The notes under the pieces are model-generated. The model made no database searches, was not told the origin of the DNA, and worked only from the letters and a program-made list of their open reading frames with translations. Of a stretch of DNA of 64,000 nt, positions 1 through 64,000 are shown piece by piece. The stretch lies in assembly GCA_016702505.1 (NCBI GenBank), contig JADJDU010000003.1, positions 256,265 through 320,264 of the forward strand. Direction: 5' to 3'. Made by a program: the position numbers and the translations under genes. Numbering within the stretch: position 1 is the stretch's first letter; each line of letters starts with the position of its first letter. This stretch comes from Microthrixaceae bacterium (lineage in GTDB: Bacteria; Actinomycetota; Acidimicrobiia; Acidimicrobiales; Iamiaceae).

Positions 1-851
1 ACCTCCGCTCCGCGGCGCAGGACGGCCACCTCCTTGGCCCCCAACTCCAAAAGGGCCCGCAGGGCGGCACCCGATCGCCGCTTGGCCCGGGCTTCGAACC
101 AGCGCCCGCTGAGGATCAACACGATCACCACCGAGGCGACCTCGAGGTAGATCTCGTGGGCCCCGCTCCCCCGACTGGGGATCAGGTCGAAGCCCATCCG
201 CATGCCCGGGTCGCCGGCGGGGGTGAACAACAGCGCGTACAGCGACCAGCCGAAGGCGGCCAGGGTGCCGACCGATATCAGCGTGTCCATGGTGGCGGCA
301 CCGTGACGGAGGTTGACCCAAGCGGCCTTGTGAAACGGCCAACCACCCCAGGCCACCACCGGGGCGGCCAGGGTCAGCGAGATCCACTGCCAGTGGTCGA
401 ACTGGAGGGGCGGCACCATGGCCAACAGGAACACCGGCAAGGTGAGTGCACCCGAGATCAGAACCCGCTGACGCAGGTCACGGTCTTCCAACTCGGCGTG
501 GTGGGATTGAGGGTCGGCGGCGACGTCACCGGCCGTCGGGCTGGCTGCACCTCCATGGCCTGGGTGGGTGTGAGCGGCTCCACCCACGGGGGGCGGGGGA
601 GGGATCACCTGGTAGCCGGTGGCCTCCACCTCCCGGGTCAGGTCGTCGATCGAGATGGCCAGGGGGGCGGTGACCCGGGCCAGTTCGGTGGCGTAGTTCA
701 CCGAGGCCTCGACACCGTCGAGCTTGTTGAGGCGGCGTTCCACCCGGGCCGCGCAGGACGCGCATGTCATCCCGCCGATCTGGAGGTCGGCCGACCAATA
801 GGTGGGGGTCTCATCGTGTTCGTGGTTGGTTGCAGACCCCGATGTGTTCAC
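1..851 (-). CDS. copA: copper/heavy-metal translocating P1B-type ATPase, N-terminal part (gene runs off the left window edge)
   Basis: Minus-strand frame (absent from the ORF track because it is edge-truncated) reads ...TYWSADLQIGGMTCASCAARVERRLNKLDGVEASVNYATELARVTAP..., an HMA domain with GMTCxxC, followed by a TM-rich P-type ATPase N-terminus. Candidate GTG start near 851. Confidence 0.75.
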   Translation of the reverse strand, partial: MNTSGSATNHEHDETPTYWSADLQIGGMTCASCAARVERRLNKLDGVEASVNYATELARVTAPLAISIDDLTREVEATGYQVIPPPPPVGGAAHTHPGHGGAASPTAGDVAADPQSHHAELEDRDLRQRVLISGALTLPVFLLAMVPPLQFDHWQWISLTLAAPVVAWGGWPFHKAAWVNLRHGAATMDTLISVGTLAAFGWSLYALLFTPAGDPGMRMGFDLIPSRGSGAHEIYLEVASVVIVLILSGRWFEARAKRRSGAALRALLELGAKEVAVLRRGAE

Positions 852-1032
852 GACCCCATCTCCCCGTGGCCTGCCTCGACGGGGTGCTCCACCCCGGCGG
901 GGTGCCGGCCAGTCGGCGACGGGTCGGTACCGACCGGTCCCACCGCCCGCCCCAGGCCGAAGCCGGCCCCGAAGATCATCACCAAAACCACGGCGAACGC
1001 GGCGAGGCGAAGCCCCGGCGACACGGCGGTCA

Positions 1033-1248
1033 CCCCTCCGTCGTAGCCAGGTCGAACCCGGCCTCGTCCACTGCCGCCCGTACCGCCTCCACGTCCAGGG
1101 GTGAGGCGCTGGTGACGGCCACCGACCCGGCCGCCAGGTCCACCTGAACGCCGGTCACTCCGGCGAGCTTGGAGACCTCCTTGGTCACCGAGTCGACGCA
1201 GTGCTGGCAGTTCATCCCGGTTACGGCGTAGCTGGCGGTGGTGGACAT
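1033..1248 (-). CDS. copZ: heavy-metal-associated (HMA) copper chaperone, CopZ-like
   Basis: ORF 1030..1275(-) contains MSTTASYAVTGMNCQHCVDSVTKEV..., a single HMA domain with MxCxxC. Immediately upstream of copA on the same strand. Confidence 0.8.
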
Positions 1249-1339
1249 GGCTGACTCCTCGGGTGGTCTGATCAACTACCCAAACCCTATACCCCTATGA
1301 GGTATATGCCAACCCTGGTTCTCGGAGAGTTCGACCCTC

Positions 1340-2314
1340 TCAGGGCAAAGCCAAGCGAACGATCTTGCGGACCACCGAGCCGAACTGACGGACCAGGCCG
1401 CCGGAGTTGTAGGTCAGTCCGTAGCGCTCGCAGATCTCCCGCACCTCCACCGACATCTCGGCGTAACGGTGGGCCGGCAGGTCGGGGAACAGGTGGTGCT
1501 CGATCTGGTAGCTGAGGTTGCCGCTCATCACGTCGAAGATCTGACTGCCCTCGATGTTGGCGGAACCGAGCATCTGACGCAGGTACCACTGGCCGCGGGT
1601 CTCGCCCTCGGCTTCCTCCTCGGTGAAGGTGGACACACCGTCGGGGAAGTGACCGCAGAAGATGATGGTGAACGCCCACACGTTGCGAACGAAGTTGGCG
1701 GTGAGGTTGGCGCCGAAGGTGAACGGCGCCGATGGGCCGGTGAGGAGTGGGAACAGGACGTAGTCCTTTAGCGACTGCCCCGAGAACTTGCGGCCCACCT
1801 CGAGAAGTTGGGAGATGAGGTCGGTCCGGTCCTTGTCGCCCTTCGTGATCTTCTCGACCTCGATCCCGTGCAGCATCACCCCGTACTGGAACAGGGTGGC
1901 CAGGGCCGCGGCGTACAGCGGGTTGGCCAGGTTGTGGAGCTTCCACGGCTGTTCGGGCGTCACCCGGATGATGGCGTAACCGACGTCGCGGTCCTTGCCC
2001 AAGGCGGTGGTGAAGGTGTGGTGCTCGTAGTTGTGGGTGTGGCGCCACTGCTCGGCCGGGCACGCCGTGTCCCATTCGAAGTGGTTGCCGACCAGTTCGG
2101 GGTCACCGAGGAAGTCGTACTGCCCGTGCATGACGTTGTGACCCACCTCCATGTTGTCGAGGATCTTCGACAACGAGAGGGCGACGGTTCCCGCCAGCCA
2201 CGCCGGCGGCAGGAAGCCAGCGAACAACAGCGCTCGGCCAGCCAATTCCAGGCGTCGCTGGGCACCGACAACACCGTCGATGTAGTCACGGTCACGCTGG
2301 CCGAGGTCGCCCAC
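1340..2314 (-). CDS. membrane acyl-CoA/fatty-acid desaturase (DesA3-like); N-terminus may extend upstream to ~2480
   Basis: 324-aa ORF with three His boxes (HNVMHGQY, HNYEHH, QIEHHLF) typical of integral-membrane desaturases. The upstream in-frame stretch ...LTPEQVEALGAELDDLRRRTVGDLGQ resembles the DesA3 N-terminus but has no canonical start codon before the GTG at 2314. Confidence 0.8.
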   Translation of the reverse strand: MGDLGQRDRDYIDGVVGAQRRLELAGRALLFAGFLPPAWLAGTVALSLSKILDNMEVGHNVMHGQYDFLGDPELVGNHFEWDTACPAEQWRHTHNYEHHTFTTALGKDRDVGYAIIRVTPEQPWKLHNLANPLYAAALATLFQYGVMLHGIEVEKITKGDKDRTDLISQLLEVGRKFSGQSLKDYVLFPLLTGPSAPFTFGANLTANFVRNVWAFTIIFCGHFPDGVSTFTEEEAEGETRGQWYLRQMLGSANIEGSQIFDVMSGNLSYQIEHHLFPDLPAHRYAEMSVEVREICERYGLTYNSGGLVRQFGSVVRKIVRLALP

Positions 2315-2585
2315 CGTGCGCCGACGAAGGTCGTCGAGCTCAGCGCCGAGAGCCTCGACCTGTTCGGGGGTCAGGTGCTCGGCCGAACGCAGCGGCCGGG
2401 GCGAGCGGGCCGCCTGGTTGCGGCTGGCTGGACTCTGCGGGTCCGGCTCGTGGGCTTGGGCGGATGCGACGGGTTCGGCGTTCGATTCCCGCGGGGCTTG
2501 GTTTCAAGGTCATCGGGTCACTCCTGGATCATGCGGGGCTCGGCGGCCCCGCTTCGTCACGTTGCTGGGGTCGTCTACCCCGGGG

Positions 2586-3071
2586 TCAGAGGTCGAGCAC
2601 GACCGGTCCTTCGGCCACCGACACGCACAGGCGCACCGGGGCCGGCCCTTCCACAAGGTCACCGGTCCGGCTGTCACAGACCGTGCCGCTCACCAAGACG
2701 GTGGTGCAGGTGGCACACACCCCACGTCGACACCGGTTGGGCGGCGTGAGTCCGGCGGCCTCGGCCACCTCGAGCAAGGTCCCGTCGTGGTCGGAGGTGA
2801 CCCCCGATCGGGCGAAGGTGGTCCCCTCGGTCGACACGGTGTCGACCGAAGACTCCGCAGCCGGTCGCGGGTTTCGGGGAGGGGCGACGGCAACACCCGA
2901 GTACACGGCGCGGGCCGAGCGAGGGGTGAGCCAGCGCAGGTATGCGTCGGCGCCGTGGGGGGCGAAGAGTCGATCCACCAGTGCTGTCAAGACATCTCTC
3001 CTTGGTTCAAGTCCTGGGCGATCCGACCCGGCGACCAGGCCGCCGCCTTCGACAAACCGAGACCGGCCCAC
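2586..3071 (-). CDS. 2Fe-2S ferredoxin-domain protein (probable desaturase electron donor); true start likely internal
   Basis: C-terminal ~85 aa carry CRRGVCATCTT plus later Cys residues, a plant-type 2Fe-2S motif. Lies directly upstream of the desaturase on the same strand. Confidence 0.55.
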   Translation of the reverse strand: MGRSRFVEGGGLVAGSDRPGLEPRRDVLTALVDRLFAPHGADAYLRWLTPRSARAVYSGVAVAPPRNPRPAAESSVDTVSTEGTTFARSGVTSDHDGTLLEVAEAAGLTPPNRCRRGVCATCTTVLVSGTVCDSRTGDLVEGPAPVRLCVSVAEGPVVLDL

Positions 3072-3167
3072 CTGACCAACGCATTACCGGCAGACGGCAG
3101 GCCGACTTCGTACGAGTTCAGTATACACTTGTTTACCGTATAGATCACCACTCCACTCGCCAACCCC

Positions 3168-3929
3168 ATGCCTTCCTTGGACCCTCATGCCCAAATCGTG
3201 AACATACGTACACCGAGGGAGGTCCGGTCTACGCTCGTCCCGATGCCGTCCACCGAACGACCAGCCTCGGGACCAGCCCACCGGGGTCGATCCTCCAGCG
3301 GCTCGAGCCACCCCCGGTCCCACGACAAGGCCCGGACCCGGCGCGCTCTGCTCGACGGCGCCCTCGAGCTGCTGGCCGACCGCAGCCTCGACAACGTCGG
3401 CATACGCGAAGTCACCCGGGCCGCGGGCGTGACCCCCGCCGCCTTCTACCGTCACTTCGACCGAATGGACGACCTCGGCGTGGTCCTGGTCGACGAGGCC
3501 TTCGCCACCCTGCGCCAGCTCATGCGCGACGCCCGTGACGACGTGGTCGCCGCCGACGACATTGCCCAGCGATCGGTTGGCGTGCTGGTCCGCCACATTC
3601 ACGATCACCGGCCCCACTATCGGTTCCTGGTCCGCGAGCAGTACAGCGCTCTACCCGAGGTCCGAACCCGGATCCGCACCGAGATCAGGTTGTTCTCCAC
3701 CGAACTGGCCACCGACCTGGCCCGCCTCCCCGTGGTGAACGGATGGCCGGTGCGCGATCTGGTGATGTTGGCCGACCTCATCGTGGACCTGATGGTCCGC
3801 ACCGCCCAGCGGATCCTCGAGGCGGTCGAGGAAGCCCCCGAACGAGAACCGGTCCTGGTCGAAGAGACCGTCCGCCAGCTCCGCTACCTCACCCTGGGCG
3901 CCACAGTCTGGCAACCCCGCCGCACCTGA
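3168..3929 (+). CDS. TetR/AcrR family transcriptional regulator (start possibly at ~3243 MPSTERP)
   Basis: N-terminal HTH RALLDGALELLADRSLDNVGIREVTRAAGVTPAAFYRHFDRMDDL is classic TetR_N. Divergent from the ferredoxin-desaturase pair. Confidence 0.8.
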   Translation: MPSLDPHAQIVNIRTPREVRSTLVPMPSTERPASGPAHRGRSSSGSSHPRSHDKARTRRALLDGALELLADRSLDNVGIREVTRAAGVTPAAFYRHFDRMDDLGVVLVDEAFATLRQLMRDARDDVVAADDIAQRSVGVLVRHIHDHRPHYRFLVREQYSALPEVRTRIRTEIRLFSTELATDLARLPVVNGWPVRDLVMLADLIVDLMVRTAQRILEAVEEAPEREPVLVEETVRQLRYLTLGATVWQPRRT

Positions 3930-4002
3930 AGAACCGGGCGAGCCCGACCCCGCCGTGGCTCCGGTCTACGCCTTTGCTGCCATGACCCACGCGGCCATCA
4001 GG

Positions 4003-4491
4003 TCAGAGCGGGTCCAGTTGGAAGACCCGAATGTTGCGACCGCTCACCTCGACGTAGTCGTCATAGGCCGGCCACACCGCCACCAGAACCGGCCACACCG
4101 TGGCCTTCTCATCGTCGTCGAGGAGCCGGGCAGTGACCTCGGTGGTCTTGCGTCGGACGACCACGGTCGCCTTGGGATTGGCGATCAAGTTGCCCGTCCA
4201 CGCCGGATGCTTCTCGCGGCCGAAGTTGGAGCCCACCACGTACCACCCGCCCTCGGGTCGGGGCACGCAAGCCAACGGTGACTCCCTCGGAAGGCCGGAC
4301 TTGGCGCCGGTGGTGGTCAACACCAAGCTGGGCACGATCGCCCCGCTGACCGACCACCGGCCACCCGAAACGCGGTGGACGAAGCGGTCCAGCGGCGGAA
4401 CCACCTTGGGGCCGACCTTGCGGAAGGCCGAGCTGGTGGCGACCTTCTGGACCGCTCGACTCATTGAACTGGACGGCGCGAAGGTGGGCAT
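4003..4491 (-). CDS. nitroreductase-family deazaflavin (F420)-dependent oxidoreductase (Ddn-like)
   Basis: 162 aa with VLTTTGAKSGLPRESPLA and GWYVVGSNFGREKHPAW, characteristic of the PPOX-like F420H2-dependent nitroreductase family. Confidence 0.7.
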   Translation of the reverse strand: MPTFAPSSSMSRAVQKVATSSAFRKVGPKVVPPLDRFVHRVSGGRWSVSGAIVPSLVLTTTGAKSGLPRESPLACVPRPEGGWYVVGSNFGREKHPAWTGNLIANPKATVVVRRKTTEVTARLLDDDEKATVWPVLVAVWPAYDDYVEVSGRNIRVFQLDPL

Positions 4492-4525
4492 CGCAGCAGA
4501 GTACCCAGATCGGTGACCGGGCCCG

Positions 4526-5959
4526 CTAGGCCCCGACGCGGTCGTTGTACTCCTGGATCACTATGTCGGCCTCGGCCTTGGCATCTCGGGCCGCCTTCTC
4601 GGGATCGACGTTCTGACGCAAGGTGCGGATCAGGCCGTCTCGCACCGCGTTGCGCAGGCCCTGGTACTCCCCCAACAGGGTGCCCACGTTGGCGTCGCTC
4701 ATCTCGCCGCCCAACAGTTGGTCATGGGCGACGCGGAACATCGGGAACTCCTTCCACTTGGCCTGGAGCACCGGCTGGTCCACCGCGGAGAGGCGCGTGG
4801 GCACGTATCCGCCGGCCGCGGCCATCTCGGCCTGACGCTCGGGTGAGTTCAGCCAGGTCATGAACTGCCAGGCCGCGGCCCGATGGGCGGGATCGGAGGC
4901 CTTGGGCATCCACAGGGCCCCGTCACCCACCGGCACCCCGCCGCCGGGGGTTAGGGCCGGAAGCGGTGCCACGTCGGGCTTGACGTGGGGGAAGGCCCCG
5001 GTGGCCAAGATCCCGGCGATGGGACCGATCGATGCCGAGGATTCGAGCGTCATGGCCGCACCCTCGGTCTCGTTGGCCAGGGCCAGGATGTGATCGATGT
5101 TGGCCGGGTCCTCACCGGCGGTATCCAGAGCCAACCCGTCGGCCACCATGTCGTGCCACCACTGCCAGATTGCCAACGCCTCGGGTGAGTCCAAGTTGGC
5201 GTGCACGGCCCGTGCCTGGCGGCCGTTGCCGTTGTCTACGTACTCCCCGCCGCTCTTGGCCAGCAGGAACTCGAAGATGAACGGTGCCGGCTTCAGGGCG
5301 ATCCCGAACTTCGCTGCACCGGACTCAACGATCTTCTCGGAAACCTCCCGGACCTCGTCCAGGGTCTCAGGCGGATCGTCGGGGTCGAGCCCGGCCTTCT
5401 CGAAGGCGACGCGGTTCATGAGCAGCACAGGGCTGGAGATGACCCACGGCATGGCCCGCTGAACGCCTCCCGAGGAGTAATAGGCCAGGCCTCGGGGCAG
5501 GTAGTCGGACAGATCGGTCTTGGTGGCGTCGATGCAAGCCTGGGCCGGCACCGTGGAACGGCTGTCGATCATCTGCTGGACGACGGTCTCTTCGGCCTGG
5601 ATCAGGTCGGGTAGATCCCCACTGGCCAGGCCGGCCTTGTACTTGGTGAACATGTCCTCGTAGTTGGGCTGCCGGCGCAGGACCACCTTCACCTTGTCCT
5701 GAGATGCGTTGAACTCCTTGGTGGAGGAGATCAACCAGTCCAACGAGGTTTCGGCCAGGGCGTGCCAGAACACGATCTCCACCGGGCCGTCTTCGGCCTC
5801 AAGCGCTTCGATCCCGCAGTCGGCAGGGTCGACGGTGGTGTCGAAGGTGCCGCCCACCCGGTCGTCGGCCGTGCAACCAGCCAGCAACGATCCGACCAGG
5901 GCCAGGGACACCAACCCCCGGGCTCCGATGCGACCAGCGGCCCCACTGATGGCTCTCAT
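4526..5959 (-). CDS. carbohydrate ABC transporter substrate-binding lipoprotein (family 1 SBP)
   Basis: Track ORF 4526..6601 has a spurious N-extension. The real start is MRAISGAAGRIGARGLVSLALVGSLLAGC (lipobox) at 5959, overlapping the upstream permease stop by ATGA. The remainder is a typical sugar SBP fold. Confidence 0.8.
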   Translation of the reverse strand: MRAISGAAGRIGARGLVSLALVGSLLAGCTADDRVGGTFDTTVDPADCGIEALEAEDGPVEIVFWHALAETSLDWLISSTKEFNASQDKVKVVLRRQPNYEDMFTKYKAGLASGDLPDLIQAEETVVQQMIDSRSTVPAQACIDATKTDLSDYLPRGLAYYSSGGVQRAMPWVISSPVLLMNRVAFEKAGLDPDDPPETLDEVREVSEKIVESGAAKFGIALKPAPFIFEFLLAKSGGEYVDNGNGRQARAVHANLDSPEALAIWQWWHDMVADGLALDTAGEDPANIDHILALANETEGAAMTLESSASIGPIAGILATGAFPHVKPDVAPLPALTPGGGVPVGDGALWMPKASDPAHRAAAWQFMTWLNSPERQAEMAAAGGYVPTRLSAVDQPVLQAKWKEFPMFRVAHDQLLGGEMSDANVGTLLGEYQGLRNAVRDGLIRTLRQNVDPEKAARDAKAEADIVIQEYNDRVGA

Positions 5960-6846
5960 CCCTTCACCGCCCCGGCCGTGAGGCCTCGCACCAGCTGCTT
6001 CTGGAAGAAGATCAGCAGGATGAACAGCGGCAGCGCGGCCAGGATGGTTCCGGCAAAGGTCACGTTGATCTGATCCACCTGGGTGTTCTGTAGGTACTTG
6101 AGCCCGATCTGAACGGTTCGTAGCCGTTCGTCCTTGGTGACGATCAGTGGCCACAGGTATTGGTTGAACGCACCGAAGAAGCTGAACAGCGCCAACGCCG
6201 CGATCCCGGGTCGGGCCAGCGGCACCGCCACCTTGGTCATGAACCGCCAGTGGCCGGCCCCGTCGAGTTCGGCGGCATCGCGCAACTGGGGAGGAAGGGC
6301 AAGGAACGACTGGCGTATCAGGAACGCCCCGAACCCGGTGGCCAAGAACGGCACGGTCAATGCCAGGTAGGTGTCGTACCAACCGAGGTGGACGATGGTG
6401 GTTTGGTTGGTGAAGAAGGTGACCTCGAAGGGAACCATCATGGTGGCCAGGAAGAACACGAACAGCGCTCGTCGCCCGGGAAAGTCCAAGAAGGCGAAGG
6501 CGTAGGCAGCAAGGACCGATGTGATCACCTGGCCGACCACGATCACCGCGGTGACCAGGAAGCTGTTCATCAGATAGCGCCCCAGGTGCCCCTTGGTCCA
6601 CGCCGTCGAGTAGGTGGACCAGTCGGGATCAGTGGGGAACAACGTCGGCGGCCGTTTGGCAATCTGCTCGGGTTGAAGCAGCGAGTTCACCACCGTGATG
6701 TAGATCGGGAACAAGATGATCGCGGCCAACACCGTGAGCAGCAGGTAGCGCCCGATCAGCACCGCGGTGCGGCGAGCCCGGCGGCGAGAGGCGGCCTGTT
6801 TGACCGAAGGGAAATCGACCACGGGAGTCGGCAGTTCATCGCTCAT
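5956..6846 (-). CDS. carbohydrate ABC transporter permease (MalG-like)
   Basis: 296 aa with six TM helices and an EAA-like loop DAAELDGAGHWRFMTKVAVPLARPG. Confidence 0.85.
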   Translation of the reverse strand: MSDELPTPVVDFPSVKQAASRRRARRTAVLIGRYLLLTVLAAIILFPIYITVVNSLLQPEQIAKRPPTLFPTDPDWSTYSTAWTKGHLGRYLMNSFLVTAVIVVGQVITSVLAAYAFAFLDFPGRRALFVFFLATMMVPFEVTFFTNQTTIVHLGWYDTYLALTVPFLATGFGAFLIRQSFLALPPQLRDAAELDGAGHWRFMTKVAVPLARPGIAALALFSFFGAFNQYLWPLIVTKDERLRTVQIGLKYLQNTQVDQINVTFAGTILAALPLFILLIFFQKQLVRGLTAGAVKG

Positions 6847-7759
6847 AGGACACCCGCCGTTCGATGAGGCGAATCTGCACCAGGGTCAGGATCAGGGTCA
6901 GTCCGAACAGGGCTACCGACAGAACCGCGGCCTTTCCTTCGTTGTTCTGGCGGAACACCGCGTCGTACATGGCGTACACCAGGACGTTGGTCTTCTTGAG
7001 GGGTCCGCCGTTGGTGAGGATGTCGATCTGCCCGAAGGCTTGAAGTGACATGATCCCGCCGACCACCGCGGCAAAGAACAGCGTGGGCGACAGCATCGGC
7101 AAGGTCACGTTGCGAAGCCGGGACCAGGCCCCGGCGCCATCGATCTCGGCAGCCTCCAACAGGTCGTCGGGCACCGCCTGGAGCCCGGCCGACATCAGGA
7201 TGAACGACAGGCCCAGGTTCTGCCACACCGTCACCACGGCGACTGCCACCAGCGCCCACTGCGGGTCGGCCAGCAGAGACGGCCGACCCTGGAGACCCAG
7301 CCAGTAGCTGAGCAGGCCGACCTGGGGGTTGAGCAAGGTGAAGAAGATGACCGAGGCCACCGCCACCGAGGTGGCCACGGTGGAGGAGAAGATCGTCCTA
7401 TAGATGCCAATGCCTCGTAGTTGCTGGTGGGCGACAACCGCCAGCAACAGCCCCAGGAACAGTCCTGTCGGCACGGTCATGACCAGGAACAGGGCGGTGG
7501 TCCGCAGGCTGGCCACGAACTCGGGCGAGGTGAGGATCTGCTGGTACTGCTCGTAGGCGGCGTACCGGCGGGGCAGCCCGGGGAAGGGAGGGGTCCGGTA
7601 CAGACCGAGCCAGATGTTGCGGGCGAACGGGTAGACCACGAAGGCCATGAACACCACGAGCGAAGGCGACAGCAACAGGTAGGCGAAGAGCGTCTCCCGT
7701 CGCTTCCGGGACTTGACCGTGCGAGGACGACGGCCAGCAGCAGCAACCGGCACGGTCAT
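6836..7759 (-). CDS. carbohydrate ABC transporter permease (MalF-like)
   Basis: EAAEIDGAGAWSRLRNVTLPMLSP EAA motif. Real start MTVPVAAAG at 7759 overlaps the ATPase stop (ATGA). Confidence 0.85.
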   Translation of the reverse strand: MTVPVAAAGRRPRTVKSRKRRETLFAYLLLSPSLVVFMAFVVYPFARNIWLGLYRTPPFPGLPRRYAAYEQYQQILTSPEFVASLRTTALFLVMTVPTGLFLGLLLAVVAHQQLRGIGIYRTIFSSTVATSVAVASVIFFTLLNPQVGLLSYWLGLQGRPSLLADPQWALVAVAVVTVWQNLGLSFILMSAGLQAVPDDLLEAAEIDGAGAWSRLRNVTLPMLSPTLFFAAVVGGIMSLQAFGQIDILTNGGPLKKTNVLVYAMYDAVFRQNNEGKAAVLSVALFGLTLILTLVQIRLIERRVSYER

Positions 7760-8871
7760 GGGTCGAGCCGATCGCCGCTGGCCCGATCGAAGATGTGCAC
7801 GGCATCGGGATCCCACACCACGTGCACGGTCTCGTCGTCGGCCGGCACCGGGTCGTCGTGATCGATCCTGACGGTGATGCCCTGCCCGTCCGGGGTGGTG
7901 CAGACGACGTGGCGCTCATGGCCGAGTGACTCGATCACGGTGACCTTGGCCGTTATCCCCCCCGAGGAGGCCAGGCTGAGGTGCTCAGGTCTCACCCCCA
8001 CCACCGCTTCGCCTCCGCTGGCCTGGGCCGCGGCGGCGGTCAGGTGACCGGGGAGCTCGAGTCGGTCGGACCCGATGGTCACCGAAGCGGCCTGCTCGGT
8101 GCCGGTCGAGATCTTGCCGTCCAACAGGTTCATGGGGGGATTGCCGATGAACCCAGCCACGAAGACGTTGGCCGGGCGGTCATAGACCTCGCCGGGGGGA
8201 CCGACCTGTTGGAGCACGCCGGCCACCATGACGGCGATCCGGTGACCCATGGTCATGGCCTCGACCTGATCATGGGTGACGTAGACGACGGTGGTTTCCA
8301 GTCGACGCTGGAGGTCGATCAGCTCGGCCCGGGTCTGGACCCGAAGCTTGGCGTCGAGGTTGGACAGCGGTTCGTCCATCAAGAAGACCGTGGGGCGCCG
8401 GACGATGGCTCGGGCCAAAGCGACCCGCTGTCGTTGGCCACCCGACAGTTGCGCCGGGCGACGATCAAGGAGGTTGTCCAAACCCAGGACACGGCTGGCC
8501 TCGGCCACCGCAGCATCCATCTCGGCCTTGGGAACCTTGCGGTTGCGCAGCGGGAACTCGATGTTCTTGCGCACCGACATGTGCGGGTACAGGGCATAGC
8601 TCTGGAACACCATGGCGACGTCGCGGTCGCGGGCCACCACGTCGGTGACGTCCTCGCCAGCGATCTCGATGGTGCCCTCATCGGGCAGATCGAGCCCGGC
8701 GATCATGCGCAACGCTGTCGACTTGCCACAGCCTGACGGACCGAGAAGCACCAGGAACTCGCGGTCGACGATCTCGAGATCGAGGTTGTTCACCGCCACC
8801 ACATCGCCGAAGCGACGGGTAACGCCGTTCAGTACCACGGCTCCACTTCGGCTGGATGACCCCACGGGCAC
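7756..8871 (-). CDS. sugar ABC transporter ATP-binding protein (MalK/UgpC family)
   Basis: Walker A GPSGCGKST, signature LSGGQRQR, Walker B FLMDEPLSNLD, plus a C-terminal MalK-type regulatory/TOBE domain. Confidence 0.9.
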   Translation of the reverse strand: MPVGSSSRSGAVVLNGVTRRFGDVVAVNNLDLEIVDREFLVLLGPSGCGKSTALRMIAGLDLPDEGTIEIAGEDVTDVVARDRDVAMVFQSYALYPHMSVRKNIEFPLRNRKVPKAEMDAAVAEASRVLGLDNLLDRRPAQLSGGQRQRVALARAIVRRPTVFLMDEPLSNLDAKLRVQTRAELIDLQRRLETTVVYVTHDQVEAMTMGHRIAVMVAGVLQQVGPPGEVYDRPANVFVAGFIGNPPMNLLDGKISTGTEQAASVTIGSDRLELPGHLTAAAAQASGGEAVVGVRPEHLSLASSGGITAKVTVIESLGHERHVVCTTPDGQGITVRIDHDDPVPADDETVHVVWDPDAVHIFDRASGDRLDP

Positions 8872-9005
8872 TCCCTGTTCAGATGTCCGGCCACCTCACC
8901 GGAAAATCAGCCACCACAGTAGGGACGTTGGACACCCCATGCGGGGTGACCACCATCACGCAGAGCCTCCCGGCCCTGGCGAATCACCGTGGCGACGGGC
9001 GCTCC

Positions 9006-10157
9006 TCAGGGGTTGGGGAGCATGCTGGTTCGGGTGGTGGGCTCGAATGGGTGCAAGCCGAGCACCTGGAGCACGACCTCGGCCGCTGGGCCACCTTCGG
9101 TCTCGGCCACGGCCAGGGCGGCCGGTACATCGAGGTCGTCGGCCAAGGCCGCCATCACGCGGTCTCGGCCTCCCTCGGTGGAGCCGGGTCGAGCTGCCCC
9201 CGCCCGCAGTGCGGCGACCCTCTCCTCGGCCCGCTCCAACTCGGAGGCGTCGAAGGTCCAGTCATCCCACCAACGACGGTCGCAGATCATGAGGCGAATG
9301 GCGCCAGCGGAGTGGCCGACCAGAAGGTCCCGCACCATCACCAGGTTGCCCACCGACTTGGCCATCTTCTGCCCGTCGTGGTGAACCGAACCAGCCCGCA
9401 GCCAGGCTCGAGCGAAGGGCGTGACCCCGGTGGCGGCCTCGGCATGTGCCGCCTCGAAAGCGTGGTGGGGAAAGGCCAGGTCGGCGCCACCACAGTGGAG
9501 GTCGAGGCCAGGACCGAGGGTGGCCAGGGCCATTGCCGAGCATTCGACGTGCCAGCCCGGTCGACCTCGACCCCAGGGGCTGTCCCAGACCGGCTCGGTG
9601 GCATCGCCTCCGGCACCTGCCCCTTGCCACAGCACGGTATCCAGCGGATTCTCCTTGGCCGGATCAGCCGGCTCCTCACCCCTCTCTCCGGCGAGCCCCA
9701 GGGCGTCCTCGTCGGTGAGACCGGCGCGCTGGGCCACTCCGGGGTGACGGGCGTATATGGTGCCCGACCGCTCGTAGGCGTGGCCGAGGTCGAGGAGGGC
9801 CTGAGTCAGTTCGATGACCTCGGCCACGTAGTTGTGGGCCTGGGGTTCGAACGTGGGGGTCGACACCCCGAGTCGGGCCATGTCGTCCTCGAACTGGTAG
9901 GTCTGTCGGGTGGCAAGGGTCCGCCATGGGGTCCCGGTCTCGCGGGCCCGGGTCAGGAGGCTGTCGTCCACGTCGGTGATGTTGCGGGTGACCTGGACAT
10001 CGTGCCCGAGCTGGCGAAGGAACCGAACCGCCACATCGCTCCACACGAAGGTGGCGGCATGACCCAGGTGGGTGGCGTCATAGGGCGTTATCCCACAGAT
10101 GTAGACGCGGGCCCGGCCCACGATCGCAAGGTCTTGACCACCGAGTCTGATCAGCAT
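9006..10157 (-). CDS. mshC: L-cysteine:1D-myo-inositol 2-amino-2-deoxy-alpha-D-glucopyranoside ligase (mycothiol ligase)
   Basis: CysRS-like catalytic core ([24 protein letters not shown]) without an anticodon-binding domain. Length and motifs match MshC rather than CysS. Confidence 0.8.
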
Positions 10158-10218
10158 GGATGGCAGCCTACGTAGACCTCACGAAACCAGGCACACGACG
10201 TGGTGCCGGGACCGCGGC

Positions 10219-11067
10219 TCAGCCGATGCGGGCCGACTGCCCGCCATCGACGGGCAGGATCACGCCGGTGACGAAACGACTCCGATCGCTGGCCAGGTAC
10301 AGGACCGCCTCGGCGACATCCCAGGCGGTGCCCATCTTCCCGCCGAGCGGCACCATCGAGTCACGAAGCCGGCGGAGGTCGTCGGGATCGACCCCGGCGG
10401 CTTCGCTGATCCCCTCGATGGCCATGGGGGTGTCCATCAAACCCGGCATGATGGCGTTGACCCGCACGCCTCGCTTGACGCTGGACATGGCCAGCTGGTG
10501 GGTGAGGGCGTTCACCCCGGCCTTGGAGGTCTTGTAGGCCAGGACCCCGACCGAACAGACCGCGGCCACCGAGGAGACGTTGACCACCGCTCCCGATCCC
10601 TGAGCGCGGAGCAACGGGACGATGTGCTTGCAGGTGAGCCACATCCCCTTGAGGTTGACGTCGTGGATGAGGTCCCAGCTCTCCTCGGTGAGCTTGGTGG
10701 CGCCGGTGTCGCCCGAGCCGATACCGACGTTGTTGATCAACACGTCGACGTGGCCGTACCGCTCGATTACCTCGGTGGCGATGACGCGGCAGTCCGCCTC
10801 GCTGGTGATATCGGCTCGCAGGGCCGATGCGGTACCTCCTTCGGCCTCGATCATCGCCACCGTCTCGGCCGCCGAATCCAGGTCACGGTCTACAGCCAGT
10901 ATCGAAGCACCATCTCGAGCCAGGAGGATGGACGTGGCCCGTCCGTTTCCGATGGTCGTGCCGGGGGTCTGGCCGGCTCCGACCACCACCGCCACGTGGC
11001 CGGTGAGCCGTCGTTCGCCAGGATCAGGCCCACCTAACACGGGCTCCGCTGCGGTCACGTCGGCCAT
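10219..11067 (-). CDS. SDR family NAD(P)-dependent oxidoreductase
   Basis: VVVGAGQTPGTTIGNG Rossmann motif and a YxxxK active site (LAYKTSK). Confidence 0.8.
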   Translation of the reverse strand: MADVTAAEPVLGGPDPGERRLTGHVAVVVGAGQTPGTTIGNGRATSILLARDGASILAVDRDLDSAAETVAMIEAEGGTASALRADITSEADCRVIATEVIERYGHVDVLINNVGIGSGDTGATKLTEESWDLIHDVNLKGMWLTCKHIVPLLRAQGSGAVVNVSSVAAVCSVGVLAYKTSKAGVNALTHQLAMSSVKRGVRVNAIMPGLMDTPMAIEGISEAAGVDPDDLRRLRDSMVPLGGKMGTAWDVAEAVLYLASDRSRFVTGVILPVDGGQSARIG

Positions 11068-11723
11068 CCGGGCACGCCTGGTTCGCGCTGGACGCCGAAG
11101 GTATTGAGCGCCATCGAGACCATCACGTACTGGCCGACGGTGAACACGAGATCGATCAACTGCTGAACGCTCAGCTCAGCCTCGAGCAATGCCCAGGTCT
11201 GATCGGTGATCCGGTGCTCGGCGACCAGTTCGTCGACGGCTCGTACCAACATCGAATCGCTTTCGGACCAGCCCGAAACGCCCTCGGTGGCGAGACTCCT
11301 CACCTCGTCATCGGTGAGTCCGGCTCGCAGTCCGATCACCGTGTGCTGACCGAACTCGTAGTCGCTTCGGCACCGCCAACCAGCGCGCAGGATCATCATC
11401 TCTCGCTCCCGCTCGGGGATGGAGTTCCCGGCGAGGACGTGGCCACCGAAGCGGAGCCAGCTCTTGAGGGCCTTGGGATGGTGGGCGAGCGTGGTGAAGA
11501 TGTTGAGCCCACCCAGCGAGTCGATCAGCGTGTTGGTCTCTGGGTCGCGTTGGTCTGCAGTGGTGGGCGCCAACCGGGGACCTGATTCGGTCGAGGTCGG
11601 CTCAGGTCCGGGTGATGCCATGTGGCTCCGATCGTGGTCCCTGACTCGGTCCCGGCGGGGCGCCGGCGAGGACCGCGATGGTCCCACAGGAAATCGGTGG
11701 ATGTGGCGGTTTGGGACTGGCAA
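11055..11723 (-). CDS. carboxymuconolactone decarboxylase (AhpD-like) family protein; start probably internal (~11624)
   Basis: C-terminal ~150 aa match the CMD/AhpD fold (two alpha-helical repeats; HTVIGLRAGLTDDEV...). Confidence 0.65.
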   Translation of the reverse strand: MPVPNRHIHRFPVGPSRSSPAPRRDRVRDHDRSHMASPGPEPTSTESGPRLAPTTADQRDPETNTLIDSLGGLNIFTTLAHHPKALKSWLRFGGHVLAGNSIPEREREMMILRAGWRCRSDYEFGQHTVIGLRAGLTDDEVRSLATEGVSGWSESDSMLVRAVDELVAEHRITDQTWALLEAELSVQQLIDLVFTVGQYVMVSMALNTFGVQREPGVPGWPT

Positions 11724-13030
11724 TTAGATCGCAATACGATGTATTTGTGGTTGCCCAGGACAAGACCCCGTCAGACCTCCGATGGAGAACCAACAGGTTG
11801 CGCCAACGTCTGGTCTCCCCCGAACTGAGCGCGGGTCTTTCGGTCCCGGTGATCGTGGTCGGCCTAGGCGGTGGCCTCATCGGCGCCGCCTACCTCACCG
11901 CCCTCCACCTCGTCACCGAACTGATCGGACCTGGTGATCGTCCGAGCTGGCATCAAGGGTTGATCCTGGTCGTGGTCGGCGCGGCCATCACCCTGCTGAC
12001 GAAGGTCCTGGGCCCCAGCGGCAACGTCGAACTGCTCGTCGACAACATCCACGTACTTGGAGGTGCCGAGGACACCCGGATGGTCCGCTCGGTGATACCC
12101 ACCTCGCTCTTGTGCGTCGGCGCAGGCGGAACCATGGGCCCCGAAGCCCCGCTCGTGCAGACCAACGGCACCCTCGGGTCCTGGGTCGCCGGAAGGTACG
12201 GACTGGATCCGGCCGACGTGCGGGTGCTCACCATCACCGGCATGGCCGCCGGGTTCAGCGTGTTGTTCGGAGCTCCGCTGGGTGCCGCGCTGTTCGCCCT
12301 GGAGATCCTCCACCGACGGGGTCTCCAGTACTACGAGGCCCTGGTGCCCGCCATCATCGGGGCCTTGGCCGGCCACGCCGTCTACTTCGCCGCATCCGGA
12401 CTCGGGCTCCGCCCGGTGTGGACCCTTCCCCCGGTGGGAAGCCTGAGCGGTGCCGACCTCGGGTGGGGAATCATCTGTGGTCTGCTCGGCGGCGTCGGCG
12501 CCCTGGCCTTCGGGCGCCTGGTGAACATGGCGAAACGCGTCACCTCGGGAATCTCTCCGATCTGGTTGCCGACGCTCGGCGGTGCCGCCCTCGGCGCCTT
12601 GGCCTGGTGGTCGCCCTTCGCGCTCACCAACGGCGAGTTCCAGGTGGAGGAGATCGTGGCCGGAGGCCTCACCGCCGGTGCTCTGGCCGTAGCAATGGTG
12701 GCCAAGCTGGCCGGAGTGCTCGTGACCCTCACCGCCCAGTGGAAGGGCGGTTTCATCATCCCTCTGTTCTTCATCGGAATCGCCGGAGGTCAACTGATCG
12801 GCGAGCTGGTGCCATCGGCAAACGTGACGGTGGTGATGGTGGGCCTGGCCGTCGGCCTCTGCGTCGGGGTCACCAAAACCCCCCTGGGCTCGACCCTGGT
12901 CGTCACCCAGATGGCGGGCCTGACCCTGGCCCCCACTGCGCTGATCGCCGCCACCCTCGCCCTGGTGTTGACCAACCGAGACGCGGTGATCGAATCTCAA
13001 CGACCCCGGGTAGACCTGTCCACGACATGA
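11678..13030 (+). CDS. ClC family voltage-gated chloride channel / H+-Cl- antiporter (start uncertain)
   Basis: Multi-TM protein with ClC selectivity motifs GTMGPEAP, GAPLGAALFALE and GGFIIPLFFIG. Confidence 0.75.
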   Translation: MVPQEIGGCGGLGLAIRSQYDVFVVAQDKTPSDLRWRTNRLRQRLVSPELSAGLSVPVIVVGLGGGLIGAAYLTALHLVTELIGPGDRPSWHQGLILVVVGAAITLLTKVLGPSGNVELLVDNIHVLGGAEDTRMVRSVIPTSLLCVGAGGTMGPEAPLVQTNGTLGSWVAGRYGLDPADVRVLTITGMAAGFSVLFGAPLGAALFALEILHRRGLQYYEALVPAIIGALAGHAVYFAASGLGLRPVWTLPPVGSLSGADLGWGIICGLLGGVGALAFGRLVNMAKRVTSGISPIWLPTLGGAALGALAWWSPFALTNGEFQVEEIVAGGLTAGALAVAMVAKLAGVLVTLTAQWKGGFIIPLFFIGIAGGQLIGELVPSANVTVVMVGLAVGLCVGVTKTPLGSTLVVTQMAGLTLAPTALIAATLALVLTNRDAVIESQRPRVDLSTT

Positions 13031-13452
13031 ACGCCCGGCCCGACGATGAACTGACCGACAAGGACTACCAGAGACTGGCACGCTTCCGCCACGGCCTGCG
13101 GGTGTTCCTTCGCTTCTCCGAGGAAGCGGCCCGTTTCGAGGGCATCACCCCGGCCCAACACCAGTTGATGCTGGCCGTGCGAGGCTGGCCCCACCCTCAA
13201 GACCCCACCCTCACCAACCTGGCCGAAGCCCTCCAGCTTCGTCTTCACTCCGCTGGGGAACTGGCCCGACGGGCTCAAGCCGCCGGATTGGTGGACCTTC
13301 ACGTCGACCCGAGCGATCACCGCAGACAGCACGTGTCCCTCACCGCGATGGGAGCAGAGAAGCTCCGCGCCTTGTCGGTGCTACACCGAGACGAGCTACG
13401 GCGCTTCGGAGCCGACCTGTCAGACCTGTTCACCGGGGACGAATCGTTCTGA
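13027..13452 (+). CDS. MarR family transcriptional regulator
   Basis: Real gene is only the C-terminal part of track ORF 12112..13452. ATG at 13027 overlaps the ClC stop (ATGA). Winged-helix ...ITPAQHQLMLAVRGWPH...LTNLAEALQLRLHSAGELARRAQAAGLV. Confidence 0.7.
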   Translation: MNARPDDELTDKDYQRLARFRHGLRVFLRFSEEAARFEGITPAQHQLMLAVRGWPHPQDPTLTNLAEALQLRLHSAGELARRAQAAGLVDLHVDPSDHRRQHVSLTAMGAEKLRALSVLHRDELRRFGADLSDLFTGDESF

Positions 13453-13564
13453 ACACCAGATGTGCGGGCCAGCCGTGGCTGGACCTAGTGGATCCCCATT
13501 AGGTTTACTGACCCCGCACGCCCCGGACAGACGCCGTCAACCACGGCCCGGGACCCGGACCCCG

Positions 13565-13640
13565 GGGCCACTAGCTCAATTGGCAGAGCATCGGACTTTT
13601 AATCCGCCGGTTCAGGGTTCGAGTCCCTGGTGGCCCACCA
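13565..13640 (+). tRNA. tRNA-Lys (anticodon UUU), with CCA encoded
   Basis: GGGCCACTAGCTCAATTGGCAGAGCATCGGACTTTTAATCCGCCGGTTCAGGGTTCGAGTCCCTGGTGGCCCACCA. Cloverleaf folds with a 7-bp acceptor stem, anticodon loop CTTTTAA and T-loop GGTTCGAGTCC. Close to canonical bacterial tRNA-Lys. Confidence 0.85.
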
Positions 13641-13645
13641 ACTCG

Positions 13646-13669
13646 AATCCCCTGCTCACGTAGGGGATT
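13646..13669 (+). terminator. perfect 8-bp stem-loop immediately 3' of tRNA-Lys (AATCCCCT-gctcacgt-AGGGGATT); tRNA terminator or att-associated inverted repeat
   Basis: Inverted repeat read directly from the sequence. No U-tract follows, so the function is uncertain. Confidence 0.3.
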
Positions 13670-13870
13670 TGGCCGTTCAGAGGCTCCTTCGCGGGAGGTG
13701 CATCAGGCCCACTTACGCGGTTCGCGACCGCGATGCACCCTCTGATGCACCTTCCGATGCACCGTTTGGCGGCGTACCCTGTTGTCCGGTGGTCGATGGC
13801 CTCCACCTCGTCATGGCCGTCCCAAACGTTGTTGCAGCGCCGCGGAGCGCTGGACGAAGGGACGAAGGCC

Positions 13871-15325
13871 ATGGCGAGATCGTTGGCGGAACGGTTCGAG
13901 GAGAAGGTCGATCGGACTGGTGAGCACCACCTGTGGCTCGGAGCCACGAACCCCGATCGGGGCACCGGGCGACTGAAGGTCGCTGGACGCAACATGACGG
14001 CGCACCGGGTTGCTTGGGAGATCGAGCACGGCGAGGCGCCGCCAGGCACCAAGGTGCTCCCGTGCCGGGTCGAGCCGAGGTGCGTCCGACCGGATCATCT
14101 GACTGTCGAGCACACCACCAGTGGTGCAGTGCAGCGGTCAGCTCGAGGTGGTGGCTCCAAGCGTGAGGTCGGCCCGGGCACCTGGGAGCTGGCAGCGTCT
14201 GCGGGCATCGGTTCGGATGGCAAGCCCAAGCGGGTGTTTCGCCGCGTGACCGGGACCAAGCAGGAAGCGGCCCGAGCCCTTGCCGCGCTCGTAGCCGAGG
14301 TCGGCGACGGCCGAGATGTTCCGGACCGCTCCCAGAAGGGCGTCACGGTGAAGCAGCTGCTCGACGGCTACCTCGATCACCTGCGCGATCACAAGGGTCG
14401 ACGTCACTCGACGCTGGTCCGCTACGGAGGTCTCGCCGAGCGTTGGATCGCCCCGCATCTGGGCAGCCGTGTCGCTGATCGAGTGCTTCCTGATGACGTC
14501 GAGCGGGCGCTCGGGGTCATGCGGGCTGCCGGGCAGAGCCAGAGCTCGATCCACCAGACGTTCACGTTGCTCAACGGCACGTTCAAGTGGGCTCGGCGCA
14601 ATCGGGTGATCAGCCGCAACCCGATGATCGAAGCCGAGGAGCCGAGGAGCACCGCGATTCGCCGCGAGGTCATCCCGCCCGACATCGAGTCGCTCCTGCG
14701 GCTGCTCGCCGCCGCGAAGGACGTCGATGCCGAGTTCGGGCTCCTCGCCCACCTCGGCGCGGTGACGGGTATGCGTCGTGGTGAGCTTGCCGGGCTCCGC
14801 TGGCGCGCTGTCGATCTCGAGGCCGAACGCATCGAGGTCGCGACGACGGTCAACGACGCTGGCGGCACCGTCGTGATCACCGACACCACCAAGACCGGCA
14901 AGCCCCGCCTGGTGGGCATCGACGCCCACACCGTCGGGATGCTCCGCTCGCACCGCCGCGGCATGGAGGAGCGCGCGGCGGCGTGCGGGACCGTGCTTGT
15001 CGAGGACGCGTTCGTCGCCAGCAGGTCACCCGACGGCTCCCTGCCGGTGCGCCCCGAACAGCTGTCCCGCAAGATGCTCCGGCTCCGCCGGCGGCTCGGC
15101 ATGGACGCCGCCAACTTCGACGCCACGATGCACGCCCTGCGGCACTGGGCCCAGACGACGCTCACCGAAGCCGGGTTCGATTCGCGTCAGATCGCGGATC
15201 GGGGCGGCCACACCGAGGCCCTGATGAAGTCGGTCTACATCCACCGCACCGACGAGTCCGAGCAGAGGATGACCTCCCATCTCGGGTCGCTGCTGGCAAC
15301 CCCGCCGAGCACTCCCGAGGGGTGA
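13871..15325 (+). CDS. int: tyrosine-type site-specific integrase with an N-terminal HNH_3/AP2-like DNA-binding domain
   Basis: C-terminal catalytic domain with ...HALRHWAQTTL... and ...SVYIHRTDESEQ (R-H-R-Y family). N-terminus HHLWLGATNPDRGTGRLKVAGRNMTAHRVAWEIEHGEAPPGTKVLPCRVEPRCVRPDHL fits an HNH_3/AP2-type arm-binding domain. RBS GAAGG before ATG 13871. Confidence 0.85.
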   Translation: MARSLAERFEEKVDRTGEHHLWLGATNPDRGTGRLKVAGRNMTAHRVAWEIEHGEAPPGTKVLPCRVEPRCVRPDHLTVEHTTSGAVQRSARGGGSKREVGPGTWELAASAGIGSDGKPKRVFRRVTGTKQEAARALAALVAEVGDGRDVPDRSQKGVTVKQLLDGYLDHLRDHKGRRHSTLVRYGGLAERWIAPHLGSRVADRVLPDDVERALGVMRAAGQSQSSIHQTFTLLNGTFKWARRNRVISRNPMIEAEEPRSTAIRREVIPPDIESLLRLLAAAKDVDAEFGLLAHLGAVTGMRRGELAGLRWRAVDLEAERIEVATTVNDAGGTVVITDTTKTGKPRLVGIDAHTVGMLRSHRRGMEERAAACGTVLVEDAFVASRSPDGSLPVRPEQLSRKMLRLRRRLGMDAANFDATMHALRHWAQTTLTEAGFDSRQIADRGGHTEALMKSVYIHRTDESEQRMTSHLGSLLATPPSTPEG

Positions 15326-15450
15326 ACAGGCGGGGCGTGTCGCAGATCGGGGACAAGGAATCGCGGTGAGTTCGCGATTTCTGCGCGGTTTTCGAGGCCT
15401 AGAGAGGCCTACGTAGGTAACGGGATCATCGCGCCCGTTCGGAGGTCACC

Positions 15451-15912
15451 ATGGCAGCCGAGCAGCTCACCCTCCTGGACCTCGCACCCGAGGTCACCGG
15501 ACCGAGGTCGGCGCGTCCGCGGGCGCGCCGAGCCGGACCCGCCAAGCCTGCGATCGCTGCGCGTTCGGACGCCAGGTCGGCCGAGCCGGTGGCGGGAGAG
15601 GTAGTGATCGAGCACCGCTACCCGCAGGCGCTCGAGTTCCTGCGCGAGCACGGGCCCGACGCGGTGGCGGTGCTGCACGTCCTTGTCGCCCAGGCCGACT
15701 CGGTCGACGGGCGGCTGGAGGTCGCGGCGAGCACCCGGGGTATGGCCGAGCGGCTCGGGTTCCTGTCCAAGGACAGCGCGCATCGGCGGCTGCGCCAGCT
15801 CAGCCGAGCCGGCGTCCTCGAAGCCCTGCCTTCGACGGGACCAATGGACCCACCTGCCTACGTGGTTCACCTCGACGGCACCGGCATCACCGTCACCCAT
15901 CCCTCCCGCTGA
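15451..15912 (+). CDS. winged-helix DNA-binding protein (putative relaxosome accessory/regulatory protein)
   Basis: GGAGG RBS 6 nt before the ATG. C-terminal ...AERLGFLSKDSAHRRLRQLSRAGVLEAL is wHTH-like. Confidence 0.55.
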   Translation: MAAEQLTLLDLAPEVTGPRSARPRARRAGPAKPAIAARSDARSAEPVAGEVVIEHRYPQALEFLREHGPDAVAVLHVLVAQADSVDGRLEVAASTRGMAERLGFLSKDSAHRRLRQLSRAGVLEALPSTGPMDPPAYVVHLDGTGITVTHPSR

Positions 15913-15970
15913 AGGAGCTACCCGTGACCGAACCGACTCGAGCGCAAGCGTCGCAGCGATCGACAGACGA

Positions 15971-18900
15971 GTGCACGAGCTCGTGCGGGGGTCGGTCGTG
16001 ACCGCCAGAGTGACCACGCTCAAGGGCCCCGATGCCGGCGCCTACTACGTCGACGGCCCCGGCCGGTACTACCTCGACGGCGACGAGCCGCCCGGCCGGT
16101 GGTTCGGCCGCGGCGCCACTGCGCTCGGCCTCGCGGGGGAGGTGGATGACGATGACTTCCTGTCCCTGATGGATGGCCGGGACCCGGCCAGCGGCGAGCT
16201 GCTGGGCACAAGGCATCACGAGCGAACAGTGCGCGGGTTCGACGTCACCTGCTCGGCCCCGAAGTCGGTGTCGGTCCTGTTCGCTATCGGAGACGACCGC
16301 GTCCGCAAGGAGGTCCTCGAGGCGCATGACGCTGCGGTCGCTGCGGCGTTCGGGTGGATCGAGGATCACGCCCACTGCCGGTATCGGGTCGATGGCGAGG
16401 TGTGGACCGTCGATGCCCGGGGCCTGGTCGCTGCCGCGTTCCGCCAGCACACCAGCCGGGCACATGATCCGCAGCTCCACACCCACCTGGTGATCCTGAA
16501 TCGGGTGATGGCCCCCGACGGCCGGTGGCTGGCGCTCGATGCGCGGACCCTGAAGCACGACCAGCGCACCATCTCCGCGCTCTACGCCGCGGGGCTGCGC
16601 TCGGAGCTGACCACCCGGCTCGGCGTCCGGTGGAACGAGGTCGTGAACGGTCAGGCCGAGATGGTTGAAGCCCCCGACGAGGTCCTCGACGCCTTCTCCC
16701 AGCGCACCCGCCAGATGGCCCGCCGCCTCGATGAGAAGACAGAGCGCTTCGTCGACAACCTGGGCCGACGACCCACGCCACGGGAGCGGTGGCGCATCGA
16801 ACGCGAAGCCGCCATCGACAGCCGACCCTCCAAGACCAGCGAGGACGCCCAGAGCCTCCACGAGCAATGGGCCGAGCAGCTCGACGCACTCGGCTACAAT
16901 TCATCCAGCTACCTGGAGCGGGTCGCCGGCCGCACCCGCGCGATCGAGGCCGACGCCACTACCGATCGGGACGCGGTCGTCGACGCGTTGTCCTCGCTAC
17001 GAGACACCCAGTCGGTGTGGCGCCCCGCCGAGATCACCCGCGAGATCGCCGCCGCACTGCCCACCCGCCTCGGCGGCACCGCCACCGAGACCGTCGACAG
17101 AGCGCAGCGGCTGGCGTCGCACGTCGAGGACGAGCTGACCGTCGACATCTCCCGACCCGTGCCCGGCAACATCCCGCTCCGCCAGGACGGGCGACCGGTC
17201 ACCGAAGGAGCCCTCGACCGCATCCTCACCACGAAGGCGATCCTCGACGAGGAGGGGCACATTCTCGACCTCACCCGCCGCTGGACGGCCGAAGGCGGCA
17301 GCGATGCGCAGGACCTGGACCCCGACGGCGAGCTGACCGCCGTGCAGAACCACGCAGCGGGCGCCGTCGCAGGAGAGCGACGCCTCGTGCTGGTCGTGGG
17401 ACCGGCTGGCACCGGCAAGACCACCGCCATGCGCCCCGCCGTTGCCCGACTTCACGCCGAGGGGCGACCGTGCTTCGGTGTCGCACCCTCGGCCGCGGCA
17501 GCGGAGGTGCTGGCGGTGGACACCGGGATGGATGCCGACACGCTCGACAAGCTCCTCATCGAGCACCGCCTCGAACGGCCGCCGCGCCATCGCTACGACC
17601 TCCCCGCCGGGACGACCGTCGTGGTCGATGAAGCCGCGATGGTGCCCACGCCACGCCTGGCCGAGCTGATCAACCTCGCTGAGCGACGTGGGTGGCGGCT
17701 CGCCCTGGTCGGTGACCCGATGCAGTTCGCCGCCGTCGGCCGCTCGGGCATGTTCGGCCACCTCGTCGACACCATCGGCGCCGTCGAGCTCGACCGGGTC
17801 CATCGCTTCGACGCGTCCTGGGAACGAGACGCCAGCCTCCGGCTCCGCCGAGGCGACACGGACGTCGTCGCCCTCTACAACAACCACGACCGGTTCCACG
17901 GCGGCACCGCCCGCCAGATGGCCACCGCCACCGTCATCGCATGGCGACGCGCCATCGAGGCCGGGGAGACCGCGGCGATGATGGCCCCGACCCGCGAAGC
18001 CGTCGCTGTCCTCAACGAGATCGCGCAACAGATCCGGATCGCCGCCGAAGAGGTCGAGCCGAAGAGCCCGTCGGTGAAGCTCGGCCCGACCCGGGCGCAT
18101 GTCGGCGACCTGGTCGCCACCCGACGCAACGACCGCACGCTGCTCACCGACCGAGGACGGATGGTCAAGAACCGCGACCACTGGACCATCCAAGCCGTCC
18201 ACGCTGACCGGTCGGTCACGGTCGCCGGGGCGACCGGACGCGTCACCCTGCCCGTCGACTACGTCGCTGGGGATGTCGAGCTGGCGTACGCCGAGACCAG
18301 CCACGCCACCCAAGGACGCACCGTCGACCGCTCCTTCCTCTACCTCGACGGCCCCGCCGACACCCGAGGCATCTACGTCCCACTCACCCGAGGCCGCACC
18401 GCCAACAAGGCCTTCGTCGTCCTGCGCGATGAGCGCACCGCCGCCGAGGTCATCGCAGAATGCGTCGCTCGAACTTGGATCGACCAACCCGCCACAGCAC
18501 TCCGCCGCGACCACGCCTCCGAGCCGTCGGATACGGGTAGGGGAAGAGGCCGCGGTGTGGCGGCCGCCCCCGCTGCCAGGCCTCGCCTGCCTCTACCAGC
18601 CGACGAGCTGCTGGACCTGGTACAACGCACCATCTGCCAACAGGCCGCCGCCGACAAGCACCAGGCCGTGCTCAAGGCCCACAAACAGAACCTCTCGAAC
18701 CTCGCCAGCTGGGCCCGTGAGGCCAACCGGGAGTACCGCAGCACCGTAAGGCGCCTGGCGGAAGCCAAGCGGATGCTCGCCGAGCACGACCGGCCGCTAC
18801 ACCGACGCCAACACCGGGCCGCGATCCGCCAAGCAAAGCAAGATGTAGCCGACCTACCCGGCAGACTCGACGCCCTGAACCAGGAACGCACCGACCTCGT

Positions 18901-19315
18901 GTCGAGACACGCCGCCGAGAAGAAGGCGCAACACCGAACGAACATCGCTGCGAAGGCCAGGCCCGAGAACTTCGCCGTCGACAGGACCGACGCCGCCATC
19001 GCCGACGACGCCCGCACCCGAGGCGAACGGATTGCAGCCGGCCCCGACCCGGTATACCTCGATCACCTCGGCCCCGTCCCCGACGCCCCGGAGGCGCGAG
19101 AACACTGGATCGACGCCGCCGGCAGAGTCGCCCAACACCACACCCTCTGGGGCCAGCCCACCGGGCCGACCTTCGTCGGCCACATGCCCACGTTCAACAA
19201 CGACGAGGACTATCGCCAAACCTTCTACGCCGCCAACCAAGCCATCCACGACCTCGACCGTACCGCCGGCATCCCCCATCGAGCCCAACAGTGCCCGGGC
19301 CTGGCGCTCTTATAA
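15971..19315 (+). CDS. MobF-family conjugative relaxase (TrwC/TraA-like) with C-terminal RecD-like helicase domain
   Basis: N-terminal relaxase motifs as in TrwC: YY..GxxYY, CSAPKSVSVLFA, HTSRAHDPQLHTHLVILN (3-His motif). Central Walker A VVGPAGTGKTT. Start is a GTG at 15971, 15998 or 16010, downstream of GAAGGAG. Confidence 0.85.
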   Translation: MHELVRGSVVTARVTTLKGPDAGAYYVDGPGRYYLDGDEPPGRWFGRGATALGLAGEVDDDDFLSLMDGRDPASGELLGTRHHERTVRGFDVTCSAPKSVSVLFAIGDDRVRKEVLEAHDAAVAAAFGWIEDHAHCRYRVDGEVWTVDARGLVAAAFRQHTSRAHDPQLHTHLVILNRVMAPDGRWLALDARTLKHDQRTISALYAAGLRSELTTRLGVRWNEVVNGQAEMVEAPDEVLDAFSQRTRQMARRLDEKTERFVDNLGRRPTPRERWRIEREAAIDSRPSKTSEDAQSLHEQWAEQLDALGYNSSSYLERVAGRTRAIEADATTDRDAVVDALSSLRDTQSVWRPAEITREIAAALPTRLGGTATETVDRAQRLASHVEDELTVDISRPVPGNIPLRQDGRPVTEGALDRILTTKAILDEEGHILDLTRRWTAEGGSDAQDLDPDGELTAVQNHAAGAVAGERRLVLVVGPAGTGKTTAMRPAVARLHAEGRPCFGVAPSAAAAEVLAVDTGMDADTLDKLLIEHRLERPPRHRYDLPAGTTVVVDEAAMVPTPRLAELINLAERRGWRLALVGDPMQFAAVGRSGMFGHLVDTIGAVELDRVHRFDASWERDASLRLRRGDTDVVALYNNHDRFHGGTARQMATATVIAWRRAIEAGETAAMMAPTREAVAVLNEIAQQIRIAAEEVEPKSPSVKLGPTRAHVGDLVATRRNDRTLLTDRGRMVKNRDHWTIQAVHADRSVTVAGATGRVTLPVDYVAGDVELAYAETSHATQGRTVDRSFLYLDGPADTRGIYVPLTRGRTANKAFVVLRDERTAAEVIAECVARTWIDQPATALRRDHASEPSDTGRGRGRGVAAAPAARPRLPLPADELLDLVQRTICQQAAADKHQAVLKAHKQNLSNLASWAREANREYRSTVRRLAEAKRMLAEHDRPLHRRQHRAAIRQAKQDVADLPGRLDALNQERTDLVSRHAAEKKAQHRTNIAAKARPENFAVDRTDAAIADDARTRGERIAAGPDPVYLDHLGPVPDAPEAREHWIDAAGRVAQHHTLWGQPTGPTFVGHMPTFNNDEDYRQTFYAANQAIHDLDRTAGIPHRAQQCPGLALL

Positions 19316-19681
19316 GCGGACCAGGTCGCTCAACCGGTCGACAGCCGGCTCCCGCATAGCCGGCGCTCTCCACCGCAAGAAGTGGGCCAGACTTTAGCAG
19401 CGCCCGAGACCATCATCGTTAGAAGCAGCCAAGCCACCCGCCCTGCGACGGAACACTTGCCCCCGAATGGGGCCAAAGGTCAAGCCTAGATCAGGCAACA
19501 CCGTCGATCTGATAATTGCCCCGCAAAAGATTTGACCGGCGCCGCAATCTGCGGCCGGCCGCCATGCTATGCGCCACACGCCGCCAACACGCCGGAATCG
19601 CTAGGAACCCGTCTCTGCCCTAGTTCCGCAACCTAAGAGCCGAGGACCGTGTCGCCGCCGACCTTCAGGAAGCGTGGAGCG

Positions 19682-20611
19682 TCATAAGAGATCGAAGTAG
19701 CCTCGGACCGAATGGTGGTCCGACATGCCCAGAATCGTAATTGTAGCGTTCCCCGCCGAGGCGGTATTGGGCCTCACAGCGTATATGTAATCAATCCCAG
19801 TGCCGCCGTCCGTTGTCGAGCGTTTCGGACTGGTTAGGTCAGCTTCTCGAAAGTCGGTCTGATACGAGCCTGGTAGACTAGCTCGGCCGCGATTTAGATC
19901 GCCCATTCCGAAGCGATACGTAGCAGTAGAAAAGATTGTGTAGTTATAGAAATCCGCCTCCTCTGTGGACCAGCCTCCGAAATGCGTGGAACATGAGTGG
20001 AAGGCGTTGAGGAACGCAGTCGTGTCTATGCAGACAATATTGGGCCAATGGTACGAGTCAGTACCCGCTGAATACGCTGCGCTTCCCTGACGAGCGGCGA
20101 GGGAGGAGGCGAACGTGAACCGACTCAAGACCTGGTTACCGTACTCCACGCGAGAAGAATTACCATCGAGTCGACAGTTTCCAGCTGCCGCGTTCCACGG
20201 GCGATGAAACTTCCACTCGTACCTTTGAGAGTAGCTTCCGTTCAAGTAATAAGCTAGAGAGAACGCCTGCGACAGGCAAAGCTCATTGAGAGAGATCGAT
20301 ATAAATTGCTCCGACACTGCGCGGGATCGAATGTACTCAATTTGGTCCAATCGCCGCGAATCGCTGCTATTCCCAATCAAGCCCTGCACGTTCCAGTGAA
20401 AGAACGCCGATTCAGTAGCCGCCCTTGACTGAGATGCGCCTGGCTGAGCCGCCTGCTCAACTGACGTTCCGGCACCATCCAGCCCCCGCTGCATTAAGGA
20501 CTCTGCATGCGCTGCTCGCGACGCTATTGGACCCAGCATTGTGACGACTGCAGCACAAGCAAGCGCCCCTCTCATAGCCGCTCTCACTCTAGAGGCCACC
20601 GAGGCCGGCAT
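19682..20611 (-). CDS. secreted endonuclease/exonuclease/phosphatase (EEP) family protein (nuclease or sphingomyelinase/phosphatase-like)
   Basis: Signal peptide (...AAVVTMLGPIASRAAHA). EEP motifs FHWNVQG (N-terminal WNV), catalytic-type Glu region ISLNELC and C-terminal GMSDHHSV (SDHxPV-like). Lower-GC gene. Confidence 0.65.
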   Translation of the reverse strand: MPASVASRVRAAMRGALACAAVVTMLGPIASRAAHAESLMQRGLDGAGTSVEQAAQPGASQSRAATESAFFHWNVQGLIGNSSDSRRLDQIEYIRSRAVSEQFISISLNELCLSQAFSLAYYLNGSYSQRYEWKFHRPWNAAAGNCRLDGNSSRVEYGNQVLSRFTFASSLAARQGSAAYSAGTDSYHWPNIVCIDTTAFLNAFHSCSTHFGGWSTEEADFYNYTIFSTATYRFGMGDLNRGRASLPGSYQTDFREADLTSPKRSTTDGGTGIDYIYAVRPNTASAGNATITILGMSDHHSVRGYFDLL

Positions 20612-21768
20612 CAGTTCCCACCAATCTCTATCAAATCGCGGTTGAGGCCGCCATCCAGGCCGAGCCGGAGGAGTACAGACTCAGAGACGGGAACCATTAC
20701 AGATACCTTCTGTGAAAGACCGGCGAGCTCTCTTGTAGTCCCACGGTCGGGATCAAACTCAAGCAAATTAGAACCATACGGAAGTGGCGTAGCAATGACT
20801 GAGTCGACGGTTGGCCAACTAAATGGTTGGAGGGCTCCGAATCCAGGGGCCAGCGATACTTCTGTCCAGACCCCTGACGAGATGTCAAGCACTGCGCCTC
20901 GAGTCGGAGACTCGGGTGGCCCCCATGGAATAATGACAACGTGGCTTTTCGTGCAATTTACCTTCAATCCCGTACCCGCGCCTGTCAAGATTTTGGGCGA
21001 GTTGCGGATGTCCGCCCATCTGCCATCTACGTCCAACACGGAAAGCTGAGTTGCGAGCTCCTCAGAACCTTTCGTATCAAACGGAAGCATCGCCGCTTCT
21101 CCAGAGGATGCGATCAAACGATCGCCCGACTGGCACAAAGAACCGCTTGTCTGCTCTATGGGAGTCCAACCATCAACAACTCTCTGAGCGTACTGTATTC
21201 CGGGACTTCCGTTTGAATTAGCATATCCCATTACAAGCCTACCGTAAGACGAGTTCAAACTAACATATCGGCCGACCATGGACATGTCTGCTAAGCCTGG
21301 CTCCGGTAGATCTAGGGCCCGTTCCTTGCCAGTAGTAAGATCGTATTCAAACAGACGGTACCCTCCGGGCTCACAGATAAACTGCCCTACGTCGTCGTAT
21401 TGGAACTCACCTACGCACGGAATACCAGCCAAGAAGAGCGATCGCCCGATTGCAGTCGCAACCGGCTCGGCTAAAGGTGTGCTCAGACTCAAGTTGTCCA
21501 CCACTTCCCCGTCTGAATTGAGTCGCACTCCAGAGCGCGTCGCAATGACGCCACCACCGGTGCGTTCGTGCCCAACAACAATTACCGCACCGCCATCGGC
21601 GAGAGGAACAGTGAGTGGATCCACTGTGCCTTCGGTGACCTTAATAAGATAGTCCCGTTCCGGGAGCTGATCACCGCCACTCGATTGACGGCTCGGCTCA
21701 ATCTGCTCCTGATCGCCACAAGATACGGTCCCCACAACCAGAACGCCCGCAGCGATAATCCGGTACAT
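20611..21768 (-). CDS. hypothetical secreted protein/lipoprotein (cargo gene, lower GC)
   Basis: N-terminal hydrophobic signal ending ...VVGTVSCGD (lipobox-like). No recognisable domain. Its stop overlaps the start of the EEP gene. Confidence 0.5.
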   Translation of the reverse strand: MYRIIAAGVLVVGTVSCGDQEQIEPSRQSSGGDQLPERDYLIKVTEGTVDPLTVPLADGGAVIVVGHERTGGGVIATRSGVRLNSDGEVVDNLSLSTPLAEPVATAIGRSLFLAGIPCVGEFQYDDVGQFICEPGGYRLFEYDLTTGKERALDLPEPGLADMSMVGRYVSLNSSYGRLVMGYANSNGSPGIQYAQRVVDGWTPIEQTSGSLCQSGDRLIASSGEAAMLPFDTKGSEELATQLSVLDVDGRWADIRNSPKILTGAGTGLKVNCTKSHVVIIPWGPPESPTRGAVLDISSGVWTEVSLAPGFGALQPFSWPTVDSVIATPLPYGSNLLEFDPDRGTTRELAGLSQKVSVMVPVSESVLLRLGLDGGLNRDLIEIGGN

Positions 21769-22372
21769 GGATCTGACGACCATTTCTTGAGTCCATTCAG
21801 TGCGAAGACGACCGGCACCGAGCACGATATCAGGCGCTGGCCTGCGCAGGCGGGTAGCTCCAGTCTCGACACATACCCGCTCTTCGGATCTGAGGGAGAA
21901 GTGATCGGCGGGTAGGGGTATCGGCTAGACCCCATCTGAAGGCCGACGTCGCTCAGAGCATCGGCATAGCCGAAGTACTGGCCAAGCGAGCCCTTGATCC
22001 TCTGGTCGACGTCGGCGTCGGTGCCGAGCCGCGCGGCATGACGTGCGCGTCGTTGGTGAGCCGCTGGTCTCGGTGGCGCAGCTCGACCGAGTAGCCCATG
22101 CAGCCCAGGGCCGGAGCGGACCACGTCATTCCGCGTCTTCTGGAGCAGCAGCCATACGGACCGGCTTCTCGGTCACAGGCACCCTGCTTCGGCCGCTCCT
22201 AACCCTTATATGGGGAGCGCCACCAGCCGCGCTCGTCTCGGGCAACCCTCCACCGCGTATCTCACCGCGTAGCTCGGTGGACCGGGGTGCGTCCAGAGGT
22301 ACAGAACAGACGGACTGCTTCAAGGGAACGGCAGGTCAGGGTACAGATCGGTACGCAATGGCACGCTGTTCG

Positions 22373-22424
22373 TCGGGCTTTTAATCCGCCGGTTCAGGGT
22401 TCGAGTCCCTGGTGGCCCACCAAC
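22373..22424 (+). repeat. attR: 52-nt direct repeat of the tRNA-Lys 3' half (TCGGGCTTTTAATCCGCCGGTTCAGGGTTCGAGTCCCTGGTGGCCCACCAAC)
   Basis: Identical to tRNA positions ~13594..13643 except for one base (G for A at the anticodon-stem position). Confidence 0.8.
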
Positions 22425-22807
22425 CGAGGTCGAAGCCAGGCCGCAAACTCGGCCTCACCCCAGATCCCGGATGCCACCGCGACCACCGCTTGCTCCGCGT
22501 CATCGATCGACGGCGAATCGACCCAGGTCCACTCGTTCAGCATGACGAAGTACCGCATGGCGACCCAGGCCACCCGCTTGTTTCCGTCTGGCAGGGGATG
22601 GTTCTTGGCCAGCCGGACCATCAGCACCGAGGCCTTGTCCACGAAATCCGGGTAGAGGTCTGATTGCCCGAACCCCGCCGCTGGAGCGTGCAGCGCCGAA
22701 TCTGCGAGATCCAGGTTCGCGACTCTCAGGACGGTGGTCCCGTCGAGCCCGGTGACCTCCTCGGCGATCGCGACGTAGTCGGTGAGGTCGAGGTATCTGA
22801 CGGTCAC
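22394..22807 (-). CDS. doc: type II toxin, Doc/Fic family (death-on-curing); annotated C-terminus runs into the att repeat
   Basis: Fic/Doc motif HPLPDGNKRVAWVAMRYF (HPFxDGNKR). ~126-aa core. Confidence 0.7.
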   Translation of the reverse strand: MTVRYLDLTDYVAIAEEVTGLDGTTVLRVANLDLADSALHAPAAGFGQSDLYPDFVDKASVLMVRLAKNHPLPDGNKRVAWVAMRYFVMLNEWTWVDSPSIDDAEQAVVAVASGIWGEAEFAAWLRPRLVGHQGLEP

Positions 22808-23013
22808 CTGGCCAGACGTTCGAGAAGTTGCCGGTCCTCCTCGACGATCTGACTGATCCGTGCCTTGAACTTTGGGTCCCGCCGCCTGCGCTCGACTGTC
22901 TCCCCGAGTGCTTCCTTCACCAGTTCGTTGACGCTCTTGCCCTCGACACGAGCCAGCGCCTCGGCGTCCGCGGCGAGGTCGTCAGGCAACCGAACGGTCA
23001 TGTTCCTAGTCAT
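22804..23013 (-). CDS. ribbon-helix-helix (CopG/Phd-like) antitoxin
   Basis: 69 aa: MTRNMTVRLPDDLAADAEALARVEGKSVNELVKEAL... is RHH. Overlaps the doc start by 4 nt. Confidence 0.7.
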   Translation of the reverse strand: MTRNMTVRLPDDLAADAEALARVEGKSVNELVKEALGETVERRRRDPKFKARISQIVEEDRQLLERLAR

Positions 23014-23302
23014 GGTGTCATGCTACTACGCCACCAACCTAGAACGAGGGGGCTTCATGGGCAGGACCAACGTTGAGGTGGCTCGAACAAGAGGTCGGGG
23101 CCCCGTGAACCCGGCCGCTACTTGCCGGTTCAATCGTTCTACCCACCTCGAGTAGTCCGCTGTCGGATTGCCCGAACGCCACCGCGTATCTCACCGCGCA
23201 ACTCCTTGGCACGAGGTGGGTCCAGGAGGGACGGAACGGGAGGAGCGGTCCAAGAGAACGGCACGTCATAGGACGAATCAGCACGGGACGACACGCTGTT
23301 CG

Positions 23303-23354
23303 TCGGGCTTTTAATCCGCTGGTTCAGGGTTCGAGTCCCTGGTGGCCCACCAAC
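23303..23354 (+). repeat. second direct copy of the tRNA-Lys 3' half (one mismatch, CCGCT vs CCGCC); remnant att site of an older tandem element
   Basis: TCGGGCTTTTAATCCGCTGGTTCAGGGTTCGAGTCCCTGGTGGCCCACCAAC. The ~130 nt to its left are also partly similar to the ~130 nt left of attR. Confidence 0.75.
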
Positions 23355-23373
23355 GAAGAGCTGGCGGAACGGG

Positions 23374-23619
23374 TCAGTGCTCCTCGTGATTCGACACCCA
23401 GGTGACCCCCGCCACCATCGTGCCGAACCCGACGCCACCCCAGAACCCGACGAAAAGTCCGAGACCTACAGCCGAACCCACCTCGGCACCGGCCGCGACC
23501 ATGCCAGCCGTGGTGGCTATGAACGACAGGACGATGCCGATGGCCGCGCCCAACGCGACAGCCCGTCCCATCCCCGGGGTCTCCTGCCACTGGTCACCTG
23601 CAACACCATGATCGGTCAT
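23374..23619 (-). CDS. small hypothetical membrane protein (2 TM)
   Basis: 81-aa ORF, hydrophobic Gly/Ala-rich. Weak support only. Confidence 0.35.
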   Translation of the reverse strand: MTDHGVAGDQWQETPGMGRAVALGAAIGIVLSFIATTAGMVAAGAEVGSAVGLGLFVGFWGGVGFGTMVAGVTWVSNHEEH

Positions 23620-23732
23620 ACTTCTGGTATCTACCAGATATAAAGGCGCTGGTCACCCTCGCACTCGGGACCCCTCCACCTCAGACCCTCGCCCATTACC
23701 CGCAGACCCACACCTGACCTTCAGGAATCGCC

Positions 23733-24410
23733 ATGCCAGAACCGTCGTTGCAGGACCAGGCCCGAGCGCTCGGCGATCCAACACGGCACTCCATTTTCCG
23801 ATACGTCGCCGACTCGCCCGTTCCTGTGGGTGTAGCCGAGTTGACCGATCACCTGGGCCTCAACCACAACGCCATCCGCCAGCACTTGGCCCGGCTGGTC
23901 GAGGCGGGGCTGCTACTGGAGAGGACGGCGCCGCCTACCGGACGGGGACGCCCACGGTTGCTCTACCGGGAGAACCCGAATGCAGACAGCAGGTGGGGCG
24001 TCACCGGCCCTTACGAGCGGCTGGCCATCCTTCTCGCCGAGGTGGTGCGGAGCGGCGACAGCCCTGAGGAAGTAGGTCGACGAGCCGGGCTCCGAACTGG
24101 AAGCTCCAACAGGTCTAGCCACCCAGACCCCATGACCGCATTCAGCGAGGAGATGGCCCGCCAGGGCTTCTCTCCAACCGTCGAGCGCAATGGGTCCGAA
24201 GCCACGGTGACCCTCATGAACTGCCCGTTCGAGTCCGTGGTTCCGGCCGACGCCGACACGGTGTGTGGCCTACACCTCGGGCTAGCCCGTGGCGTGGCCG
24301 AAGCGGTGGGAGGGCTCGAGGTGACCTCACTGGAAGCCCACGAACCGAAACGAGCCGAGTGCCGCCTCAGGTGCCATGTCGGAGACGCAACTGCGACGTC
24401 GGGGACGTAG
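23733..24410 (+). CDS. ArsR/SmtB-family HTH transcriptional regulator with C-terminal extension
   Basis: LGDPTRHSIFRYVADSPVPVGVAELTDHLGLNHNAIRQHLARLVEAGLL is an ArsR-type wHTH. Confidence 0.7.
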   Translation: MPEPSLQDQARALGDPTRHSIFRYVADSPVPVGVAELTDHLGLNHNAIRQHLARLVEAGLLLERTAPPTGRGRPRLLYRENPNADSRWGVTGPYERLAILLAEVVRSGDSPEEVGRRAGLRTGSSNRSSHPDPMTAFSEEMARQGFSPTVERNGSEATVTLMNCPFESVVPADADTVCGLHLGLARGVAEAVGGLEVTSLEAHEPKRAECRLRCHVGDATATSGT

Positions 24411-24419
24411 CGGATTCGT

Positions 24420-24914
24420 TCAGTCGGCCCACACCAAGCCCGACCAGCAAGCCGGGTCGCCGGCCTCTGCATCCGGCTGCCACTCGAAGGGCCGACCGGT
24501 CAGGTGTTGGCTGTGCACTCGGGCCACGTTGCGGGCCAGGGCCATGGCCTGGTCCGCCATGGGACCGGTCCAGCCACCGCCGACGGTGTCGTGGAAGAGC
24601 GTGAGCCATCGATCGAAGTGCGCGGGTGTGAACGGCACCTGCTCGTGGGTCTCGACGTGGGCGCGCATCGGGTTACCCGTGAACCCGGGAATCCCTAGGA
24701 GCACGCGATTCCAAAAGGCAGCGAGCTTGGGCAGATGTTCGTTCCAGTCGACCTGGGCGACATCGATGAAGATCGGGCCGAGAAGCGGGTCCTGAGCCAC
24801 GTCCTGGTAGAAGCGGCGAACCATCTCGGCCACCTCCTCGGGAGTGTCGAGATCCCGGGTGGGCGTGGTTGTGGGTCGACATTGACTCATGGCGGGATCA
24901 TATCTAGTAACCAC
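24420..24914 (-). CDS. truncated (2/2) hemoglobin, group II-like
   Basis: RFYQDVAQDPLLGPIF...KLAAFWNRVLLG...HFDRWLTLFHDTV matches trHbO-type globins. Confidence 0.65.
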   Translation of the reverse strand: MVTRYDPAMSQCRPTTTPTRDLDTPEEVAEMVRRFYQDVAQDPLLGPIFIDVAQVDWNEHLPKLAAFWNRVLLGIPGFTGNPMRAHVETHEQVPFTPAHFDRWLTLFHDTVGGGWTGPMADQAMALARNVARVHSQHLTGRPFEWQPDAEAGDPACWSGLVWAD

Positions 24915-24923
24915 TAGAACAAT

Positions 24924-26103
24924 TCACCCGGGACCGTCTACAACCGCTTCCAGGACGCCGCGGTAACGCTCGCCTGCCACCGCCATCGAGAACCGGGCCG
25001 CGCGTAGACGTGCAGCCCGGCCCATGCCGTCAAGGCGCTCACGATCGGCCAGCAAACCCGACACCGCGTCGGCCATGGCGGTCACCTCGTGTGATGCGAG
25101 GACCAGCCCGGTCTCACCGTTGGCCACCACCGCGGCCACCCCGCCTACCGGGAAGGAGACCACCGGGCATCCAGCCATCTGAGCCTCGATCGCCACCCCC
25201 GGCATTCCCTCCCCGTCGCTGGTGAGGATCAACAGATCGATCCCACCTAGGACCTGCTCCACCTCTGACACATGACCCAAGAGGTGAACCCGTTCCGCCA
25301 GACCGGCCTTGCCGACCTGGAGCTTGACGGCACCCGACCGTGGCCCTTCCCCGCCATAACCAGGTGAACCTCCACGCCCCGCTCGGCCAGTGCGGCCACC
25401 ACCTCCACGGCCACGTCGGGACGTTTCTGGTCTCGAAGTGACCCACGAAGCCGACGAGCACGGCATCGGACGGCAAACCCAGGCGCGACCGCAGACGACC
25501 GGCCTCGAGTTCTCGGTCGATGGTGTCGAAGCGAACCGAGCTACGAGAGTTGGGAATCAGTTCGACCGGTCCTTCGAAGGCCAACGCCCTCACCTCAGCC
25601 GTCAACTCAGGTGTCAGCGAGATGATCGCATCGGTACGCCCGAACACCAATCGCCACCACCAGCGCCAACACCGGCCCCGCTCTGCCACCGGCATCCCCA
25701 TTATGAGCTGGTTGACCACCGGACGCCTCCGACCGCCCAACACCGCCACCTGCAACGCTGAGCCGCCGTGGGCCAGGATCACGTCGGCATCGGTAACACC
25801 GACAGCACGACGCAACCGGGCCGCCGCCAGGGCAATCGCCAGCGGGGACTGACGAACCGCTCCGGTCAGTACCGGCAGGTCGGCAACGGTTCCTCCCTCG
25901 TGACCCGGACCGACTGCCCAAAAGGAGCTGGAGTGGCCGAACCGCTCCAGCTCTCGAGCCAACTCCAACGCCACCAACTCGGCACCACGATGGTGACTGC
26001 GGCCGACGAGGTGGAGGATCCGCACGGCCGGGAGTCTGTCACGCGCACCCGGACCATCGGAGCGGGTCATACTCGCGTGCCGTGTCCACTCCCGACTGCG
26101 CAC
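24924..26103 (-). pseudogene. GT4 (group 1) glycosyltransferase disrupted by two frameshifts (~25425 and ~25345)
   Basis: N-domain in frame A (25114..26103 ORF: ...LVGFVGHFETR). The next ~28 aa are readable only in a third frame (KRPDVAVEVVAALAERGVEVHLVMAG). The C-domain is in frame B (..25466 ORF: EGPRSGAVKLQVGKAGLAERVHLLGHV...EGMPGVAIEAQMAGCPVV). Confidence 0.6.
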
Positions 26104-27232
26104 CTGTCAATGGCCAGGAGCGGCCCGTGCGCGTCCTCGACCTGGTCAAGGGGCTCGACCGAGGCGGAGCCGAGACGCTCCTACTGACCGGCGCCCGCCA
26201 CCGGTACCCCGCCATCACCTCCGAGATCGCCTACCTGAGCTCCCGCCACGACCAACTCGTCGATGAGCTGACCGCCGAGGGGGTGAAGGTCACATGCCTG
26301 GCACCAGGTTCTATGGTCGACCCCCGCTGGCTTTGGCGTTTGCGTCGCGCCTAGCCGAAGTGGACGTGACCCATTCCCATTCACCGGTCCCGGCCACCGC
26401 GGCCAGGATCGTCTCGCGGACGATTCCCCGCCACCGTCGACCATCGCTGGTGACCACCGAGCACAACGTCTGGGACAGCCACCACCCCCTGACCAGACTG
26501 GCCGAGCGGATCACCTTCAAACTCGACGACGCCCACCTAGCAGTGTCCACCGCTGTGCTCGAGTCGCTCCCAGAGACCTACCGACCGGGTGTCGAGGTGG
26601 TGAGAGCGGGTGTCGACCTCGACGACGTCCGCTCTCACGCCGACCGGACCGGGATGCGCACAGAACTGGGAGTCTCCGATGACGAGGTCCTGATCGGCAC
26701 CGTGGCGAACCTGCGAGCGCAGAAGGGCTATCCCGACCTCCTGAGAGCGGCAAGACACGTGATCGATGCCGTGCCCAACGCCCGGTTCGTGGCCGCGGGA
26801 CGAGGGCCCCAACAGGGCGAGCTGGAGGCCCTGCACCTCGACCTGGGCCTAGGTGACCGATTCAGGTTCCTCGGTCACCGGGCCGATGCCGTGCGGGTGA
26901 TGTCCGGGCTGGACCTGTTCTGCCTCGCATCGCATCACGAAGGCCTGCCCGTCGCCCTAATGGAAGCACTGGCTCTGGGTCTGCCGGTGGTGTTGACATG
27001 AGTTGGAGGCATTCTTGAGCTGATCACCGACGGTGATCAAGGCCTCTTGGTCGACATCGGGTCGGTGGACGCCCTGGCCAACGCCCTCATCTCCGAGGCC
27101 CGCAACACCGAAGAACGCGCCACCCACGCCCGGGCGGCGCTGGCCACCGGCGATCAGCTCTCGATCAAGACCTCGGTGAAGCGGACCGAGGATCTGTACC
27201 GAACGATGGTCGAGGCCCGATGAGCGCCACCG
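26082..27232 (+). pseudogene. GT4 glycosyltransferase with one frameshift (~26340) and an in-frame TGA (26998-27000)
   Basis: ORF 26082..26354 is the N-term (RVLDLVKGLDRGGAETLLL...DPRWLWRLRRA). ORF 26294..27001 continues (LAEVDVTHSHSP...EGLPVALMEALALGLPVVLT*). After the TGA the same frame reads VGGILELITDGDQGLLVDIGSVDALANAL..., the canonical GT4 C-terminus. Confidence 0.6.
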
Positions 27233-29219
27233 AACCGGGTACCGGCGGTCACGAGGCCGGTCAGGCCCGCGAAGGCGACATTCCCAACCTTCAACGCCAA
27301 CTCGAAGCAGAACGGGCCGGAGCCACCTATTGGCGAGAACGGGCCCAGCACCACGAGAGCGCCCTGGCTGAGATCAAGTCCCGAACCGGGGTCCGAGCGG
27401 TCCTGGCTCTCGAACGTCGCACCGCGGGGATTCGCCGACGAGCCAAGGCCGTCGCCGCCGAGGTCCAAGCCGCCGGTTCGAGGTCAGCGCTGACGATTTC
27501 GGCCTTGCCCACGAGGGCGGTGATCCCCTCCCGACGCCGGGCGTTGGACGAAGCGGTGGCCCAAGCCAATCGCATGCCCCCCCTCGACCTTCGGCCAGTC
27601 CTGGTGGTGTGCATCGGGGTTGCATCGCCTCCGGCGTGGGCGGCATCAGTGGCCAGTCGTTCGACCGCCTCCGGCTCGATCACCGTCACCGTGTCCGAGA
27701 TCGAGGACCTGCCCGAGGTTGTGTCTCAGGCCGACGACGAGATCGAACTGATCTGCCTGGTCGATGCCCAGGTCGAGCCGCTCACGTCCACCTGGCTGGA
27801 CCATCTGTATGGGTCCCTCACCGAGAACGACGCGGCCGCGGCAACCGGCGTCATGGTTCACCCCCAACGGGCCCTCGCTCATTCGACGCCTCACGACTAC
27901 CTGATCCGCTCAGCCGGGTTCGAAGTGCTCACCGACACCTCGGGCGCCCCATCGGTGGTCCCGCTCCTGGCCGGCAGCATCGTCTCCCGTGCTGTCGACC
28001 GCACCGTCGATCTGGCCGGCGGGGCAATGTTGTTGGTGGATCGCCAGGCCGCGGTCGCCGCCGGTGGCTTCGACCGCTGGGGTTCCGCCGATGCCTGTGC
28101 CGTCGACCTGTGTTCGAGGCTCAACCGGAGGGCCCGGGCCGTGACCGTGGCGTCGGCTGCGCTCGGTATCGACCACCGCGACGTAACCGATCGACGCGGA
28201 TTGCGCCGCCCCTTCGACGAGACCGCTCCGGTTTGGTGCGATCTGCTCGAGCGATGTGGTCCGGCGCTGCGCCGAAGCGCAGCCACCGACCGCAATGCCC
28301 CGACATCGTTCACGTTCGCGGTGGCTGCACCCTCACCCAAGGTGGCCGACCGATGGGGTGATTGGCACCTGGCCGAGGCCATGTCCCGCGCCCTGCGATC
28401 GGCGGGATACGGAGCCGCCGTCCACACCAATCAGAGCGGAACGATCCCGGGGCCCTGTGTGCCGACGTTCAGGTGGTCGTCCGTGGCCTGGCTGGCTCGA
28501 CCCCCACCCCGGGACGCCACCAGGTGCTGTGGGTTATCAGCCACCCTGAGGACCTGCAGATCACCGAGTGCGACCGAGCCGACCTGGTACTGGTCGCTTC
28601 GAAGCTCTACGCCGATCACCTGGCGACCCTCACCTCGACTCCTGTCGGCGTGCTCCTCCAGGCCACCGACACGGCGCGCTTCCGCCCGGTACCCACCAAC
28701 CCGGATCGTCACCACGACGTGGTGGTGGTCGCGAAGTCCAGGGATGTCCTTCGGCCCATGGTGTCCCACGCCCTGGCGGCCGGCCTTCGGCCCGCCATCT
28801 ACGGCAGCGGTTGGGACCACCTAATACGACCGTCACTGATCGTCTGCGACCACATCGACAACGAATCCCTCCCCGAGCTCTACTCATCGGCCGGAGTTGT
28901 CCTCAACGACCACTGGGACACCATGCGCCACTGGGGCTTCCTGTCCAACCGCCTGTTCGACGTCCTCGCCTGCGGTACACCTGTCATATCCGACCCGATT
29001 CCCGGCCTCGGGGAACACCTCGGCGACCTGGTACCAACCTGTTCGACACCCGGTGAGCTGGCAGACCTGGTCCGCGGTGCGTTGTCGCTGAACCGAGACG
29101 CCTTTGCCGAACGGGCCCGGACAACCATCACCGCGGCCCACACCTTCACCCAGCGGGCCCGCGAGCTGACCAACGCATTGGCCGCGGCTGGAGTTCCCAT
29201 CCACCATCCAGTGTGCTGA
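27220..29219 (+). pseudogene. CgeB-family / group-1-like glycosyltransferase with N-terminal coiled coil; one frameshift at ~28440 within CCGGGGCCC (or a sequencing indel)
   Basis: ORF 27220.. is coherent to ...AVHTNQSG and then degenerates. ORF 28362..29219 continues from ALCADVQVVVRGLAG...HQVLWVISHPEDL...DLVLVASKLYADHLA (DUF3880/CgeB-like) through a GT1-type C-terminus. Confidence 0.5.
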
Positions 29220-29282
29220 TCGGCGATCGATAACGCGCGCTAGCATTTCCGGTCGCTGTTACCAAAGGAGTCGGTTCGCACA

Positions 29283-29738
29283 ATGGGTTACGTGATGGTG
29301 CCGGTGCCCGAGGAACACGTCGAGGAAGCGATGGAGGCCGTCCTTCGCATCACGCGCAGCGCTCGACTCACGCCTTGGGATCAGGAATCCATGGATGAGT
29401 TCTGGGCCGGGCTCGACGAGGGGGCCAAGGCCTTGGCTTCGTTGGTTGCCAGGGCAACGCTGGCCAACCGGCAGATCTCCCAGGCATCAGCAGCAGACCG
29501 CATGGAGGTCACCCAACGGGAGATCCTCGGGATCGTGCGAGACGTGAACCACCGAGCCCACGACATCGAAAGGCCCGCGGTCCTGATGGTCCAGGAGGCC
29601 ACCGAGACCCTGGCCAACGGGCGGACCCGGCCGGTTTCCATCGTTTCCACCAACGTGGCGCTGGCCCCCCTGATCCAACAGGCCGAACAGAACGACCTGG
29701 CCGGAGGCACCTCCACAGGGAGCGGGCTTCCGGGGTGA
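29283..29738 (+). CDS. hypothetical small protein, paralog of 49946..50374 (shared N-terminus MG.V.VPVPEEH.EE)
   Basis: 151 aa. Stop overlaps the wzm-wzt start (ATGA). No recognisable domain. Confidence 0.5.
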   Translation: MGYVMVPVPEEHVEEAMEAVLRITRSARLTPWDQESMDEFWAGLDEGAKALASLVARATLANRQISQASAADRMEVTQREILGIVRDVNHRAHDIERPAVLMVQEATETLANGRTRPVSIVSTNVALAPLIQQAEQNDLAGGTSTGSGLPG

Positions 29739-31378
29739 CAGACTTCGCCAGCGCGGCCGGCGAGCGCCCGTACAGCGACGTCGAGTACGTCTTCGAGCCG
29801 CACGACCACTCGCTTCCCGACCCTCGCGGCTACATCCGCGATGTCTGGGATCGTCGTGCCTTCATGGTGGCGAACGCCAAGGCGGAGATGAAGAGCCCCT
29901 ACGCCGGGACCGTTCTGGGCGAAGCCTGGCACATCCTCGATCCGCTCTTCCAAGCCCTGATCTACATGTTCCTGTTCACCGCTATCAGAGGAAACGGGAG
30001 CACCGACTACTTCCTCATGGTCGTGTCGGGGGTGTTCCTGTTCAACTTCACCATGGTCGGTCTGGGTCGTGGAGGGCGGGCCATCCAACGGTCGAAAGGG
30101 CTGGTGCTCAATTCGACCTTCCCGCTGGCAACCCTCCCGTTCTCGATGCTGTACGGCGGGTTCTTGGAGTTGTTGCCCACGTTGGGCGTGTACGCCGTGT
30201 TCCACCTCGTCTTCGGGGAGCGTTCGGGGTTGGCTTGTTCACCCTTCCTCCTGTTCATCCTTCAGGTCGCGATAATCGTGGGGCTGATGCTCCTCTTCGC
30301 CACCCTCACCGTCTACGTGAGGGACATGTCCAACCTGTTGGACTACATCCTCCGTATCCTGATGTTCGTCACCCCGGTCATCTATCCGGCGTCCCAGTTG
30401 GAGAAGCTCCCCACGGTTCTGGCCGCGATTTTGCACCTGAACCCGTTCTTCACCCTCTTCACCTCCTACCAGACCGCACTGAGCGGTGGGGTTCCGCGGC
30501 CCACGGACATCGCCCAGTCGATGGTGTGGGCCGTGGTGCTACCCATCTTGGGATTTCGGTTCTTCGTGTCCGGGAACGGGCTTCGCCATGAGGCTCCAGT
30601 GACTACAGGACCCGATCTGCCCGCGATCGAGGTGCAGAACCTGTCGACGTCCTACCACGTCCACCTCGACGCTGGTTCGACGTGGGGCGGCATCTACGAC
30701 CTGCTTCGACGCAGCCCGGACACCGACAGGATCGTCCCGGCCTTACGAGATGTCTCCTTCGAGGTGCCCCGAGGCAACGTTCTGGGTGTCATCGGACGAA
30801 ACGGTGCCGGAAAATCGACCCTGCTGCGCTGCATCGCTGGGGTACTACCCCCCGAACAGGGGCGAGTGGTGGTCCGGGGCCGAATCTCCTCACTTCTCAG
30901 CATCGGCGTGGGCATGAACGGCAGCCTCACCGGACGGGAGAACATCAGGCTCGGTGGTCTGGCCATCGGCCTGAGCCCCGACCAACTCGATGACATGACC
31001 GACGACATCGCCCACTTCGCCCAGTTGGGCGAGTACGTGGACTTCCCGGTCAACGCCTACTCGTCGGGGATGAAGGCCCGCCTCGGATTCGCGGTCGTCG
31101 CCCACTTGGACCCCGAAGTCCTCCTCATCGACGAGGCCCTGGCTGGCGGCGACTCCAAGTTCCAGGAGAAGGTGGCCAAGAAGATGGCCGAGATCTGCAG
31201 CAGCGGCCGGACCATCGTCTTGGTGAGCCACGGTCTCAATGCTCTGCGGTCGATGGCCACCACCGCCATTTGGCTGCACCAAGGACAGATCGTCGAGGAC
31301 GGGGACCCCGATGACGTCGTTTCCTCATACATGCGCTTTGCTCGAATCCAGGCCCTCGGCGGCGAACTCGACTTCTGA
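29735..31378 (+). CDS. fused ABC-2 permease / ATPase polysaccharide exporter (Wzm-Wzt / TagG-TagH-like)
   Basis: N-terminal six-TM ABC-2 domain. C-terminal NBD with Walker A GRNGAGKST, signature YSSGMKARLGFA and Walker B LLIDEAL. No C-terminal carbohydrate-binding extension. Confidence 0.85.
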   Translation: MTDFASAAGERPYSDVEYVFEPHDHSLPDPRGYIRDVWDRRAFMVANAKAEMKSPYAGTVLGEAWHILDPLFQALIYMFLFTAIRGNGSTDYFLMVVSGVFLFNFTMVGLGRGGRAIQRSKGLVLNSTFPLATLPFSMLYGGFLELLPTLGVYAVFHLVFGERSGLACSPFLLFILQVAIIVGLMLLFATLTVYVRDMSNLLDYILRILMFVTPVIYPASQLEKLPTVLAAILHLNPFFTLFTSYQTALSGGVPRPTDIAQSMVWAVVLPILGFRFFVSGNGLRHEAPVTTGPDLPAIEVQNLSTSYHVHLDAGSTWGGIYDLLRRSPDTDRIVPALRDVSFEVPRGNVLGVIGRNGAGKSTLLRCIAGVLPPEQGRVVVRGRISSLLSIGVGMNGSLTGRENIRLGGLAIGLSPDQLDDMTDDIAHFAQLGEYVDFPVNAYSSGMKARLGFAVVAHLDPEVLLIDEALAGGDSKFQEKVAKKMAEICSSGRTIVLVSHGLNALRSMATTAIWLHQGQIVEDGDPDDVVSSYMRFARIQALGGELDF

Positions 31379-31399
31379 TACGGAACAAAGGACACCTAC

Positions 31400-32602
31400 G
31401 TGACGATCCCTTTCACTCCATTCGAAGACGACGACCTCCCACCCAGATCACGTCCTGTCAAAGAGCCCGAGCCGATCGACGACACCGTGCCGCCAACGTC
31501 AGCGCAGACGGGCCGAACCCCCGATGCCGGCGCCTCCAGCGACGATGTGACCGAAGACGACGACGAACCCCGCCTGGGGACGTCGCCCACCATCTCCAAG
31601 GCCGACGTCTCGGCCAAGGCGTCTAGGCGCAAGGCTCGGACCGGGGGTTCAGGTGGCTCAGGAGCGCGGCGCCGCAGCCGCCCCATCCTGGGGATCTCAC
31701 TCGTGGTTCTGGCGGCGGTGGTGTTCGCTGGCCTTCCGCTCCTCAAGTCGGCGTTCGCCCGCACACCCAAGGACCGCATCGGCATCAGCTACGGCGGTGG
31801 CCCGATCGAAGGCGTTCACTTCCAAAAGATCGTCGAACCCGGCCACGGCCTCTTCTTCAACGGCTTCTTCGATTCTCTCTACCTCTACCCCGCCGACCAG
31901 CTCAACTACATCCTGGCTCCCAAGCCGACCAAGGACGGCAAGGACACGACCCCCGACGCGGTCGTTGCACCCACCTCAGACCGTGTGAACGTGAGCTATC
32001 AGGTTGCCGTCTACTACCGGCTGAACACCGACAAGCTCCGAGACTTCCACGAGGAGTTCGGCCTCCGCTATCAGGCCTACACCAACAAGGGCTGGGATCG
32101 CCTGGTGGCCGACACCCTGCGCCAGCAGATCGAGGCTGCCCTCCAGGAGGAGACCAGGCGGCACACCGTCGCCGACCTGTTCGGGGACGCTGACCTTCTC
32201 GTCAAGGTCCAGAACGAGATCCAGGGAACCATCAGCACCCGCCTGGAAGCGGCGATGGGCGGACGGTTCTTCTGCGGCCCCACGTTCACAGCGGGCGGTG
32301 AGTGCGGCAACCCGACCTTCGTGATCAAGCGGATCGACATCCCCGAGTCGGTAGCCGCCGCCTTCGAGTCGAACCGGACTTCTGAGGTGATGATCACCAC
32401 CCGCCAGAACGAGGTCCGTCAACGCGAGGAGGAGGCTCGGGCCATCGCCGCCATCAACGAAGCCCTCCAGCAGAACTCCCGCGCCTACGTGATGCTCAAG
32501 GCCATCGAGTCCGGGAAGATCAACTTCTGGGTCATCCCCGAGGGAGCAGACGTCGACCTCACCGCTCCCGACACCTCCACGCCGCCCACGGCCGGCCAGT
32601 AA
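31400..32602 (+). CDS. SPFH/band-7 (stomatin/prohibitin-like) membrane protein with acidic disordered N-terminus
   Basis: One TM (ILGISLVVLAAVVFAGLPLL) followed by an SPFH-like core and a C-terminal coiled coil. Confidence 0.65.
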   Translation: MTIPFTPFEDDDLPPRSRPVKEPEPIDDTVPPTSAQTGRTPDAGASSDDVTEDDDEPRLGTSPTISKADVSAKASRRKARTGGSGGSGARRRSRPILGISLVVLAAVVFAGLPLLKSAFARTPKDRIGISYGGGPIEGVHFQKIVEPGHGLFFNGFFDSLYLYPADQLNYILAPKPTKDGKDTTPDAVVAPTSDRVNVSYQVAVYYRLNTDKLRDFHEEFGLRYQAYTNKGWDRLVADTLRQQIEAALQEETRRHTVADLFGDADLLVKVQNEIQGTISTRLEAAMGGRFFCGPTFTAGGECGNPTFVIKRIDIPESVAAAFESNRTSEVMITTRQNEVRQREEEARAIAAINEALQQNSRAYVMLKAIESGKINFWVIPEGADVDLTAPDTSTPPTAGQ

Positions 32603-32622
32603 GCATCGGCACTCCCCTAACC

Positions 32623-35458
32623 ATGCAGCTGGTCATATTGGGAATGCACCGGTCCGGCACCTCGGGTGTCACCCGGCTGCTGAACATGGCCGGCGCCTAC
32701 TTTGGCCCCCCAGGGATCGCCACCGATGCCAACGAGGAGAACCCCAAGGGTTTCTGGGAACGCCGAGACGTGCGCGCCCTGTGCGACGGGCTCCTCCAGG
32801 GAGCCGGATTCGACTGGTTCCGACTCGGCGGCTTCTGAGCCGTCCGCCATCCCCGATGATCTACGTCAGGTCCAGGCAGAAGCCTTTGCTCATGTCCTAG
32901 ATGACCTGAACGCCCATCAGCCTTGGGTGGTGAAGGAACCGAGGCTCTGCCTGCTCATGCCGGTTCTGGAACACCTCCTCGACAGCGCGGTGTTCGTTCA
33001 CGTGTCGCGTGACCCCATCGAGGTGGCCCGATCCGTACACCACAGGAACAACCTCCCGATGGCGGGAGCCGTCGCCCTCTGGGAGACCTACACCCTCAGC
33101 GCCCTTTCGGCATCCGCAGGCCGCCCGCGGGCCCACGTCCGCCACGAGGAGGTCATGGCTGACCCGGTCGGCACCTTGAACCGCCTGATCGCTGACCTGG
33201 AAGCGTTGGGTGTGACCGGACTCGTCGCACCGGACCCCGAGGCGATAACCGACTTCATCGTTCCCAGCCTTCACCGCCAGCGCAGCGATCGCTCCAATCG
33301 GGAACACCACCTGAACGCCGACCAGCTCCACCTGGCCGACCTGTTGGACCGCAACCCACTGCCTGAGGTCCTGCCGCCACTGTCAGCAGGTGGGGCCGAC
33401 GCGCTTGCCGACCTCGTCCGCTTCGATGACGAGATCGTGGCCCGCAAGCAGGCCGAGCTCGACCAGCGGAGGGCACAGGCCGAGACCAGGCGGCTGACAG
33501 CCGAGACCCAAAGGCTTGAGCGCGCTATCGAGCGCATGGAAGCCACCCTGGACCATGAGCGAACCAGAAGGGCCGAACTCGGAGCGTCAGCCCTCGAATC
33601 GCTGGACCGAGCCGAGCGCGACATCAGGGCCATGACTGCTGGCCGGACCGCGACGGCCGCCGCCTACCTCACTGCCGCCCGCCGCACCGTGACACCTGGC
33701 GTCAGTCGGACCGACCCAACTCCGTTCTCCCGGGCCCTAGCCGGCGTCGAGAAGGGACGACGTCGCATTCGCGGGATGACCGCCGACTTACCCAGCACCT
33801 CGGTACGTACCACGACCCCTGGGATTGCTGAGGACCAAGCCGACCCCCCATCCAAACCTGAGACTCCGATCCAGCGGACCCGGCCTAGAACACCGAGCAG
33901 CGATCGACCGAAGGTGGCCGTACTGGCCTGGGACGTAGGGCACAACCCGCTGGGTCGAGCCAACGTATTGGCCGAGGTCTTGAGCGGTGATTACGAGGTA
34001 GAGCTCTGGGGCGCTCAGTTCGAGCGATATGGAAGCCGGATCTGGGCCCCGCTGCGAGACATCCCGACTCCTGTGAACGTCTTCCCCGGACGTCCCTTCC
34101 CCGACCACCTCGAGACGATGGAACAGGTCGCCGCCACCATCGATGCCGACGCCCTCTGGGTGTCCAAGCCTCGGCTGCCATCGTTCCTGCTCGGGGCATT
34201 GACCAAACAGCTCCGAAATCGACCACTGGTGCTGGACATCGATGACCACGAGCTGGCGTTCTTCGACGTCGACGAAGGGTTGGACATCAGATCGCTCTCA
34301 CCCCGACGCGGCGACAAGTCGCTGATTCTCCCCTTCGAGCGGGACTGGACCCGTGCCTGTGAGCCCTTGGTCGGTGGGGCAGATCTCCTCACCGTGTCCA
34401 ACGTCGCCCTCCAACAACGGTTCGGGGGCACGATCGTCCCCCACGCCCGGGACGAGGACATCTTCGACCCCGGAGTCGTAGACCGTGGAGCGGCTCGCCA
34501 TCGGCTGGGCATCGGGCCCAACGAGCGGGTTCTGCTCTTCGGGGGAACACCAAGGCTTCACAAGGGGATAATGGAGATCCTCACCGCGCTCGAGAAGCTC
34601 GGCGACCGTCGCTACCGGCTGATGGTGTTCGGAACCCGCGAGTTCGACGAGATGCGACCCCAGATCGGTGATTTGGCTCGATGGCTCCTACCCCTTCCTT
34701 ATCAGCCGTTCTCGGCGTTGCCCGAGGTGGTGGCAGCGGCCGACCTGGCCTGCATCCTCCAGAACCCCGAACATCCGGTCTCGGCGTACCAACTGCCGGC
34801 CAAGCTCACCGATGCGTTGGCCATGGGGGTGCCGGTCCTACTGCGGGAGACCCCACCGCTCCGTCCGATCATCGAGGCCGGGGCCGTCGCTGCTCTCCAG
34901 CCCGAAGACGACCTCGCAGATGCCATCGGTGCGGTATTCGAAGATGCCGAGACCACCTCTGAGCGGGTGGATGCCGGCCGCCGGCTGTTCCTGGACACGA
35001 TGAGCTATGGGGCGGTCCGCCACCAGATCCGCCCGGTGTTCGACTCGCTCATCAGCGATCCCCCCGCCCTATCTGCTGACCTCCGTGCCCTGATAGAGGT
35101 GCCAACGGAGTTGTTCGCCGGTCAGACCTCCTCGAGCCGCGAACCCCAGGCGTTCGCGCCAACCGTCGCGGCCTCGAGTCTCGGACCTGGCTGTACGGCG
35201 GCTCCCGGACCAGACGTCTCGGCCTGCCGGCCCGCAGCGACTACGTCGACCACGTCACCCGCGCACTGGCGAAGAAGGGCATCGGCGAGCGGCCATGGGT
35301 GCTTTGGGCATACCCGACAAATCCCGACCTCCCCCTTCTCATCGATCGTCTTCGTCCCGACGTGGTGTTGGCCGACGTGGTGGACGACAACCGGACCTGG
35401 TACTCACCGGGTACCGCCGAGCACGATCGGATCGACCAGAACTACCGCGACGTGCTGA
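32623..35458 (+). CDS. multidomain sulfotransferase / coiled-coil / GT4 glycosyltransferase fusion (frameshift at ~32835; region after ~35100 probably mis-framed)
   Basis: ORF 32623..32838 is the 5'-PSB motif MHRSGTSGVTRLLNMAG. The 32702.. frame continues with sulfotransferase KEPRLCLLMPVLEHL...HVSRDPIEVARSVHHRN. Coiled coil ~33400-33650, a Pro/Thr linker, then a GT4 domain at 33900-35050 (VAVLAWDVGHNP...GVPVLLRETP). Confidence 0.6.
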
Positions 35459-36129
35459 GCCGCTCCGACCTGGTCATCGCCAACTGCGAGCCGGCAGCCG
35501 CGGCCATGAAGGAGTTCGCCCCCGAGGTGCACGTGGTGCCCAATGGTCTCGAGCTCGATCCCCCGACGGTCACCGCCAAGATCGATGTGCGCGCTTTCGG
35601 CAGCCCGATCATCGGCTACGTGGGGAACCTCTCGTCCCGCATAGACATCGATCTGCTCGACGCCCTAGCCCGGGCACGACCTCGCTGGCAGTTCGTGTTC
35701 GTGGGCTCGACCCACCTGGACCCAGCCATCCTCCGCCTCGATGAGCACGCCAACGTTCATTTCCTCGGAGTTGTCCACCATCACCAGGCCAGAGCGATCA
35801 TGGCCGACTTCGATGTGGCTCTCATTCCCCACATCGACAACGAGATGACCCAGTCGATGAATCCACTCAAGGCTTTCGTGTACGCCTCCGTTGGTGTCCC
35901 GGTCGTGTCTACGCCCATCGCCAACCTGGGCGAACTAGGTGGGCTCATCTCGATCGCCAGCGGGGTCGACGGCTTCGTGACCGCCATCGAAGCCGAGCTG
36001 ACCAAGCCGCGCACCTCCGTCGACCGTGCCAGGCTCGAACCCCATTCCTGGGGGTCGCGACTGAAGTCGGTCCTGGATCTGATCGACGGCATCGGCCGTG
36101 GTGATTCGCCTTTGGGACCTAACAACTAG
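35299..36129 (+). CDS. glycosyltransferase group 1 C-terminal-domain protein; N-terminus may continue upstream to ~35080 in the same frame or belong to the preceding fusion protein
   Basis: GYVGNLSSRIDIDLLDALARARPRWQFVFVG...PLKAFVYASVGVPVVST is a GT-B C-domain. Upstream same-frame peptide ...RRLGLPARSDYVDHVTRALAKKGIGERPWVLW has no start codon. Confidence 0.5.
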   Translation: MLWAYPTNPDLPLLIDRLRPDVVLADVVDDNRTWYSPGTAEHDRIDQNYRDVLSRSDLVIANCEPAAAAMKEFAPEVHVVPNGLELDPPTVTAKIDVRAFGSPIIGYVGNLSSRIDIDLLDALARARPRWQFVFVGSTHLDPAILRLDEHANVHFLGVVHHHQARAIMADFDVALIPHIDNEMTQSMNPLKAFVYASVGVPVVSTPIANLGELGGLISIASGVDGFVTAIEAELTKPRTSVDRARLEPHSWGSRLKSVLDLIDGIGRGDSPLGPNN

Positions 36130-36187
36130 ATGCGCGTTCGCTGATAGCTTCCGCGCGTCGTCATCTGTCAAGGGGTAGATCCGCAAC

Positions 36188-39100
36188 ATGTATCCGTTCT
36201 GGGATATCGCTGTCGCGCCAGCGCTCAAGGCCGCCAAATCACGAAGGATCGTGGAGATCGGTGCCCTCCGTGGGGAGACCACGGCGTTCATGCTCGCCGA
36301 CCTCGGAGCCGACACCGAGCTTCACGTGATCGACCCTGTTCCGGTCTTCGATCCGTCTGAGCACGAGGAGCAGTTCCCTGGTCGCTACATCTTCCACCGC
36401 GACCTGAGCCTCAACGTCCTGCCCGATCTCCCAGCGGTCGACGCCGCCCTGATCGACGGTGACCACAACTGGTACACGGTGTTCAACGAGCTGCGGCTGT
36501 TGAGCGAGACCGCCCGCGCCGCCGAGGCCCCACTGCCGCTCCTGGTCCTCCACGACGTCGGGTGGCCCTACGGCAGGCGGGACCTGTACTACGTCCCCGA
36601 GCAGATCCCCGAGGAGTTCCGCCAGCCCTACGCCGCTCAGGGAATGCTCAGGGGCCAATCCGAGCTGGCCGAGCGAGGCGGGCTGAACCCCACCAACTGC
36701 AACGCCACCCACGAAGGTGGGCCCCGCAACGGCGTCATGACCGCGGTCGACGACTTCATCGATGGCTACGACCGGCCGCTCCGACTCGTGTTCCTCCCCA
36801 CCTACTTCGGGCTGGCGATCGTGGTCGAGGAAACGGTGCTAGAGGCGCACCCGGCGCTCAGAGACCATCTCGACTGGCTCGAAGGCAGGGATGGTCAGGC
36901 CGCCTTGGTCGAGATGACCGAGGCCTCCCGGCTCGACACGCTCGTCATGCAGCACAGCGTCTACTTCACCGACAAGGAGCGGAGCGCGGCGGCCGCCGAC
37001 CGCTACCTCGGGCTGCTGGAGGGCGCCCTCCTCAACGAGCACTACATCGAACAGGAGATCCGCATCAGCTACCTGCTGGAGTGCAGCGAGCGCGGCATCA
37101 CCCCTCGACCCGAGGCACTTCGAGACCCAGCCCGCCAGCTCACCGAGGAGCTCCAGCGCCTTCGTCGGGCCAGACACGCCGGCGATACCGTCGACGATGC
37201 CGGGCCTGTGGGTGCCGCGTTCCCCTACACCACCGTCGGGCGCCAGCACCTCCGCCACCTTGTCCAGCTTCTCGACACCATCCATGCCGAAGCGGTGACC
37301 GGAGACCTTGTCGACATAGGCCCAGGACGCGGCGGTACCTCCATCCTTTTCCGGGGATACCTCGAGGCCTACGCCATCGACGTGCCCCGGGTATGGGTGG
37401 TCGACCGGTTCCGAGCTCGTCCAGCGCCATCCGATGATCCTCGGGCGACGTCTGTCGGTCGAAGTGGCGACAAGCCTGTAGAGGCCCAGAGTGCCTGGGA
37501 AGTCGTGGGAGGACCGGGACTGCCGGAACTGCTCGGGGACCTCAACAGCGTTCGCGAAGGTTTCCATTCCTTCGACCTACTCGATGACCAAGTTCGGTTC
37601 GTGGCCGGAGACGACCTCACCGCCCTGGAAGCCGCTCCCATCGAACGGATTGCGTTGCTCCACCTGGGTGAACGGTCGGCTTTGGACGTTGCCGCTGCCC
37701 TTGATCTGCTCTACGACCGTCTGACACTGGGTGCATTCATTGTGGTCGACGACTTTGACGACCCCGACCGCCGGGCTGCGGTGGAAGCGGTCCGGGCCCG
37801 ACATGGGTCCGACGAGGAGATCGTCACCATCGACCACGGCACCGTCATGTGGCGCAAGACCGAGAGGTCCCAGGCCGAGCTCGATGCGGCCGACGGAGCC
37901 TTGCCATCCTCAGACGATCGACCCACCGGCCCCGTGTTGGCCCCAGCACGAGGCTGGTTCCCGACCGACCTAACCGTGGTCGTGGTCTTCTACAACATGA
38001 AGCGCGAGGCAGCCCGGACGTTGCATTCGCTGTCCCGGGCCTACCAGCAAGGTATCGACGACATCACCTACGACGTCGTCGTCGTCGACAACGGCTCGGC
38101 CCCCGACCAGAAGCTCGATCCGGCCTGGGTCCGAAGCTTCGGCCCGGAGTTCCGGTTCATAGACATGGGCAGCGATGCCAAACCGTCGCCCATCCCGGCA
38201 CTTAACCGCGGGATCGCCGAAGGCCACGGCATCAACTACGCCCTCATGATCGACGGTGCCCACGTCCTCACCCCTGGCGTCCTTCGCCACGGCCTGGCCG
38301 GCCTGACCACCTATGCCCCCGCCGTCGTCGCCACCCAGCAGTGGTATGTGGGCCCCGGACAACAGGCCGATCTGGTGGCAGAGGGCTACAACCAGAGTTA
38401 CGAAGACGTCCTCTTCGACAAGATCAACTGGCCCTCAGATGGCTACCGCCTGTTCGACATCGGCCACTTCATCGGCGAGCGAGACTGGTTCGACGGCATG
38501 TGGGAGTCGAACTGCCTGTTTGCTCCCCGCAGCCTCCTCGAACAGGTCGGAGGGTTCGACGAACGGTTCTCTATGCCCGGTGGCGGATACGCCAACCTCG
38601 ACCTCTACGAGCGACTCGGCGCCAGCCCTGACGTCACGGTGGTGACCATGCTCGGTGAGGGGTCGTTCCACCAGGTCCACGGAGGTACGACCACCAATCT
38701 GTCCGGTGACGAGAAGCGCCACAACACCCTGGCCGAGTACTCCCAGCACTACCAGGATGTTCACGGTCGCCCGTTCCGCGGCAACGCCAAACCGGTGCAC
38801 TACGTCGGGTCCATGCCCCGTGAGGCAGCCCGCACAAAGGCCCGCCGTCGGGTTTCGCCCAACATGTTCAGCCTTCATGCGCCCGACCAGGTCGGCGGAG
38901 TACCCGAGAAGGCATCACCGATGCCGCAGGACCTGTGGTCGGAGTTCACCGACGCCTACTGGCACACCCTCAAGTGGCGCCAGACCCATTGGATGGGTCA
39001 GCGATTGTCCAAGCTTCCTGGAGACATGGTGATCATCCAGGAGATCCTCACCAAGGTCCGGCCCGACTGGATCGTCCACACCGGCACCGCCAACGGTGGA

Positions 39101-39583
39101 CTGGACTGGTTCCTGGCCACGATCTGCGACCTGCTCGACCACGGTCAGGTCATCTCCATAGACCGCAAGCTGCACGAAGACCTTCCCCGCCACGATCGCA
39201 TCACCTACATCGAGGGCGAAGCCCACCTTTCCAAGGTGAACAAGCAGGTCACCGACCTGACCGGTCCCGATAGCCATGCCGTGGTCATATTGGGCACCAA
39301 GGCCAGCTCAGCACGGACTTCGGCCGAGTTCCACATCTACGAGGACCTGGTCCCCGAGGGGTCGTACCTGATCGTCGAGGACACGATCGTCGGTGGCCAC
39401 CCGGTGTGGGGCAACTTTGGGGTCGGGCCCTACGAAGCTGTCAAGGGCATCACCGAAACCAGGGGAGACTTCGTATCCGACACATCCCTGGAGAAGTACG
39501 GCCTGACGTTCAACACCACCGGCTACCTCCGGCGGATCAGCAAGGTCCAACACACGGCGCGCCGAAAAGGGCGCAAACGCTGA
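36188..39583 (+). CDS. giant four-domain enzyme: CmcI-like MTase / TylF-like O-MTase / GT2 glycosyltransferase / CmcI-like (rhamnosyl-O-MTase-type) MTase
   Basis: 1131 aa. aa 1-200: IVEIGALRGETT...LIDGDHNWYTV. aa ~340-560: LVDIGPGRGGTSILFRGYLEAY...VWVVDRF. aa ~600-850: TVVVVFYNMKREAARTLHSL...YDVVVVDNGS (GT2). aa ~930-1131: VIIQEILTKVRPDWIVHTGTANGGLDWFLA...VEDT (CmcI family). Confidence 0.85.
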   Translation: MYPFWDIAVAPALKAAKSRRIVEIGALRGETTAFMLADLGADTELHVIDPVPVFDPSEHEEQFPGRYIFHRDLSLNVLPDLPAVDAALIDGDHNWYTVFNELRLLSETARAAEAPLPLLVLHDVGWPYGRRDLYYVPEQIPEEFRQPYAAQGMLRGQSELAERGGLNPTNCNATHEGGPRNGVMTAVDDFIDGYDRPLRLVFLPTYFGLAIVVEETVLEAHPALRDHLDWLEGRDGQAALVEMTEASRLDTLVMQHSVYFTDKERSAAAADRYLGLLEGALLNEHYIEQEIRISYLLECSERGITPRPEALRDPARQLTEELQRLRRARHAGDTVDDAGPVGAAFPYTTVGRQHLRHLVQLLDTIHAEAVTGDLVDIGPGRGGTSILFRGYLEAYAIDVPRVWVVDRFRARPAPSDDPRATSVGRSGDKPVEAQSAWEVVGGPGLPELLGDLNSVREGFHSFDLLDDQVRFVAGDDLTALEAAPIERIALLHLGERSALDVAAALDLLYDRLTLGAFIVVDDFDDPDRRAAVEAVRARHGSDEEIVTIDHGTVMWRKTERSQAELDAADGALPSSDDRPTGPVLAPARGWFPTDLTVVVVFYNMKREAARTLHSLSRAYQQGIDDITYDVVVVDNGSAPDQKLDPAWVRSFGPEFRFIDMGSDAKPSPIPALNRGIAEGHGINYALMIDGAHVLTPGVLRHGLAGLTTYAPAVVATQQWYVGPGQQADLVAEGYNQSYEDVLFDKINWPSDGYRLFDIGHFIGERDWFDGMWESNCLFAPRSLLEQVGGFDERFSMPGGGYANLDLYERLGASPDVTVVTMLGEGSFHQVHGGTTTNLSGDEKRHNTLAEYSQHYQDVHGRPFRGNAKPVHYVGSMPREAARTKARRRVSPNMFSLHAPDQVGGVPEKASPMPQDLWSEFTDAYWHTLKWRQTHWMGQRLSKLPGDMVIIQEILTKVRPDWIVHTGTANGGLDWFLATICDLLDHGQVISIDRKLHEDLPRHDRITYIEGEAHLSKVNKQVTDLTGPDSHAVVILGTKASSARTSAEFHIYEDLVPEGSYLIVEDTIVGGHPVWGNFGVGPYEAVKGITETRGDFVSDTSLEKYGLTFNTTGYLRRISKVQHTARRKGRKR

Positions 39584-39610
39584 CTACCCCGAGCTAACCC
39601 CCACCTTTGC

Positions 39611-40675
39611 TCAGAAGAGGATCGGTAGCTGCTCGGCCGGGTAGTGCGATGGCGAGAAGAACCAGTGCTCCAGCGCGTAGCGGTTGGTGTCCATCCCCGG
39701 AGAGATGCCGGTGCGGTGGAGCAGGAGATCGTCGAAGAGAAGAGCGTCACCAGCGTTGAAGACCGGCCGGATCACCGGTGCATCGATTGCCAACTCGTCG
39801 GCCAAACCGTCGCCCACCGCCCAGTCGAACAACGCCCCGTGAGAACCGGTCTCGACCAACTCGTCGAGGCGGCGGGGAATCCACTCCAGGCCAGGGGCCG
39901 TGGAGTCTCCCCCGCAGTCGGTGAGCGTCACCCAGACGTTGCAGCTACGGATCCCACGGCTCATGAACGCCCCGTCTTGGTGCCAGCCCGTTCCCGTTGT
40001 GTAGGGGACATGACGCAGAGTGCCCTTCTTGAGGGACAGGGCCGGGCGTTCCCCGAAGTACTCGGTGAGAACGGCCTGGAGGTTGGCACCCTCGAAGAAA
40101 TCGAGCAGGGTCTTGAGCGCCCGCGGTGAATCGCCGGTGTACATGGAGCCCTGGGGTACCAAGAAGTGACGGCCACCCATCACGTCGTACTGGCCGTAGG
40201 CCTCACTGGGCTCGAAGAACGAGCACCACACCTCGGAGCCGTCTGAGCTGGTGCCCTCCACCCGTGCCTTGAACGCCGCCAAGGACTTGTCGATCACGCC
40301 CTTGAACTGCTCGACCTGTTCGGCGTCGAGCAACCCGCGCACGAGGAGACAGCCGTGGTGGCGCACCGCAGATGCCAGCTTGTCGGTGGTCAGTTCCGAG
40401 GCATCGATCTCGGGTGGTTCTACGCATCCTTCGAAAAGGTCCGGAACCGAGGGGGGCCATGACTCCCGACCACCGCTGCGGGCCACCTGGCTGAAAGCTC
40501 GATGACGAAGCTCGACCATTCGAACCTCGAGGGCATCGTCGGGCCTGACCTTCAACGCGTTCGCATAGTGCTGCACCGCAGACTGAAGGTCTCCTTCCTT
40601 CTCTGCGGCTCGACCGGCCTCAAGGGCCGCATCGGCGTCTGCGTGGTCCGTGGCAAGGGTTCCCGGAGGCGTCAT
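39611..40675 (-). CDS. PhyH-superfamily Fe(II)/2-oxoglutarate-dependent oxygenase with N-terminal TPR-like segment
   Basis: GTGWHQDGAF (HxD), a second His in LLLHRTGISPGMDTNRYALE with the conserved Arg. Paralog of 41308..42303. Confidence 0.65.
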   Translation of the reverse strand: MTPPGTLATDHADADAALEAGRAAEKEGDLQSAVQHYANALKVRPDDALEVRMVELRHRAFSQVARSGGRESWPPSVPDLFEGCVEPPEIDASELTTDKLASAVRHHGCLLVRGLLDAEQVEQFKGVIDKSLAAFKARVEGTSSDGSEVWCSFFEPSEAYGQYDVMGGRHFLVPQGSMYTGDSPRALKTLLDFFEGANLQAVLTEYFGERPALSLKKGTLRHVPYTTGTGWHQDGAFMSRGIRSCNVWVTLTDCGGDSTAPGLEWIPRRLDELVETGSHGALFDWAVGDGLADELAIDAPVIRPVFNAGDALLFDDLLLHRTGISPGMDTNRYALEHWFFSPSHYPAEQLPILF

Positions 40676-40684
40676 GGCCGGAAG

Positions 40685-41311
40685 CTACTTCGACAACGGC
40701 CGGGCGGGAACCCCCACAACGGTCGTTTTTGGAGCGACATCTGTCACTACGACGGCGTTGGCGCCGATCTGGGCGTCCTCACCGATCTTGACCGGTCCGA
40801 TCACCTTGGCACCCGTGCCGATGTGAGCCCGGGCCCCGACGACAGCACCGTTCACATTGCCCTCCTTGAGGCCGATCGTGACCCACGGACGCACCTCCAC
40901 GTGCGGCCCGATCTCTACGATCCCGTCGATCACCACCGCCCCATGGGGAAGGTAGAGCCCAGGAGCGACTACCACCGGATCACCGATGCACACCTGGCCG
41001 ATCATCATGGCCAACCGATGGAGTATCGACGGCAGAATCGGGACCTCGTGAACCTGGAGCGTCGCCTTCAGCCGATAGCAGAGCAAAGCGGCGAAAGCGT
41101 CGCTGCGCCAACAAAGCCTGATCACCTGGAGGACTAGGTCAGTCCGGGACCGAAACTCGTAACGCTCACCCCTGAACAGGCAGAAGATGCGCGCGTCCTC
41201 GCGCACCGCCCGTCTGAACGATGGGAAACGACGCCGGAACTTGCGCATCAGATCCCGACGTTGCGCCTTGGTTGGCCCCGGGGTCGTTGCCTTCACCCTC
41301 CGCCCACTCAT
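40685..41311 (-). CDS. hexapeptide-repeat O-acyltransferase (CysE/WcaB/NodL family)
   Basis: SATase_N-like helical region followed by left-handed beta-helix hexapeptide repeats (IGDPVVVAPGLYLPHGAVVIDG...IGANAVVVTDVAPKTTVVGVPARP). Confidence 0.75.
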   Translation of the reverse strand: MSGRRVKATTPGPTKAQRRDLMRKFRRRFPSFRRAVREDARIFCLFRGERYEFRSRTDLVLQVIRLCWRSDAFAALLCYRLKATLQVHEVPILPSILHRLAMMIGQVCIGDPVVVAPGLYLPHGAVVIDGIVEIGPHVEVRPWVTIGLKEGNVNGAVVGARAHIGTGAKVIGPVKIGEDAQIGANAVVVTDVAPKTTVVGVPARPLSK

Positions 41312-42303
41312 ACGAGGATCGGGACGTAGCGCTCAGGGAAGCACGAAGGCGCGAAGAACCATGACTCCAGGGCGTACCGATCGGCAGTGAACTCCCGCTC
41401 CGACGAAGACCGGTGAACGAAGAAGTCATCGAAGAAGATCGCATCGCCAGGCGCAAACGACGGGGTCTCGGGCGGAGCGTCCACGGCCACCTCGTCGACG
41501 AGACCTTGGCCTATCGAGTTGGGGAAGATCGATCCCTTGGTGCCGGTCTCCAGTATCTCGTTCACCCTCTTGGGCACGATGTCCAAGCCCGGAGCGGGAT
41601 GGTCTCCACCGCAGTGCGACAACGACAGCCACAGGTCGATGGCCCTGATCCCCGCACCGATGAAGGCCCCATCTTGGTGCCAGGTGGGGGCCGATTCCCG
41701 CAGGCGCCGCAGAACGCACTTGTTGTAGGAGAGAGCCGGACGCTCCCCCAGATAGCCGGTCACGGTGTCGATAACGCCTTTGGCCCGAAAGATCTCCAGG
41801 ACCTCCAACATCATCTCTGGCGCATCGGCAACCAACATCCCTCCGACCTCGCGCACCCAGGCTCGTTCGGTGGGGACGCTGGCGGCATCTACCTGGAAGG
41901 GACGGTAGGACCCGTTGCCCTCTGGACCTCCAGCGCTGGGATCGTCGTCTCGGTCTCCCAGCACATCGAGTGCCCGGGCCTTCACCGCCGAGACCTCCTC
42001 GGGGGACAACAAGCCGCGGACTATCACGCCACCGTGGTGGAGGATGCTCCCTCCCACCACGTCAACCGAGATCTGATCAGGAATGATCTCGGGAATCCCG
42101 GTTACCTCAGGGAAGGGATCGGATAGGTCCGGCGGCCAAGATGCCCGCAGCGACGGACCTCGTTCCCGGCCGAAGGCATCATGACGAAGCCTCACGATCT
42201 GGCGGGCAAGGTCAGAGTCGGGGTTGTGGCGGTACTCCTCGGTGAGGATGTCGACCGCCGCCATGACCCGACCCCCACCGTCGGAAACCAACGAACCTGT
42301 CAT
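41308..42303 (-). CDS. PhyH-superfamily Fe(II)/2OG oxygenase, paralog of 39611..40675
   Basis: TWHQDGAF; FFVHRSSSEREFTADRYALESWFF. Confidence 0.65.
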   Translation of the reverse strand: MTGSLVSDGGGRVMAAVDILTEEYRHNPDSDLARQIVRLRHDAFGRERGPSLRASWPPDLSDPFPEVTGIPEIIPDQISVDVVGGSILHHGGVIVRGLLSPEEVSAVKARALDVLGDRDDDPSAGGPEGNGSYRPFQVDAASVPTERAWVREVGGMLVADAPEMMLEVLEIFRAKGVIDTVTGYLGERPALSYNKCVLRRLRESAPTWHQDGAFIGAGIRAIDLWLSLSHCGGDHPAPGLDIVPKRVNEILETGTKGSIFPNSIGQGLVDEVAVDAPPETPSFAPGDAIFFDDFFVHRSSSEREFTADRYALESWFFAPSCFPERYVPILV

Positions 42304-42938
42304 GCGGATGTCCTCCGTGTCGATGCACCCTGGGGCGCCTGATCTTCCGGCGCTATCACCGGGGTCGCCTGGGGTTCCTTCTTGCTGTTTGCGCCCACCG
42401 GACGGGCCGGTACGCCAGCCACCCGACTGTGCGCCGCCACGTCGCCGGTGACCACCGCGTTGGCGCCTATTCGGGTGTGGGCTCCAACCGATGCCGGTCC
42501 GTTGATGACCGCGCCAGTACCAACCCTCACATCGGTCCCGATGGTCACCTCTCCTCCAGAGGAGTCAATGGTGGACCACGGGAACATCACAACGCCGTCA
42601 GCCAGGCGAACCGGTCCGCGTAGGTCCACCTGACCATGGGCCAGGTACAGCCCTGGCCCCACCACCGCTTCGGGCCCGATGTGAACCTGGGCCACGACGG
42701 CGGCGGCCACCTTCATGAGGCGAGGAACCAACGGAACGCCATGCTGGCGGGCAGAGGCCCCAATTCGGTAACAGACCTGGGCCAGGTAGGCATCGCTTTC
42801 GAGAGCGAGCCTCACCATCTGCCCGGCGGTCACCCAACGGTTGCCCATGCGGTGGTACTCGCCCCTGAACCGGGCCGCGGCTCTGGCATCCGCGACCAAG
42901 GCCGAAACGAGCGGCGGCGATTCAGAGTTGGTGGGCAC
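42300..42938 (-). CDS. hexapeptide-repeat O-acyltransferase (CysE/WcaB family), paralog of 40685..41311
   Basis: Hexapeptide repeats ...IGANAVVTGDVAAHSRVAGVPARP. A 4-nt overlap couples it to the downstream oxygenase. Confidence 0.75.
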   Translation of the reverse strand: MPTNSESPPLVSALVADARAAARFRGEYHRMGNRWVTAGQMVRLALESDAYLAQVCYRIGASARQHGVPLVPRLMKVAAAVVAQVHIGPEAVVGPGLYLAHGQVDLRGPVRLADGVVMFPWSTIDSSGGEVTIGTDVRVGTGAVINGPASVGAHTRIGANAVVTGDVAAHSRVAGVPARPVGANSKKEPQATPVIAPEDQAPQGASTRRTSA

Positions 42939-43079
42939 GATGGTGTGATCTACCGGCGGGCTGACGGACGGGGACCATCCCGGGACCAGGGAGGTGGGGG
43001 GATGGTAGCGGGAGCACGACGGTTGATCCGCGTGACATCGGGCCCTTCTGGTCGGGTCCTTTTGACCTACCGCCCGAGC

Positions 43080-43922
43080 TCAACCCAACGGCTTTCGCCA
43101 GTACGCCCCGGTCCAATCCACCGGGTGGATCTCGGCCTCTATCGAATGCTTCTTCCGATAGTCGTGAACCGCCTCCTGGCAGGCAGGAATGCAGCCGTAG
43201 TCGTCGATGATGACGAACCCGCCGGGTGAGACCCGCGGCTCGAGGTTGACCAAGGCGTCCATGGTCGACTCGTAGAGATCTCCGTCGAGCCTAAGGACAG
43301 CGACATCACCTATGGGAGCGGTGGGCAGGGACTCGGAGAACCACCCCTCCACGAACCTGACCTGGTCGTCGAGCAGGCCATAGCGGGCGAAGTTCGCCTT
43401 CACCTGTTCGACCGATACCGCCAACCCCAGGTCCAGAATCGCCTTGGCATCGGGGTTGGAGACCTGCATGGATGCATCAGCCGGGTAACGGTCCGGGTCT
43501 GGTTCGGGCAGGCCTTGGAACGAATCGCACACCCATACGGTTCTGTCGGTGACACCGAGGGTGGCGAGTACCGCCTTCATGAGAATGACCGTGCCCCCAC
43601 GCCACACCCCGGTTTCGACGAGGTCACCTCGAACCCCCTCGGCGACAACTCGCCTCACCAGAGCCTCGACGTTGTCCAACCGGGCCCGGCTCACCATCGT
43701 CTCAGCGCTTCCCGGTATCCAGTCCTGGCCGATCGTCGATCGATCATCAGCGCTCATCCGTCGCACCAGCCGCCACCCGTTGGCGTGAAGAACATCCCAG
43801 ACATCGTTGGGGGGGCCAAGGACCTCACTTGGCTGCCAGTGCAAGACATCGAGGACCTCATCGTCGGGGAAGAGGTCTCGGGTCAGGCAACCCTTCAGTA
43901 GGTCCAGGTATCGCTGGGCCAT
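43080..43922 (-). CDS. TylF/MycF-family class I SAM-dependent sugar O-methyltransferase
   Basis: MAQRYLDLLKGCLTRDL...TMVSRARLDNVEALVRRVV...GDLVETGVWRGGT...VWVCDSFQGLPEPD...VLRLDGDLYEST...GFVIIDDYGCIPACQEAV closely matches TylF/MycF. Confidence 0.8.
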   Translation of the reverse strand: MAQRYLDLLKGCLTRDLFPDDEVLDVLHWQPSEVLGPPNDVWDVLHANGWRLVRRMSADDRSTIGQDWIPGSAETMVSRARLDNVEALVRRVVAEGVRGDLVETGVWRGGTVILMKAVLATLGVTDRTVWVCDSFQGLPEPDPDRYPADASMQVSNPDAKAILDLGLAVSVEQVKANFARYGLLDDQVRFVEGWFSESLPTAPIGDVAVLRLDGDLYESTMDALVNLEPRVSPGGFVIIDDYGCIPACQEAVHDYRKKHSIEAEIHPVDWTGAYWRKPLG

Positions 43923-44027
43923 CGCGTTGTCGCCGGTTGGAGGATCAATGGTGGGGCTGGGCACGGCGGGCAGGATAGATCGCTCAGAGCACACCGATCG
44001 GTTCGTTGTGGCCCGGCACACCTGGGC

Positions 44028-45172
44028 TCACGGGGTGTCGCCGTCGCCACCTTCGCCACCCTGGTTCGCCATGAGGTGAGCGATCAGCTTCTGACGCACC
44101 TCCTCATTGGTCTCAGCCAACTGGGCGAACAGGATCTTCTCGTGCTCCTCGATCGAGACGGTGGTGAGGGTCCAGCCCTCCCGGCCGTGAGCAGCCCCGG
44201 GACCACCCCGATACGGCACCGCCGGAGCATCATCGACCACGAAATCCCACTCGGCATAAAAGTCCTTACGAGTCCAAGCCAACGTCGAAGGCGTCTCACC
44301 CGGACGCTGAGTCCGCAACGGCCCCACGAACACCTGACCCAACCCAACCCCAGAACCAGCACCCATCAAACCAGGCGGCGGACGATCGAAATACGTCCGC
44401 CAATACCGCTCCGAGAAGAACAACGCGCAGTAATCCAACCGGTGGTACTCATCGATGAACATGTACCCGTCATCGACCAGATACGGCCACAAACCAATCA
44501 CACACTCATGGAAACTGGACTGATAATCCACATCCACATACGCACACACGATCGGCTCAGAGTGCGAACCCATCGTGTCCGAGAACCACCCCTTACGGAA
44601 CTCACACACCTCCACCGCCCCAAACCGCGTGACGTTGGAACGCACCTCCTCCAACTCACCCTTGAACGCCCCCTCACCCATCTCACTGGCCCAATGATCG
44701 CCCTCCACCGCCGGCGGCAACCCTTCGAAGCTGTCATAGACGATCAAGCTCCGACCCGCCGCCTGAGCGATCAACGACAAGTTCGCAGTAGTACCACCCT
44801 TCCAACACCCCGCCTCCACCATCACACCTCAACCGAGCGCGGCACCGACAACACCTTCGCCGCAATGGCCAGATGCCCCCGATAGCTCAACCCGGTCTGG
44901 ATCTTGGTCGTGTTCCGACGCATGCGTCGCGCCAACCCGAACCGCTTACGCCACGTCAACCCGTGCGAAGGATCGATCGGAGCCCCATAGAACAAGAACA
45001 ACGTCAAATGAAACCACGACGCCGCCTCATAGGCGTCCGCAACCCGCCTCACCAACCGCGTACGCCGACCTTTCGAAAAACGCTGCGAAACCGCGGCCCG
45101 AACACGCCGACGAAGTCCAAACCCCTTAGATGACACGAGGCGCGACCGTAGTGCCCCCCTGCCACCGCGCAC
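44028..45172 (-). CDS. TylF-family O-methyltransferase, apparently split by a frameshift at ~44822 (C-terminal part 44028..44825; possible N-terminal part 44822..45172)
   Basis: C-part: VEAGCWKGGTTANLSL...IVYDSFEGLPP...DVDYQSSFHECV. The upstream ORF ends ...LAIAAKVLSVPRSVEV* with its stop overlapping the C-part start codon (ATGA). The N-part match to TylF is weak. Confidence 0.5.
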
Positions 45173-45191
45173 GGCGGCTGACCGCCAACCG

Positions 45192-47144
45192 TCAAGGAGC
45201 CGTCAGCGACACGTGGAACATCGGATCTCGACCAGGGTGATGGCCGATCGAGGGTCCTGGGTGGTCAGGAATCCTCGACTGCCCGGCCAGGCAGAAGCCC
45301 AGCCCGATCGGACCAGCGGTCGGACGAACCGGTGCCGATCCCAACTGCACCGACGGCCAGTCACTCGCCGGATCACCCCCCATGAAGGTCGGATCCGACC
45401 CCGAGGCGACCAGCACCGCCACCCACCACCGGACGCCGGCGTCGAGCACCACCGCATCCACAAGCGCCGCCCCGAACACCCCCGACCCTTCCAGCTCGAT
45501 CCCCGCTGGTCCGGTAGAGGTGACCACCGCACCTGGCCGCCCATCCGCGGCGGTGGACACCACTGCGGCCGTCACCGAAACACCGGCCTGCGCCGACACC
45601 ACTTCCAACCAGATGTCGGTGGCCCGGGCCGGTGCCGCCAGCACCGGCAACGGCATCCACATCACCACACCTCGCTCCAGCACCGTCCCGACCCCTGACG
45701 CCCGCAGCGACGAAACGGCGCATGGGACGGGGGCCAGGAATCCTCCCTGGCTCCCCATCGAGTTGGCGAGAACCGTGGTTGCGCCTCCCGGAAAGCTAGC
45801 GATCAACTCGGCCCGCCCCCCGGTGTCCCGAGCGGTGAGCACCGGGTCAGGCAATCCGGAATCCACCCGTTCGGCAGGGGTCAACCGCAACCGCGCCAGA
45901 TCTACCTGCCCGGATCCACTGTTGACGGCCAAGCTCCCGACCCCCGCCCGGGAGAGGAAGGTGTCCATCGGCATGGAGCCGCCGGGTCCAAGCCCAAGGG
46001 TGGGGCCTGGGAGCCCAATGAGATCCAGGACAGGACGAGACGCTGACAGGCCCCAAGCCAGCTCCGGATCATCCTGGTGTACCCGGCCGGCCAGCACCGC
46101 TCCACCCAGTTTTGTGGAGACCGAAATGGTCCCAGCGCCTGGGCTCCACTCCTGTTCGCGGTGCAGCGAACTGACCACCTGCGATAGCAGTGATGCAGCC
46201 ACGATTCCGGGGGCGATAGCCGCGGCAGCATGACCCGCAGCGATCGCCGACGTGATCGATGCCGGATGGACACCGTCGAGCGTCGGGAGCCGGCCAAGAG
46301 CACCGGCTCCATCGATCAGCAGGCACCCCAGGCGTTGGGCCACCCGACGTCCCGCCTCGGCGTGGTCCGGTGTGAACTGCGAGCTGATCGGGGCCAACCA
46401 AAGGGCAACGTCCGTCTCTGGGCGCCGCGCCTGGATGCCGGTGACCAGCCGGGAGACATCGCCCTCATAGTCATCATCGTTGGTGCCGGTGCCGACCACC
46501 ACCAGGTCCGGTCGGATCGTGTCCAGAGCATCGAGAACCCAGCCGGGGTTCTCGAGGAAATCGAGGCTGGTGCTTCCACTGCGGACGGCGGGCCAGACCC
46601 TCACTCCCTGGTGCGCGTTGTGCTGGTGGACGTAGACGCCCTCCAACACCGAGGTACCCCCCTGAGATTCGATCACCAACTCCACCGGAGACGATCCGTC
46701 GGACCTGGTGAACAACGAGAGTCGCGAATGAGCCACGACCCCCTCCGTGTCGATGACGCCCATGACGCCGTCACCCCAAGTGACCCTCAACTGACCGGCA
46801 TCGGGTCGACGCGTCCAAACGACGGAGAGGGCTTGACCGCCAACCTCGACCCGCGCCCTCTGACCCACCTCCAGCAAAACCGACCGACCGCCGAGGCCAC
46901 ATTCCGGGTCCGGAGGTGCCCCTGCCGCGCTGGACAACGGGTTCACGTAGGCGTTGTCGCTGGCCCTGCGGTACTGGACGGTCTCGACCCGATTCGAGAG
47001 CAGCTCACCGAGTTGCCACGGAATCGGGTTACCCGTCGCGTTCAGCTCGCTGATCGAGTCTCCGAGCCAGATGATGTTCGCTATCGCCGAGCCCGCTTGG
47101 GCGTCACGGAGCTTCGCCGCCCAACGGGACTCCTCGATCAACAC
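45192..47144 (-). CDS. SGNH/GDSL hydrolase-family protein with ~350-aa Gly/Ala/Val-rich C-terminal extension
   Basis: Block I IIWLGDSISE, block III VVVGTGTNDDD, block V DGVHP. C-terminal half is repetitive, small-residue-rich and of unknown fold. Confidence 0.65.
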   Translation of the reverse strand: MLIEESRWAAKLRDAQAGSAIANIIWLGDSISELNATGNPIPWQLGELLSNRVETVQYRRASDNAYVNPLSSAAGAPPDPECGLGGRSVLLEVGQRARVEVGGQALSVVWTRRPDAGQLRVTWGDGVMGVIDTEGVVAHSRLSLFTRSDGSSPVELVIESQGGTSVLEGVYVHQHNAHQGVRVWPAVRSGSTSLDFLENPGWVLDALDTIRPDLVVVGTGTNDDDYEGDVSRLVTGIQARRPETDVALWLAPISSQFTPDHAEAGRRVAQRLGCLLIDGAGALGRLPTLDGVHPASITSAIAAGHAAAAIAPGIVAASLLSQVVSSLHREQEWSPGAGTISVSTKLGGAVLAGRVHQDDPELAWGLSASRPVLDLIGLPGPTLGLGPGGSMPMDTFLSRAGVGSLAVNSGSGQVDLARLRLTPAERVDSGLPDPVLTARDTGGRAELIASFPGGATTVLANSMGSQGGFLAPVPCAVSSLRASGVGTVLERGVVMWMPLPVLAAPARATDIWLEVVSAQAGVSVTAAVVSTAADGRPGAVVTSTGPAGIELEGSGVFGAALVDAVVLDAGVRWWVAVLVASGSDPTFMGGDPASDWPSVQLGSAPVRPTAGPIGLGFCLAGQSRIPDHPGPSIGHHPGRDPMFHVSLTAP

Positions 47145-47156
47145 GGTTCGGAGTTG

Positions 47157-49829
47157 TCAGTTGGCCATCCCGTGCGCGGCCAGCGTCCGCTCAACGGGTG
47201 AGTGCAGCTCCCAGTGGAGGTACTCGTCAATGTCGGTATCGAAACCCAGTCCGATATCGCAGAGCCGGTGAGGATCCTCAACCGTGAAGGAGGCAGGACC
47301 ATAGGACTCCAGCGGAGGGACGTGGTCGGCCCAGTCTGTCCTGTGCCCGGAATCTTTGGCCTTCAACACGTCGCGGTACCAGGCTCCGACATCGTGACCC
47401 ACCTCGATCGTGTAGGGGAACTTCCGACCCTGGGCGGGGAGGACGGCATGTTGGGCCGCCAAGACAGCATCGAGCCCTGAACCAGGCGGCACGCCGAGTC
47501 GCTCGACCGCGAAGCGCCCCATCTCGTCGATGAAGAGGCGCCAGCTCACGGGAGGCACCATGGTCACCGGCACCACCCGGGTAGCGGTGGTGATCGTGGG
47601 GTAGGCCTCCGGCTCGTTCTGGGTCAGCTCTCGCAACGCCTCGATCAGGTCTGCTTCTCGCAGGCCAACGGTATGGCGCAGATACCTGGCCGTGAGGCGC
47701 AACACCGCGAAGTTCTCCATCAGGCGGAACACCGCTCGGAGCTGGAGCATCACGTCGTAATCCTCCCGGGTGAAGCTGGAGGACGAGACCACCAGCGCAC
47801 GTCCGAGTCCTGCTGACCCCCGAGACGGGATCGCGGGCGACGGCGATCGGTCGATTCGCTCGGTCCGGATCTGGTTCTCAGTCCTGTAGGACGGTTCGTT
47901 CATCGGGCTGTTGATCAGCATCTCGGTCTGGAAGACCTTTGCGTTGATCTCACGATCTATGCACTGCTGGAAGTCCTCTCGCACCGAGGCGGTCGTAGCT
48001 CCGGGTAGACCGATCATGAGATCAACCATCAGCGGAAGCTGGGCCTGGCGGAACTCACGGGCGAGATCGTCGTACTTCTCGACCTTGATGTTCTTCCGCC
48101 GAATGGTGGCCAGCGTGTCGTCGTCCATCGACTGCAACGAGAGAAGCCCTTCGGTGACAACGCCAGCTCCGGCCATCACCTGAACGATCTTCTGAAGGTA
48201 CTTGACCGTGTTCTTGGCGTAGTTGGTGACGAAGCTTCCGGGATAGCCCTTGGTCGTATACAGCTCCGCGACCTTCTCCGCGATCTGGACGTCCTGGTCG
48301 AAGATGCCGAAGTTGGCGTCGCAGAGGAAGATCTTCTCGACCTTGTTGTCTGCGCACCACTCGAGCTCCGCGAAGATCCGCTCCAGGTCGAACTTCCTGA
48401 TCCTCGAGGCAGTGCTCGATCCCCAGTCGCAGTAGGTGCAGCTGTAGGGACACCCACGGTTTGTCTCGATCATGGCCGTATTGATCACACCGCCACCGAA
48501 CGGCTCGTACAGGCCTGTCAGATACGGCGATGGCACCACGTTGATGTCGGTCAGCCGGTCGCGGTCCGCCGTCCGCACGACGCCATTGGGGCCTCGGTAA
48601 CTCAGGCCCGGCACCGAATCGAGGACCGAGAGGTCTCGCTCCTCGTCATCTCTAATGGGTGCCAACGCGGCCAACAGCTCGGCAAAGGTCACCTCGCCTT
48701 CGCCATGGACCACCACATCGATGAACGGGTTGGCAGCGAAGTAGGCCTCGACATCGCCCGGGTACTTGGGGGAGTCGGGTCCGCCATGGATCGTGATCGC
48801 CCTCGAGCTGCGATCCTTGATGATCTTGGAGCTCTCCAGGTTGACGCCGTGGGACCACACGTAGTTGCTGAACATGAAGACCGAGCCGTCGTCTATCAGC
48901 GACTCAAGCACGTCCGGGTACATGAAGGTGGCCGGGAGGAAGTCGTAGCTCTCCAAGAGCTGACCCTCGTTCCATGCCGATGCATATGACACCAACATCC
49001 CGAGTGACAACGGCATGATCAGCTGGTCATAGATCGGGATGACCGCAGTTCGGCGAACACCGGTCTCCGCCTGCTGGGCGTAGCGCTGCTCGATTCGATC
49101 TTCGAAATCAGATCGCAGGTGGGCCTGGGTTTCGATCGCCTTGGCGAACAGGTGACTAGCAATGAACTCCTGGCGAGAGGAGGTCTGCATCGACTCGGAT
49201 CGTCCGACGATGCGCGATGCCAGGAGGATCCCGGCCGTTTCCATGAAACGGTCCTCAGTCAGCGCCGCCCGGCCCGCCTGCTCGACGTGGGCCGCAAAGG
49301 CCGCCTCGACCGATTGCGAGGTGCTCAAGTTCACGGCAGCGAGCACCTGAGCTGCGCTCAACACCGCCCGGACACCTCCGTCGTGGTCGAGCGCGTAGTA
49401 GCTGCCATCAGCCACCGTCAAGAGGATCGGGCTCCCGATGTCGAGATTGTCAGACATCGCTACTGCTTCGGCTGCCCCCTGTCCCTCCGACGAACCGCGG
49501 GACGGCACCACCGCTCTGTTGGAGCCCTCGACCAACTTGCGCTCCCGCAAGTAGAAGAGCGTGACGTGAAGGTCGAATGCGGGCACGCTCCAGTCAGCCG
49601 ATATCTCCTCGATCAGGGGAGAAACGTCTCGAACCTCGGGCCCCGACAACTCAGCCATCAAGGCTAGATCGGCACCGGCGATCACAATCTCGGGAAGCAT
49701 GTCGATCTTGGGAATGCACACTCCTTCGCGACGGAGCATGACGGTGGCGAAACGGCTGAGCCGCGCGCCGTCTGCGGATGATGCTTCAGAGTGTTGGCTC
49801 TCACGCGTAGTTGAGATGTCGGTCATCAA
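47157..49829 (-). CDS. B12-binding radical SAM enzyme (class B rSAM) with ~250-aa N-terminal and ~250-aa C-terminal extensions
   Basis: Cobalamin-binding region (ITIHGGPDSPKYPGDV...VVVHGEGEVTF) followed by IETNRGCPYSCTYCDWG (CxxxCxxC). Confidence 0.85.
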   Translation of the reverse strand: MMTDISTTRESQHSEASSADGARLSRFATVMLRREGVCIPKIDMLPEIVIAGADLALMAELSGPEVRDVSPLIEEISADWSVPAFDLHVTLFYLRERKLVEGSNRAVVPSRGSSEGQGAAEAVAMSDNLDIGSPILLTVADGSYYALDHDGGVRAVLSAAQVLAAVNLSTSQSVEAAFAAHVEQAGRAALTEDRFMETAGILLASRIVGRSESMQTSSRQEFIASHLFAKAIETQAHLRSDFEDRIEQRYAQQAETGVRRTAVIPIYDQLIMPLSLGMLVSYASAWNEGQLLESYDFLPATFMYPDVLESLIDDGSVFMFSNYVWSHGVNLESSKIIKDRSSRAITIHGGPDSPKYPGDVEAYFAANPFIDVVVHGEGEVTFAELLAALAPIRDDEERDLSVLDSVPGLSYRGPNGVVRTADRDRLTDINVVPSPYLTGLYEPFGGGVINTAMIETNRGCPYSCTYCDWGSSTASRIRKFDLERIFAELEWCADNKVEKIFLCDANFGIFDQDVQIAEKVAELYTTKGYPGSFVTNYAKNTVKYLQKIVQVMAGAGVVTEGLLSLQSMDDDTLATIRRKNIKVEKYDDLAREFRQAQLPLMVDLMIGLPGATTASVREDFQQCIDREINAKVFQTEMLINSPMNEPSYRTENQIRTERIDRSPSPAIPSRGSAGLGRALVVSSSSFTREDYDVMLQLRAVFRLMENFAVLRLTARYLRHTVGLREADLIEALRELTQNEPEAYPTITTATRVVPVTMVPPVSWRLFIDEMGRFAVERLGVPPGSGLDAVLAAQHAVLPAQGRKFPYTIEVGHDVGAWYRDVLKAKDSGHRTDWADHVPPLESYGPASFTVEDPHRLCDIGLGFDTDIDEYLHWELHSPVERTLAAHGMAN

Positions 49830-49945
49830 GTTCCCCTACCAGGCACACCTGGAACCTGCGCCCGTTGGCGCTGTGGACAGGATCCCACCCTATCGCCGGG
49901 TCGGGCCCGATGCCGATGGGCCGGGGCCCAAAGGTCGCAGGTGGG

Positions 49946-50374
49946 TCAGTCCCCTTCAGCCACGTCAGGGACGTGGGCGAGTATTCGCCGGGCCAGCGAG
50001 GGGATGATGTAGATCAGGTTCTCGACTTGATGCCCGTCGCCGCCGTCGGAGTTCACCTTTGCTTCCATCACGAGGCAAGGAGCGAGATCTCGGATCTGAA
50101 AGGCACCGTTGATGTTCAGCGCCAGCCCGTAGACCTCACCCACGCTCGAGGCCGTGACCGCCGCTATGGAATCGCAGGAGAGCAACTCGCGGCGCGCCGA
50201 TGCCCGACAGATGACGTCGAAGACCGTCCGCTCGTCATCGGTCAAGCTCAGGCGAGTCTCCACCACCGAATCGATCTCGTGGTCGGACATCCTCGTGGAG
50301 ATGAGGTGTCGGATCATCTGCCGACTGAACTCCTCCGCGTGTTCCTCGGGGACCGGAATCAGAACGTCACCCAC
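49946..50374 (-). CDS. hypothetical small protein, paralog of 29283..29738
   Basis: MGDVLIPVPEEHAEEF... versus MGYVMVPVPEEHVEEA.... Sits ~120 nt upstream of the rSAM gene on the same strand. Confidence 0.5.
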   Translation of the reverse strand: MGDVLIPVPEEHAEEFSRQMIRHLISTRMSDHEIDSVVETRLSLTDDERTVFDVICRASARRELLSCDSIAAVTASSVGEVYGLALNINGAFQIRDLAPCLVMEAKVNSDGGDGHQVENLIYIIPSLARRILAHVPDVAEGD

Positions 50375-50478
50375 CGGTCAGGATCCCTTGGGGGCGGCCG
50401 AAGTCATGCTCCCATCCTATTAGGCACCTGAGCGATAGGTCCGGTAGTCGTCGCTACCAGGTTGATCAGACCGGGGGA

Positions 50479-51402
50479 TCAGGGGCGGCGTTCGATCGCC
50501 AGTCGGGCGCAGTGGTCGAGCATCTCCAACGCCGGGTCCGGCATTCGTCCGAGGTGAATCGGGTCAGCCGTCAGCTCCCGGAATGGGGCGCCACGAAGCG
50601 TCTGGTACTGGGCGTCCATGTCGGCCCAGGTGAACCTTCGGGACGTAGCCGCACCGCCATGGATCTGGTGGAACGTGCCCTCGGCCAGGAGCTGGACCAG
50701 TGTCGTGTCATCCCGCTGGCAGGCCCGCAGGTAGAGGTCGTGGTTCACCAGCCCGCCTCCGGGTAGGTCGAAGGCTTCGTCATAACCCCCGAGGTCAGTC
50801 CACAGATCGCGACCCATGAAGAGCGAACTGCTTTCGCTCTTGGCGCCGAACCAACCCCGATGCGACGAGCCCGCCAGGGTGGAGCAACCGAACAGCCGAT
50901 AACCGTCCTTCGTCCACTCCACCTGCTCCAACAACGCGTCCTCGACGGCCTGGTCATAGCCAGCTTCGGCCGCCTTCATGTGGGTGGTGGGTCCAAGGTG
51001 GTATGCGGGAGCGGTCACCACCGCACGGTCTGCCACTCGGTCACCGCGAATGGCCATTGCCAGCAACCCAGGAGATGCCAATCGAGCACCATCCATCACC
51101 ACCCCGACCAGCGACCCGCGGGCCGCCTCGATACCGATGTTGGCGGCACGTGCCGGCGATGCCGGGGCCGGGTCGAGCCTGATCAACCTGGCATCGAGCA
51201 CCGAGTCTGCGACGATCCGATCCAGCGGCTCGGGGGAGCCGTTGTCGACGACGACCACCTCGTAGTCGTCAGGATCGACCTCTCGTTGGTATCGGGGAGA
51301 CAGGCTGTAGAGGGTCCGTGGCAGTTCGCGACCCATTCCGTAGGCCACCACCACGACGGTCAGGGCCGGGCGTCGTTCCTCGCCCCCGGCGCGAAGCGTC
51401 AC
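50479..51402 (-). CDS. GT2 glycosyltransferase, stand-alone paralog of the GT2 domain of the giant enzymes
   Basis: TVVVVAYGMGRELPRTLYSLS...YEVVVVDNGS and W.KDGYRLFG...GGYDEAFDLPGGGLVNHDLY parallel aa ~600-850 of 36188..39583. Confidence 0.8.
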   Translation of the reverse strand: MTLRAGGEERRPALTVVVVAYGMGRELPRTLYSLSPRYQREVDPDDYEVVVVDNGSPEPLDRIVADSVLDARLIRLDPAPASPARAANIGIEAARGSLVGVVMDGARLASPGLLAMAIRGDRVADRAVVTAPAYHLGPTTHMKAAEAGYDQAVEDALLEQVEWTKDGYRLFGCSTLAGSSHRGWFGAKSESSSLFMGRDLWTDLGGYDEAFDLPGGGLVNHDLYLRACQRDDTTLVQLLAEGTFHQIHGGAATSRRFTWADMDAQYQTLRGAPFRELTADPIHLGRMPDPALEMLDHCARLAIERRP

Positions 51403-51415
51403 CGATTCCGGACCT

Positions 51416-54400
51416 TCATCGCACCCGGCGGAGGTACCCGCCGGGGTTGAAGGAAAGGTGGTACTTCTCCATCTTGGGATCGGGGGCGAAGTTCCCGTTG
51501 CGAGCCAGGATCTGCTTCACGGCCTCAGCCGGGCCAGGACCGAACCCAGCCCACACGGGGTGACCGTTTACCACCGTGTCAGCGATCACAACGTAAGAAC
51601 CGACTGGCACGAGCGGCGCGTACCGCTCGAACTCCTCAGATGTCGTGTGACGGTCCACCAGGGACCCGAGCACGACCAAAGCCGTCCCCCCGGCCACCCG
51701 TCGATGCACCTCCTCGGCCACATCTCGGTGATGCGGGCGACCGGTCAGGTGCTCGAGACGGGGGTGTGTCGGTCGACCATCGCCATCGGATGGGTCGACC
51801 GACAAGACCTGCCCGTGTCCGATCAGTTCGCAGATCGAGGCCAACAGGATCGAACGACCGCCGTCCTTGGACCCGGTCTCGATGATCCAATCGGGTCGCA
51901 CCGTCGAGATGATCTCCTGATAGGCGACGAGGTCGGTGGGAGGCGTCCGGGTCGACTGACCCAACCAAGTCGTGTCCTCCCAAGGCATCGCGGCGTAAAC
52001 CGACTCGATGAACGCCTTGCCCAACTCCTCGGGCATGGGCCGGGGAGCCATCGGAGGACCGTCCACCCCACCGGCTGCGGCAGCAGCGTTGAACATCTCG
52101 GCCGACATCCGTCGAGGCCTGGTACGTCGGGCGGGCTGAGAGCGGATCGCCCCTACGTAGTGAACCGGCTTGCCCGGTCCGTGGAAGGCCCTACCCCTGA
52201 GATCCGCGTACTGCTGGCTGTAGTCGAAGACCTTGGTCCGACGCTCGGCGGCATCGACTCGGTTGGTGGTGTCGCCCCCGTGCAACTGGTGGAACGATCC
52301 CTCACCCAAGATGGTGGCCACAGTGATGTCGGGACCGCCCGCCAAGCGCTCGTACAAGTCGAGGTTGGCGAAACCAGCACCCGGAAGGTCGAAGCTCTCG
52401 TCGAACCCTCCGACCTGCTCCAGCGTCTCTCGCGCCACGAACAGGCAGTTGCTCTCCCACAGCCCGTCCAGCCAGTCTCGGTCACCGATGAAGTGACTGA
52501 TCTCGAACAGGCGGTAGCCGTTGGTGGGCCAGGCGATCTGCTCGAACAGCCGATCCTCGTATTCACGGTCGTAGCCGGCAGCCATGGCATCGCCCTGCTG
52601 ACCGGGACCGACGTACCACTGTTGGGTGGCCACGATCGCCGGTGCATAGGTGGCGAGTCCAGCCAGTCCCCAGCGGAGGACTCCCGGAGTCACCACGTGG
52701 GCTCCATCGATCATCAGCGCGAAGTTGCGACCTCGTCCCGCACGGATTCCCGCGTTGAGAGCGTTGACCGGAGACGGATGGATCGAGTCGAGCGACAGCA
52801 GGCGGAACTCGGGGCCGAACTCGGACACCAGGTCGGCACTCAGGGCCTGGCCGGGCCCGGATCCGTTGTCGATCACCAACACCTCATAGGTGATGGCGTC
52901 CACGCCGTCTTGGTACGACCTCGACAACGAGTGGAGCGTCCGACGAGCCTCACGAGCCATGTTGTGGAAGACCACTACGACGGTCAGATCTACCTGGTCA
53001 CCCGGCGCGGGAGGAGCCAACGGCGCGCGAGGTAGATCGGCCTGGGGGGCGATGTCCAGAGCGCTCTCGAATGGCTCACCCCCGACCTTGCGCCACACCA
53101 TCAAGCCGTGATCCCGGTGATCACACGGGCCGGTAAGACCTCGGCGCGTCCGGAACTCCTCCACCGAACGGCGGGTCTCGGACTCCTCGCTGGCATCGAC
53201 GACCACGAACCCACCCACCGGGATCCGGCGGTAGAGCGCATCGAGCACCAACCCGGCATCCGCCCCGGTGTCGTGCCCCAGCCTCAACATGGCGACCTGT
53301 TCGATGTCGGCATCGGCCAACGACGCCTCGAGCTCACCCGACAGGAACTTCACCCGAGCGTCGAGCAACCCGAAGCGGGTGAATCCATCTCGGATCAGGT
53401 TCAGATCGGCGCGGAAGTCGGCCACGCCCCGCTCGGTCCATCGGGCTGACTTGAGCCCTTCGGGAGCGGCTCGGAAGCGGTCCACCACCCACACCTTCTG
53501 GTCCTTCAGGTCGTAGGCGTCGAGCCAGGCCCGAAAGAAGATGCCAGCACCTCCGCGTCCTACCCCGACGTCGACCAGATCGCCGGGTACGGCCTCTGCC
53601 TTGACGGTCTCGAGGCGACCGTGAAGATCATCGAGGCGGGCTCGTCCCATGTCGGTGTAGGGCACGAAGGAACGTCCGCGACCATCGTCGGGGCCGGCAG
53701 GCCCGAGCCGCTCGCGGGCCAGGCGAGGCCAGACCTCGGGGTCTTGGCGCACCGGGTCCCGCAGTATCCGGGCGTCGGGGGCCCGCCCGGCTTCGATCCG
53801 GGCAGCGAGGTGCGCCAGTCGGGCTTCGTCTTCCAGGTAGTGCTCGTTCAGCAGCGCCGCCTTGACCGTGCCGAGGTAGCGGGCCACCAGCCGTAGCTCT
53901 CGGGCAAGGGCCGGGAAGTGAGCGTTGTGCTGGAACACCATGGCCTGGAGACGGAGACGTTCCCCCAACTCCAAGAGCAGATTGCGTCCTTCCACACCCT
54001 CGAGGCGGTCGAGCACCGAAGCCAGATCCGGCTGTCGGGCCAGCCGCTCCTCGGCCACCACGATGGCCAGCCCGAAGTAGACGGGCAACACCACCAGCCG
54101 CACTGGCTCGTCGTAGCCAGCTATCCAATCCTCCAACCCGGTCATGACACCGTTGCGGGGTCCGCCCTCGTGCGTGGCGTTGAAGTGATTCGGGTTGAGT
54201 CCCGATGCACCCTTTGCCAGCTCGTTGCGATCGAGGTGGACTCCCTTTTGGGCATACGGCTGACGGAACTCGGCTGGCACCGTGTCCGGCGAGTAGTAGA
54301 GGTCGCGACGGCCGTAGGGCCAGCCGACATCATGGAGGATCATGATGGGTAGCTCGGCCCCCAAAGACCGGTTCCGCTCCGCCAGGAGCCGACACTCGTT

Positions 54401-54696
54401 GTACACCGTGTACCAGTTGTGATCGCCGTCGATCAGCGCTGCATCCATGGCCGGCAGTTCACCGAGGACATCGACGCTCAGGGCTCGGTGGAACACGTAC
54501 TGACCGGCGAACTCCCGTTCATGCTCGGCGGGATCAAACGCCGGCTTCGGGTCGATCACGTGTAGCTCGGTCTCAGGCCCGAGCGTCTCGATGATCTGGC
54601 GGGTGTTCTCTCCCCGGAGGGCACCGATCTCGACCAGGCGTTTGACTCCGCCCGCCTCTAGCACGGGAGCGATGACGTCGTTCCAGAAGGGGAACA
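51416..54696 (-). CDS. giant four-domain MTase / MTase / GT2 / MTase enzyme, paralog of 36188..39583
   Basis: Track ORF 51416..55099 carries a spurious 134-aa N-extension. The real start MFPFWNDVIAPVLEAGGVKRLVEIGALRGENT... is about 70% identical to the paralog over the first 200 aa, with the same domain order through the CmcI-like C-terminus (VAYQEIISTVRPDWIIETGSKDGG). Confidence 0.85.
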
Positions 54697-54845
54697 TCGG
54701 CGGGGCGCGATTCCTTGACCGGGTTTGGGACGGGCGGACCCTAGCGCGGCGGGGAACGGGCGGGGCCGACGGCCAAAGAGCCGCACGGGTCACAGCTCCG
54801 GCCATTACCGGAGCCTTTCTGGTCGGGCGTGGTATCGATTTGGGG

Positions 54846-56578
54846 TGAGCACCGTCACCTACTCCGACTCCGCCGCAGACGGGACCGGGAGCTACACGGC
54901 CGAGTCGGCGATGGCCACCTCCCCGTCGGCACGGACCGCTCGCTGGGCGGCGTGGACATTCGGTGTCTACGTGGCAGCCGCTTTCCCTCTCATCCTGTTC
55001 GGACTCGGTCGGTACTGGTGGTTCTTCCGTGACGACTGGTACTTCGTCGCCGAGCGTGACATCTCCGTCGACGGACTGATGCAGGATCACAACGGTCACT
55101 GGTCATCCGTGCCGGTCGCAGCCTTCCGGCTCGCCTACGTCGTCTTCGGAATCCGGTCGTACATGCCGTATCAGGCGATGGTGGTGGTGGCGCACCTGGC
55201 TGTAGCGGTCTGCATCCGGATGATCATGCGTCGGTACGATGTGAACCCGTGGCTGGCAACGGTGGCGGCAGGTGCGCTCGTGCTCTTCGGTTCGGGCCGC
55301 GAGGACATCATCTGGGCCTTCCAGATCGGCTTCACCGGTTCACTGGCCTTCACCCTTGCCCAATGGGTCATCGCCGACCGGCCGGGCCCGGTGCGCCGGA
55401 GCGACTACCTGGCTCCCGTGTTGGGCACGTTGGGGCTTGCGTCTAGCAGTCCGGCGCTGATGGTCATGGCTGGTCTGTCGGTCACCCTTTTGGTCCGACG
55501 AGGTTGGAAGCCCATGGTGATCAACGTGGGCCCGCCCGCCCTCGCCTACCTGGTGTGGTCGGCCTTGATCCACCCCGACAGGAGTAGCCCGTGGGGACGC
55601 CCCGGACTCGGCGAATACCAGGACTGGGTGACCACCGGCGTGCGGGGCGTGTTCGTCGAGCTCACCGGATTTTGGTGGGCCGGAGCGATCCTCGGTCTTG
55701 CCGTCGCCGTCGGGATCGCCATGGCGGTCCTGAGGCCCGGGACCGACAGCACCAGCTCCAGCGACCGCGGCGATGAGATACACGGCTCCTCCAGCCGCGT
55801 CGTCAGAACGGTGGCGTCGGCCCGCTTGCGGCTGACACCGATCATCGGACCGCTGGCCTTGTTCGGATCGACCATCCTCTTCATCCTGGTGGCCGCCCAG
55901 CGTGCCTGGCTGTTCGGGCCCGGTGCGGCCGTGGCCAGCCGCTATCTGTACGCGTACGTGGCCCTGTCCCTGCCGCTGATAGCGGCGTCGATCCAGTCGA
56001 TCTCACGGTGGTGGCGACCAGCCGCCGTTGCGATTCCTGCGCTGCTGATCCTGGGGGTACCTCACAACATCGCGCAGTTCGAGGACACCGTTTTCAGCCC
56101 CGATCACCACGACCACCAGGGCAGGCTGATCCTCAACGTCCTGCGCCATCCGGCCGCGGCCAACGCACCAGATCGACTTCGTCCCGATCCCGACGTGTTC
56201 AACTCCCAGAGCCTGACCGTGGGCTTCCTCCGCAGAGCCGCAACCGAGGGCAAACTCCCGGAGGTGTCGGGACCCATCCCCGCCGACATCGATGCCGAGT
56301 TGACGGTTCGGTTGGGGCTCATGCAAGAACTCGGTGACTGGCGGGTGGTCCCTTGCCAGGCGACAACAGTGGCCCACCTCGAGCCGACGGTCGGCATGGT
56401 CTTCTTCCTGACCGAGCCAGTGCTGGTGACTCCCCGCTCGAGTTCGGGCCAGCGCTTTCCGGTGGAAGTCACCCCCGACGACGGGGCCATCGTGACCGTG
56501 GTCGCGCCAGGCCTCGATCTCGACCTCACCAGCCAGGCGAGACCTGGTTCCCCCGCTTCGATCTGTGTCGTCAACTAA
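54846..56578 (+). CDS. polytopic membrane protein (>=11 TM), putative GT-C-type glycosyltransferase or glycan-processing membrane enzyme
   Basis: Hydrophobic helices throughout the N-terminal 400 aa (FRDDWYFV loop motif after TM1), then a soluble ~180-aa C-terminal domain. Start is GTG ~54846 or ATG 54908. Confidence 0.55.
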
Positions 56579-56601
56579 CAGGGCCGAACCATCCGGTTCG
56601 G

Positions 56602-57873
56602 TTAGAGCGCCGAGACCAACTCGAGCACCCGACGGACCTGGAGGTCCCAACTGAAGGAAACCTCCACCTCGGCTCGTCCAGACGAACCCAGCCGTGATCG
56701 CAGATCTGGGTCGTCTCGAAGACGGACCATCGCCGACCGGAGCTCACCCAGATCTACCGGGGAAACCAGGAGGGCCTGTTCCTCGTGGGTCAGGCGACTG
56801 GCGACCGTCGGGACATCTGGAGCTATCACTGCCAGACCTGACGCCAAGTACTCAGCCAGCTTGAGCGGCGAATAGTGGAACTCCCCGTGTTCGGGAGCCA
56901 CGACCACGGCCGTGTCCATCGCCCCGAAGTAGCGGGGAAGATCGAAATGGGGAACGGTGCCGGTGAACACCGCCCGCACCCCGAGCGACCTGGCCCGCTC
57001 TTCGACCATCGGACGATCAGGTCCATCACCAACCATCAACAGACAGACCCCATCGAGACCTGCTGCGGCATCCACGAGCCGGGTCAAGGAGTGGAACGGC
57101 CGGAAGCTCCCCACCCAGCCCACGACGAACTCCGCACCAATTCCGAGCCGAGCCCGCACTGCTGCCGCTTCTTCCGCGGAGGCCGGCTCCTCGATCTCCA
57201 CACCCGACGGGGTGATGAGGATCCGGTCCCGGTCGACGCCGATGCGGACCGCTTCCTCGGCGACCTCCTCCGAGCCACAGGCCAACACCGAGGCTCGGCG
57301 AAGGGTGGGAGCCTCGCCTAGACGCTCCACCAACCCCCCCCAACCCGGACGCGCCACACCCCACCGCTTGGCCTCCCACACGGCGACGGCCGGAGCAAAG
57401 ACCACCGAGGGAACCCCCAATGCGTCAGCCAGGTCGACCCCTGCGGTGTGGAACAACTCGTGTCGCTGCCACACGAAGTCGACCTGATGTCCAGACCAGG
57501 GCCCGTCGGGGGTGACGGTGAAGCCCGATCCCCGGGCCACCTGCCGAAGATCCTTCGCCGCGGTCTTGACCATCGTCGGAACCCGCGATGCAACCGAAGG
57601 GGACGCAGATGGACTCAGGTGGGCGCCCGAGGCTCGCCGTCGCGCTTCATCGGCATCGAGCACCCCCTCAGGGGTGACCATCCACGACGGGCCCACCACC
57701 CTTTCGCAGGCCGCCAGCCACCCAGCCGAGCTCAACAGCGCGGCCACAGGACCCTGCTGACCGGCAGTAGTCGTCGGGAGAACCAGGACCGCACCCACGG
57801 GGCGGACCCTAATGGGACCTCCCGCAGCGCACGGCTGCCAACGTCCCCGTCCGAACAATCGGAACGACCACAC
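56602..57873 (-). CDS. GT4 (group 1) glycosyltransferase
   Basis: C-domain GWVGSFRPFHSLTRLVDAA...LLMVGDGPDRP...EFHYSPLKLAEYLASGLAVIAPD (EX7E-type). Confidence 0.8.
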   Translation of the reverse strand: MWSFRLFGRGRWQPCAAGGPIRVRPVGAVLVLPTTTAGQQGPVAALLSSAGWLAACERVVGPSWMVTPEGVLDADEARRRASGAHLSPSASPSVASRVPTMVKTAAKDLRQVARGSGFTVTPDGPWSGHQVDFVWQRHELFHTAGVDLADALGVPSVVFAPAVAVWEAKRWGVARPGWGGLVERLGEAPTLRRASVLACGSEEVAEEAVRIGVDRDRILITPSGVEIEEPASAEEAAAVRARLGIGAEFVVGWVGSFRPFHSLTRLVDAAAGLDGVCLLMVGDGPDRPMVEERARSLGVRAVFTGTVPHFDLPRYFGAMDTAVVVAPEHGEFHYSPLKLAEYLASGLAVIAPDVPTVASRLTHEEQALLVSPVDLGELRSAMVRLRDDPDLRSRLGSSGRAEVEVSFSWDLQVRRVLELVSAL

Positions 57874-57985
57874 CCCGTGGCGGCCTATCCCCTGGTGGGG
57901 TAGCGTTTGCGCCTCGGAGCCGGTAGCCGGCCGACCGCGTCCGCCAGAAGAAGCCCACCATGATCCGACGTAGCCAGGAAGGCCC

Positions 57986-60034
57986 GTGAACCAGGAACGT
58001 TCGCTTCCGCCGGCCGATCCGATCTCACCGGTACCGGAGCTGCCGAGCCTCGTCTACCGAGTGGCTCGGGGGGCAGACAACCTGAGCCTACGGTTCATGG
58101 ACCTGGGCATCGTGGCCGCGGCTTGGGCCTTGGCCATCAGTGCCGCCTTCGACACCTCGGCCAAGGACATGACCCTGGCGCTGGCTTGGATCATGCCCCT
58201 GGCCGTCATCGTCCAACTGGTCGGCCACCGCCTTGCTGGTCTCTACGGGCCGGTGTGGCGCTATGCCTCGGTCGACGAAGCGGCTCGGGTGGTGGCTGGC
58301 GTCTTGGGCGGGTCGATCCTGGCCACGATCACCACCGTCATCGCGGCCACCACCACCCACACCCCGTTCCCATTCGTCACCGCTCCGCCTCTCGCCGCTT
58401 TTCTGAGCTTGCTCGGTTGTGGTGGCGTCCGCTTCCAGTCCCGCCTCTTCGCCCTGGAACGTCAACAGGCCCGTGACGCCTCCGGCCTCCGGTCTGTCAT
58501 CGTCGGTGCTGGCACCGCTGGCGCGGCCCTGGCCTACGAGCTCACCCACACCGACGCCGGACGACCCACCAACGTGGTCGGCTTCATCGATGACGACCCC
58601 GAGCTCGTCGGCCGGTCGGTGCGAGGCTTCACCGTGCTGGGCACCACCGACGACCTGGAATCGATCTGTGTCAGCCACCGGATCGAAAGGGTTCTGATCG
58701 CCGAGGACGAGGACAATCGGCACCGGGTCAAGACGGTGGTGGACCAGGCCTTGCGTACCCACGCCCAGGTCAAGGTGCTGCCGTTGTCCACCGGGCGGGT
58801 GGACGGCCCCCTCGTGCGCAACCTGCGCGACCTGGATGTGACCGACCTGCTCGGGCGCGAGCACGCCCCCGTCGACTCCGACGACATCGACCACTATCTA
58901 CGCGACGCCACCGTGCTGATCACCGGGGCCGGGGGGTCGATCGGCAGCGAGATCGCGCGCCAGGTGGCTCGGCACCGTCCCGCTCGGCTCCTGCTCCTCG
59001 ATCGTGACGAGAGCCTCCTCCACGACGTGACCACCGGGCCTCTCGCTGACTCGGGGGTAGACATCGCTCCGGTACTGGCCGACATCTGCGATCAGGTGAG
59101 GGTCCAGGATCTGTTCGAGAACGAACGACCCGACGTGGTGTTCCACGCCGCCGCTCAAAAGCACGTGCCCATCTTGGAGAAATACCCGGTGGAAGCGGTG
59201 CGGACCAACGTGTTCGGCACCTGGAACCTGATCAGCACCGCAGCCGAGTACGGCACCGGTCGTTTCGTGCACATCTCCACCGACAAGGCCGCCGATCCCT
59301 GTTCGGTCATGGGAGCCACCAAGCGCGCCGCTGAGCAGATGGTGTTCGAGGTCGGTCGTCGCCACCAACTCCCGTTCGTGGCCGTTCGCTTCGGCAACGT
59401 ATTGGGCAGCCGGGGCAGCGTGGTGCCCACGTTCCTGCGCCAGATCGTGGATGGCGGACCGGTCACGGTCACCAGCCCCGAGATGACCCGCTACTTCATG
59501 ACCATCCCTGAGGCCGTGAGCCTGGTGCTCCAGTCCGGGGCGATGGCCGATCCGGGCCGCGTCTACCTGTTGGACATGGGCGAGCCCGTGTCCATCCTGG
59601 CTCTGGCCCGACAGCTGATTCGCCTCGCTGGCCTCCGGCCAGGAGAGGACGTGAGGATCTCCATCGTCGGCACCAGGCCCGGAGAGCGACTCCACGAACG
59701 TCTCCACGACGACGCCGAGAGCATCGAACCGTCAGATCACCCCTCGATATCTTCGTTGAACCCGAAGATCCCATGGCAGTGGGATGAACTGGTCGAGGCC
59801 CTCGCCTCCCTGCGCAAGTCCGTCGATGCCCGTGACGACGCCATGGTCAGACACCAGCTCGAGTCGATGCTCCGAAAGGGCGGCGTCGATTGCGTACTCG
59901 ACCATGGTGAGACCACCATTCCCGTCGACCAGCACCCGGGCTCGCCCCGGGCGACGGCGATCGTCAGAGACCTGTCCGAGAAGCGGGCCGAACGCCAGGC
60001 TCCACCGGCATCCGATACCGGCACCGTCCGCTGA
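57986..60034 (+). CDS. membrane-anchored NDP-sugar 4,6-dehydratase/epimerase (CapD/WbpM/PglF-like polysaccharide biosynthesis protein)
   Basis: Four N-terminal TM helices, then tandem Rossmann domains (VIVGAGTAGAALAYEL; VLITGAGGSIGSEIARQV) and a catalytic YxxxK region, as in the CapD family. Confidence 0.85.
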   Translation: MNQERSLPPADPISPVPELPSLVYRVARGADNLSLRFMDLGIVAAAWALAISAAFDTSAKDMTLALAWIMPLAVIVQLVGHRLAGLYGPVWRYASVDEAARVVAGVLGGSILATITTVIAATTTHTPFPFVTAPPLAAFLSLLGCGGVRFQSRLFALERQQARDASGLRSVIVGAGTAGAALAYELTHTDAGRPTNVVGFIDDDPELVGRSVRGFTVLGTTDDLESICVSHRIERVLIAEDEDNRHRVKTVVDQALRTHAQVKVLPLSTGRVDGPLVRNLRDLDVTDLLGREHAPVDSDDIDHYLRDATVLITGAGGSIGSEIARQVARHRPARLLLLDRDESLLHDVTTGPLADSGVDIAPVLADICDQVRVQDLFENERPDVVFHAAAQKHVPILEKYPVEAVRTNVFGTWNLISTAAEYGTGRFVHISTDKAADPCSVMGATKRAAEQMVFEVGRRHQLPFVAVRFGNVLGSRGSVVPTFLRQIVDGGPVTVTSPEMTRYFMTIPEAVSLVLQSGAMADPGRVYLLDMGEPVSILALARQLIRLAGLRPGEDVRISIVGTRPGERLHERLHDDAESIEPSDHPSISSLNPKIPWQWDELVEALASLRKSVDARDDAMVRHQLESMLRKGGVDCVLDHGETTIPVDQHPGSPRATAIVRDLSEKRAERQAPPASDTGTVR

Positions 60035-60083
60035 CCACCGACCAACGCGTCACGCCCCTCCCCCCACAAAGGCGAAACAACAG

Positions 60084-61172
60084 ATGAAGGGTCTCATCCT
60101 CGCTGGCGGCTCGGGCACCCGGCTCCGCCCCATCACCCACACCGGCGCCAAGCAACTGGTGCCGGTGGCCAACACTCCGATCCTGTTCTACGGGCTTCAG
60201 CACATGGCCGATGCCGGCATCGAAGAGGTCGGCATCATCGTGGGCGACACCGGTGACGAGATCCGGGCCGCGGTGGGAAACGGATCGCGCTGGGGTCTCG
60301 AGGTCACCTACCTGCCTCAAGACGCTCCGCTCGGGCTGGCCCACGCCGTGCTGATCGCCCGGGATTTCTTGGGTGACGACGAGTTCGTGATGTACCTCGG
60401 AGACAACCTCCTCCGTGACGGGATCACCAGCTTCGTAGACGAGTTCACCGCCCACCGGGCCGAAACCGGCCCCGACTCCTGTTCGGCCCAGATCCTTTTG
60501 GCCCACGTTCCCGATCCGCAGCGTTTCGGTGTGGCCGAGCTCGGCCCCGATGGCGAGGTCGTGGCCCTGGTCGAGAAGCCCGAGGTTCCACCGTCGGACC
60601 TTGCCCTGGTCGGCGTGTACCTCTTCGATCCCTCCATCCACGAAGCGGTCAGAGCGATCGAGCCTTCGGACCGCGGCGAGTTGGAGATCACCGACGCCAT
60701 CCAGTGGCTGATCGACAACGGCCACCGCGTCCGCCATGAGGTGCTCGACGGGTGGTGGCTCGACACCGGCAAGCTCACCCCACTCCTGGAAGCCAACCGC
60801 TTGATCCTCGAGGTTCTGGAGCCTTCCAACCACGGCAAGGTCGACGAGCACTCTCAGCTCGACGGCCGGGTTCAGGTGGCCGAAGGGGCCGAGATCATCC
60901 GGTCGACCATTCGTGGTCCGGTGGCCATCGGAGCCAATACCCGGGTTGTCGACAGCTACATCGGCCCGTTCTCATCGGTAGACGCTGACTGCGAGATCAT
61001 CCAGTCCGAGTTGGAGCACTCGATCGTCCTGGCCAACAGCCGCGTCGAAAACGTCCCGAGGGTGATCGACTCGCTGATCGGTCGCCACGCCGTGGTCCAA
61101 CGCACCCATCAGCGACCGCGAGCAAACCGCTTCTTGGTGGGCGACCACTGCCAGATCGACATCGATTCCTGA
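60084..61172 (+). CDS. rmlA: glucose-1-phosphate thymidylyltransferase (long actinobacterial form)
   Basis: MKGLILAGGSGTRLRPITHTGAKQLVPV is the sugar nucleotidyltransferase signature. The C-terminal half is a left-handed beta-helix. Confidence 0.9.
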   Translation: MKGLILAGGSGTRLRPITHTGAKQLVPVANTPILFYGLQHMADAGIEEVGIIVGDTGDEIRAAVGNGSRWGLEVTYLPQDAPLGLAHAVLIARDFLGDDEFVMYLGDNLLRDGITSFVDEFTAHRAETGPDSCSAQILLAHVPDPQRFGVAELGPDGEVVALVEKPEVPPSDLALVGVYLFDPSIHEAVRAIEPSDRGELEITDAIQWLIDNGHRVRHEVLDGWWLDTGKLTPLLEANRLILEVLEPSNHGKVDEHSQLDGRVQVAEGAEIIRSTIRGPVAIGANTRVVDSYIGPFSSVDADCEIIQSELEHSIVLANSRVENVPRVIDSLIGRHAVVQRTHQRPRANRFLVGDHCQIDIDS

Positions 61173-61185
61173 AAGAGCGACCTTC

Positions 61186-61764
61186 ATGGCCACCATCACC
61201 CCATCCGACGTCATCGACGGGGTCACCGTCGTACAACCTGACATCCACGGTGACGAACGCGGGATCTTCATAGAGACGTACCGCCGGAACTGGTTCCCCG
61301 GCGGTCGGGAGATGATCCAAGGCAACCGCGGCGACCGCCGGGCCGGAGCCATCGTCGGCCTCCACTACCACCTGCACCAGGCCGACTACTGGTACGTGCC
61401 CTTCGGGCAGGCCCGGGTCGTGCTCCACGACCTCCGCACCGGTTCCCCCACCGACGGAGCCACGCTCACCATCGACATAGGGTCGACGCCCGGCACTGCC
61501 GGGGTAGACCACGACCACCGGGGCATCTACATCCCGCCCGGAGTGGCCCACGGGTTCTCCGCGCTCACCGACATGACCATCACCTACCTGGTCGACGGCT
61601 ACTACAACCCGGCCGACGAGTTGGGGGTGGCCTGGGATGACCCCGCCATCGGAGCCGACTGGGGAGTGACCGACCCGGTCGTGTCGGCCCGAGACCAGGC
61701 CAACCCCCGCCGCTCCGACCTGGAGCCCGCCCTGCAACCTCACCACCGGCTGCGCATGGCGTAA
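61186..61764 (+). CDS. rmlC: dTDP-4-dehydrorhamnose 3,5-epimerase
   Basis: Cupin fold with ...HGDERGIFIETYR...GLHYH...YVPPGVAHGF. Confidence 0.85.
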   Translation: MATITPSDVIDGVTVVQPDIHGDERGIFIETYRRNWFPGGREMIQGNRGDRRAGAIVGLHYHLHQADYWYVPFGQARVVLHDLRTGSPTDGATLTIDIGSTPGTAGVDHDHRGIYIPPGVAHGFSALTDMTITYLVDGYYNPADELGVAWDDPAIGADWGVTDPVVSARDQANPRRSDLEPALQPHHRLRMA

Positions 61765-61805
61765 CCCGCCCCCGGTTCCCCAGCGTCCACTAAGTTCCGC
61801 ACCCC

Positions 61806-62807
61806 ATGAGCATCCTCGTCACCGGCGGCGCCGGCTTCATCGGCTCCAACTTCGTCCGCTACTGGACCGACCACCACCCCGAGGACCACGTTGTCGCCCT
61901 CGATGCCCTCACCTACGCCGGGGTTCGGGAGAACGTCGACGGGATCGACGGGGTCACCTTCGCCCTCGCCGACATCGGTGACACCGACACCGTGGCCGGG
62001 TTGCTCGAGACCCACTCCGTGGATCGCATCGTTAACTTCGCTGCCGAGTCCCACAACAGCCTGGCCGTGGTTGATCCAGCTCGCTTCTTCCGTACCAACG
62101 TCTTGGGTACCCAGGGGTTGTGCGAAGCGGCCCGTCGAGTCGGTGTCACCCGGTTCCACCACGTCTCCACCTGTGAGGTGTACGGCGACCTCGACTTGGA
62201 CACCGACGAGATGTTCACCGAGGAATCCCCCTACCGGCCCCGCACGCCGTACAACGCATCCAAGGCCGGGGGAGACCACGTCGTCAGGTCCTACTACGAG
62301 ACCTGGGACCTGCCCATCACCATCACGAACTGCGCCAACAACTACGGGGCCTACCAGTTCCCCGAGAAGGTCATCCCCTTCTTCACCACCCTGGCCATCC
62401 AGGACCAGTCGCTCCCCATGTACGCGTCTACCCAGAACCGGCGCGAGTGGATCCATGCCTTGGACCACTGCCGGGCCATCGACCTGATCCTGGAGCGAGG
62501 CCGGATCGGCGAGACGTACCACGTCGGCACCGGAGTCGAGAAGAGCGTGGAAGAGATCGCCGACCTGATCCTGGCGCACCTCGACAAGCCTCAAAGCCTG
62601 AAGACCATCGTTCCGGACCGTCCCGGCCACGACCGCCGCTACGTCCTGGACTGGACCAAGATCCGCACCGAGCTGGGTTGGGAGCCCACCATCGGCTGGG
62701 ACTCTGGCATCGCCGAGACCATCGACTGGTACGTCGCCAACCAAGCCTGGTGGGAGCCACTGCGCGACCGTGCACCGGTAGCCGAGGGAACAGCATGGTC
62801 CAAGTGA
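61806..62807 (+). CDS. rmlB: dTDP-glucose 4,6-dehydratase
   Basis: MSILVTGGAGFIGSNFV..., catalytic YNASKAG and NNYGAYQFPEKVIP. Confidence 0.9.
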   Translation: MSILVTGGAGFIGSNFVRYWTDHHPEDHVVALDALTYAGVRENVDGIDGVTFALADIGDTDTVAGLLETHSVDRIVNFAAESHNSLAVVDPARFFRTNVLGTQGLCEAARRVGVTRFHHVSTCEVYGDLDLDTDEMFTEESPYRPRTPYNASKAGGDHVVRSYYETWDLPITITNCANNYGAYQFPEKVIPFFTTLAIQDQSLPMYASTQNRREWIHALDHCRAIDLILERGRIGETYHVGTGVEKSVEEIADLILAHLDKPQSLKTIVPDRPGHDRRYVLDWTKIRTELGWEPTIGWDSGIAETIDWYVANQAWWEPLRDRAPVAEGTAWSK

Positions 62808-62817
62808 CGTCGTCGCC

Positions 62818-63690
62818 GTGAGCATCCGACGAAAGGTCCTGATCACCGGCGCGGGCGGCCAGGTCGGCCAGGAGGCCACCGACCTGTTCGGGGCGGCCGA
62901 CTGGGAGGTCGTCGCCTGTGACCGGGCCCGTCTCGACGTCACCAACCGAGACGAGGTACTCGATGCCGTGGCGACGGCCAAGCCCGAGGCGGTCTTGAAC
63001 CTGGCCGCATGGAACGCCGTCGACCTGGCCGAATCCGAACCCGACGGCGCTTACGCGGCCAACACCATGGCGGTGCGCCACCTGGCAGAAGCCTGCCGTC
63101 GCCACAACGCCCGCCTCGCCCACGTATCCACTGACTACGTGTTCGACGGGACCAAGGACACCCCCTACGTCGAGTGGGATGACACCAACCCCCTATCGGT
63201 GTACGGGCGTTCCAAACGCGGCGGTGAGGTGGAGGCCGGGTCCGAGGCGCTGGTGGTCCGGACGTCGTGGGTGTGCGGGGCCCGTGGCTCCAACGCGGTC
63301 ACCACCGTGCTCCGACTGGCCGCCGAGACGGACCAGACGCTGGCCTTCGTCACCGACCAGCGTGGCTGCCCCACTCTGGCCAAGGACCTGGCCGCCACCC
63401 TGCTCACGCTCGTCTCGGATCGGCACAACGGCATCTACCACGTGACCAACTCAGGGGCCGTGAGCTGGTACGAGTTCGTTCAACACATCCTGGAGGCCGC
63501 CGGCCACCCCGTGTCGAGGGTCCGTCCGATCACCACCGCCAAGTTGGATCCCGCTCGACCCGCTACCCGACCGGCCAACTCGGTGCTCGATCATGCCGCC
63601 CTGCGCCTAAGTGGCATAGCTCCGATGCGACACTTCTCCGAGCCGCTGGCCGAGATGATCGCTGAGCTTGCGACCGGGGCACGGTGGCGT
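62818..63690 (+). CDS. rmlD: dTDP-4-dehydrorhamnose reductase; 3' end uncertain because the frame stays open to the window edge
   Basis: GTG start at 62818 gives VSIRRKVLITGAGGQVGQE...VSTDYVFDG...YGRSK... The frame is not in the ORF track because it has no stop before position 64000. Confidence 0.75.
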
Positions 63691-63816
63691 TGCCCTGAGG
63701 CCAGCGGACCAACACTGCCAACGCGCCAGCCGGTGACGACCAGCTCCCCGCACACTCGACCGCCCCGGGTTCCCTACTCGTCTCGGGGCAGGACCAGGAC
63801 GCCCCTGCTGACGGTC

Positions 63817-64000
63817 ATGGCCGTGCTGACATCTTCGGTACTGGCCGCCTGCGGGCTGTTCGGTCGCGCCGACCCGACTGTCGGCCACAAACGCACTGCT
63901 CCCTCGCGGCCATCGGTGGTGGTACTCGACCACGGGAGTTCTCCCCGGACCCGGCTCCGTTACCGCCCGACCGCCGGCACCACCGGTGAGCTGGAGCTGC
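63817..64000 (+). CDS. possible lipoprotein N-terminus (MAVLTSSVLAACG...), in frame with rmlD and running off the window
   Basis: Signal peptide plus lipobox LAAC read from the same open frame. Partial and speculative. Confidence 0.3.
   Translation, partial: MAVLTSSVLAACGLFGRADPTVGHKRTAPSRPSVVVLDHGSSPRTRLRYRPTAGTTGELEL

Follow-up and report, generated by a model that had tools for sequence, protein, structure and literature searches.

The tRNA-Lys(UUU) gene of this Microthrixaceae bacterium is followed by integrase and relaxase genes and by repeats of its own 3' end, raising the questions of what kind of element lies there, where it ends and how it might move. The window analysed here, a stretch of 64,000 nucleotides of contig JADJDU010000003.1, had been read in a preliminary description as carrying an integrative mobilizable element (IME) bounded by a single pair of repeats. 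The inserted DNA spans positions 13641-23354, a composite of ~9.7 kb in an Acidimicrobiales chromosome, and in all likelihood represents a tandem array at tRNA-Lys(UUU). The 8.8-kb unit termed element A (13643-22424), which encodes an integrase, a winged-helix (wHTH) protein, a MobF relaxase and two cargo proteins, would be a canonical IME ('iMOB'), and segment B (22425-23354), a 930-bp unit with a Doc/RHH pair and a right arm enclosed by att copies 2 and 3, a decayed relative of it. Every feature of the preliminary description (tRNA, integrase, wHTH gene, relaxase, cargo pair and repeat) was recovered where it had been placed.

That 13641-23354 is an insertion follows from the empty site in the nearest relative genome, L001, a single relative of a different species with about 81% amino acid identity in the flanking genes, in which the order CLC, MarR and tRNA-Lys continues without interruption into the TM81, ArsR and globin genes. 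The same genes flank the insertion here, with CLC-MarR to the left of the tRNA-Lys and TM81, ArsR and globin to the right of att copy 3. Gene order at this site is thus not conserved in all relatives, L001 lacking the insertion. Near-identical elements occur in other contexts. The element in L098 shows 91% DNA identity from 5 nt before the tRNA onward and is likewise located at tRNA-Lys(UUU), where a two-component system takes the place of CLC/MarR on the left flank, and that in L087 is 86% identical and occurs at tRNA-Lys(CUU), next to tRNA-His. Together with the empty site, and with the finding that the additional repeat copies are not tRNAs, these elements uphold the earlier interpretation as an IME. 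Megablast of the whole island against the PLSDB plasmids gave no match, and neither an attP junction nor an excised circle was found in the viral-contig collection, the only collection scanned.

The integration target (13565..13640, forward strand) is an intact tRNA-Lys(UUU), as had been claimed (ARAGORN; Rfam tRNA, 68.8 bits), and is the sole tRNA of the window according to both ARAGORN and Rfam. Att core copy 1 (attL; 13591..13642, forward strand), delimited by repeat search (family D2) and junction alignment, extends from the anticodon stem through the tRNA 3' end plus 2 nt; the 3' part of the tRNA-Lys is now supplied by the element. Copy 2 (22373..22424, forward strand) constitutes both the attR of element A and the left boundary of segment B, matches copy 1 at 51/52 positions and is no tRNA by ARAGORN or Rfam. 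The 52-nt closing repeat of the preliminary description is therefore present, but the inserted DNA does not end with it: a third copy, which had been overlooked, forms the outer right boundary at 23303..23354 (forward strand; 50/52 positions, again no tRNA by ARAGORN or Rfam). Neither copy 2 nor copy 3 is thus the second full tRNA gene that had been considered as an alternative. Copy 3 retains the ancestral CCGCTGG variant found in the empty-site tRNA of L001, plus an attP-type G at position 5, and the two SNPs among the three copies are consistent with a crossover located between positions 5 and 18 of the repeat. A candidate fourth copy at 24227-24241 (repeat family D3) was rejected, being a 15-nt match inside the ArsR gene that is syntenic with L001.

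Short repeats occur on the inner side of the att cores. Immediately downstream of the tRNA, an inverted repeat (I6; 13646..13669, forward strand) of the form AATCCCCT-N8-AGGGGATT followed by T's is conserved in L087 and L098, suggesting a candidate element-supplied terminator for the tRNA. The left arm (13697..13763, no strand assigned) contains GGTGCATC in inverted orientation at 13697, TACGCGGTT, an inverted CACCGCGTA-like site, at 13714, and three copies of GATGCACC with 12-nt spacing at 13732, 13744 and 13756; L087 and L098 share this array (3-4 copies). The right arm of element A (22250..22372, forward strand) carries two copies of CACCGCGTA with 12-nt spacing (22251 and 22263), and that of segment B (23179..23302, forward strand) contains CACCGCGTA and CACCGCGCA. 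These two right arms, the ~123 nt preceding att copies 2 and 3, share about 82% identity, and exact copies of CACCGCGTA within the window are found only in them. The right-arm pattern CACCGCGTAnnnCACCGCG was not found in other loci; none of the other available loci at tRNA-Lys extends to its right end. The restriction of these repeats to the att arms is in keeping with arm-type sites, and those of the left arm may serve as recombinase or RDF sites.

The integrase gene (13871..15325, forward strand; 484 aa) starts 230 nt after the tRNA-Lys and encodes a tyrosine integrase, as first noted (Pfam Phage_integrase, 3e-15; PHROG phrog_1 integrase, 2e-48), with the R...HxxR...H...Y catalytic motifs visible in the translation and a degenerate, HNH-like N-terminal domain (PHROG HNH families, 4e-16). 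Orthologues of the same length (484 aa) and 88-92% identity are encoded in L087 and L098. No recognisable excisionase is encoded in this element; an HTH_17 Xis-like gene is present in more distant relatives. The gene following the integrase (15451..15912, forward strand) encodes a protein of 153 aa that is a conserved partner of the relaxase and for which the AF2 model gives a winged-helix fold (pLDDT 86-91 over residues 60-145), in agreement with its initial reading as a wHTH gene. It has no match in PADLOC or PHROGs, and is probably a relaxosome accessory factor or a regulator. The family of this protein was not found in viral contigs, a result that speaks against the element being a phage or satellite.

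Between the integrase and wHTH genes, a candidate oriT/operator (15337..15382, forward strand) consists of a conserved 20-mer, GTGTCGCAGATCGGGGACAA, at 15337-15356 and a hairpin at 15356-15382. The DNA homology common to all family members begins at this block. The 20-mer, which is flanked by hairpins, has a single copy in each of the elements of L081, L082, L084-L087 and L089 and likewise a single copy in the window, where 0.01 occurrences are expected by chance; among five relatives, hairpin stability reached significance in just one. The arrangement of an inverted repeat immediately 5' of a conserved block, ahead of the operon, is reminiscent of the IR2-nic layout of the R388 oriT, and the block 15337-15382 probably holds the cognate oriT of the relaxase.

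The relaxase gene (15983..19315, forward strand) codes for a protein of 1110 aa, identical to P0001, in which a MobF (TrwC-type) relaxase is fused to an SF1B helicase (Pfam, NCBIfam). The 1.1-kaa TrwC-type relaxase/helicase recognised earlier is substantiated by the scores for Pfam TrwC (273 bits, 3e-81), AAA_30 (5e-50) and NCBIfam MobF (236.4 bits, cut-off 100), by which the protein is assigned to the MOBF relaxase family. Alignment to TrwC (1omh) places Y21 and Y29 opposite Y18 and Y26, with both catalytic tyrosines conserved, and the HTH of motif III (the histidine triad) is also conserved; the first histidine of the triad is one position off in the pairwise alignment. A Walker A sequence (GPAGTGKT) and a DEAA box are visible in the helicase part, and a C-terminal tail of ~300 aa is without annotated domain.

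Genes for a T4SS or coupling protein were found neither among the five element ORFs nor among 30 further ORFs scanned in the window, in accordance with the original statement that both are missing. Tblastn with the T4CP, VirB4-like, SCO6880 and T4SS proteins of an Iamia plasmid detected no homologues in the window or in 44 related loci, and none are present in the Pfam-annotated neighbourhoods of eight relaxase clusters. The element encodes no VirB4 ATPase, MPF proteins or coupling protein that would mark an ICE of the T4SS type, and no FtsK-/TraB-like or Rep domain, as would be expected of an AICE, occurs in any of its ORFs. Element A would thus depend on a helper. The cultured Iamia sp. SCSIO 61187 contains a chromosomal family member (L086; 20.9 kb, at tRNA-Leu) together with a 34-kb plasmid encoding a MobF relaxase, a VirD4-type T4CP (T4SS-DNA_transf, TraG-D_C), an AAA_10 ATPase, an SCO6880 protein and an SLT/VanY hydrolase, which makes the plasmid a plausible helper. 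Nothing similar to the candidate oriT was found on this plasmid and, since the 20-mer is missing there, no sign of oriT mimicry of the helper is apparent.

The remaining two genes of element A are encoded on the reverse strand. The lipoprotein gene (20611..21783; 390 aa) is located upstream of that for a secreted endonuclease/exonuclease/phosphatase (EEP)-family enzyme (19682..20611; 309 aa), the stop of the former overlapping the start of the latter. Both proteins are as had been described: the lipobox cysteine is conserved in 7/7 lipoprotein homologues inspected, and the enzyme matches Pfam PF03372 (Exo_endo_phos) at 27.1 bits (cut-off 24.5), with the EEP motifs N74, E110, GDLN (237-240) and SDHH (297-300) invariant in the three known homologues, features which place it in the EEP superfamily. 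Their lower GC content is also evident, windowed values being 0.53-0.59 over 19500-21750 versus 0.68-0.73 in the backbone, with flanks of about 0.65. The lipoprotein family comprises only ten representatives in 1.84 billion proteins, and the gene pair recurs in L090-L093 and a JGI contig. By its distribution and base composition, the cargo is a rare, conserved and compositionally foreign two-gene operon for a lipoprotein and a secreted EEP enzyme of phosphodiesterase type. Sequence and profile searches of the PDB with both proteins returned nothing usable, no match was found in PADLOC or PHROGs, and an AF2 prediction for the EEP enzyme from an alignment of three sequences gave no reliable fold (pLDDT 33). 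A cell-surface nuclease or phospholipase activity is the best guess, made with low confidence. The role against host or competitor that had been suggested for the pair stays speculation, because both families are nearly orphan. The 61-aa ORF at 19394-19579 was not accepted as a gene, lacking homology to the 59-aa ORF that is conserved in relatives, and a promoter and terminator scan yielded nothing exceeding chance.

Segment B encodes, on the reverse strand, a Doc (Fic-family) toxin of 137 aa (22394..22807; Pfam Fic, 3e-11; Doc-like phrog, 5e-17; DOC_P1, 1e-06) with an HPLPDGNKR motif, and a ribbon-helix-helix (RHH) antitoxin of 69 aa (22804..23013; RHH_1, 6e-06), the gene for which overlaps the doc start by 4 nt. 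By motif and gene order the pair is predicted to be a Doc/Phd-type type II toxin-antitoxin (TA) system. RHH genes with 44-48% identity are present in L086, L094 and L115, and are paired with Doc in L086 and L115. The last ~9 codons of doc are formed by the sequence of att core copy 2, and homology to the Doc proteins of L086 and L115 stops at the att boundary; the orientation of the TA operon is inverted relative to L086. With integrase and relaxase missing and the Doc/RHH genes, right arm and both att cores kept, segment B is very probably a CIME-like remnant of a second, decayed element.

For element A, a conventional IME cycle can be proposed. The tyrosine integrase would recombine the att cores, with the crossover in or near the anticodon-loop segment, and thereby excise a circle of A alone or of A plus B. 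The MobF relaxase, aided by its wHTH partner, would then nick its cognate oriT, probably within 15337-15382, and its own helicase domain would unwind the DNA. The relaxase-ssDNA complex would be passed to the VirD4-type coupling protein and T4SS of a co-resident conjugative plasmid or ICE of actinobacterial type. In the recipient, the strand would be recircularised and integrated at tRNA-Lys, the element restoring the tRNA 3' end and adding the downstream hairpin.

Decay of an ICE, the T4SS and coupling protein having been deleted or replaced by the low-GC cargo to leave an immobile remainder, could also account for these genes, and segment B shows that deletion decay does occur at this site. 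The foreign composition of the cargo and the IS insertions in some relatives, one of them inside an integrase of L094, are likewise consistent with such a history. However, the minimal architecture without T4SS is found in every related locus examined (eight relaxase clusters; 44 loci by tblastn) and is therefore the normal state of the family rather than a one-off loss, and all three backbone genes are intact and have 86-91% identical copies at other loci, making this origin very improbable. Improbable, too, is a relaxase/helicase acting mainly as a rolling-circle replication initiator that maintains the excised circle, with spread by transformation, vesicles or transduction in place of T4SS mobilization. 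ICEs such as ICEBs1 are known to replicate by means of their relaxase, the relaxase here has its own SF1B helicase, the element is without coupling protein, and a literature search turned up no relevant experimental study of conjugation in Acidimicrobiia. Yet, in actinobacterial plasmids, the MobF relaxase-helicase is the standard relaxase for conjugation (there are at least 5000 matching plasmid records, and 4299 of the 5000 counted are typed as conjugative), a plasmid with T4SS and T4CP is co-resident with a family member in Iamia, and no family member is found in viral contigs. Replication and mobilization are, moreover, not mutually exclusive.

A further reading concerns the extent of the mobile unit, which might be the whole 9.7-kb composite (13643-23354), with copy 2 as an internal att site and Doc/RHH as an addiction system belonging to the element. 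Recombination could occur between the outer att copies, RHH genes are located near the right end of other members (paired with Doc in L086 and L115), and streptococcal accretion composites of an ICE or IME plus a CIME excise both ways (PMC5704250). The duplicate right arm is only 82% identical, however, and the 3' end of doc is replaced exactly at the att2 core boundary, which points to two separate integrations followed by deletion and not to a single designed unit; in addition, the TA operon has the opposite orientation to that of L086. A composite built as one unit is accordingly extremely doubtful, although its excision is compatible with the tandem array favoured here, both excision products being possible.

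As an IME alongside a remnant, the array can be compared with several known systems. Element A resembles canonical IMEs/iMOB such as NBU1 and Tn4555 of Bacteroides (PMC5704250, PMC11389934) in its tRNA-gene att direct repeats, own tyrosine integrase, own relaxase with a presumed adjacent oriT, lack of MPF and T4CP, small size, variable cargo and TA or R-M modules. It differs from these in its MobF (TrwC-type, helicase-fused) relaxase, its host class Acidimicrobiia, an accessory protein of an unannotated wHTH family and a mobilization predicted from sequence. According to a 2017 review, in which only one actinobacterial IME was listed, no canonical IME with a MobF or MobH relaxase was known at that time (PMC5704250). 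The MOBF (traACD) IMEs of Mesorhizobium (PMC8627217), which can be as small as ~5.8 kb, are likewise chromosomal, encode a MOBF-class relaxase and accessory factors without a T4SS and integrate at tRNA genes; they are, however, proteobacterial, with a Ti-type TraA accompanied by TraC and TraD, a divergent oriT arrangement, and accessory proteins and hosts unrelated to those of element A. The relaxase domain aligns with TrwC of R388 and TraI of F (PDB 1omh, 5n8o) at an E-value of 5e-37, sharing the Tyr18 and Tyr26 equivalents, the HTH of the histidine triad and the C-terminal SF1B helicase. Unlike these, it is encoded in an integrated element without T4CP or T4SS, has the offset first histidine and the unassigned tail, and over its whole length is ~30-35% identical even to the nearest plasmid relaxases. 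Segment B resembles the ICESt1/CIME arrays of Streptococcus thermophilus (PMC5704250; definition in PMC10201445) in being att-flanked, in carrying no genes for recombination or transfer and in its tandem position beside an intact relative that occupies the same tRNA site, and differs in its 930-bp size, its content of a Doc/RHH pair only, the fusion of doc to the att core and a cis-mobilization that is predicted.

The wHTH-relaxase core is present at more than 40 Acidimicrobiales loci, in which two other integrase types, at tRNA-Leu and tRNA-Ala, also occur. The wHTH-relaxase pair and the upstream 20-mer are constant in the family, and the integrase type, tRNA target and cargo vary, the latter consisting mostly of anti-phage defence genes and including CBASS, BREX, Azaca, R-M and TA systems where examined. 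Element A itself is an ordinary kind of element working on a well-understood principle, and thus offers a modest conceptual gain. The genetics of Acidimicrobiia (Microthrix, Iamia and relatives of wastewater, soil and marine sediment) has hardly been studied by experiment; for this class, a compact and clearly bounded element would provide a practical start for mobilizable vectors, with an integrase, att sites, candidate oriT, relaxase and partner protein on hand. Iamia sp. SCSIO 61187 holds a family member and a candidate helper plasmid in one cultured strain. The family adds Actinomycetota to the hosts of relaxase-only MobF IMEs and shows how defence systems move in Acidimicrobiia. On balance, it appears to form an undescribed, abundant and Acidimicrobiia-specific lineage of MobF IMEs without T4SS or T4CP, in which a wHTH-relaxase-oriT core with swapped integrases (tRNA-Lys, -Leu and -Ala) would be a main vehicle of anti-phage defence (CBASS, BREX, Azaca, R-M and TA), riding on actinobacterial T4SS plasmids, and of which the copy in the window carries an almost orphan operon that may encode a new surface-acting function.

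The tRNA-Lys(UUU) gene at 13565-13640 is the sole tRNA gene identified by ARAGORN in the 64-kb window, and Rfam detected no further RNA family across 13000-24000. A 52-nt direct repeat, which starts in the anticodon stem and ends 2 nt beyond the tRNA 3' end, is present at 13591-13642 (att copy 1) and 22373-22424 (att copy 2), with 51/52 identical positions, and a repeat search revealed a third copy at 23303-23354 (50/52 positions). The tRNA and repeat named in the preliminary description were thus recovered by these searches, and the possibility that the repeat is a second full tRNA gene is ruled out by the single tRNA and the absence of another RNA family in the ranges scanned. The ~123 nt upstream of att copies 2 and 3, starting at 22250 and 23179, are also alike (~82% identity). 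A scan of the flanking CLC channel protein against one genome per species placed the host in the Acidimicrobiales, with locus L001 as nearest relative (~81% amino acid identity). The gene order in L001 is CysS-like ... CLC-MarR-tRNA-Lys(UUU), followed directly by a small membrane protein, an ArsR regulator and a globin, the same genes that are located 3' of att copy 3 in the window. This related genome thus provides the empty-site comparison that had been proposed, with an unoccupied tRNA-Lys(UUU) site, and identifies 13641-23354 as inserted DNA. The element had been described as closed at 22373-22424; the repeat is present there, but the inserted DNA reaches 23354, where the third copy lies.

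Element A (13643-22424) appears to be mobile, or to have been so recently. In L098, one of two close copies of the element, 91% DNA identity with the window begins 5 nt ahead of the tRNA and spans the genes for the integrase, wHTH protein and relaxase, while its left flank is a two-component system, unlike that of the window. The second copy, L087, shows 86% identity starting at the tRNA and occupies a tRNA-Lys(CUU) adjoining a tRNA-His. The left arm is kept in both copies: the tRNA is immediately followed by a hairpin with T's behind it, and the arm also includes an inverted GGTGCATC and GATGCACC repeats, three to four in number and spaced 12 nt apart. Within the window, exact CACCGCGTA sites are confined to the two right arms, and the left arm has a near-copy in inverted orientation. 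The CACCGCGTA, GATGCACC and GGTGCATC repeats represent candidate arm-type binding sites. Two SNPs are found in the att core, where CCGCTGG is common to L001 and copy 3 and the attP-type G at repeat position 5 is shared by copies 2 and 3. This pattern, from two SNPs and one relative of another species, is no more than suggestive of a crossover between repeat positions 5 and 18, in the anticodon-loop region.

A tyrosine integrase of 484 aa is encoded at 13871-15325 (+) (Phage_integrase, 3e-15; phrog_1, 2e-48), its start at 13871 being backed by orthologues of the same length in L087 and L098. The first ~95 residues (13871-14160) resemble HNH endonucleases, with PHROG matches at E 4e-16 to 2e-13. 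As other residues replace the catalytic His and Asn (VLPCR...CVRPDHL), the N-terminus is most likely a degenerate HNH domain reused for DNA binding, and this module may possibly be arm-binding. The relaxase/helicase at 15983-19315 (+) is a 1110-aa MobF protein (TrwC, 3e-81; AAA_30, 5e-50; NCBIfam MobF, 236 bits, cut-off 100), and its alignment to TrwC (1omh) shows conservation of the two catalytic tyrosines and of HTH in the histidine triad. Its homologues at E <= 1e-10 number more than 3000, the closest being proteins of ~1100 aa. The tyrosine integrase and TrwC-type relaxase/helicase of ~1.1 kaa called in the preliminary description are hence both borne out by these profiles; its pair of lower-GC cargo genes is confirmed as well (see below).

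Comparison of neighbourhoods from eight relaxase clusters (52-85% identity) and 31 metagenome loci showed that the family has an invariant core, made up of ~115 nt of conserved upstream DNA, the wHTH gene (15451-15912, +) and the relaxase gene. DNA homology with all relatives extends from 15337 to the relaxase stop codon. Within the upstream DNA, the 20-mer GTGTCGCAnATCGGnGACAA occurs once per element, ~95 nt 5' of the wHTH gene, and has a perfect 8-bp inverted repeat on its 5' side in the tRNA-Leu group. This conserved block is a candidate oriT, with a putative relaxase cleavage region near GTGTCGCAG/ATCGG; of five sequences, only one gives significant folding statistics at the block.

The cargo operon comprises an upstream lipoprotein gene (20611-21783, -), with the lipobox Cys present in 7/7 homologues inspected, and a downstream gene for a secreted enzyme of the endonuclease/exonuclease/phosphatase (EEP) family (19682-20611, -; 27.1 bits, cut-off 24.5), among the homologues of which the motifs N, E, GDLN and SDHH are invariant. 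Both families are nearly orphan: three EEP enzyme homologues were found by word-indexed search of 5.8 billion proteins, and ten lipoprotein representatives among 1.84 billion. The two genes are kept together at every place of occurrence. The windowed GC content is 0.53-0.59 over 19500-21750, against 0.68-0.73 in the backbone and ~0.65 in the flanks. The pair also occurs in L090-L093 and a JGI contig (sample 3300048101), short contigs with GC contents of 0.63-0.77 and no visible mobile-element genes, so that the low GC (0.53-0.59) is particular to the window copy or lineage.

Segment B (22425-23354) lies between att copies 2 and 3, in a tandem accretion with element A. It is the CIME-like remainder of a related element and carries genes for a Doc toxin (22394-22807, -) together with an RHH antitoxin (22804-23013, -). 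The likeness of this Doc to those of related elements ends at ~residue 128, which coincides with the att2 core boundary at 22424/22425, indicating that the last ~9 codons (within 22394-22424) are encoded by att core copy 2 and that the deletion which made segment B stopped precisely at the att core. There are hints that this deletion was integrase-mediated. The composite of A and B may also excise as one unit.

The HNH-like integrase type occurs at tRNA-Lys in the window, L087 and L098, while a divergently transcribed Arm-DNA-bind_4 type is found at tRNA-Leu(GAG) in at least ten loci, with elements of 13.3, 15.6 and 20.9 kb where the attR repeats are clear, and a third type at tRNA-Ala (L096). 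More distant members encode an Xis-like HTH_17 protein and a shorter wHTH homologue. Defence systems are frequent among the relatives' cargo, which includes Type III CBASS (cyclase, HORMA, TRIP13 and 4TM effector), BREX (BrxC, PglX, PglZ), Azaca (ZacC), GmrSD/NsnA with HEPN, a ThsA-like SIR2 protein, restriction-modification pairs, and TacAT and Doc/RHH toxin-antitoxin pairs. A conserved 59-aa ORF (YRFTLTVxVEPGHxAxDDPEWAADAAWGxLTNEYGLRA) is located 3' of the relaxase gene in several elements (L081 14973-15152, L083 5470-5649, L086 18387-18566 and L094 15719-15898, all -) and is absent from the window element. IS-mediated decay is also apparent in family members: in the L094 region 6265-9198, an rve-type IS interrupts the gene for the integrase, of which a 52-aa Arm-DNA-bind_4 fragment is left, and L085 contains, at 20478-22321, an IS21-like insertion missing from the otherwise identical L084.

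Downstream of the element lies a large cell-surface glycan biosynthesis cluster. It includes two paralogous giant multidomain enzymes, encoded at 36179-39583 (+) and 51416-55102 (-), with Methyltransf_24, TylF, GT2 and CmcI/rhamnosyl O-methyltransferase domains, as well as a radical-SAM protein, several TylF methyltransferases and dTDP-sugar enzymes. A GT4-family glycosyltransferase at 24924-26103 (-) is split over two overlapping frames (N-domain ORF 25114-26103; C-domain ORF 24924-25466), both matched by L001, and is either a frameshifted pseudogene or the product of misassembly.

Annotation of the element and of 30 other window ORFs revealed no gene for a T4SS, a coupling protein or an FtsK-like protein, and tblastn over the whole window found no T4SS or coupling-protein homologue. 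The nearest plasmid relaxases are just 30-35% identical to that of the window, and one is encoded on a 34-kb plasmid (L129) of the cultured strain Iamia sp. SCSIO 61187, the chromosome of which bears family member L086. This plasmid also encodes a VirD4-type coupling protein (T4SS-DNA_transf, TraG-D_C, TrwB_AAD_bind), an AAA_10 ATPase, an SCO6880-family protein, a 'type IV secretion system protein' and an SLT/VanY cell-wall hydrolase, a gene set indicating that T4SS conjugation with MobF relaxases exists in the Acidimicrobiia. The transfer genes, including the MobF relaxase gene, lie at 15652-33078 of NZ_CP050950.1, typed as 'non-mobilizable' by PLSDB/MOB-suite; this label is probably wrong and the plasmid an actinobacterial conjugative one, plausibly a helper within the class. 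When its proteins were searched by tblastn against 44 family loci and the window (0.5 Mb), no match fell inside any element, which suggests that the family is consistently helper-dependent by gene content.

The lack of a coupling protein and T4SS in the preliminary description therefore stands, in the window and the 44 family loci alike, and its interpretation as an IME is supported, with a conventional mechanism. Since the family as a rule has the minimal architecture, the element is unlikely to be an ICE that has decayed. It is also unlikely that the relaxase serves replication alone, and a replication role would be compatible with mobilization. Element A is a canonical relaxase-bearing IME, for which the term 'iMOB' has been used (PMC11389934). 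According to a 2017 review, MobF and MobH relaxases were then unknown among canonical IMEs, and a single IME was on record from actinobacteria (PMC5704250); MOBF (traACD) IMEs have since been catalogued in Mesorhizobium (PMC8627217). A literature search on relaxases or IMEs of the Acidimicrobiia found no paper. The element is of a known kind, while the family as such appears undescribed; the finding is of value mainly for the overview it gives of the family and because the host class is understudied.

Follow-up and report, generated by a model that had tools for sequence, protein, structure and literature searches.

The window analyzed here, a stretch of 64,000 nucleotides from a Microthrixaceae bacterium, carries next to its tRNA-Lys gene a 9.7-kb composite (13643-23354) that in our estimate is quite probably the actual mobile unit, consisting of an integrative mobilizable element (IME) and a cis-mobilizable element (CIME) reduced to a toxin-antitoxin pair, with an internal attachment site between them. 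Comparison of empty and occupied alleles in two hosts indicates that both parts have been gained, lost and moved between hosts or species as one block. The features of this region are as follows.

13565..13640, + strand: tRNA-Lys(UUU) (ARAGORN, Rfam), whose 3' part is the left attachment site
13591..13642, + strand: attL core, first 52-nt copy, SNP state (A13595, C13608)
13643..13800, + strand: P' arm of the island, with a hairpin (CCCCTGCTCACGTAGGGG), GGTGCATCAGG and three GATGCACC repeats, leading into the integrase leader
13868..15325, + strand: tyrosine integrase (longest ORF from 13733; likely start M at 13868)
15451..15912, + strand: helix-turn-helix protein of 153 aa, a family core gene (weak LexA_DNA_bind match)
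15983..19315, + strand: TrwC/MobF-type relaxase-helicase of 1110 aa (Pfam TrwC 273 bits, AAA_30 170 bits)
19682..21825, - strand: low-GC cargo (53-57% GC), comprising a 309-aa EEP-family protein and a 390-404-aa protein without assigned family
22250..22372, + strand: inner P arm, of the 8.8-kb island, with a tandem ACCGCGTAnCTC x2 block and a GAACGGCAGGTCA block
22373..22424, + strand: inner att core, second copy, state (G,C), attP-like, not recombined
22394..22807, - strand: Doc/Fic-family toxin of 137 aa (Pfam Fic, PF02661, 44.4 bits, cut-off 24)
22804..23013, - strand: RHH (CopG-like) antitoxin of 69 aa (Pfam RHH_1 26.5 bits, cut-off 20.5)
23014..23178, - strand: spacer upstream of the toxin-antitoxin operon, the presumed promoter/operator
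23179..23302, + strand: outer P arm, of a second family lineage, family blocks conserved
23303..23354, + strand: outer att core, recombinant, state (G,T), serving as functional attR of the composite

The tRNA-Lys(UUU) gene is intact (Rfam tRNA 68.8 bits) and is the only tRNA recognized by ARAGORN in the window. Its 3' 52 nt (13591-13642) are repeated at 22373-22424 with one mismatch, and at 23303-23354 with two mismatches to the tRNA and one to the middle copy; the single mismatch that the preliminary description gave for this last copy is correct relative to the middle one. The number of such 52-nt matches expected by chance, as estimated from shuffles, is 0. The two downstream repeats were rejected as functional tRNAs or tRNA-like RNAs, in agreement with what had been proposed for the outer one: ARAGORN is silent on both, their scores with Rfam RF00005 (23.1 and 24.3 bits) are below the gathering score of 29, and a P arm, not the 5' half of a tRNA, is found 5' of each.

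The three cores vary at two positions, 13595/22377/23307 (A/G/G) and 13608/22390/23320 (C/C/T). In all occupied contigs attL is (A,C) and the outer core is (G,T), the inner core being (G,C) in most of them and (G,T) in a few; attB is (A,T) in 7 of the 7 empty sites of the window's species (host A), and also in the empty site of a second host (host B). These states fit a recombination between attB(A,T) and attP(G,C) that yields attL(A,C) and attR(G,T). Because of this two-SNP pattern, and presuming a T-type attB in the occupied strains prior to insertion, comparison of the cores points to the outer rather than the middle copy as the place where integration joined the element to the host attB. 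Strand exchange would then map between nt 31 and nt 44 of the tRNA, in the anticodon loop and the 3' half of the anticodon stem. The T in the inner core of a few contigs needs either gene conversion or a separate mutation.

Allelic states were studied in metagenome assemblies and MAGs, in contig look-ups queried with Doc, RHH, the integrase, the MarR protein of the left flank and the HTH_20 protein of the right flank. Metagenomes in which both alleles occur include ERZ27258512, ERZ27258528, ERZ27258500, ERZ27258567, ERZ2635140, JGI 3300056788 and 3300056999. At least seven host-A contigs (L022, L023, L030, L031, L033, L034, L035) are empty, with 13642 joined directly to 23355, and the occupied host-A contigs listed contain the whole of 13643-23354 wherever they reach that far. 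Neither a toxin-antitoxin-only nor an IME-only allele is present among the contig matches listed (the 10 longest per look-up); shorter contigs may hide such a state. In host B, contig L004 is 99.957% identical to the window over 14140-23354 (it stops inside the integrase gene, at 14140) and L010 is 99.909% identical over 22252-23354. This identity ends exactly at 23354; from 23374 on, the flanks of both contigs have the same gene order as the window and just 67-71% identity to it. The same host-B junction occurs in a third sample (L060), as judged from gene neighbourhood with no realignment, and an empty host-B allele is provided by L051, which is 99.8% identical to the L004 and L010 flanks. 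L051 was the sole return of an exact-sequence look-up with the host-B regulator and, L004 ending at 14140, the left junction of the composite in host B was not recovered. One pattern scan of JGI metagenomes returned no excised circle or attP junction of the window element (G-type core followed by TCGAATCCCC). Its only hits, L049 and L050, were discarded as circles of this element: their P-core-P' junctions belong to a different host, where they are part of a separate decayed tandem array beside an ISL3-type transposase.

From its gene content the 8.8-kb part can be classified as an IME, with an integrase, a helix-turn-helix protein, a TrwC/MobF relaxase, cargo, and its own P arm and core (22250-22424). 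The tyrosine integrase (Pfam Phage_integrase 56.5 bits; SAM-like N domain 20.8 bits, slightly below the 22.3 cut-off) sits at tRNA-Lys between direct repeats of the tRNA 3' half, and its relatives with 73-93% identity, from MAGs of Acidimicrobiales, Iamiaceae and Aquihabitans, all adjoin tRNA-Lys genes. The 153-aa helix-turn-helix protein is kept at 52-93% identity in L036-L039, and the length of 1110 aa for the relaxase-helicase is also obtained by gene calls on the contigs. The TrwC relaxase-helicase is not accompanied by a complete mating apparatus, as no coupling protein or T4SS (mating-pore) family was detected by Pfam among the ORFs of 13643-23354. The cargo is variable, L011 and L026 (proteins of 211 and 385 aa) as well as L039 containing genes other than those of the window.

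The segments 22250-22424 and 23179-23354 share ~82% identity over 176 nt. Without the cores (22250-22372 versus 23179-23302), 93 of 123 positions match (75.6%, with one 1-nt gap); the alignment score is 61, as against -10.6 +/- 5.7 when 123-mers are drawn at random from the window and -5.9 +/- 5.2 with dinucleotide shuffles (z ~12.6-12.8), which rules out chance or composition as the source of the likeness. Both arms start with CCACCGCGTATCTCACCGCG and end with ACGCTGTTCG followed by TCGGGC. The partial similarity noticed earlier in the ~130 nt left of each repeat, with a common start and end, is thus borne out when scored. The inner arm (arm only) is 79% identical to the arms of L039, L043 and L050, and the outer arm shares 75% identity with the inner one and 85% with its ortholog, the outer arm of L043, values that support an assignment of the two arms to different lineages of one element family. 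To this extent the view of successive elements with related attP arms holds. The blocks of both P and P' arms are conserved across the family, the P blocks being present in the two P arms of the window; the P' arm is conserved in L036-L040 and L043 by alignment, and no equivalent of it occurs to the right of the inner (middle) core. The sequence ACCGCGTAnCTCACCGCG is likewise a P-arm block of the family.

With its family-type P arm and core, the 0.93-kb cassette between the inner and outer cores has the appearance of a decayed element akin to the neighbouring island. It is bounded by the 52-nt cores 22373-22424 and 23303-23354, the outer site having a full family P arm, and between the cores there are no integration or transfer genes of its own: no integrase, relaxase or P' (right) arm was found in the 0.93 kb. 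A Pfam scan of the ORFs confirmed that the Doc/Fic toxin and the RHH antitoxin are the sole family-supported ORFs between the two att copies, as the preliminary description had it. Judged by the alleles in two hosts, the end of identity at 23354 and the SNPs of the outer core, the cassette appears to be cis-mobilised with the adjacent intact element, as is typical of a CIME. A P arm of distinct lineage and a truncated Doc tail fit a deletion from an ICE or IME; no full-length progenitor element with RHH-Doc was found.

The RHH gene lies upstream of doc and overlaps its start by 4 nt (22804-22807); GTCATG occurs three times around the RHH start. A scan of 22200-23700 gave no sigma-70 promoter or intrinsic terminator, an outcome that is uninformative for a high-GC actinobacterium. 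Doc has the motif HPLPDGNKR, which matches all positions of the signature HxFx(D/N)(A/G)NKR save Leu for Phe and is nearly invariant in 20 aligned homologues (HSLPDGNKR in P0002, the L043 copy). It falls outside the P1 Doc subfamily (TIGR01550 DOC_P1, 28.7 bits with a cut-off of 38.65), and the nearest solved structure is 9vzc, a 'Death-on-curing family protein'. The last 9 codons and the stop codon of doc are supplied by the inner att core. In the homologues the conserved part stops at ...AAWLRPR, exactly the core boundary, and is followed by tails of their own (7-11 aa) and their own stop codons, not by the tRNA-encoded tail. The RHH-Doc pair is conserved in L042, L043 and L044, and the values of dN/dS (0.19-0.27 for Doc, 0.10-0.19 for RHH, hence 0.10-0.27 for both genes) indicate that the pair is under purifying selection.

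Older relatives of the composite were also recognized. The Aquihabitans MAG L043 contains a decayed copy with 84-88% identity to the window and an intact toxin-antitoxin pair; its array reads tRNA, P' arm and 5' part of the integrase gene (kept through codon ~126, aligned to window 14110), a deletion reaching to window 22362, inner core, Doc, RHH, P arm and outer core. L042 retains a mutated core and the toxin-antitoxin pair at 92% identity. Because a decayed composite with this level of identity is present in the Aquihabitans MAG, the association of IME and cassette appears to predate by far its arrival in the window genome. From the allele states, the host-B identity, the core SNPs and the Aquihabitans copy, it is therefore suggested that accretion took place elsewhere and earlier, and that the pair now behaves as one element.

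The preliminary description had read the tandem cores as repeated capture at this hotspot: a toxin-antitoxin island would have inserted here and decayed in place, and a second, related island would have been captured later at tRNA-Lys. Such an order agrees with the position of the remnant (tRNA-distal) and of the intact element (tRNA-proximal), with P arms that are related yet distinct, with the three-step model, which is the standard one (PMC5704250), and with L043, in which in-place decay did happen in this family. It is contradicted by the same-species contigs listed, which are either empty or occupied by the full composite only, by a cassette that is 99.9% identical in a host with ~70%-identical flanks, the identity stopping at 23354, by the host-derived T on the outer rather than the inner core, and by the same pairing in Aquihabitans at 84-88% identity. 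We regard local capture as very improbable. What stands of the earlier account of a decayed older island keeping only its addiction module is the anatomy of a decayed family member; what does not stand is its origin in an earlier local insertion. It could also be argued that there was only ever one element, with a toxin-antitoxin pair that is normal cargo and an inner P arm and core copied from the element's own right end, given that the block acts as one in every comparison and that the repeat units run co-linearly in one orientation. However, the two arms are just 75% identical as compared to >99.9% between hosts for the other parts of the composite, the inner arm is not nearer to the outer arm than to those of independent family members (79%), the closest relative of the outer arm is its L043 ortholog (85%, in a small arm matrix), and L039 is a complete family member with one attR and without the toxin-antitoxin pair. 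A duplication within one element thus seems improbable to us.

Capture of a chromosomal gene pair deserves the same small credence. According to this possibility RHH-Doc was once chromosomal, directly 3' of tRNA-Lys (B' flank), was enclosed by an integrated element on one side and another element or site of the family on the other, and was then removed with them when excision used the outer site. The junction of Doc with the core is exact, and Doc enters the core as a convergent chromosomal gene might: in the present hosts the convergent gene has its stop codon (23374-23376) 19 nt past the core. Close homologues of the pair (80% nt identity) do occur in non-att chromosomal settings, with homology ending at 22424 (L044), and gene capture by accretion is documented in work cited by PMC5704250. 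On the other hand, the presence of a whole family P arm with its core on the right-hand side of RHH would require an extra event, we found no genome in which tRNA-Lys is directly followed by RHH-Doc without a P arm, and the Doc homologues end in tails and stop codons of their own. A different origin of the exact junction, a site-specific deletion between attL and a pseudo-core, was judged unlikely, because a pseudo-site would not provide the perfect match to the tRNA that the entire T-arm part of the inner core shows.

In the preferred reading, that of a composite moving as one block, a family member with a toxin-antitoxin pair would have lost all sequence from the end of the tRNA up to the point where functional Doc ends. 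This deletion would have taken Doc's own tail and stop codon, both now supplied by the core; that its endpoint coincides with the core boundary we explain only by argument, in that the tRNA and a functional Doc may limit what selection allows. An intact IME would then have inserted beside the remnant in some earlier host, and since then recombination of attL with the outer attR by the IME integrase may have excised and re-integrated both together. The RHH-Doc pair probably stabilises the composite by post-segregational killing, and would outlast the IME when an array decays. A further proposal, which we hold to be doubtful, is that the inner att site is a working switch, the IME leaving with or without the toxin-antitoxin compartment, and the cassette a selected, modular stabilisation unit exchanged within the family. 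If so, the addiction module would depart with the IME on outer-site excision, and excision at the inner site would leave behind the toxin-antitoxin pair and an att landing pad favouring re-capture of the family. A switch would agree with the C/T variation in the inner core and with a cassette that persists in decayed arrays (L042, L043), but neither observation demonstrates it.

Accretion followed by cis-mobilization is a known process, and no new mechanism is opened here. The value of the locus is that of a clean natural case in uncultured Acidimicrobiia of environmental metagenomes, with alleles in two divergent hosts and SNPs that locate the strand exchange. It illustrates that the insertion history of a genome is not necessarily recorded in a tandem att array beside one of its tRNAs, and that an addiction module is able to persist as the minimal passenger on a mobile element. 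For annotation purposes, the island boundary belongs at 23354, not at 22424.

These results can be compared with known systems. Phd-Doc of phage P1 is a type II toxin-antitoxin system in which Doc is a Fic-fold kinase acting on EF-Tu. The pair described here resembles it in the Fic/Doc fold match, in the NKR motif HPLPDGNKR and in the small upstream antitoxin gene overlapping the toxin gene; it differs in that the antitoxin is of the RHH/CopG type instead of Phd/YefM, a Leu replaces the Phe of the Doc motif, and the TIGR01550 score is below the cut-off. A toxin-antitoxin module that stabilises an integrated mobile element is mosAT of SXT. The sgiAT module of Salmonella genomic island 1, as cited in PMC5704250, likewise stabilises an integrated element. 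By analogy with both, a type II pair on an integrative mobilizable or conjugative element would be expected to penalise loss of the element; unlike sgiAT and mosAT, which are inside the element proper, the pair of the composite occupies an att-bounded compartment of its own.

The three-step model of CIME-IME accretion and the en-bloc transfer of tandems have been described (PMC5704250, section 2.3), with CIME-ICE/IME accretion and cis-mobilization exemplified by ICESt1/ICESt3 and the CIMEs of Streptococcus thermophilus, and by Streptomyces pathogenicity islands (PMC5704250, section 2.3). IME_Sag2603_tRNAlys of Streptococcus agalactiae (PMC5704250) offers another instance of related elements in tandem at the 3' end of tRNA-Lys with a chimeric internal att, although the arrangement and the integrase family are different, and the partner there is a slightly decayed ICE rather than a toxin-antitoxin-only remnant. 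The closest likeness to the ICESt1/ICESt3-CIME tandems is in the remnant with att sites and no recombination or transfer genes, placed beside a related intact element at the 3' end of the target gene, and in the internal att site, with the whole tandem moving via the outermost sites. Unlike in those tandems, the intact partner is a relaxase-only IME and not a self-transmissible ICE, the host belongs to the uncultured Acidimicrobiia, and the remnant is one toxin-antitoxin operon with the 3' end of the toxin gene fused into the att core; furthermore, the support provided here comes from population genomics, through alleles with and without the element in two hosts, and not from experiments.

At the 3' end of a tRNA-Lys(UUU) gene lies an array of two further partial tRNA copies (here called the inner and outer cores), with the following features:

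13565-13640, + strand: tRNA-Lys(UUU), the sole tRNA gene in the window (ARAGORN); Rfam 68.8 bits
13591-13642, + strand: 52-nt 3' part of tRNA-Lys(UUU) (attL core), repeated at 22373-22424 (inner core) and 23303-23354 (outer core)
13733 (likely start 13868) to 15325: tyrosine integrase ORF
15451-15912: 153-aa HTH protein
15983-19315: 1110-aa TrwC/MobF relaxase-helicase
19682-21825, - strand: low-GC cargo of two genes, 53-57% GC versus 65-72% around
22250-22424: inner P arm (element sequence left of the core) and core
22394-22807, - strand: Doc/Fic ORF
22804-23013, - strand: RHH ORF, overlapping the Doc ORF by 4 nt

The preliminary description had placed a further copy of the tRNA-Lys 3' half at 23303-23354, with one mismatch; the copy is present, besides that at 22373-22424, and the single mismatch holds against this middle copy (C/T at 22390/23320). 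The three cores differ at two positions only, 13595/22377/23307 (A/G/G) and 13608/22390/23320 (C/C/T), and from shuffles no chance matches are expected for 52-nt repeats. The possibility that the downstream repeats are functional tRNA genes is ruled out: ARAGORN makes no call at either, the Rfam tRNA model gives 23.1 and 24.3 bits, below the gathering score of 29, and the tRNA 5' half does not align with the sequence 5' of either repeat.

Whether the two downstream cores mark repeated capture at a hotspot, as had been proposed, or the end of one larger unit can be judged from contigs of the same species (host A; metagenome and MAG contigs from exact-protein look-ups, 98-99.9% nt identity). Among the matches listed these form two classes only: occupied contigs, which hold the complete 13643-23354 wherever they reach that far, and seven empty ones (L022, L023, L030, L031, L033, L034, L035), in which 13642 is joined directly to 23355. 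No listed match has the tRNA with the RHH-Doc cassette alone, and none has the IME (13643-22424) ending at the host flank without the cassette. In a second host (host B), contigs L004 and L010 are 99.957% identical to window 14140-23354 and 99.909% identical to 22252-23354, respectively, while their flanks from 23374 onward are just 67-71% identical to the window; the right flank has the window gene order, an 81-aa membrane protein and then an ArsR-type regulator (75% protein identity). The host-B junction recovered is the right-hand one, L004 reaching left only to 14140 inside the integrase gene; it recurs in a third sample (L060), as judged by gene neighbourhood and not by re-alignment, and the host-B empty allele (L051, 99.8% identical to the L004/L010 flanks) has the tRNA followed directly by TCGTATGGCC. 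Because a block including the cassette is shared by two chromosomes, the recently introduced stretch ends at 23354 and not at 22424, and the island boundary is to be corrected to 23354. Repeated capture does not fit a locus at which all alleles listed are empty or full-composite. Block behaviour and the identity of the junctions are established by these sequence comparisons, which indicate that IME and cassette move together.

The two variable core positions bear on the site of strand exchange.

Core states, as (13595, 13608 equivalents)
attB, empty site: (A,T) at the empty sites of host A (7/7) and host B
attL: (A,C) throughout the occupied contigs
Outer core: (G,T), likewise throughout the occupied contigs
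Inner core: mostly (G,C), with (G,T) in a few contigs

These states match the outcome expected if attB(A,T) recombined with attP(G,C) to give attL(A,C) and attR(G,T), a reading that presumes a T-type attB in the occupied strains before insertion and is supported by all the empty sites seen. On this reading strand exchange lies between tRNA nt 31 and nt 44, an interval that takes in the anticodon loop plus the 3' half of its stem; such a sublocation is said, after work by Williams in 2002, to be common for tRNA-targeting tyrosine integrases. The outer core is then the recombinant product, and the inner core retains the unrecombined element-type state. Position 22390 of the inner core is itself polymorphic, C in most contigs and T, as in the outer core, in several (the contigs concerned are L001, L002, L003, L013, L014, L028 and L029); the T could reflect an independent mutation, or conversion of one direct repeat by the other.

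Partial similarity left of both repeats had also been described, and is well above chance. It spans 123 nt (22250-22372 versus 23179-23302), with 93/123 identical positions and one 1-nt gap, and scores 61 against -10.6 +/- 5.7 for random window 123-mers and -5.9 +/- 5.2 for dinucleotide shuffles. Family members L039, L040, L043 and L050 conserve the sequence to the left of attR, and the blocks typical of the family, a tandem ACCGCGTAnCTC x2 and GAACGGCAGGTCA, occur in both window arms, as the earlier claim of related attP arms would have it.

Arm-only identity
Inner arm versus outer arm: 75%
Inner arm versus L039, L043 or L050 arm: 79%
Outer arm versus L043 outer arm: 85%

With these identities the two arms are no recent duplication; they stem from two lineages within one element family. 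The P' arm, right of attL, is likewise conserved across the family, with a hairpin, GGTGCATCAGG and three GATGCACC repeats. No P'-like sequence is found right of the inner core, where the Doc 3' end occupies that place. In window 13643-13800 the hairpin (CCCCTGCTCACGTAGGGG) is perfect and directly follows the tRNA, the GATGCACC repeats are direct, and each window P arm has an imperfect inverted relative of the GGTGCATCAGG motif (GGTGCGTCCAGAGG and GGTGGGTCCAGGAGG). The P' hairpin and repeats and the GGTGCATCAGG-type motifs are candidate arm-type integrase binding sites.

Between the inner and outer cores the only ORFs with family support are, as first described, the RHH-Doc pair. The toxin, a Fic-fold protein of Doc-like type, passes the Pfam threshold, has the motif HPLPDGNKR and scores below the P1-Doc subfamily cut-off, and the pair differs from P1 Phd-Doc in having an RHH antitoxin instead of Phd. 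Across 19 homologues, Doc is conserved as far as ...AAWLRPR and then has 7-11 residues of variable tail; in the window this conserved stretch stops exactly at the core boundary, the reverse strand of the att core encoding the nine C-terminal residues (LVGHQGLEP) together with the stop codon. The tail in L043, a contig of Aquihabitans MAG GCA_039921895.1, is LVGHPGLEP, following the base difference in that contig's own core. A more distant pair in a non-att chromosomal setting (L044, 80% nt identity) loses homology to the window at 22424. Against L042 and L043, dN/dS for Doc and RHH is 0.10-0.27, from small counts (7-13 synonymous versus 3-11 non-synonymous differences). Three GTCATG copies surround the RHH start codon (22990-23020, GTCATGttcctaGTCATGgtGTCATG) and may form an operator for RHH autoregulation; TAGCAT, 6 nt upstream of the RHH ATG, would be compatible with leaderless transcription.

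By its parts, 13643-22424 is a small integrative mobilizable element, in which no mating-pore or coupling-protein family was detected. Relatives of its integrase (73-93% identity) adjoin tRNA-Lys genes, some UUU and some CUU, in MAGs labelled Acidimicrobiales, Iamiaceae, Aquihabitans and Actinomycetota; by these relatives the window belongs to Acidimicrobiia. Two members, L036 (9820-9892; integrase 87% identical to the window's) and L040 (9674-9748; 73%), are integrated in tRNA-Lys(CUU), so the family has switched between two lysine isoacceptor genes with its P-arm blocks kept; the L040 attR core matches the tRNA of its own site. The complete member L039 has a single attR and lacks the toxin-antitoxin pair. 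The cargo (19400-21900 region) encodes a 309-aa endonuclease/exonuclease/phosphatase family protein, whose N-terminus is signal-like, and a 390-404-aa protein without a family match; a population variant (L011/L026) has other alleles (211 and 385 aa), and in the MAG contig L003/L058 most of the region is without called genes. Family elements share a conserved right-end gene, of which the window retains a remnant at 21936-22124 (- strand), apparently truncated where the cargo starts; its motif LGTDADVDQxIKGSLGxYFGYAD has its match in L049 and L050, where the ORFs are intact at 166-185 aa (82-83% nt identity over 21936-22294). These two contigs (JGI Ga0123332, Ga0123333) come from a different host and contain a further tandem array of the family, also decayed, where P arm and core pass directly into P'-type sequence, an attP-like internal junction, followed by a 68-aa ORF and the right-end gene; in L050 an ISL3-type transposase adjoins the P arm. 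HNH_3 has a weak match (19 bits, below cut-off) in the first ~130 residues of the integrase ORF (13733-14130), and the L004 contig breaks near the end of this fragment, at 14140.

The association is not recent. L043 reads tRNA-Lys, P' arm with the 5' portion of the integrase gene as far as codon ~126 (window 14110 in the alignment; 84% identity for both), a deletion reaching window 22362, ~10 nt left of the core, then inner core, Doc, RHH, P arm and outer core, the cassette side through the outer core being 88% identical over 995 nt. Since L043 holds an equivalent array, the pairing of IME and cassette predates 12-16% nucleotide divergence. There the IME is decayed and the toxin-antitoxin pair intact; the surviving integrase part is exactly the N-terminal ~130-residue fragment. 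In L042 the core is mutated and the pair is 92% identical, with just the first ~25 nt of the outer P arm left. The L043 inner core (3321-3371) has a hybrid T-stem, 5' CAGGG as in the window and 3' CCCGG as in its host tRNA, whose halves would not pair; it may record recombination or conversion inside the core.

We propose a structure of two parts, an IME and, joined to it, a cis-mobilizable remnant (CIME) with only the toxin-antitoxin pair. The cassette would stem from a toxin-antitoxin-carrying family member deleted from the tRNA end to the end of Doc's functional part, the endpoints seen being the outermost limits that spare both tRNA and pair; no full-length progenitor with a Doc-RHH pair was found among the compared contigs. 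The decayed older island of the preliminary description thus stands as a remnant of a related element but not as a local relic, as IME and cassette move as a block. The integrase would recombine attL with the outer attR, and the resulting circle would bring together outer P arm, core and IME P' arm as a complete attP, so that both parts could excise, mobilise and re-integrate together, the TrwC relaxase mobilising them through a helper's mating apparatus. Lacking a P' arm, the cassette alone could not rebuild attP. The pair should act against loss of the composite, and it persists when the IME decays. We infer excision and mobilisation of the composite, toxicity and stabilisation; a pattern scan of JGI metagenomes saw no excised form.

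These results can be placed among known cases of CIME-IME accretion and cis-mobilization, namely the streptococcal ICESt1/ICESt3-CIME tandems, Streptomyces pathogenicity islands and the S. agalactiae tRNA-Lys composites (PMC5704250), whose scheme the window locus follows. Section 2.3 of that review sets out a three-step accretion model and says of the alternative, the uptake of a composite already assembled, that it 'cannot be excluded' (PMC5704250); the window locus is a clear natural case of this second scenario. It gives a tidy population-genomic demonstration of en-bloc mobility, with a toxin-antitoxin pair that exemplifies the minimal surviving passenger of a mobile element. The type of system is already known, and the locus adds a further member to it, of modest significance.

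Follow-up and report, generated by a model that had tools for sequence, protein, structure and literature searches.

A gene cluster of ~39 kb, lying at 24.9–63.7 kb of the 64,000-nt stretch of DNA analyzed here (the window) from an uncultured Acidimicrobiales bacterium, appears on balance to encode an ABC-transporter-dependent pathway for a lipid-linked, L-rhamnose-containing, and multiply O-methylated cell-envelope heteropolysaccharide, with C-methylation, O-acylation, and sulfation as further probable modifications. Pfam and NCBIfam scans confirmed the domain inventory of a preliminary description of this DNA, and the presence of dTDP-rhamnose supply, an ABC exporter, and tailoring domains together supports its view of one coherent glycan-assembly locus. 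The boundaries it proposed were also about right, as housekeeping genes lie 3′ of rmlD in same-species contigs and a mobile element to the left of the locus extends no further than 23.35 kb. The genes are arranged in at least six strand blocks, but the block order is kept in relatives. The features are:

24924..26103, minus strand, GT4 glycosyltransferase (GT4a), in two frames in the window
26127..27214, plus strand, GT4 glycosyltransferase (GT4b), interrupted in the window by a frameshift and an in-frame TGA
27220..29219, plus strand, 666-aa protein with C-terminal Glyco_trans_1_2 domain (CgeB-like), frameshifted in the window
29283..29738, plus strand, probable MarR-like winged-helix protein, 151 aa, translationally coupled to wzm
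29735..30600, plus strand, wzm (ABC-2 permease; Pfam ABC2_membrane), with a frameshift in the window that puts its 3′ end in frame with wzt
30596..31378, plus strand, wzt (ABC ATPase, 259 aa; ABC_tran)
31400..32602, plus strand, SPFH/Band-7 membrane protein (Pfam Band_7, 51.8 bits)
32623..36129, plus strand, sulfotransferase-GT protein with two GT4 modules and a probable coiled coil (intact length 1,260 aa), two lesions in the window
36188..39583, plus strand, giant 1, 1,131 aa (Methyltransf_24, TylF-like methyltransferase, GT2, CmcI-like methyltransferase)
39611..40675, minus strand, TPR and PhyH-like Fe(II)/2-oxoglutarate dioxygenase (Pfam PhyH, 33.8 bits)
40685..41311, minus strand, hexapeptide (CysE/EpsC-like) acyltransferase (Pfam Hexapep)
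41308..42303, minus strand, PhyH-like dioxygenase paralog, 38% identical to 39611–40675 (Pfam weak, 18.6 bits)
42300..42938, minus strand, hexapeptide acyltransferase paralog, 42% identical to 40685–41311 (Pfam Hexapep)
43080..44021, minus strand, stand-alone TylF-family sugar O-methyltransferase (Pfam TylF, 315 bits)
44028..45172, minus strand, second TylF-like methyltransferase (intact length 381 aa), in two parts in the window after loss of 1 nt
45192..47144, minus strand, 650-aa protein with SGNH-like N-terminal domain, C-terminal half without assignment
47157..49829, minus strand, B12-binding radical-SAM enzyme (KedN5-like C-methyltransferase type), ~315-aa N-terminal region without assignment
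49946..50374, minus strand, probable MarR-like paralog, 142 aa, 29% identical to 29283–29738 (blastp)
50479..51402, minus strand, stand-alone soluble GT2 (Pfam GT2, 35 bits)
51416..54697, minus strand, giant 2, 1,093 aa, four domains as in giant 1
54845..56578, plus strand, GT-C-fold membrane glycosyltransferase, 577 aa, small C-terminal beta domain
56602..57873, minus strand, GT4 glycosyltransferase (Pfam Glyco_trans_1_4, 61 bits)
57986..60034, plus strand, membrane-anchored CapD/PglF-type NDP-sugar 4,6-dehydratase (Polysacc_synt_2, 346 bits, and CoA_binding_3)
60084..61172, plus strand, rmlA, long form with left-handed beta-helix tail (TIGR01208 rmlA_long, 452.7 bits, cut-off 320)
61186..61764, plus strand, rmlC (Pfam dTDP_sugar_isom, 123 bits, cut-off 27)
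61806..62807, plus strand, rmlB (TIGR01181, 399.6 bits, cut-off 365)
62818..63699, plus strand, rmlD (TIGR01214, 283 bits, cut-off 224)

Independent assemblies of the same species are 99.8–99.9% identical to the window, five of them covering the left arm and two to four covering each site elsewhere, and every locus gene is intact in those that cover it. Relative to these assemblies, the window carries ~13 small indels, a 277-bp deletion, and a C→T cluster, and about six genes are broken. GT4a, a single in-frame gene in relatives, has its N-domain in 25114–26103 and its C-domain in 24924–25466 (Pfam), with one base missing at 25348 and another at 25433 compared to L090/L091, where the gene encodes 382 aa. 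GT4b, intact in the same two contigs (365–380 aa), is read by tblastn with L002 and L004 homologs as two frames and a stop, the lesions being a 1-nt loss at 26349 and a C→T change at 26999 that creates TGA. The CgeB-like gene (Glyco_trans_1_2, 70.7 bits by Pfam) occupies two frames (tblastn) because of a 1-nt loss at 28426 and is an intact 666-aa gene in L090–L094. The sulfotransferase-GT gene differs from L007, L087, L088, L090, and L091 by a 1-nt insertion at 32836 and the 277-bp deletion at 35154/35155. The second TylF-like gene (Pfam TylF, 57.9 bits on 44028–44825) is in one frame in five relatives, and the lesion is GGG→GG at 44827 compared to L086 and L089, where it encodes 381 aa. Finally, rmlD has lost its stop, so that the ORF enters the next gene, one base being missing at 63669 when compared to L095 and L098, in which RmlD is 293 aa.

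The fused Wzm–Wzt exporter of the preliminary description did not survive this comparison. The 547-aa ORF (29735–31378) that carries ABC2_membrane and ABC_tran domains (Pfam) is a frameshift product of 1-nt losses at 30571 and 30577 in the window. The two genes are separate in the loci of three non-redundant closest relatives and in all same-species contigs, Wzm being 290 aa in the latter and wzt a 259-aa gene in L004, L008, L010, and L090–L094. The ancestral Wzm C-terminus (GFAMRLQ*) is still readable in the other frame, with a GTGA stop/start overlap with wzt, and wzm contains a further, compensated indel pair at 30219/30246. The fusion, the glycosyltransferase fragments, the split methyltransferase, and the RmlD read-through are defects of the window sequence, not features of the species.

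It is possible, if unlikely, that these defects record a locus decaying in the window's strain, which would have lost the full glycan because the glycosyltransferase genes flanking the exporter, together with one methyltransferase gene and rmlD, had become true pseudogenes. Between two and five independent same-species assemblies cover each lesion site, and none has the indels, the deletion, or the premature TGA; 10 of the 13 indels cluster within 25.3–32.9 kb, in contrast to the rest of the locus, where ORFs of 890–1,131 aa remain open. The 277-bp deletion lacks flanking repeats and, like the stop-creating substitution, is atypical for homopolymer error. However, nearly all indels are single bases lost in short C or G runs, the consensus-error signature of some sequencing chemistries, and two indel pairs (28827/28829 and 30219/30246) cancel within a few codons. 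Five C→T changes within 41 nt, one of them the TGA at 26999, resemble a damaged or single-read consensus, and scattered frameshifts of a like kind occur in other long-read MAGs of relatives (L025, L030, L047).

The locus contains about nine GT-A/GT-B modules (Pfam) in addition to one GT-C enzyme. An earlier count of at least six glycosyltransferases included several fragments of single genes. GT4 modules lie at 24924–26103, 26127–27214, and 56602–57873 (called at 321–323 aa in same-species contigs), with two more within 32623–36129, and GT2 modules lie at 50479–51402 and inside each giant (Pfam). The stand-alone GT2 has no hydrophobic segment and is 41–42% identical to the GT2 region of the giants (blastp). 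A short N-terminal coiled coil is possible in the CgeB-like protein, where a crude heptad score flags aa 58–91. In the sulfotransferase-GT protein, a Sulfotransfer_3 match of 42 bits spans the full domain length, includes a PAPS-type loop (GMHRSGTS), and is followed by the two GT4 modules (Pfam); the same crude score places a probable coiled coil at the charged, heptad-like aa 262–340. Pfam scans of the locus returned no match to Wzx/Wzy families, and neither an initiating phosphoglycosyltransferase nor an LCP-type ligase was found in the locus or just beyond its edge.

In relatives, wzm and wzt are conserved beside glycosyltransferases. The best NCBIfam matches of Wzt are TagH and galactan Wzt, both under cut-off. 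The SPFH protein has one hydrophobic segment (aa 92–121), and an identical protein follows wzt in all 56 collection blocks that contain it. The small proteins form a real duplicated pair, as first described, and are probably MarR-like regulators rather than enzymes, judging from structural modeling. The 151-aa protein has no Pfam match, but its 74 homologs are of near-constant length and share the motifs MxYVMVPVPEEHVEE and LPNGRTRE, and the best Foldseek matches of its AF2 model (pLDDT 86.9) are MarR-family regulators, weakly (E ~1e-3, TM 0.35–0.45). A homolog lies within ~1 kb of wzm/wzt in ~14 related loci, and the 142-aa paralog can be aligned to this family and has retained PVPEEH.

Domain content also supports the claim that tailoring functions (methyl, acyl, and sulfate) are unusually numerous here. 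Eight sugar-O-methyltransferase-like domains are present, three per giant and one each in 43080–44021 and 44028–45172. The giants are 51% identical over 1,122 aa (blastp), the start of giant 2 (54697) having been set by homology and same-species gene calls. Pfam scores for giants 1 and 2 are, respectively, 134.8 and 153 bits for TylF, 132 and 126.5 for CmcI (RMNT_CmcI), 50.1 and 54 for Methyltransf_24, and 23.5 and 29.4 for GT2. Their TylF domains match the PDB entries for MycF and NovP, both sugar O-methyltransferases (E 6e-27 with a single protein, 1e-52 with a profile), CmcI is matched as well, and 23 giants without exception keep the Gly-rich SAM loops and DGDH-type motifs. This architecture is common to more than 1,100 homologs, and at least 595 species-level genomes, almost all of them from Acidimicrobiia, encode such ~1,100-aa proteins with three methyltransferase domains and a GT2, frequently two or three to a locus; giant 2 orthologs are widespread at 56–62% identity.

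Two pairs of Fe/2OG dioxygenase and hexapeptide acyltransferase accompany the giants. Both PhyH-like proteins keep HxD…H and Arg (WHQDG…H…R in 39611–40675), and the acyltransferases score 93 and 79.9 bits against NCBIfam EpsC, the former below the cut-off of 150. Internal duplication is real yet old, with paralogs 29–51% identical (blastp). A protein identical to the stand-alone TylF enzyme (43080–44021) is found in 66 collection blocks. The B12-radical-SAM enzyme, present as tandem copies in relatives, has a CPYSCTYC (CxxxCxxC) motif at residue 460 and scores 249.5 bits against B12_rSAM_KedN5 (NCBIfam cut-off 700) and 59.4 bits against Pfam Radical_SAM. The SGNH protein scores 26.4 bits with Lipase_GDSL_2, below the Pfam cut-off of 32.9, with the blocks WLGDSIS, GTGTND, and DGVHP visible, and has no homolog among 78 related loci.

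Synteny and homolog comparison indicates that the locus is not strain-specific: the core enzymes recur throughout the class Acidimicrobiia, and relatives at 72–76% identity share the gene order apart from a variable central cassette, as a surface glycan would lead one to expect. It is rather improbable that two or more glycan systems instead lie side by side, an exporter module (GT4s, CgeB-like protein, Wzm/Wzt, SPFH protein, and sulfotransferase-GT4-GT4 protein) and a module of giants, dioxygenases, acyltransferases, and methyltransferases whose product might be a polymethylated, acylated polysaccharide of the cytoplasm, comparable to mycobacterial MGLP/MMP. The giants are soluble, and mycobacterial PMPS offer a methylated, acylated, cytoplasmic precedent (PMC2674218, PMC9883506). 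Among 34 large related loci, only ~8 have wzm/wzt within 10 kb of a giant, whereas 22 have a PhyH-like homolog at that distance and 16 an acyltransferase homolog nearby, and the sulfotransferase-GT and SPFH proteins are restricted to close relatives. However, these counts used 10-kb flanks, whereas loci can span 40 kb. Moreover, giant 1 comes immediately after the exporter operon, 59 nt further along the same strand, both in the species and in the 72–76% relatives, and the GT-C enzyme and membrane-anchored dehydratase are located among the giants and their partners.

Linkage of the glycan to protein, either an S-layer or another surface glycoprotein, is a reading that we consider improbable; the GT-C enzyme would then serve as an oligosaccharyltransferase after ABC export, as in the Geobacillus stearothermophilus slg system. 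A small glycosylated natural product or glycolipid with antibiotic-type deoxysugar tailoring (TylF, KedN5-like radical SAM, rml) is very improbable, for although antibiotic pathways are the source of the closest solved methyltransferase relatives (MycF, NovP, CalS11) and of the best-matching radical-SAM family (KedN5), the window has no PKS, NRPS, terpene, or lipid-scaffold genes, the locus has ten glycosyltransferase modules along with Wzm/Wzt and the GT-C enzyme, and the giant family is class-wide and multi-copy.

For the exported heteropolysaccharide we infer a likely order of reactions, with candidate substrates, terminators, and final acceptor. RmlA(long)BCD would supply dTDP-L-rhamnose (RmlC scores 101.9 bits against NCBIfam rmlC, below the cut-off of 155.75), and the CapD/PglF-like dehydratase, which has four N-terminal hydrophobic segments and matches NCBIfam PseB at 172 bits, below cut-off, would supply a 4-keto-6-deoxy-HexNAc precursor. 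A phosphoglycosyltransferase encoded elsewhere would prime the polyprenyl phosphate carrier, and soluble GT4 and GT2 enzymes would extend the chain on the cytoplasmic face. Since each giant combines one GT2 with three metal-dependent sugar-O-methyltransferase-like domains, it is predicted to transfer a (6-deoxy)hexose and to O-methylate as many as three hydroxyls of that sugar, which might yield a permethylated cap at the non-reducing end; family names and rml adjacency tentatively suggest rhamnose as the substrate. Further decoration may come from the two stand-alone TylF enzymes, the B12-radical-SAM C-methyltransferase, the dioxygenase and acyltransferase pairs, and the SGNH protein. Wzm and Wzt, two proteins in the species, would export the glycan with the SPFH protein alongside, after which the GT-C enzyme could add a branch from a polyprenyl-phosphate sugar or move the glycan onto an acceptor. 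The two MarR-like proteins probably control the locus.

The preliminary description held that this locus matches no described pathway. Literature searches found no characterized cluster with the same gene order, but the logic is that of the ABC-transporter-dependent route, which is well described together with extracytoplasmic GT-C decoration (PMC11231755, PMC11754754, PMC2943079). The large multi-domain enzymes that it uses here are without earlier characterization. The 1,260-aa sulfotransferase-GT protein may correspond to known terminator-ruler-polymerase proteins, as its sulfotransferase, heptad-like stretch, and two GT4 modules are laid out as in WbbB and Klebsiella pneumoniae O7 ORF6 (PMC11231755). 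In classic terminator systems, however, a carbohydrate-binding module of Wzt couples capping to export, whereas the Wzt of this locus has no such C-terminal module.

The stretch from 24.9 to 63.7 kb most likely encodes a pathway for a heavily tailored glycan, with its own supply of dTDP-L-rhamnose, a reading already made in the preliminary description and judged sound here: the observation is correct and the pattern non-random. The window has ~65% G+C; genes were selected by third-position G+C and then scanned with profile libraries, and Pfam and NCBIfam bore out nearly every item in the earlier domain inventory. The novelty lies in the enzymes, chiefly the widespread giants, which join three methyltransferase domains to a GT2, and a sulfotransferase-GT4-GT4 protein, all of them uncharacterised. 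In the literature searched, no description was found of Acidimicrobiia or Microthrix glycans or of CmcI/TylF-glycosyltransferase fusions. The genes discussed most are the following:

29283-29738, small protein, 151 aa
32623-36129, sulfotransferase-GT4-GT4 protein
36188-39583, giant 1, 1,131 aa
39611-40675, PhyH-like dioxygenase
49946-50374, small protein, 142 aa
51416-54697, giant 2, 1,093 aa
54845-56578, GT-C protein

The right end of the locus is formed by rmlA (long form), rmlC, rmlB and rmlD. All four enzymes of the dTDP-L-rhamnose pathway were found, three of them above NCBI equivalog cut-offs (RmlA_long 452.7 bits, cut-off 320.25; RmlB 399.6 bits, cut-off 365.1; RmlD 283.4 bits, cut-off 224.05), while RmlC passes in Pfam (123 bits vs 27) and falls below its NCBIfam equivalog (101.9 vs 155.75). 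Judged by such scores, RmlA, RmlB and RmlD appear to be the only enzymes of the locus at equivalog level in a characterised family. The locus further encodes a membrane-anchored CapD/PglF-type 4,6-dehydratase, about nine soluble GT-A/GT-B modules of the GT4, GT2 and Glyco_trans_1_2 (CgeB-like) types, two TylF-like methyltransferases outside the giants, and two hexapeptide acyltransferases, each adjoining a PhyH-like dioxygenase. Its other members are an SPFH protein, an SGNH-like protein, one Sulfotransfer_3 domain and a KedN5-type B12/radical-SAM enzyme. The internal duplication noticed earlier was recovered by blastp. The giants are 51% identical, the acyltransferases 42%, the dioxygenases 38% and the small proteins 29%, and a stand-alone GT2 is 41-42% identical to the GT2 domains of the giants; at 29-51% identity the copies are old duplicates. 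An Rfam scan matched only a tRNA, a promoter and terminator scan did no better than on shuffled sequence, and exact-protein look-ups of the fused exporter and of RmlB returned no match.

The limits first proposed for the locus bracket it well, because a mobile element closes at 23,354 on the left and rmlD is followed on the right by non-glycan genes. It is an integrative mobilisable element (13565-23354) located at a tRNA-Lys (13565-13640), and it carries a gene for a tyrosine integrase (13733-15325), one for a TrwC relaxase-helicase (15683-19315), low-GC cargo (~56% G+C) at 19.7-21.9 kb and a Fic/Doc and RHH pair (22394-23013). A 52-nt stretch from the 3' half of the tRNA recurs three times, as att repeats, at 13591, 22373 and 23303. 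Among contigs of the same species, L093 lacks the element, which is thus not part of the locus, and L090 and L092 retain only its Fic/RHH part. We also considered the glycan locus as part of an integrase/relaxase island and rejected this, since the att repeats close the element and the element-free contig keeps the locus. Upstream genes fit Actinomycetota, with an F420H2-dependent quinone reductase and a cysteinyl-tRNA-synthetase-class catalytic domain whose size would suit the mycothiol ligase MshC. In intact contigs the genes after rmlD are, in turn, a lipoprotein-like ORF, a 131-aa ORF, a sigma-70 factor and a dUTPase. The lipoprotein-like ORF is 333 aa long, has no Pfam hit and begins like a lipoprotein signal (MAVLTSSVLAACG). 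Between an HTH regulator and the first GT4, a small bacterial-globin-like gene (24420-24914; Pfam Bac_globin, 28 bits) occupies the same place in same-species contigs.

Several genes in the window are split between frames, as seen in frame plots and in tblastn searches with homologues. The same species is present in many public metagenome assemblies at 99.8-99.9% nucleotide identity, and there the genes are intact: two GT4 proteins of 382 and 365-380 aa, the CgeB-like protein of 666 aa, Wzm (290) and Wzt (259 aa), the sulfotransferase-GT4-GT4 protein of 1,260 aa, the second TylF-like methyltransferase of 381 aa and RmlD of 293 aa. Base-by-base comparison revealed ~13 small indels in the window, mostly 1-base losses in short C/G runs. 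A 277-bp deletion at 35154/35155 is found relative to five independent same-species contigs, and its junction shows neither direct repeat nor microhomology. Five C-to-T differences from the same-species consensus lie within 41 nt (26994-27034), one of them creating a TGA at 26999, and this cluster may stem from local hypermutation or from an artefact resembling deamination. Two losses of 1 nt, at 30571 and 30577, produce the apparent Wzm-Wzt fusion, the ancestral Wzm C-terminus and its GTGA stop/start overlap with wzt being still readable in the other frame, and a 1-nt loss at 63669 removes the rmlD stop, so that the ORF continues into the downstream gene. The homopolymer pattern of the indels favours consensus error as the source of these lesions; their clustering, together with the deletion and the stop, favours real decay in the source strain. 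Whichever cause applies, the lesions are not properties of the species' locus.

The fused exporter of the preliminary description is therefore a frameshift. The two genes are separate in the same species, and none of ~20 related loci examined is fused as the window is. The close relatives L004, L008 and L010 have the two genes in different frames, as do almost all the others; three distant loci have them in one frame, but in the order wzt-wzm, unlike the wzm-wzt of the window. A fusion as conserved architecture was accordingly rejected, and the many short glycosyltransferase ORFs counted earlier likewise dissolve into intact genes. The lesson is that an exotic-looking fused exporter and a multitude of short glycosyltransferase ORFs were defects of one assembly. 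Homologous genes in three loci from MFD long-read MAGs (L025, L030, L047) show frameshifts throughout by tblastn, a reminder that consensus indel errors affect many loci in Acidimicrobiia MAGs.

The pathway is most likely the ABC-transporter-dependent route, as indicated by the rml genes, many soluble glycosyltransferases, Wzm/Wzt, the lack of Wzx/Wzy and an extracytoplasmic GT-C enzyme. The exporter is of the Wzm/Wzt type by Pfam (ABC2_membrane and ABC_tran), with TagH and galactan Wzt as best NCBIfam matches, and its 259-aa Wzt consists of the nucleotide-binding domain only, without a C-terminal carbohydrate-binding (cap-binding) module. Pfam scans of ORFs judged coding between 24.4 and 64 kb returned no Wzx- or Wzy-type family. 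Neither the locus nor the 2.5 kb past rmlD in same-species contigs encodes an initiating phosphoglycosyltransferase of the WecA/TagO or WbaP type; this does not exclude an ABC-dependent pathway, because several known systems encode the initiator elsewhere (PMC11754754). The locus contains no LCP ligase gene and no obvious polyprenyl-phosphate-sugar synthase (membrane-bound GT2) to partner the GT-C enzyme. The stand-alone GT2 is unlikely to be such a GtrB-like partner, since it lacks any membrane segment and is paralogous to the GT2 of the giants.

The giants, ~1,100 aa each, share the domain order Methyltransf_24, TylF, GT2, CmcI, the three methyltransferase domains being of the metal-dependent sugar-O-methyltransferase type, with SAM-loop and DGDH-type residues invariant. 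Together with the genes at 43080 and 44028, they give the locus four domains of the TylF/MycF/NovP family, scoring 315 bits (43080), 134.8 and 153.3 bits (giants) and 57.9-63 bits (44028) against a Pfam TylF cut-off of 23; E-values against MycF and NovP from the PDB range from 6e-27 to 1e-56, lowest with a profile, and for the TylF domains of the giants from 6e-27 to 1e-52. Rv2959c represents the mycobacterial rhamnosyl O-methyltransferase family, which is of the CmcI type. The CmcI domain of giant 1 lies below the Rv2959c equivalog NF045824 (108.5 bits vs 400) and belongs only to the broader Pfam family RMNT_CmcI (132 bits, cut-off 23.2).

Far from being strain-specific, the locus is class-wide. 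The giant family exceeds 1,100 proteins at E<=1e-10, with at least 595 matches in one-genome-per-species contigs; among the matches listed, nearly all hosts are Acidimicrobiia (including Microthrixaceae, Iamiaceae and Aquihabitans) and some are Solirubrobacterales, and where a homologue carries a source name, the annotation reads Acidimicrobiales, Acidimicrobiia or Actinomycetota. Two or three giants are present in many loci; orthologues of the giant-2 type (56-62% identity) are widespread, and the giant-1 type is confined to close relatives. Some full-length giants come from MAGs whose label is not Acidimicrobiia but Acidobacteria (L060, L077) or Solirubrobacterales (L046, L054, L056, L062), which could reflect a real spread to Thermoleophilia or, for the Acidobacteria label, mis-binning. 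Relatives at 72-76% identity keep the order GT4, CgeB-like protein, small protein, wzm, wzt, SPFH, sulfotransferase-GT, giant 1, dioxygenase and acyltransferase, and then, after an intervening cassette that differs between species, GT2 and giant 2. In a set of 34 large loci, the 10 kb around the giants held PhyH-like proteins in 22, acyltransferases in 16, radical-SAM enzymes in seven (sometimes in tandem), GT-C proteins in at least eight and the exporter in about eight. In three loci of relatives (L020:1-8000, L025:17263-23046, L031:1-5000) the giants adjoin two to four paralogous B12-radical-SAM genes of ~880 aa in tandem, so that some lineages may carry out C-methylation, or radical chemistry akin to it, more than once.

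The 1,260-aa protein carries a full sulfotransferase domain (aa 3-193) with the PAPS-type loop GMHRSGTS, then a charged heptad-like stretch at about aa 262-340, a short putative coiled coil as scored with a crude script, and two GT4 modules. This is the layout of WbbB and of K. pneumoniae O7 ORF6 (PMC11231755), and by that analogy it is a reasonable idea that sulfation might end the chain.

Among the remaining tailoring enzymes, the dioxygenase at 39611-40675 is assigned to the PhyH-type Fe(II)/2-oxoglutarate family by its Pfam score (33.8 bits, cut-off 22; its paralogue, at 18.6 bits, is below) and by an HxD/E...H facial triad, with H232, D234, H320 and R332 invariant across six aligned homologues; the paralogue keeps the triad too. 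A PDB sequence search with this protein matched a TPR repeat and nothing else. The radical-SAM enzyme has the cluster motif CxxxCxxC as CPYSCTYC and scores 59.4 bits in Pfam Radical_SAM (cut-off 29.5); KedN5 is by far its best NCBIfam family, at 249.5 bits against a subfamily cut-off of 700. The SGNH-like protein is under its Pfam cut-off (26.4 bits vs 32.9), with GDS, GTND and DGVH blocks readable in the sequence. The GT-C protein, at first a guess, is confirmed by an acidic motif, consensus WFFRDDW, directly after the first transmembrane helix in 29 homologues, with W59, F60, D63, W65 and F67 invariant; the catalytic acidic residues of GT-C enzymes sit just past that helix. This family has no Pfam model, and relatives often carry two divergent copies per locus (L001:2086-5588; L050; L021; L071). 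The paired small proteins, the 151-aa one coupled to wzm, stand as paralogues, and they are probably MarR-like regulators: they have no Pfam hit, a winged-helix fold is predicted for them, and the best Foldseek matches of the model are MarR, SmtB and ArsR-type regulators, weak ones at E ~1e-3 and TM 0.35-0.45. Enzyme or exporter-adaptor roles for them were dropped on the grounds of this predicted fold.

Domain identities, folds, synteny and conservation are matters of observation, beside which we infer a scheme for the substrates, the sequence of reactions, the enzymes that act as terminators and the acceptor at the end. The chain would be finished in the cytoplasm while attached to a polyprenyl carrier and, once exported, be decorated or transferred outside. 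On the simplest reading, each giant would add one sugar, probably a 6-deoxyhexose, and then methylate up to three of its hydroxyls, whether inside the chain or to form a permethylated cap. Acyl, hydroxyl and C-methyl decoration would come from the dioxygenase-acyltransferase pairs, the SGNH protein and the radical-SAM enzyme. A bolder version, to which we give little credence, makes the giants self-contained "one deoxyhexose plus permethylation" enzymes that, with the sulfotransferase-ruler-polymerase, place new caps (a tri-O-methyl sugar, a sulfate) on a class-wide Acidimicrobiia envelope glycan, whose hydrophobic, methyl-rich surface could account for such properties as the hydrophobic character of Microthrix-type filaments. 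Soils, oceans and activated sludge all harbour abundant Acidimicrobiia, and to our knowledge nothing is known of their envelope glycans. If the proposed pathway is right, the giant would be a conserved, easily recognised class marker pointing to a chemically undescribed glycan family, the locus would offer candidate enzymes for regiospecific sugar O-/C-methylation and polysaccharide sulfation, and the enterobacterial polymerase-terminator model would gain an actinobacterial, possibly sulfate-terminated, addition.

The preliminary description saw no match to a described pathway; the pathway type is in fact known, and in its ABC-transporter-dependent logic the locus resembles three described systems. 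The first is the O-antigen polymerase-terminator group, namely WbdA-WbdD of E. coli O9a and K. pneumoniae O3, WbbB of K. pneumoniae O12 and O7 ORF6, a methyltransferase-containing rhamnosyltransferase (PMC11231755). Shared with these are a chain that is finished in the cytoplasm before Wzm/Wzt export it, without Wzx/Wzy, multi-module glycosyltransferases, and an N-terminal terminator-type domain, coiled-coil-like stretch and two glycosyltransferase modules in one polypeptide (PMC11231755). In contrast, the host here is an actinobacterium, and monoderm, a sulfotransferase takes the N-terminal place of the kinase-methyltransferase or Kdo transferase, Wzt lacks the carbohydrate-binding module, and the giants, which have no coiled coil, are without counterpart in O-antigen terminator systems.

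The second is the slg cluster of the Gram-positive Geobacillus stearothermophilus NRS 2004/3a, which likewise has rmlACBD and wzm/wzt, an enzyme joining an O-methyltransferase to a GT2 rhamnosyltransferase (WsaE) and a post-export membrane transferase (PMC2943079). WsaE is set apart from the giants by its description, with one methyltransferase and two glycosyltransferase domains, where a giant has a single GT2 and three methyltransferase-like domains. The slg cluster also has a WbaP-type initiator and a different transferase type (WsaB), and lacks the sulfotransferase, dioxygenases, radical-SAM enzyme and acyltransferases found here. The third comprises the streptococcal rhamnose-rich cell-wall polysaccharides (S. 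mutans SCC, S. pyogenes GAC). There a transferase whose gene lies outside the cluster starts a polyrhamnose-type chain, which grows on undecaprenyl phosphate in the cytoplasm, leaves through an ABC transporter and receives its decorations outside from GT-C enzymes (PMC11754754). Their decorations are Glc/GlcNAc and glycerol phosphate, whereas those expected here are of methyl, acyl and sulfate types, and unlike SCC/GAC this locus has no GT-C synthase partner and no nearby LCP gene.

In chemistry the locus recalls two actinobacterial groups of compounds from mycobacteria, the O-methylated 6-deoxyhexose glycolipids PGL and GPL and the polymethylated polysaccharides MGLP and MMP, of which MGLP is also acylated (PMC2674218, PMC9883506). 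Methylation of deoxyhexoses at several positions makes such glycans hydrophobic. CmcI-type rhamnosyl-O-methyltransferase-like domains are common to these systems and the giants, but the mycobacterial enzymes are single-domain and act on lipids or cytoplasmic polymers, and this locus holds no lipid or peptide scaffold genes. The antibiotic deoxysugar O-methyltransferases TylF, MycF and NovP share their family with the four domains described here; unlike them, the giants' domains are fused to a GT2 and two further methyltransferase-like domains, in a polysaccharide-type locus.
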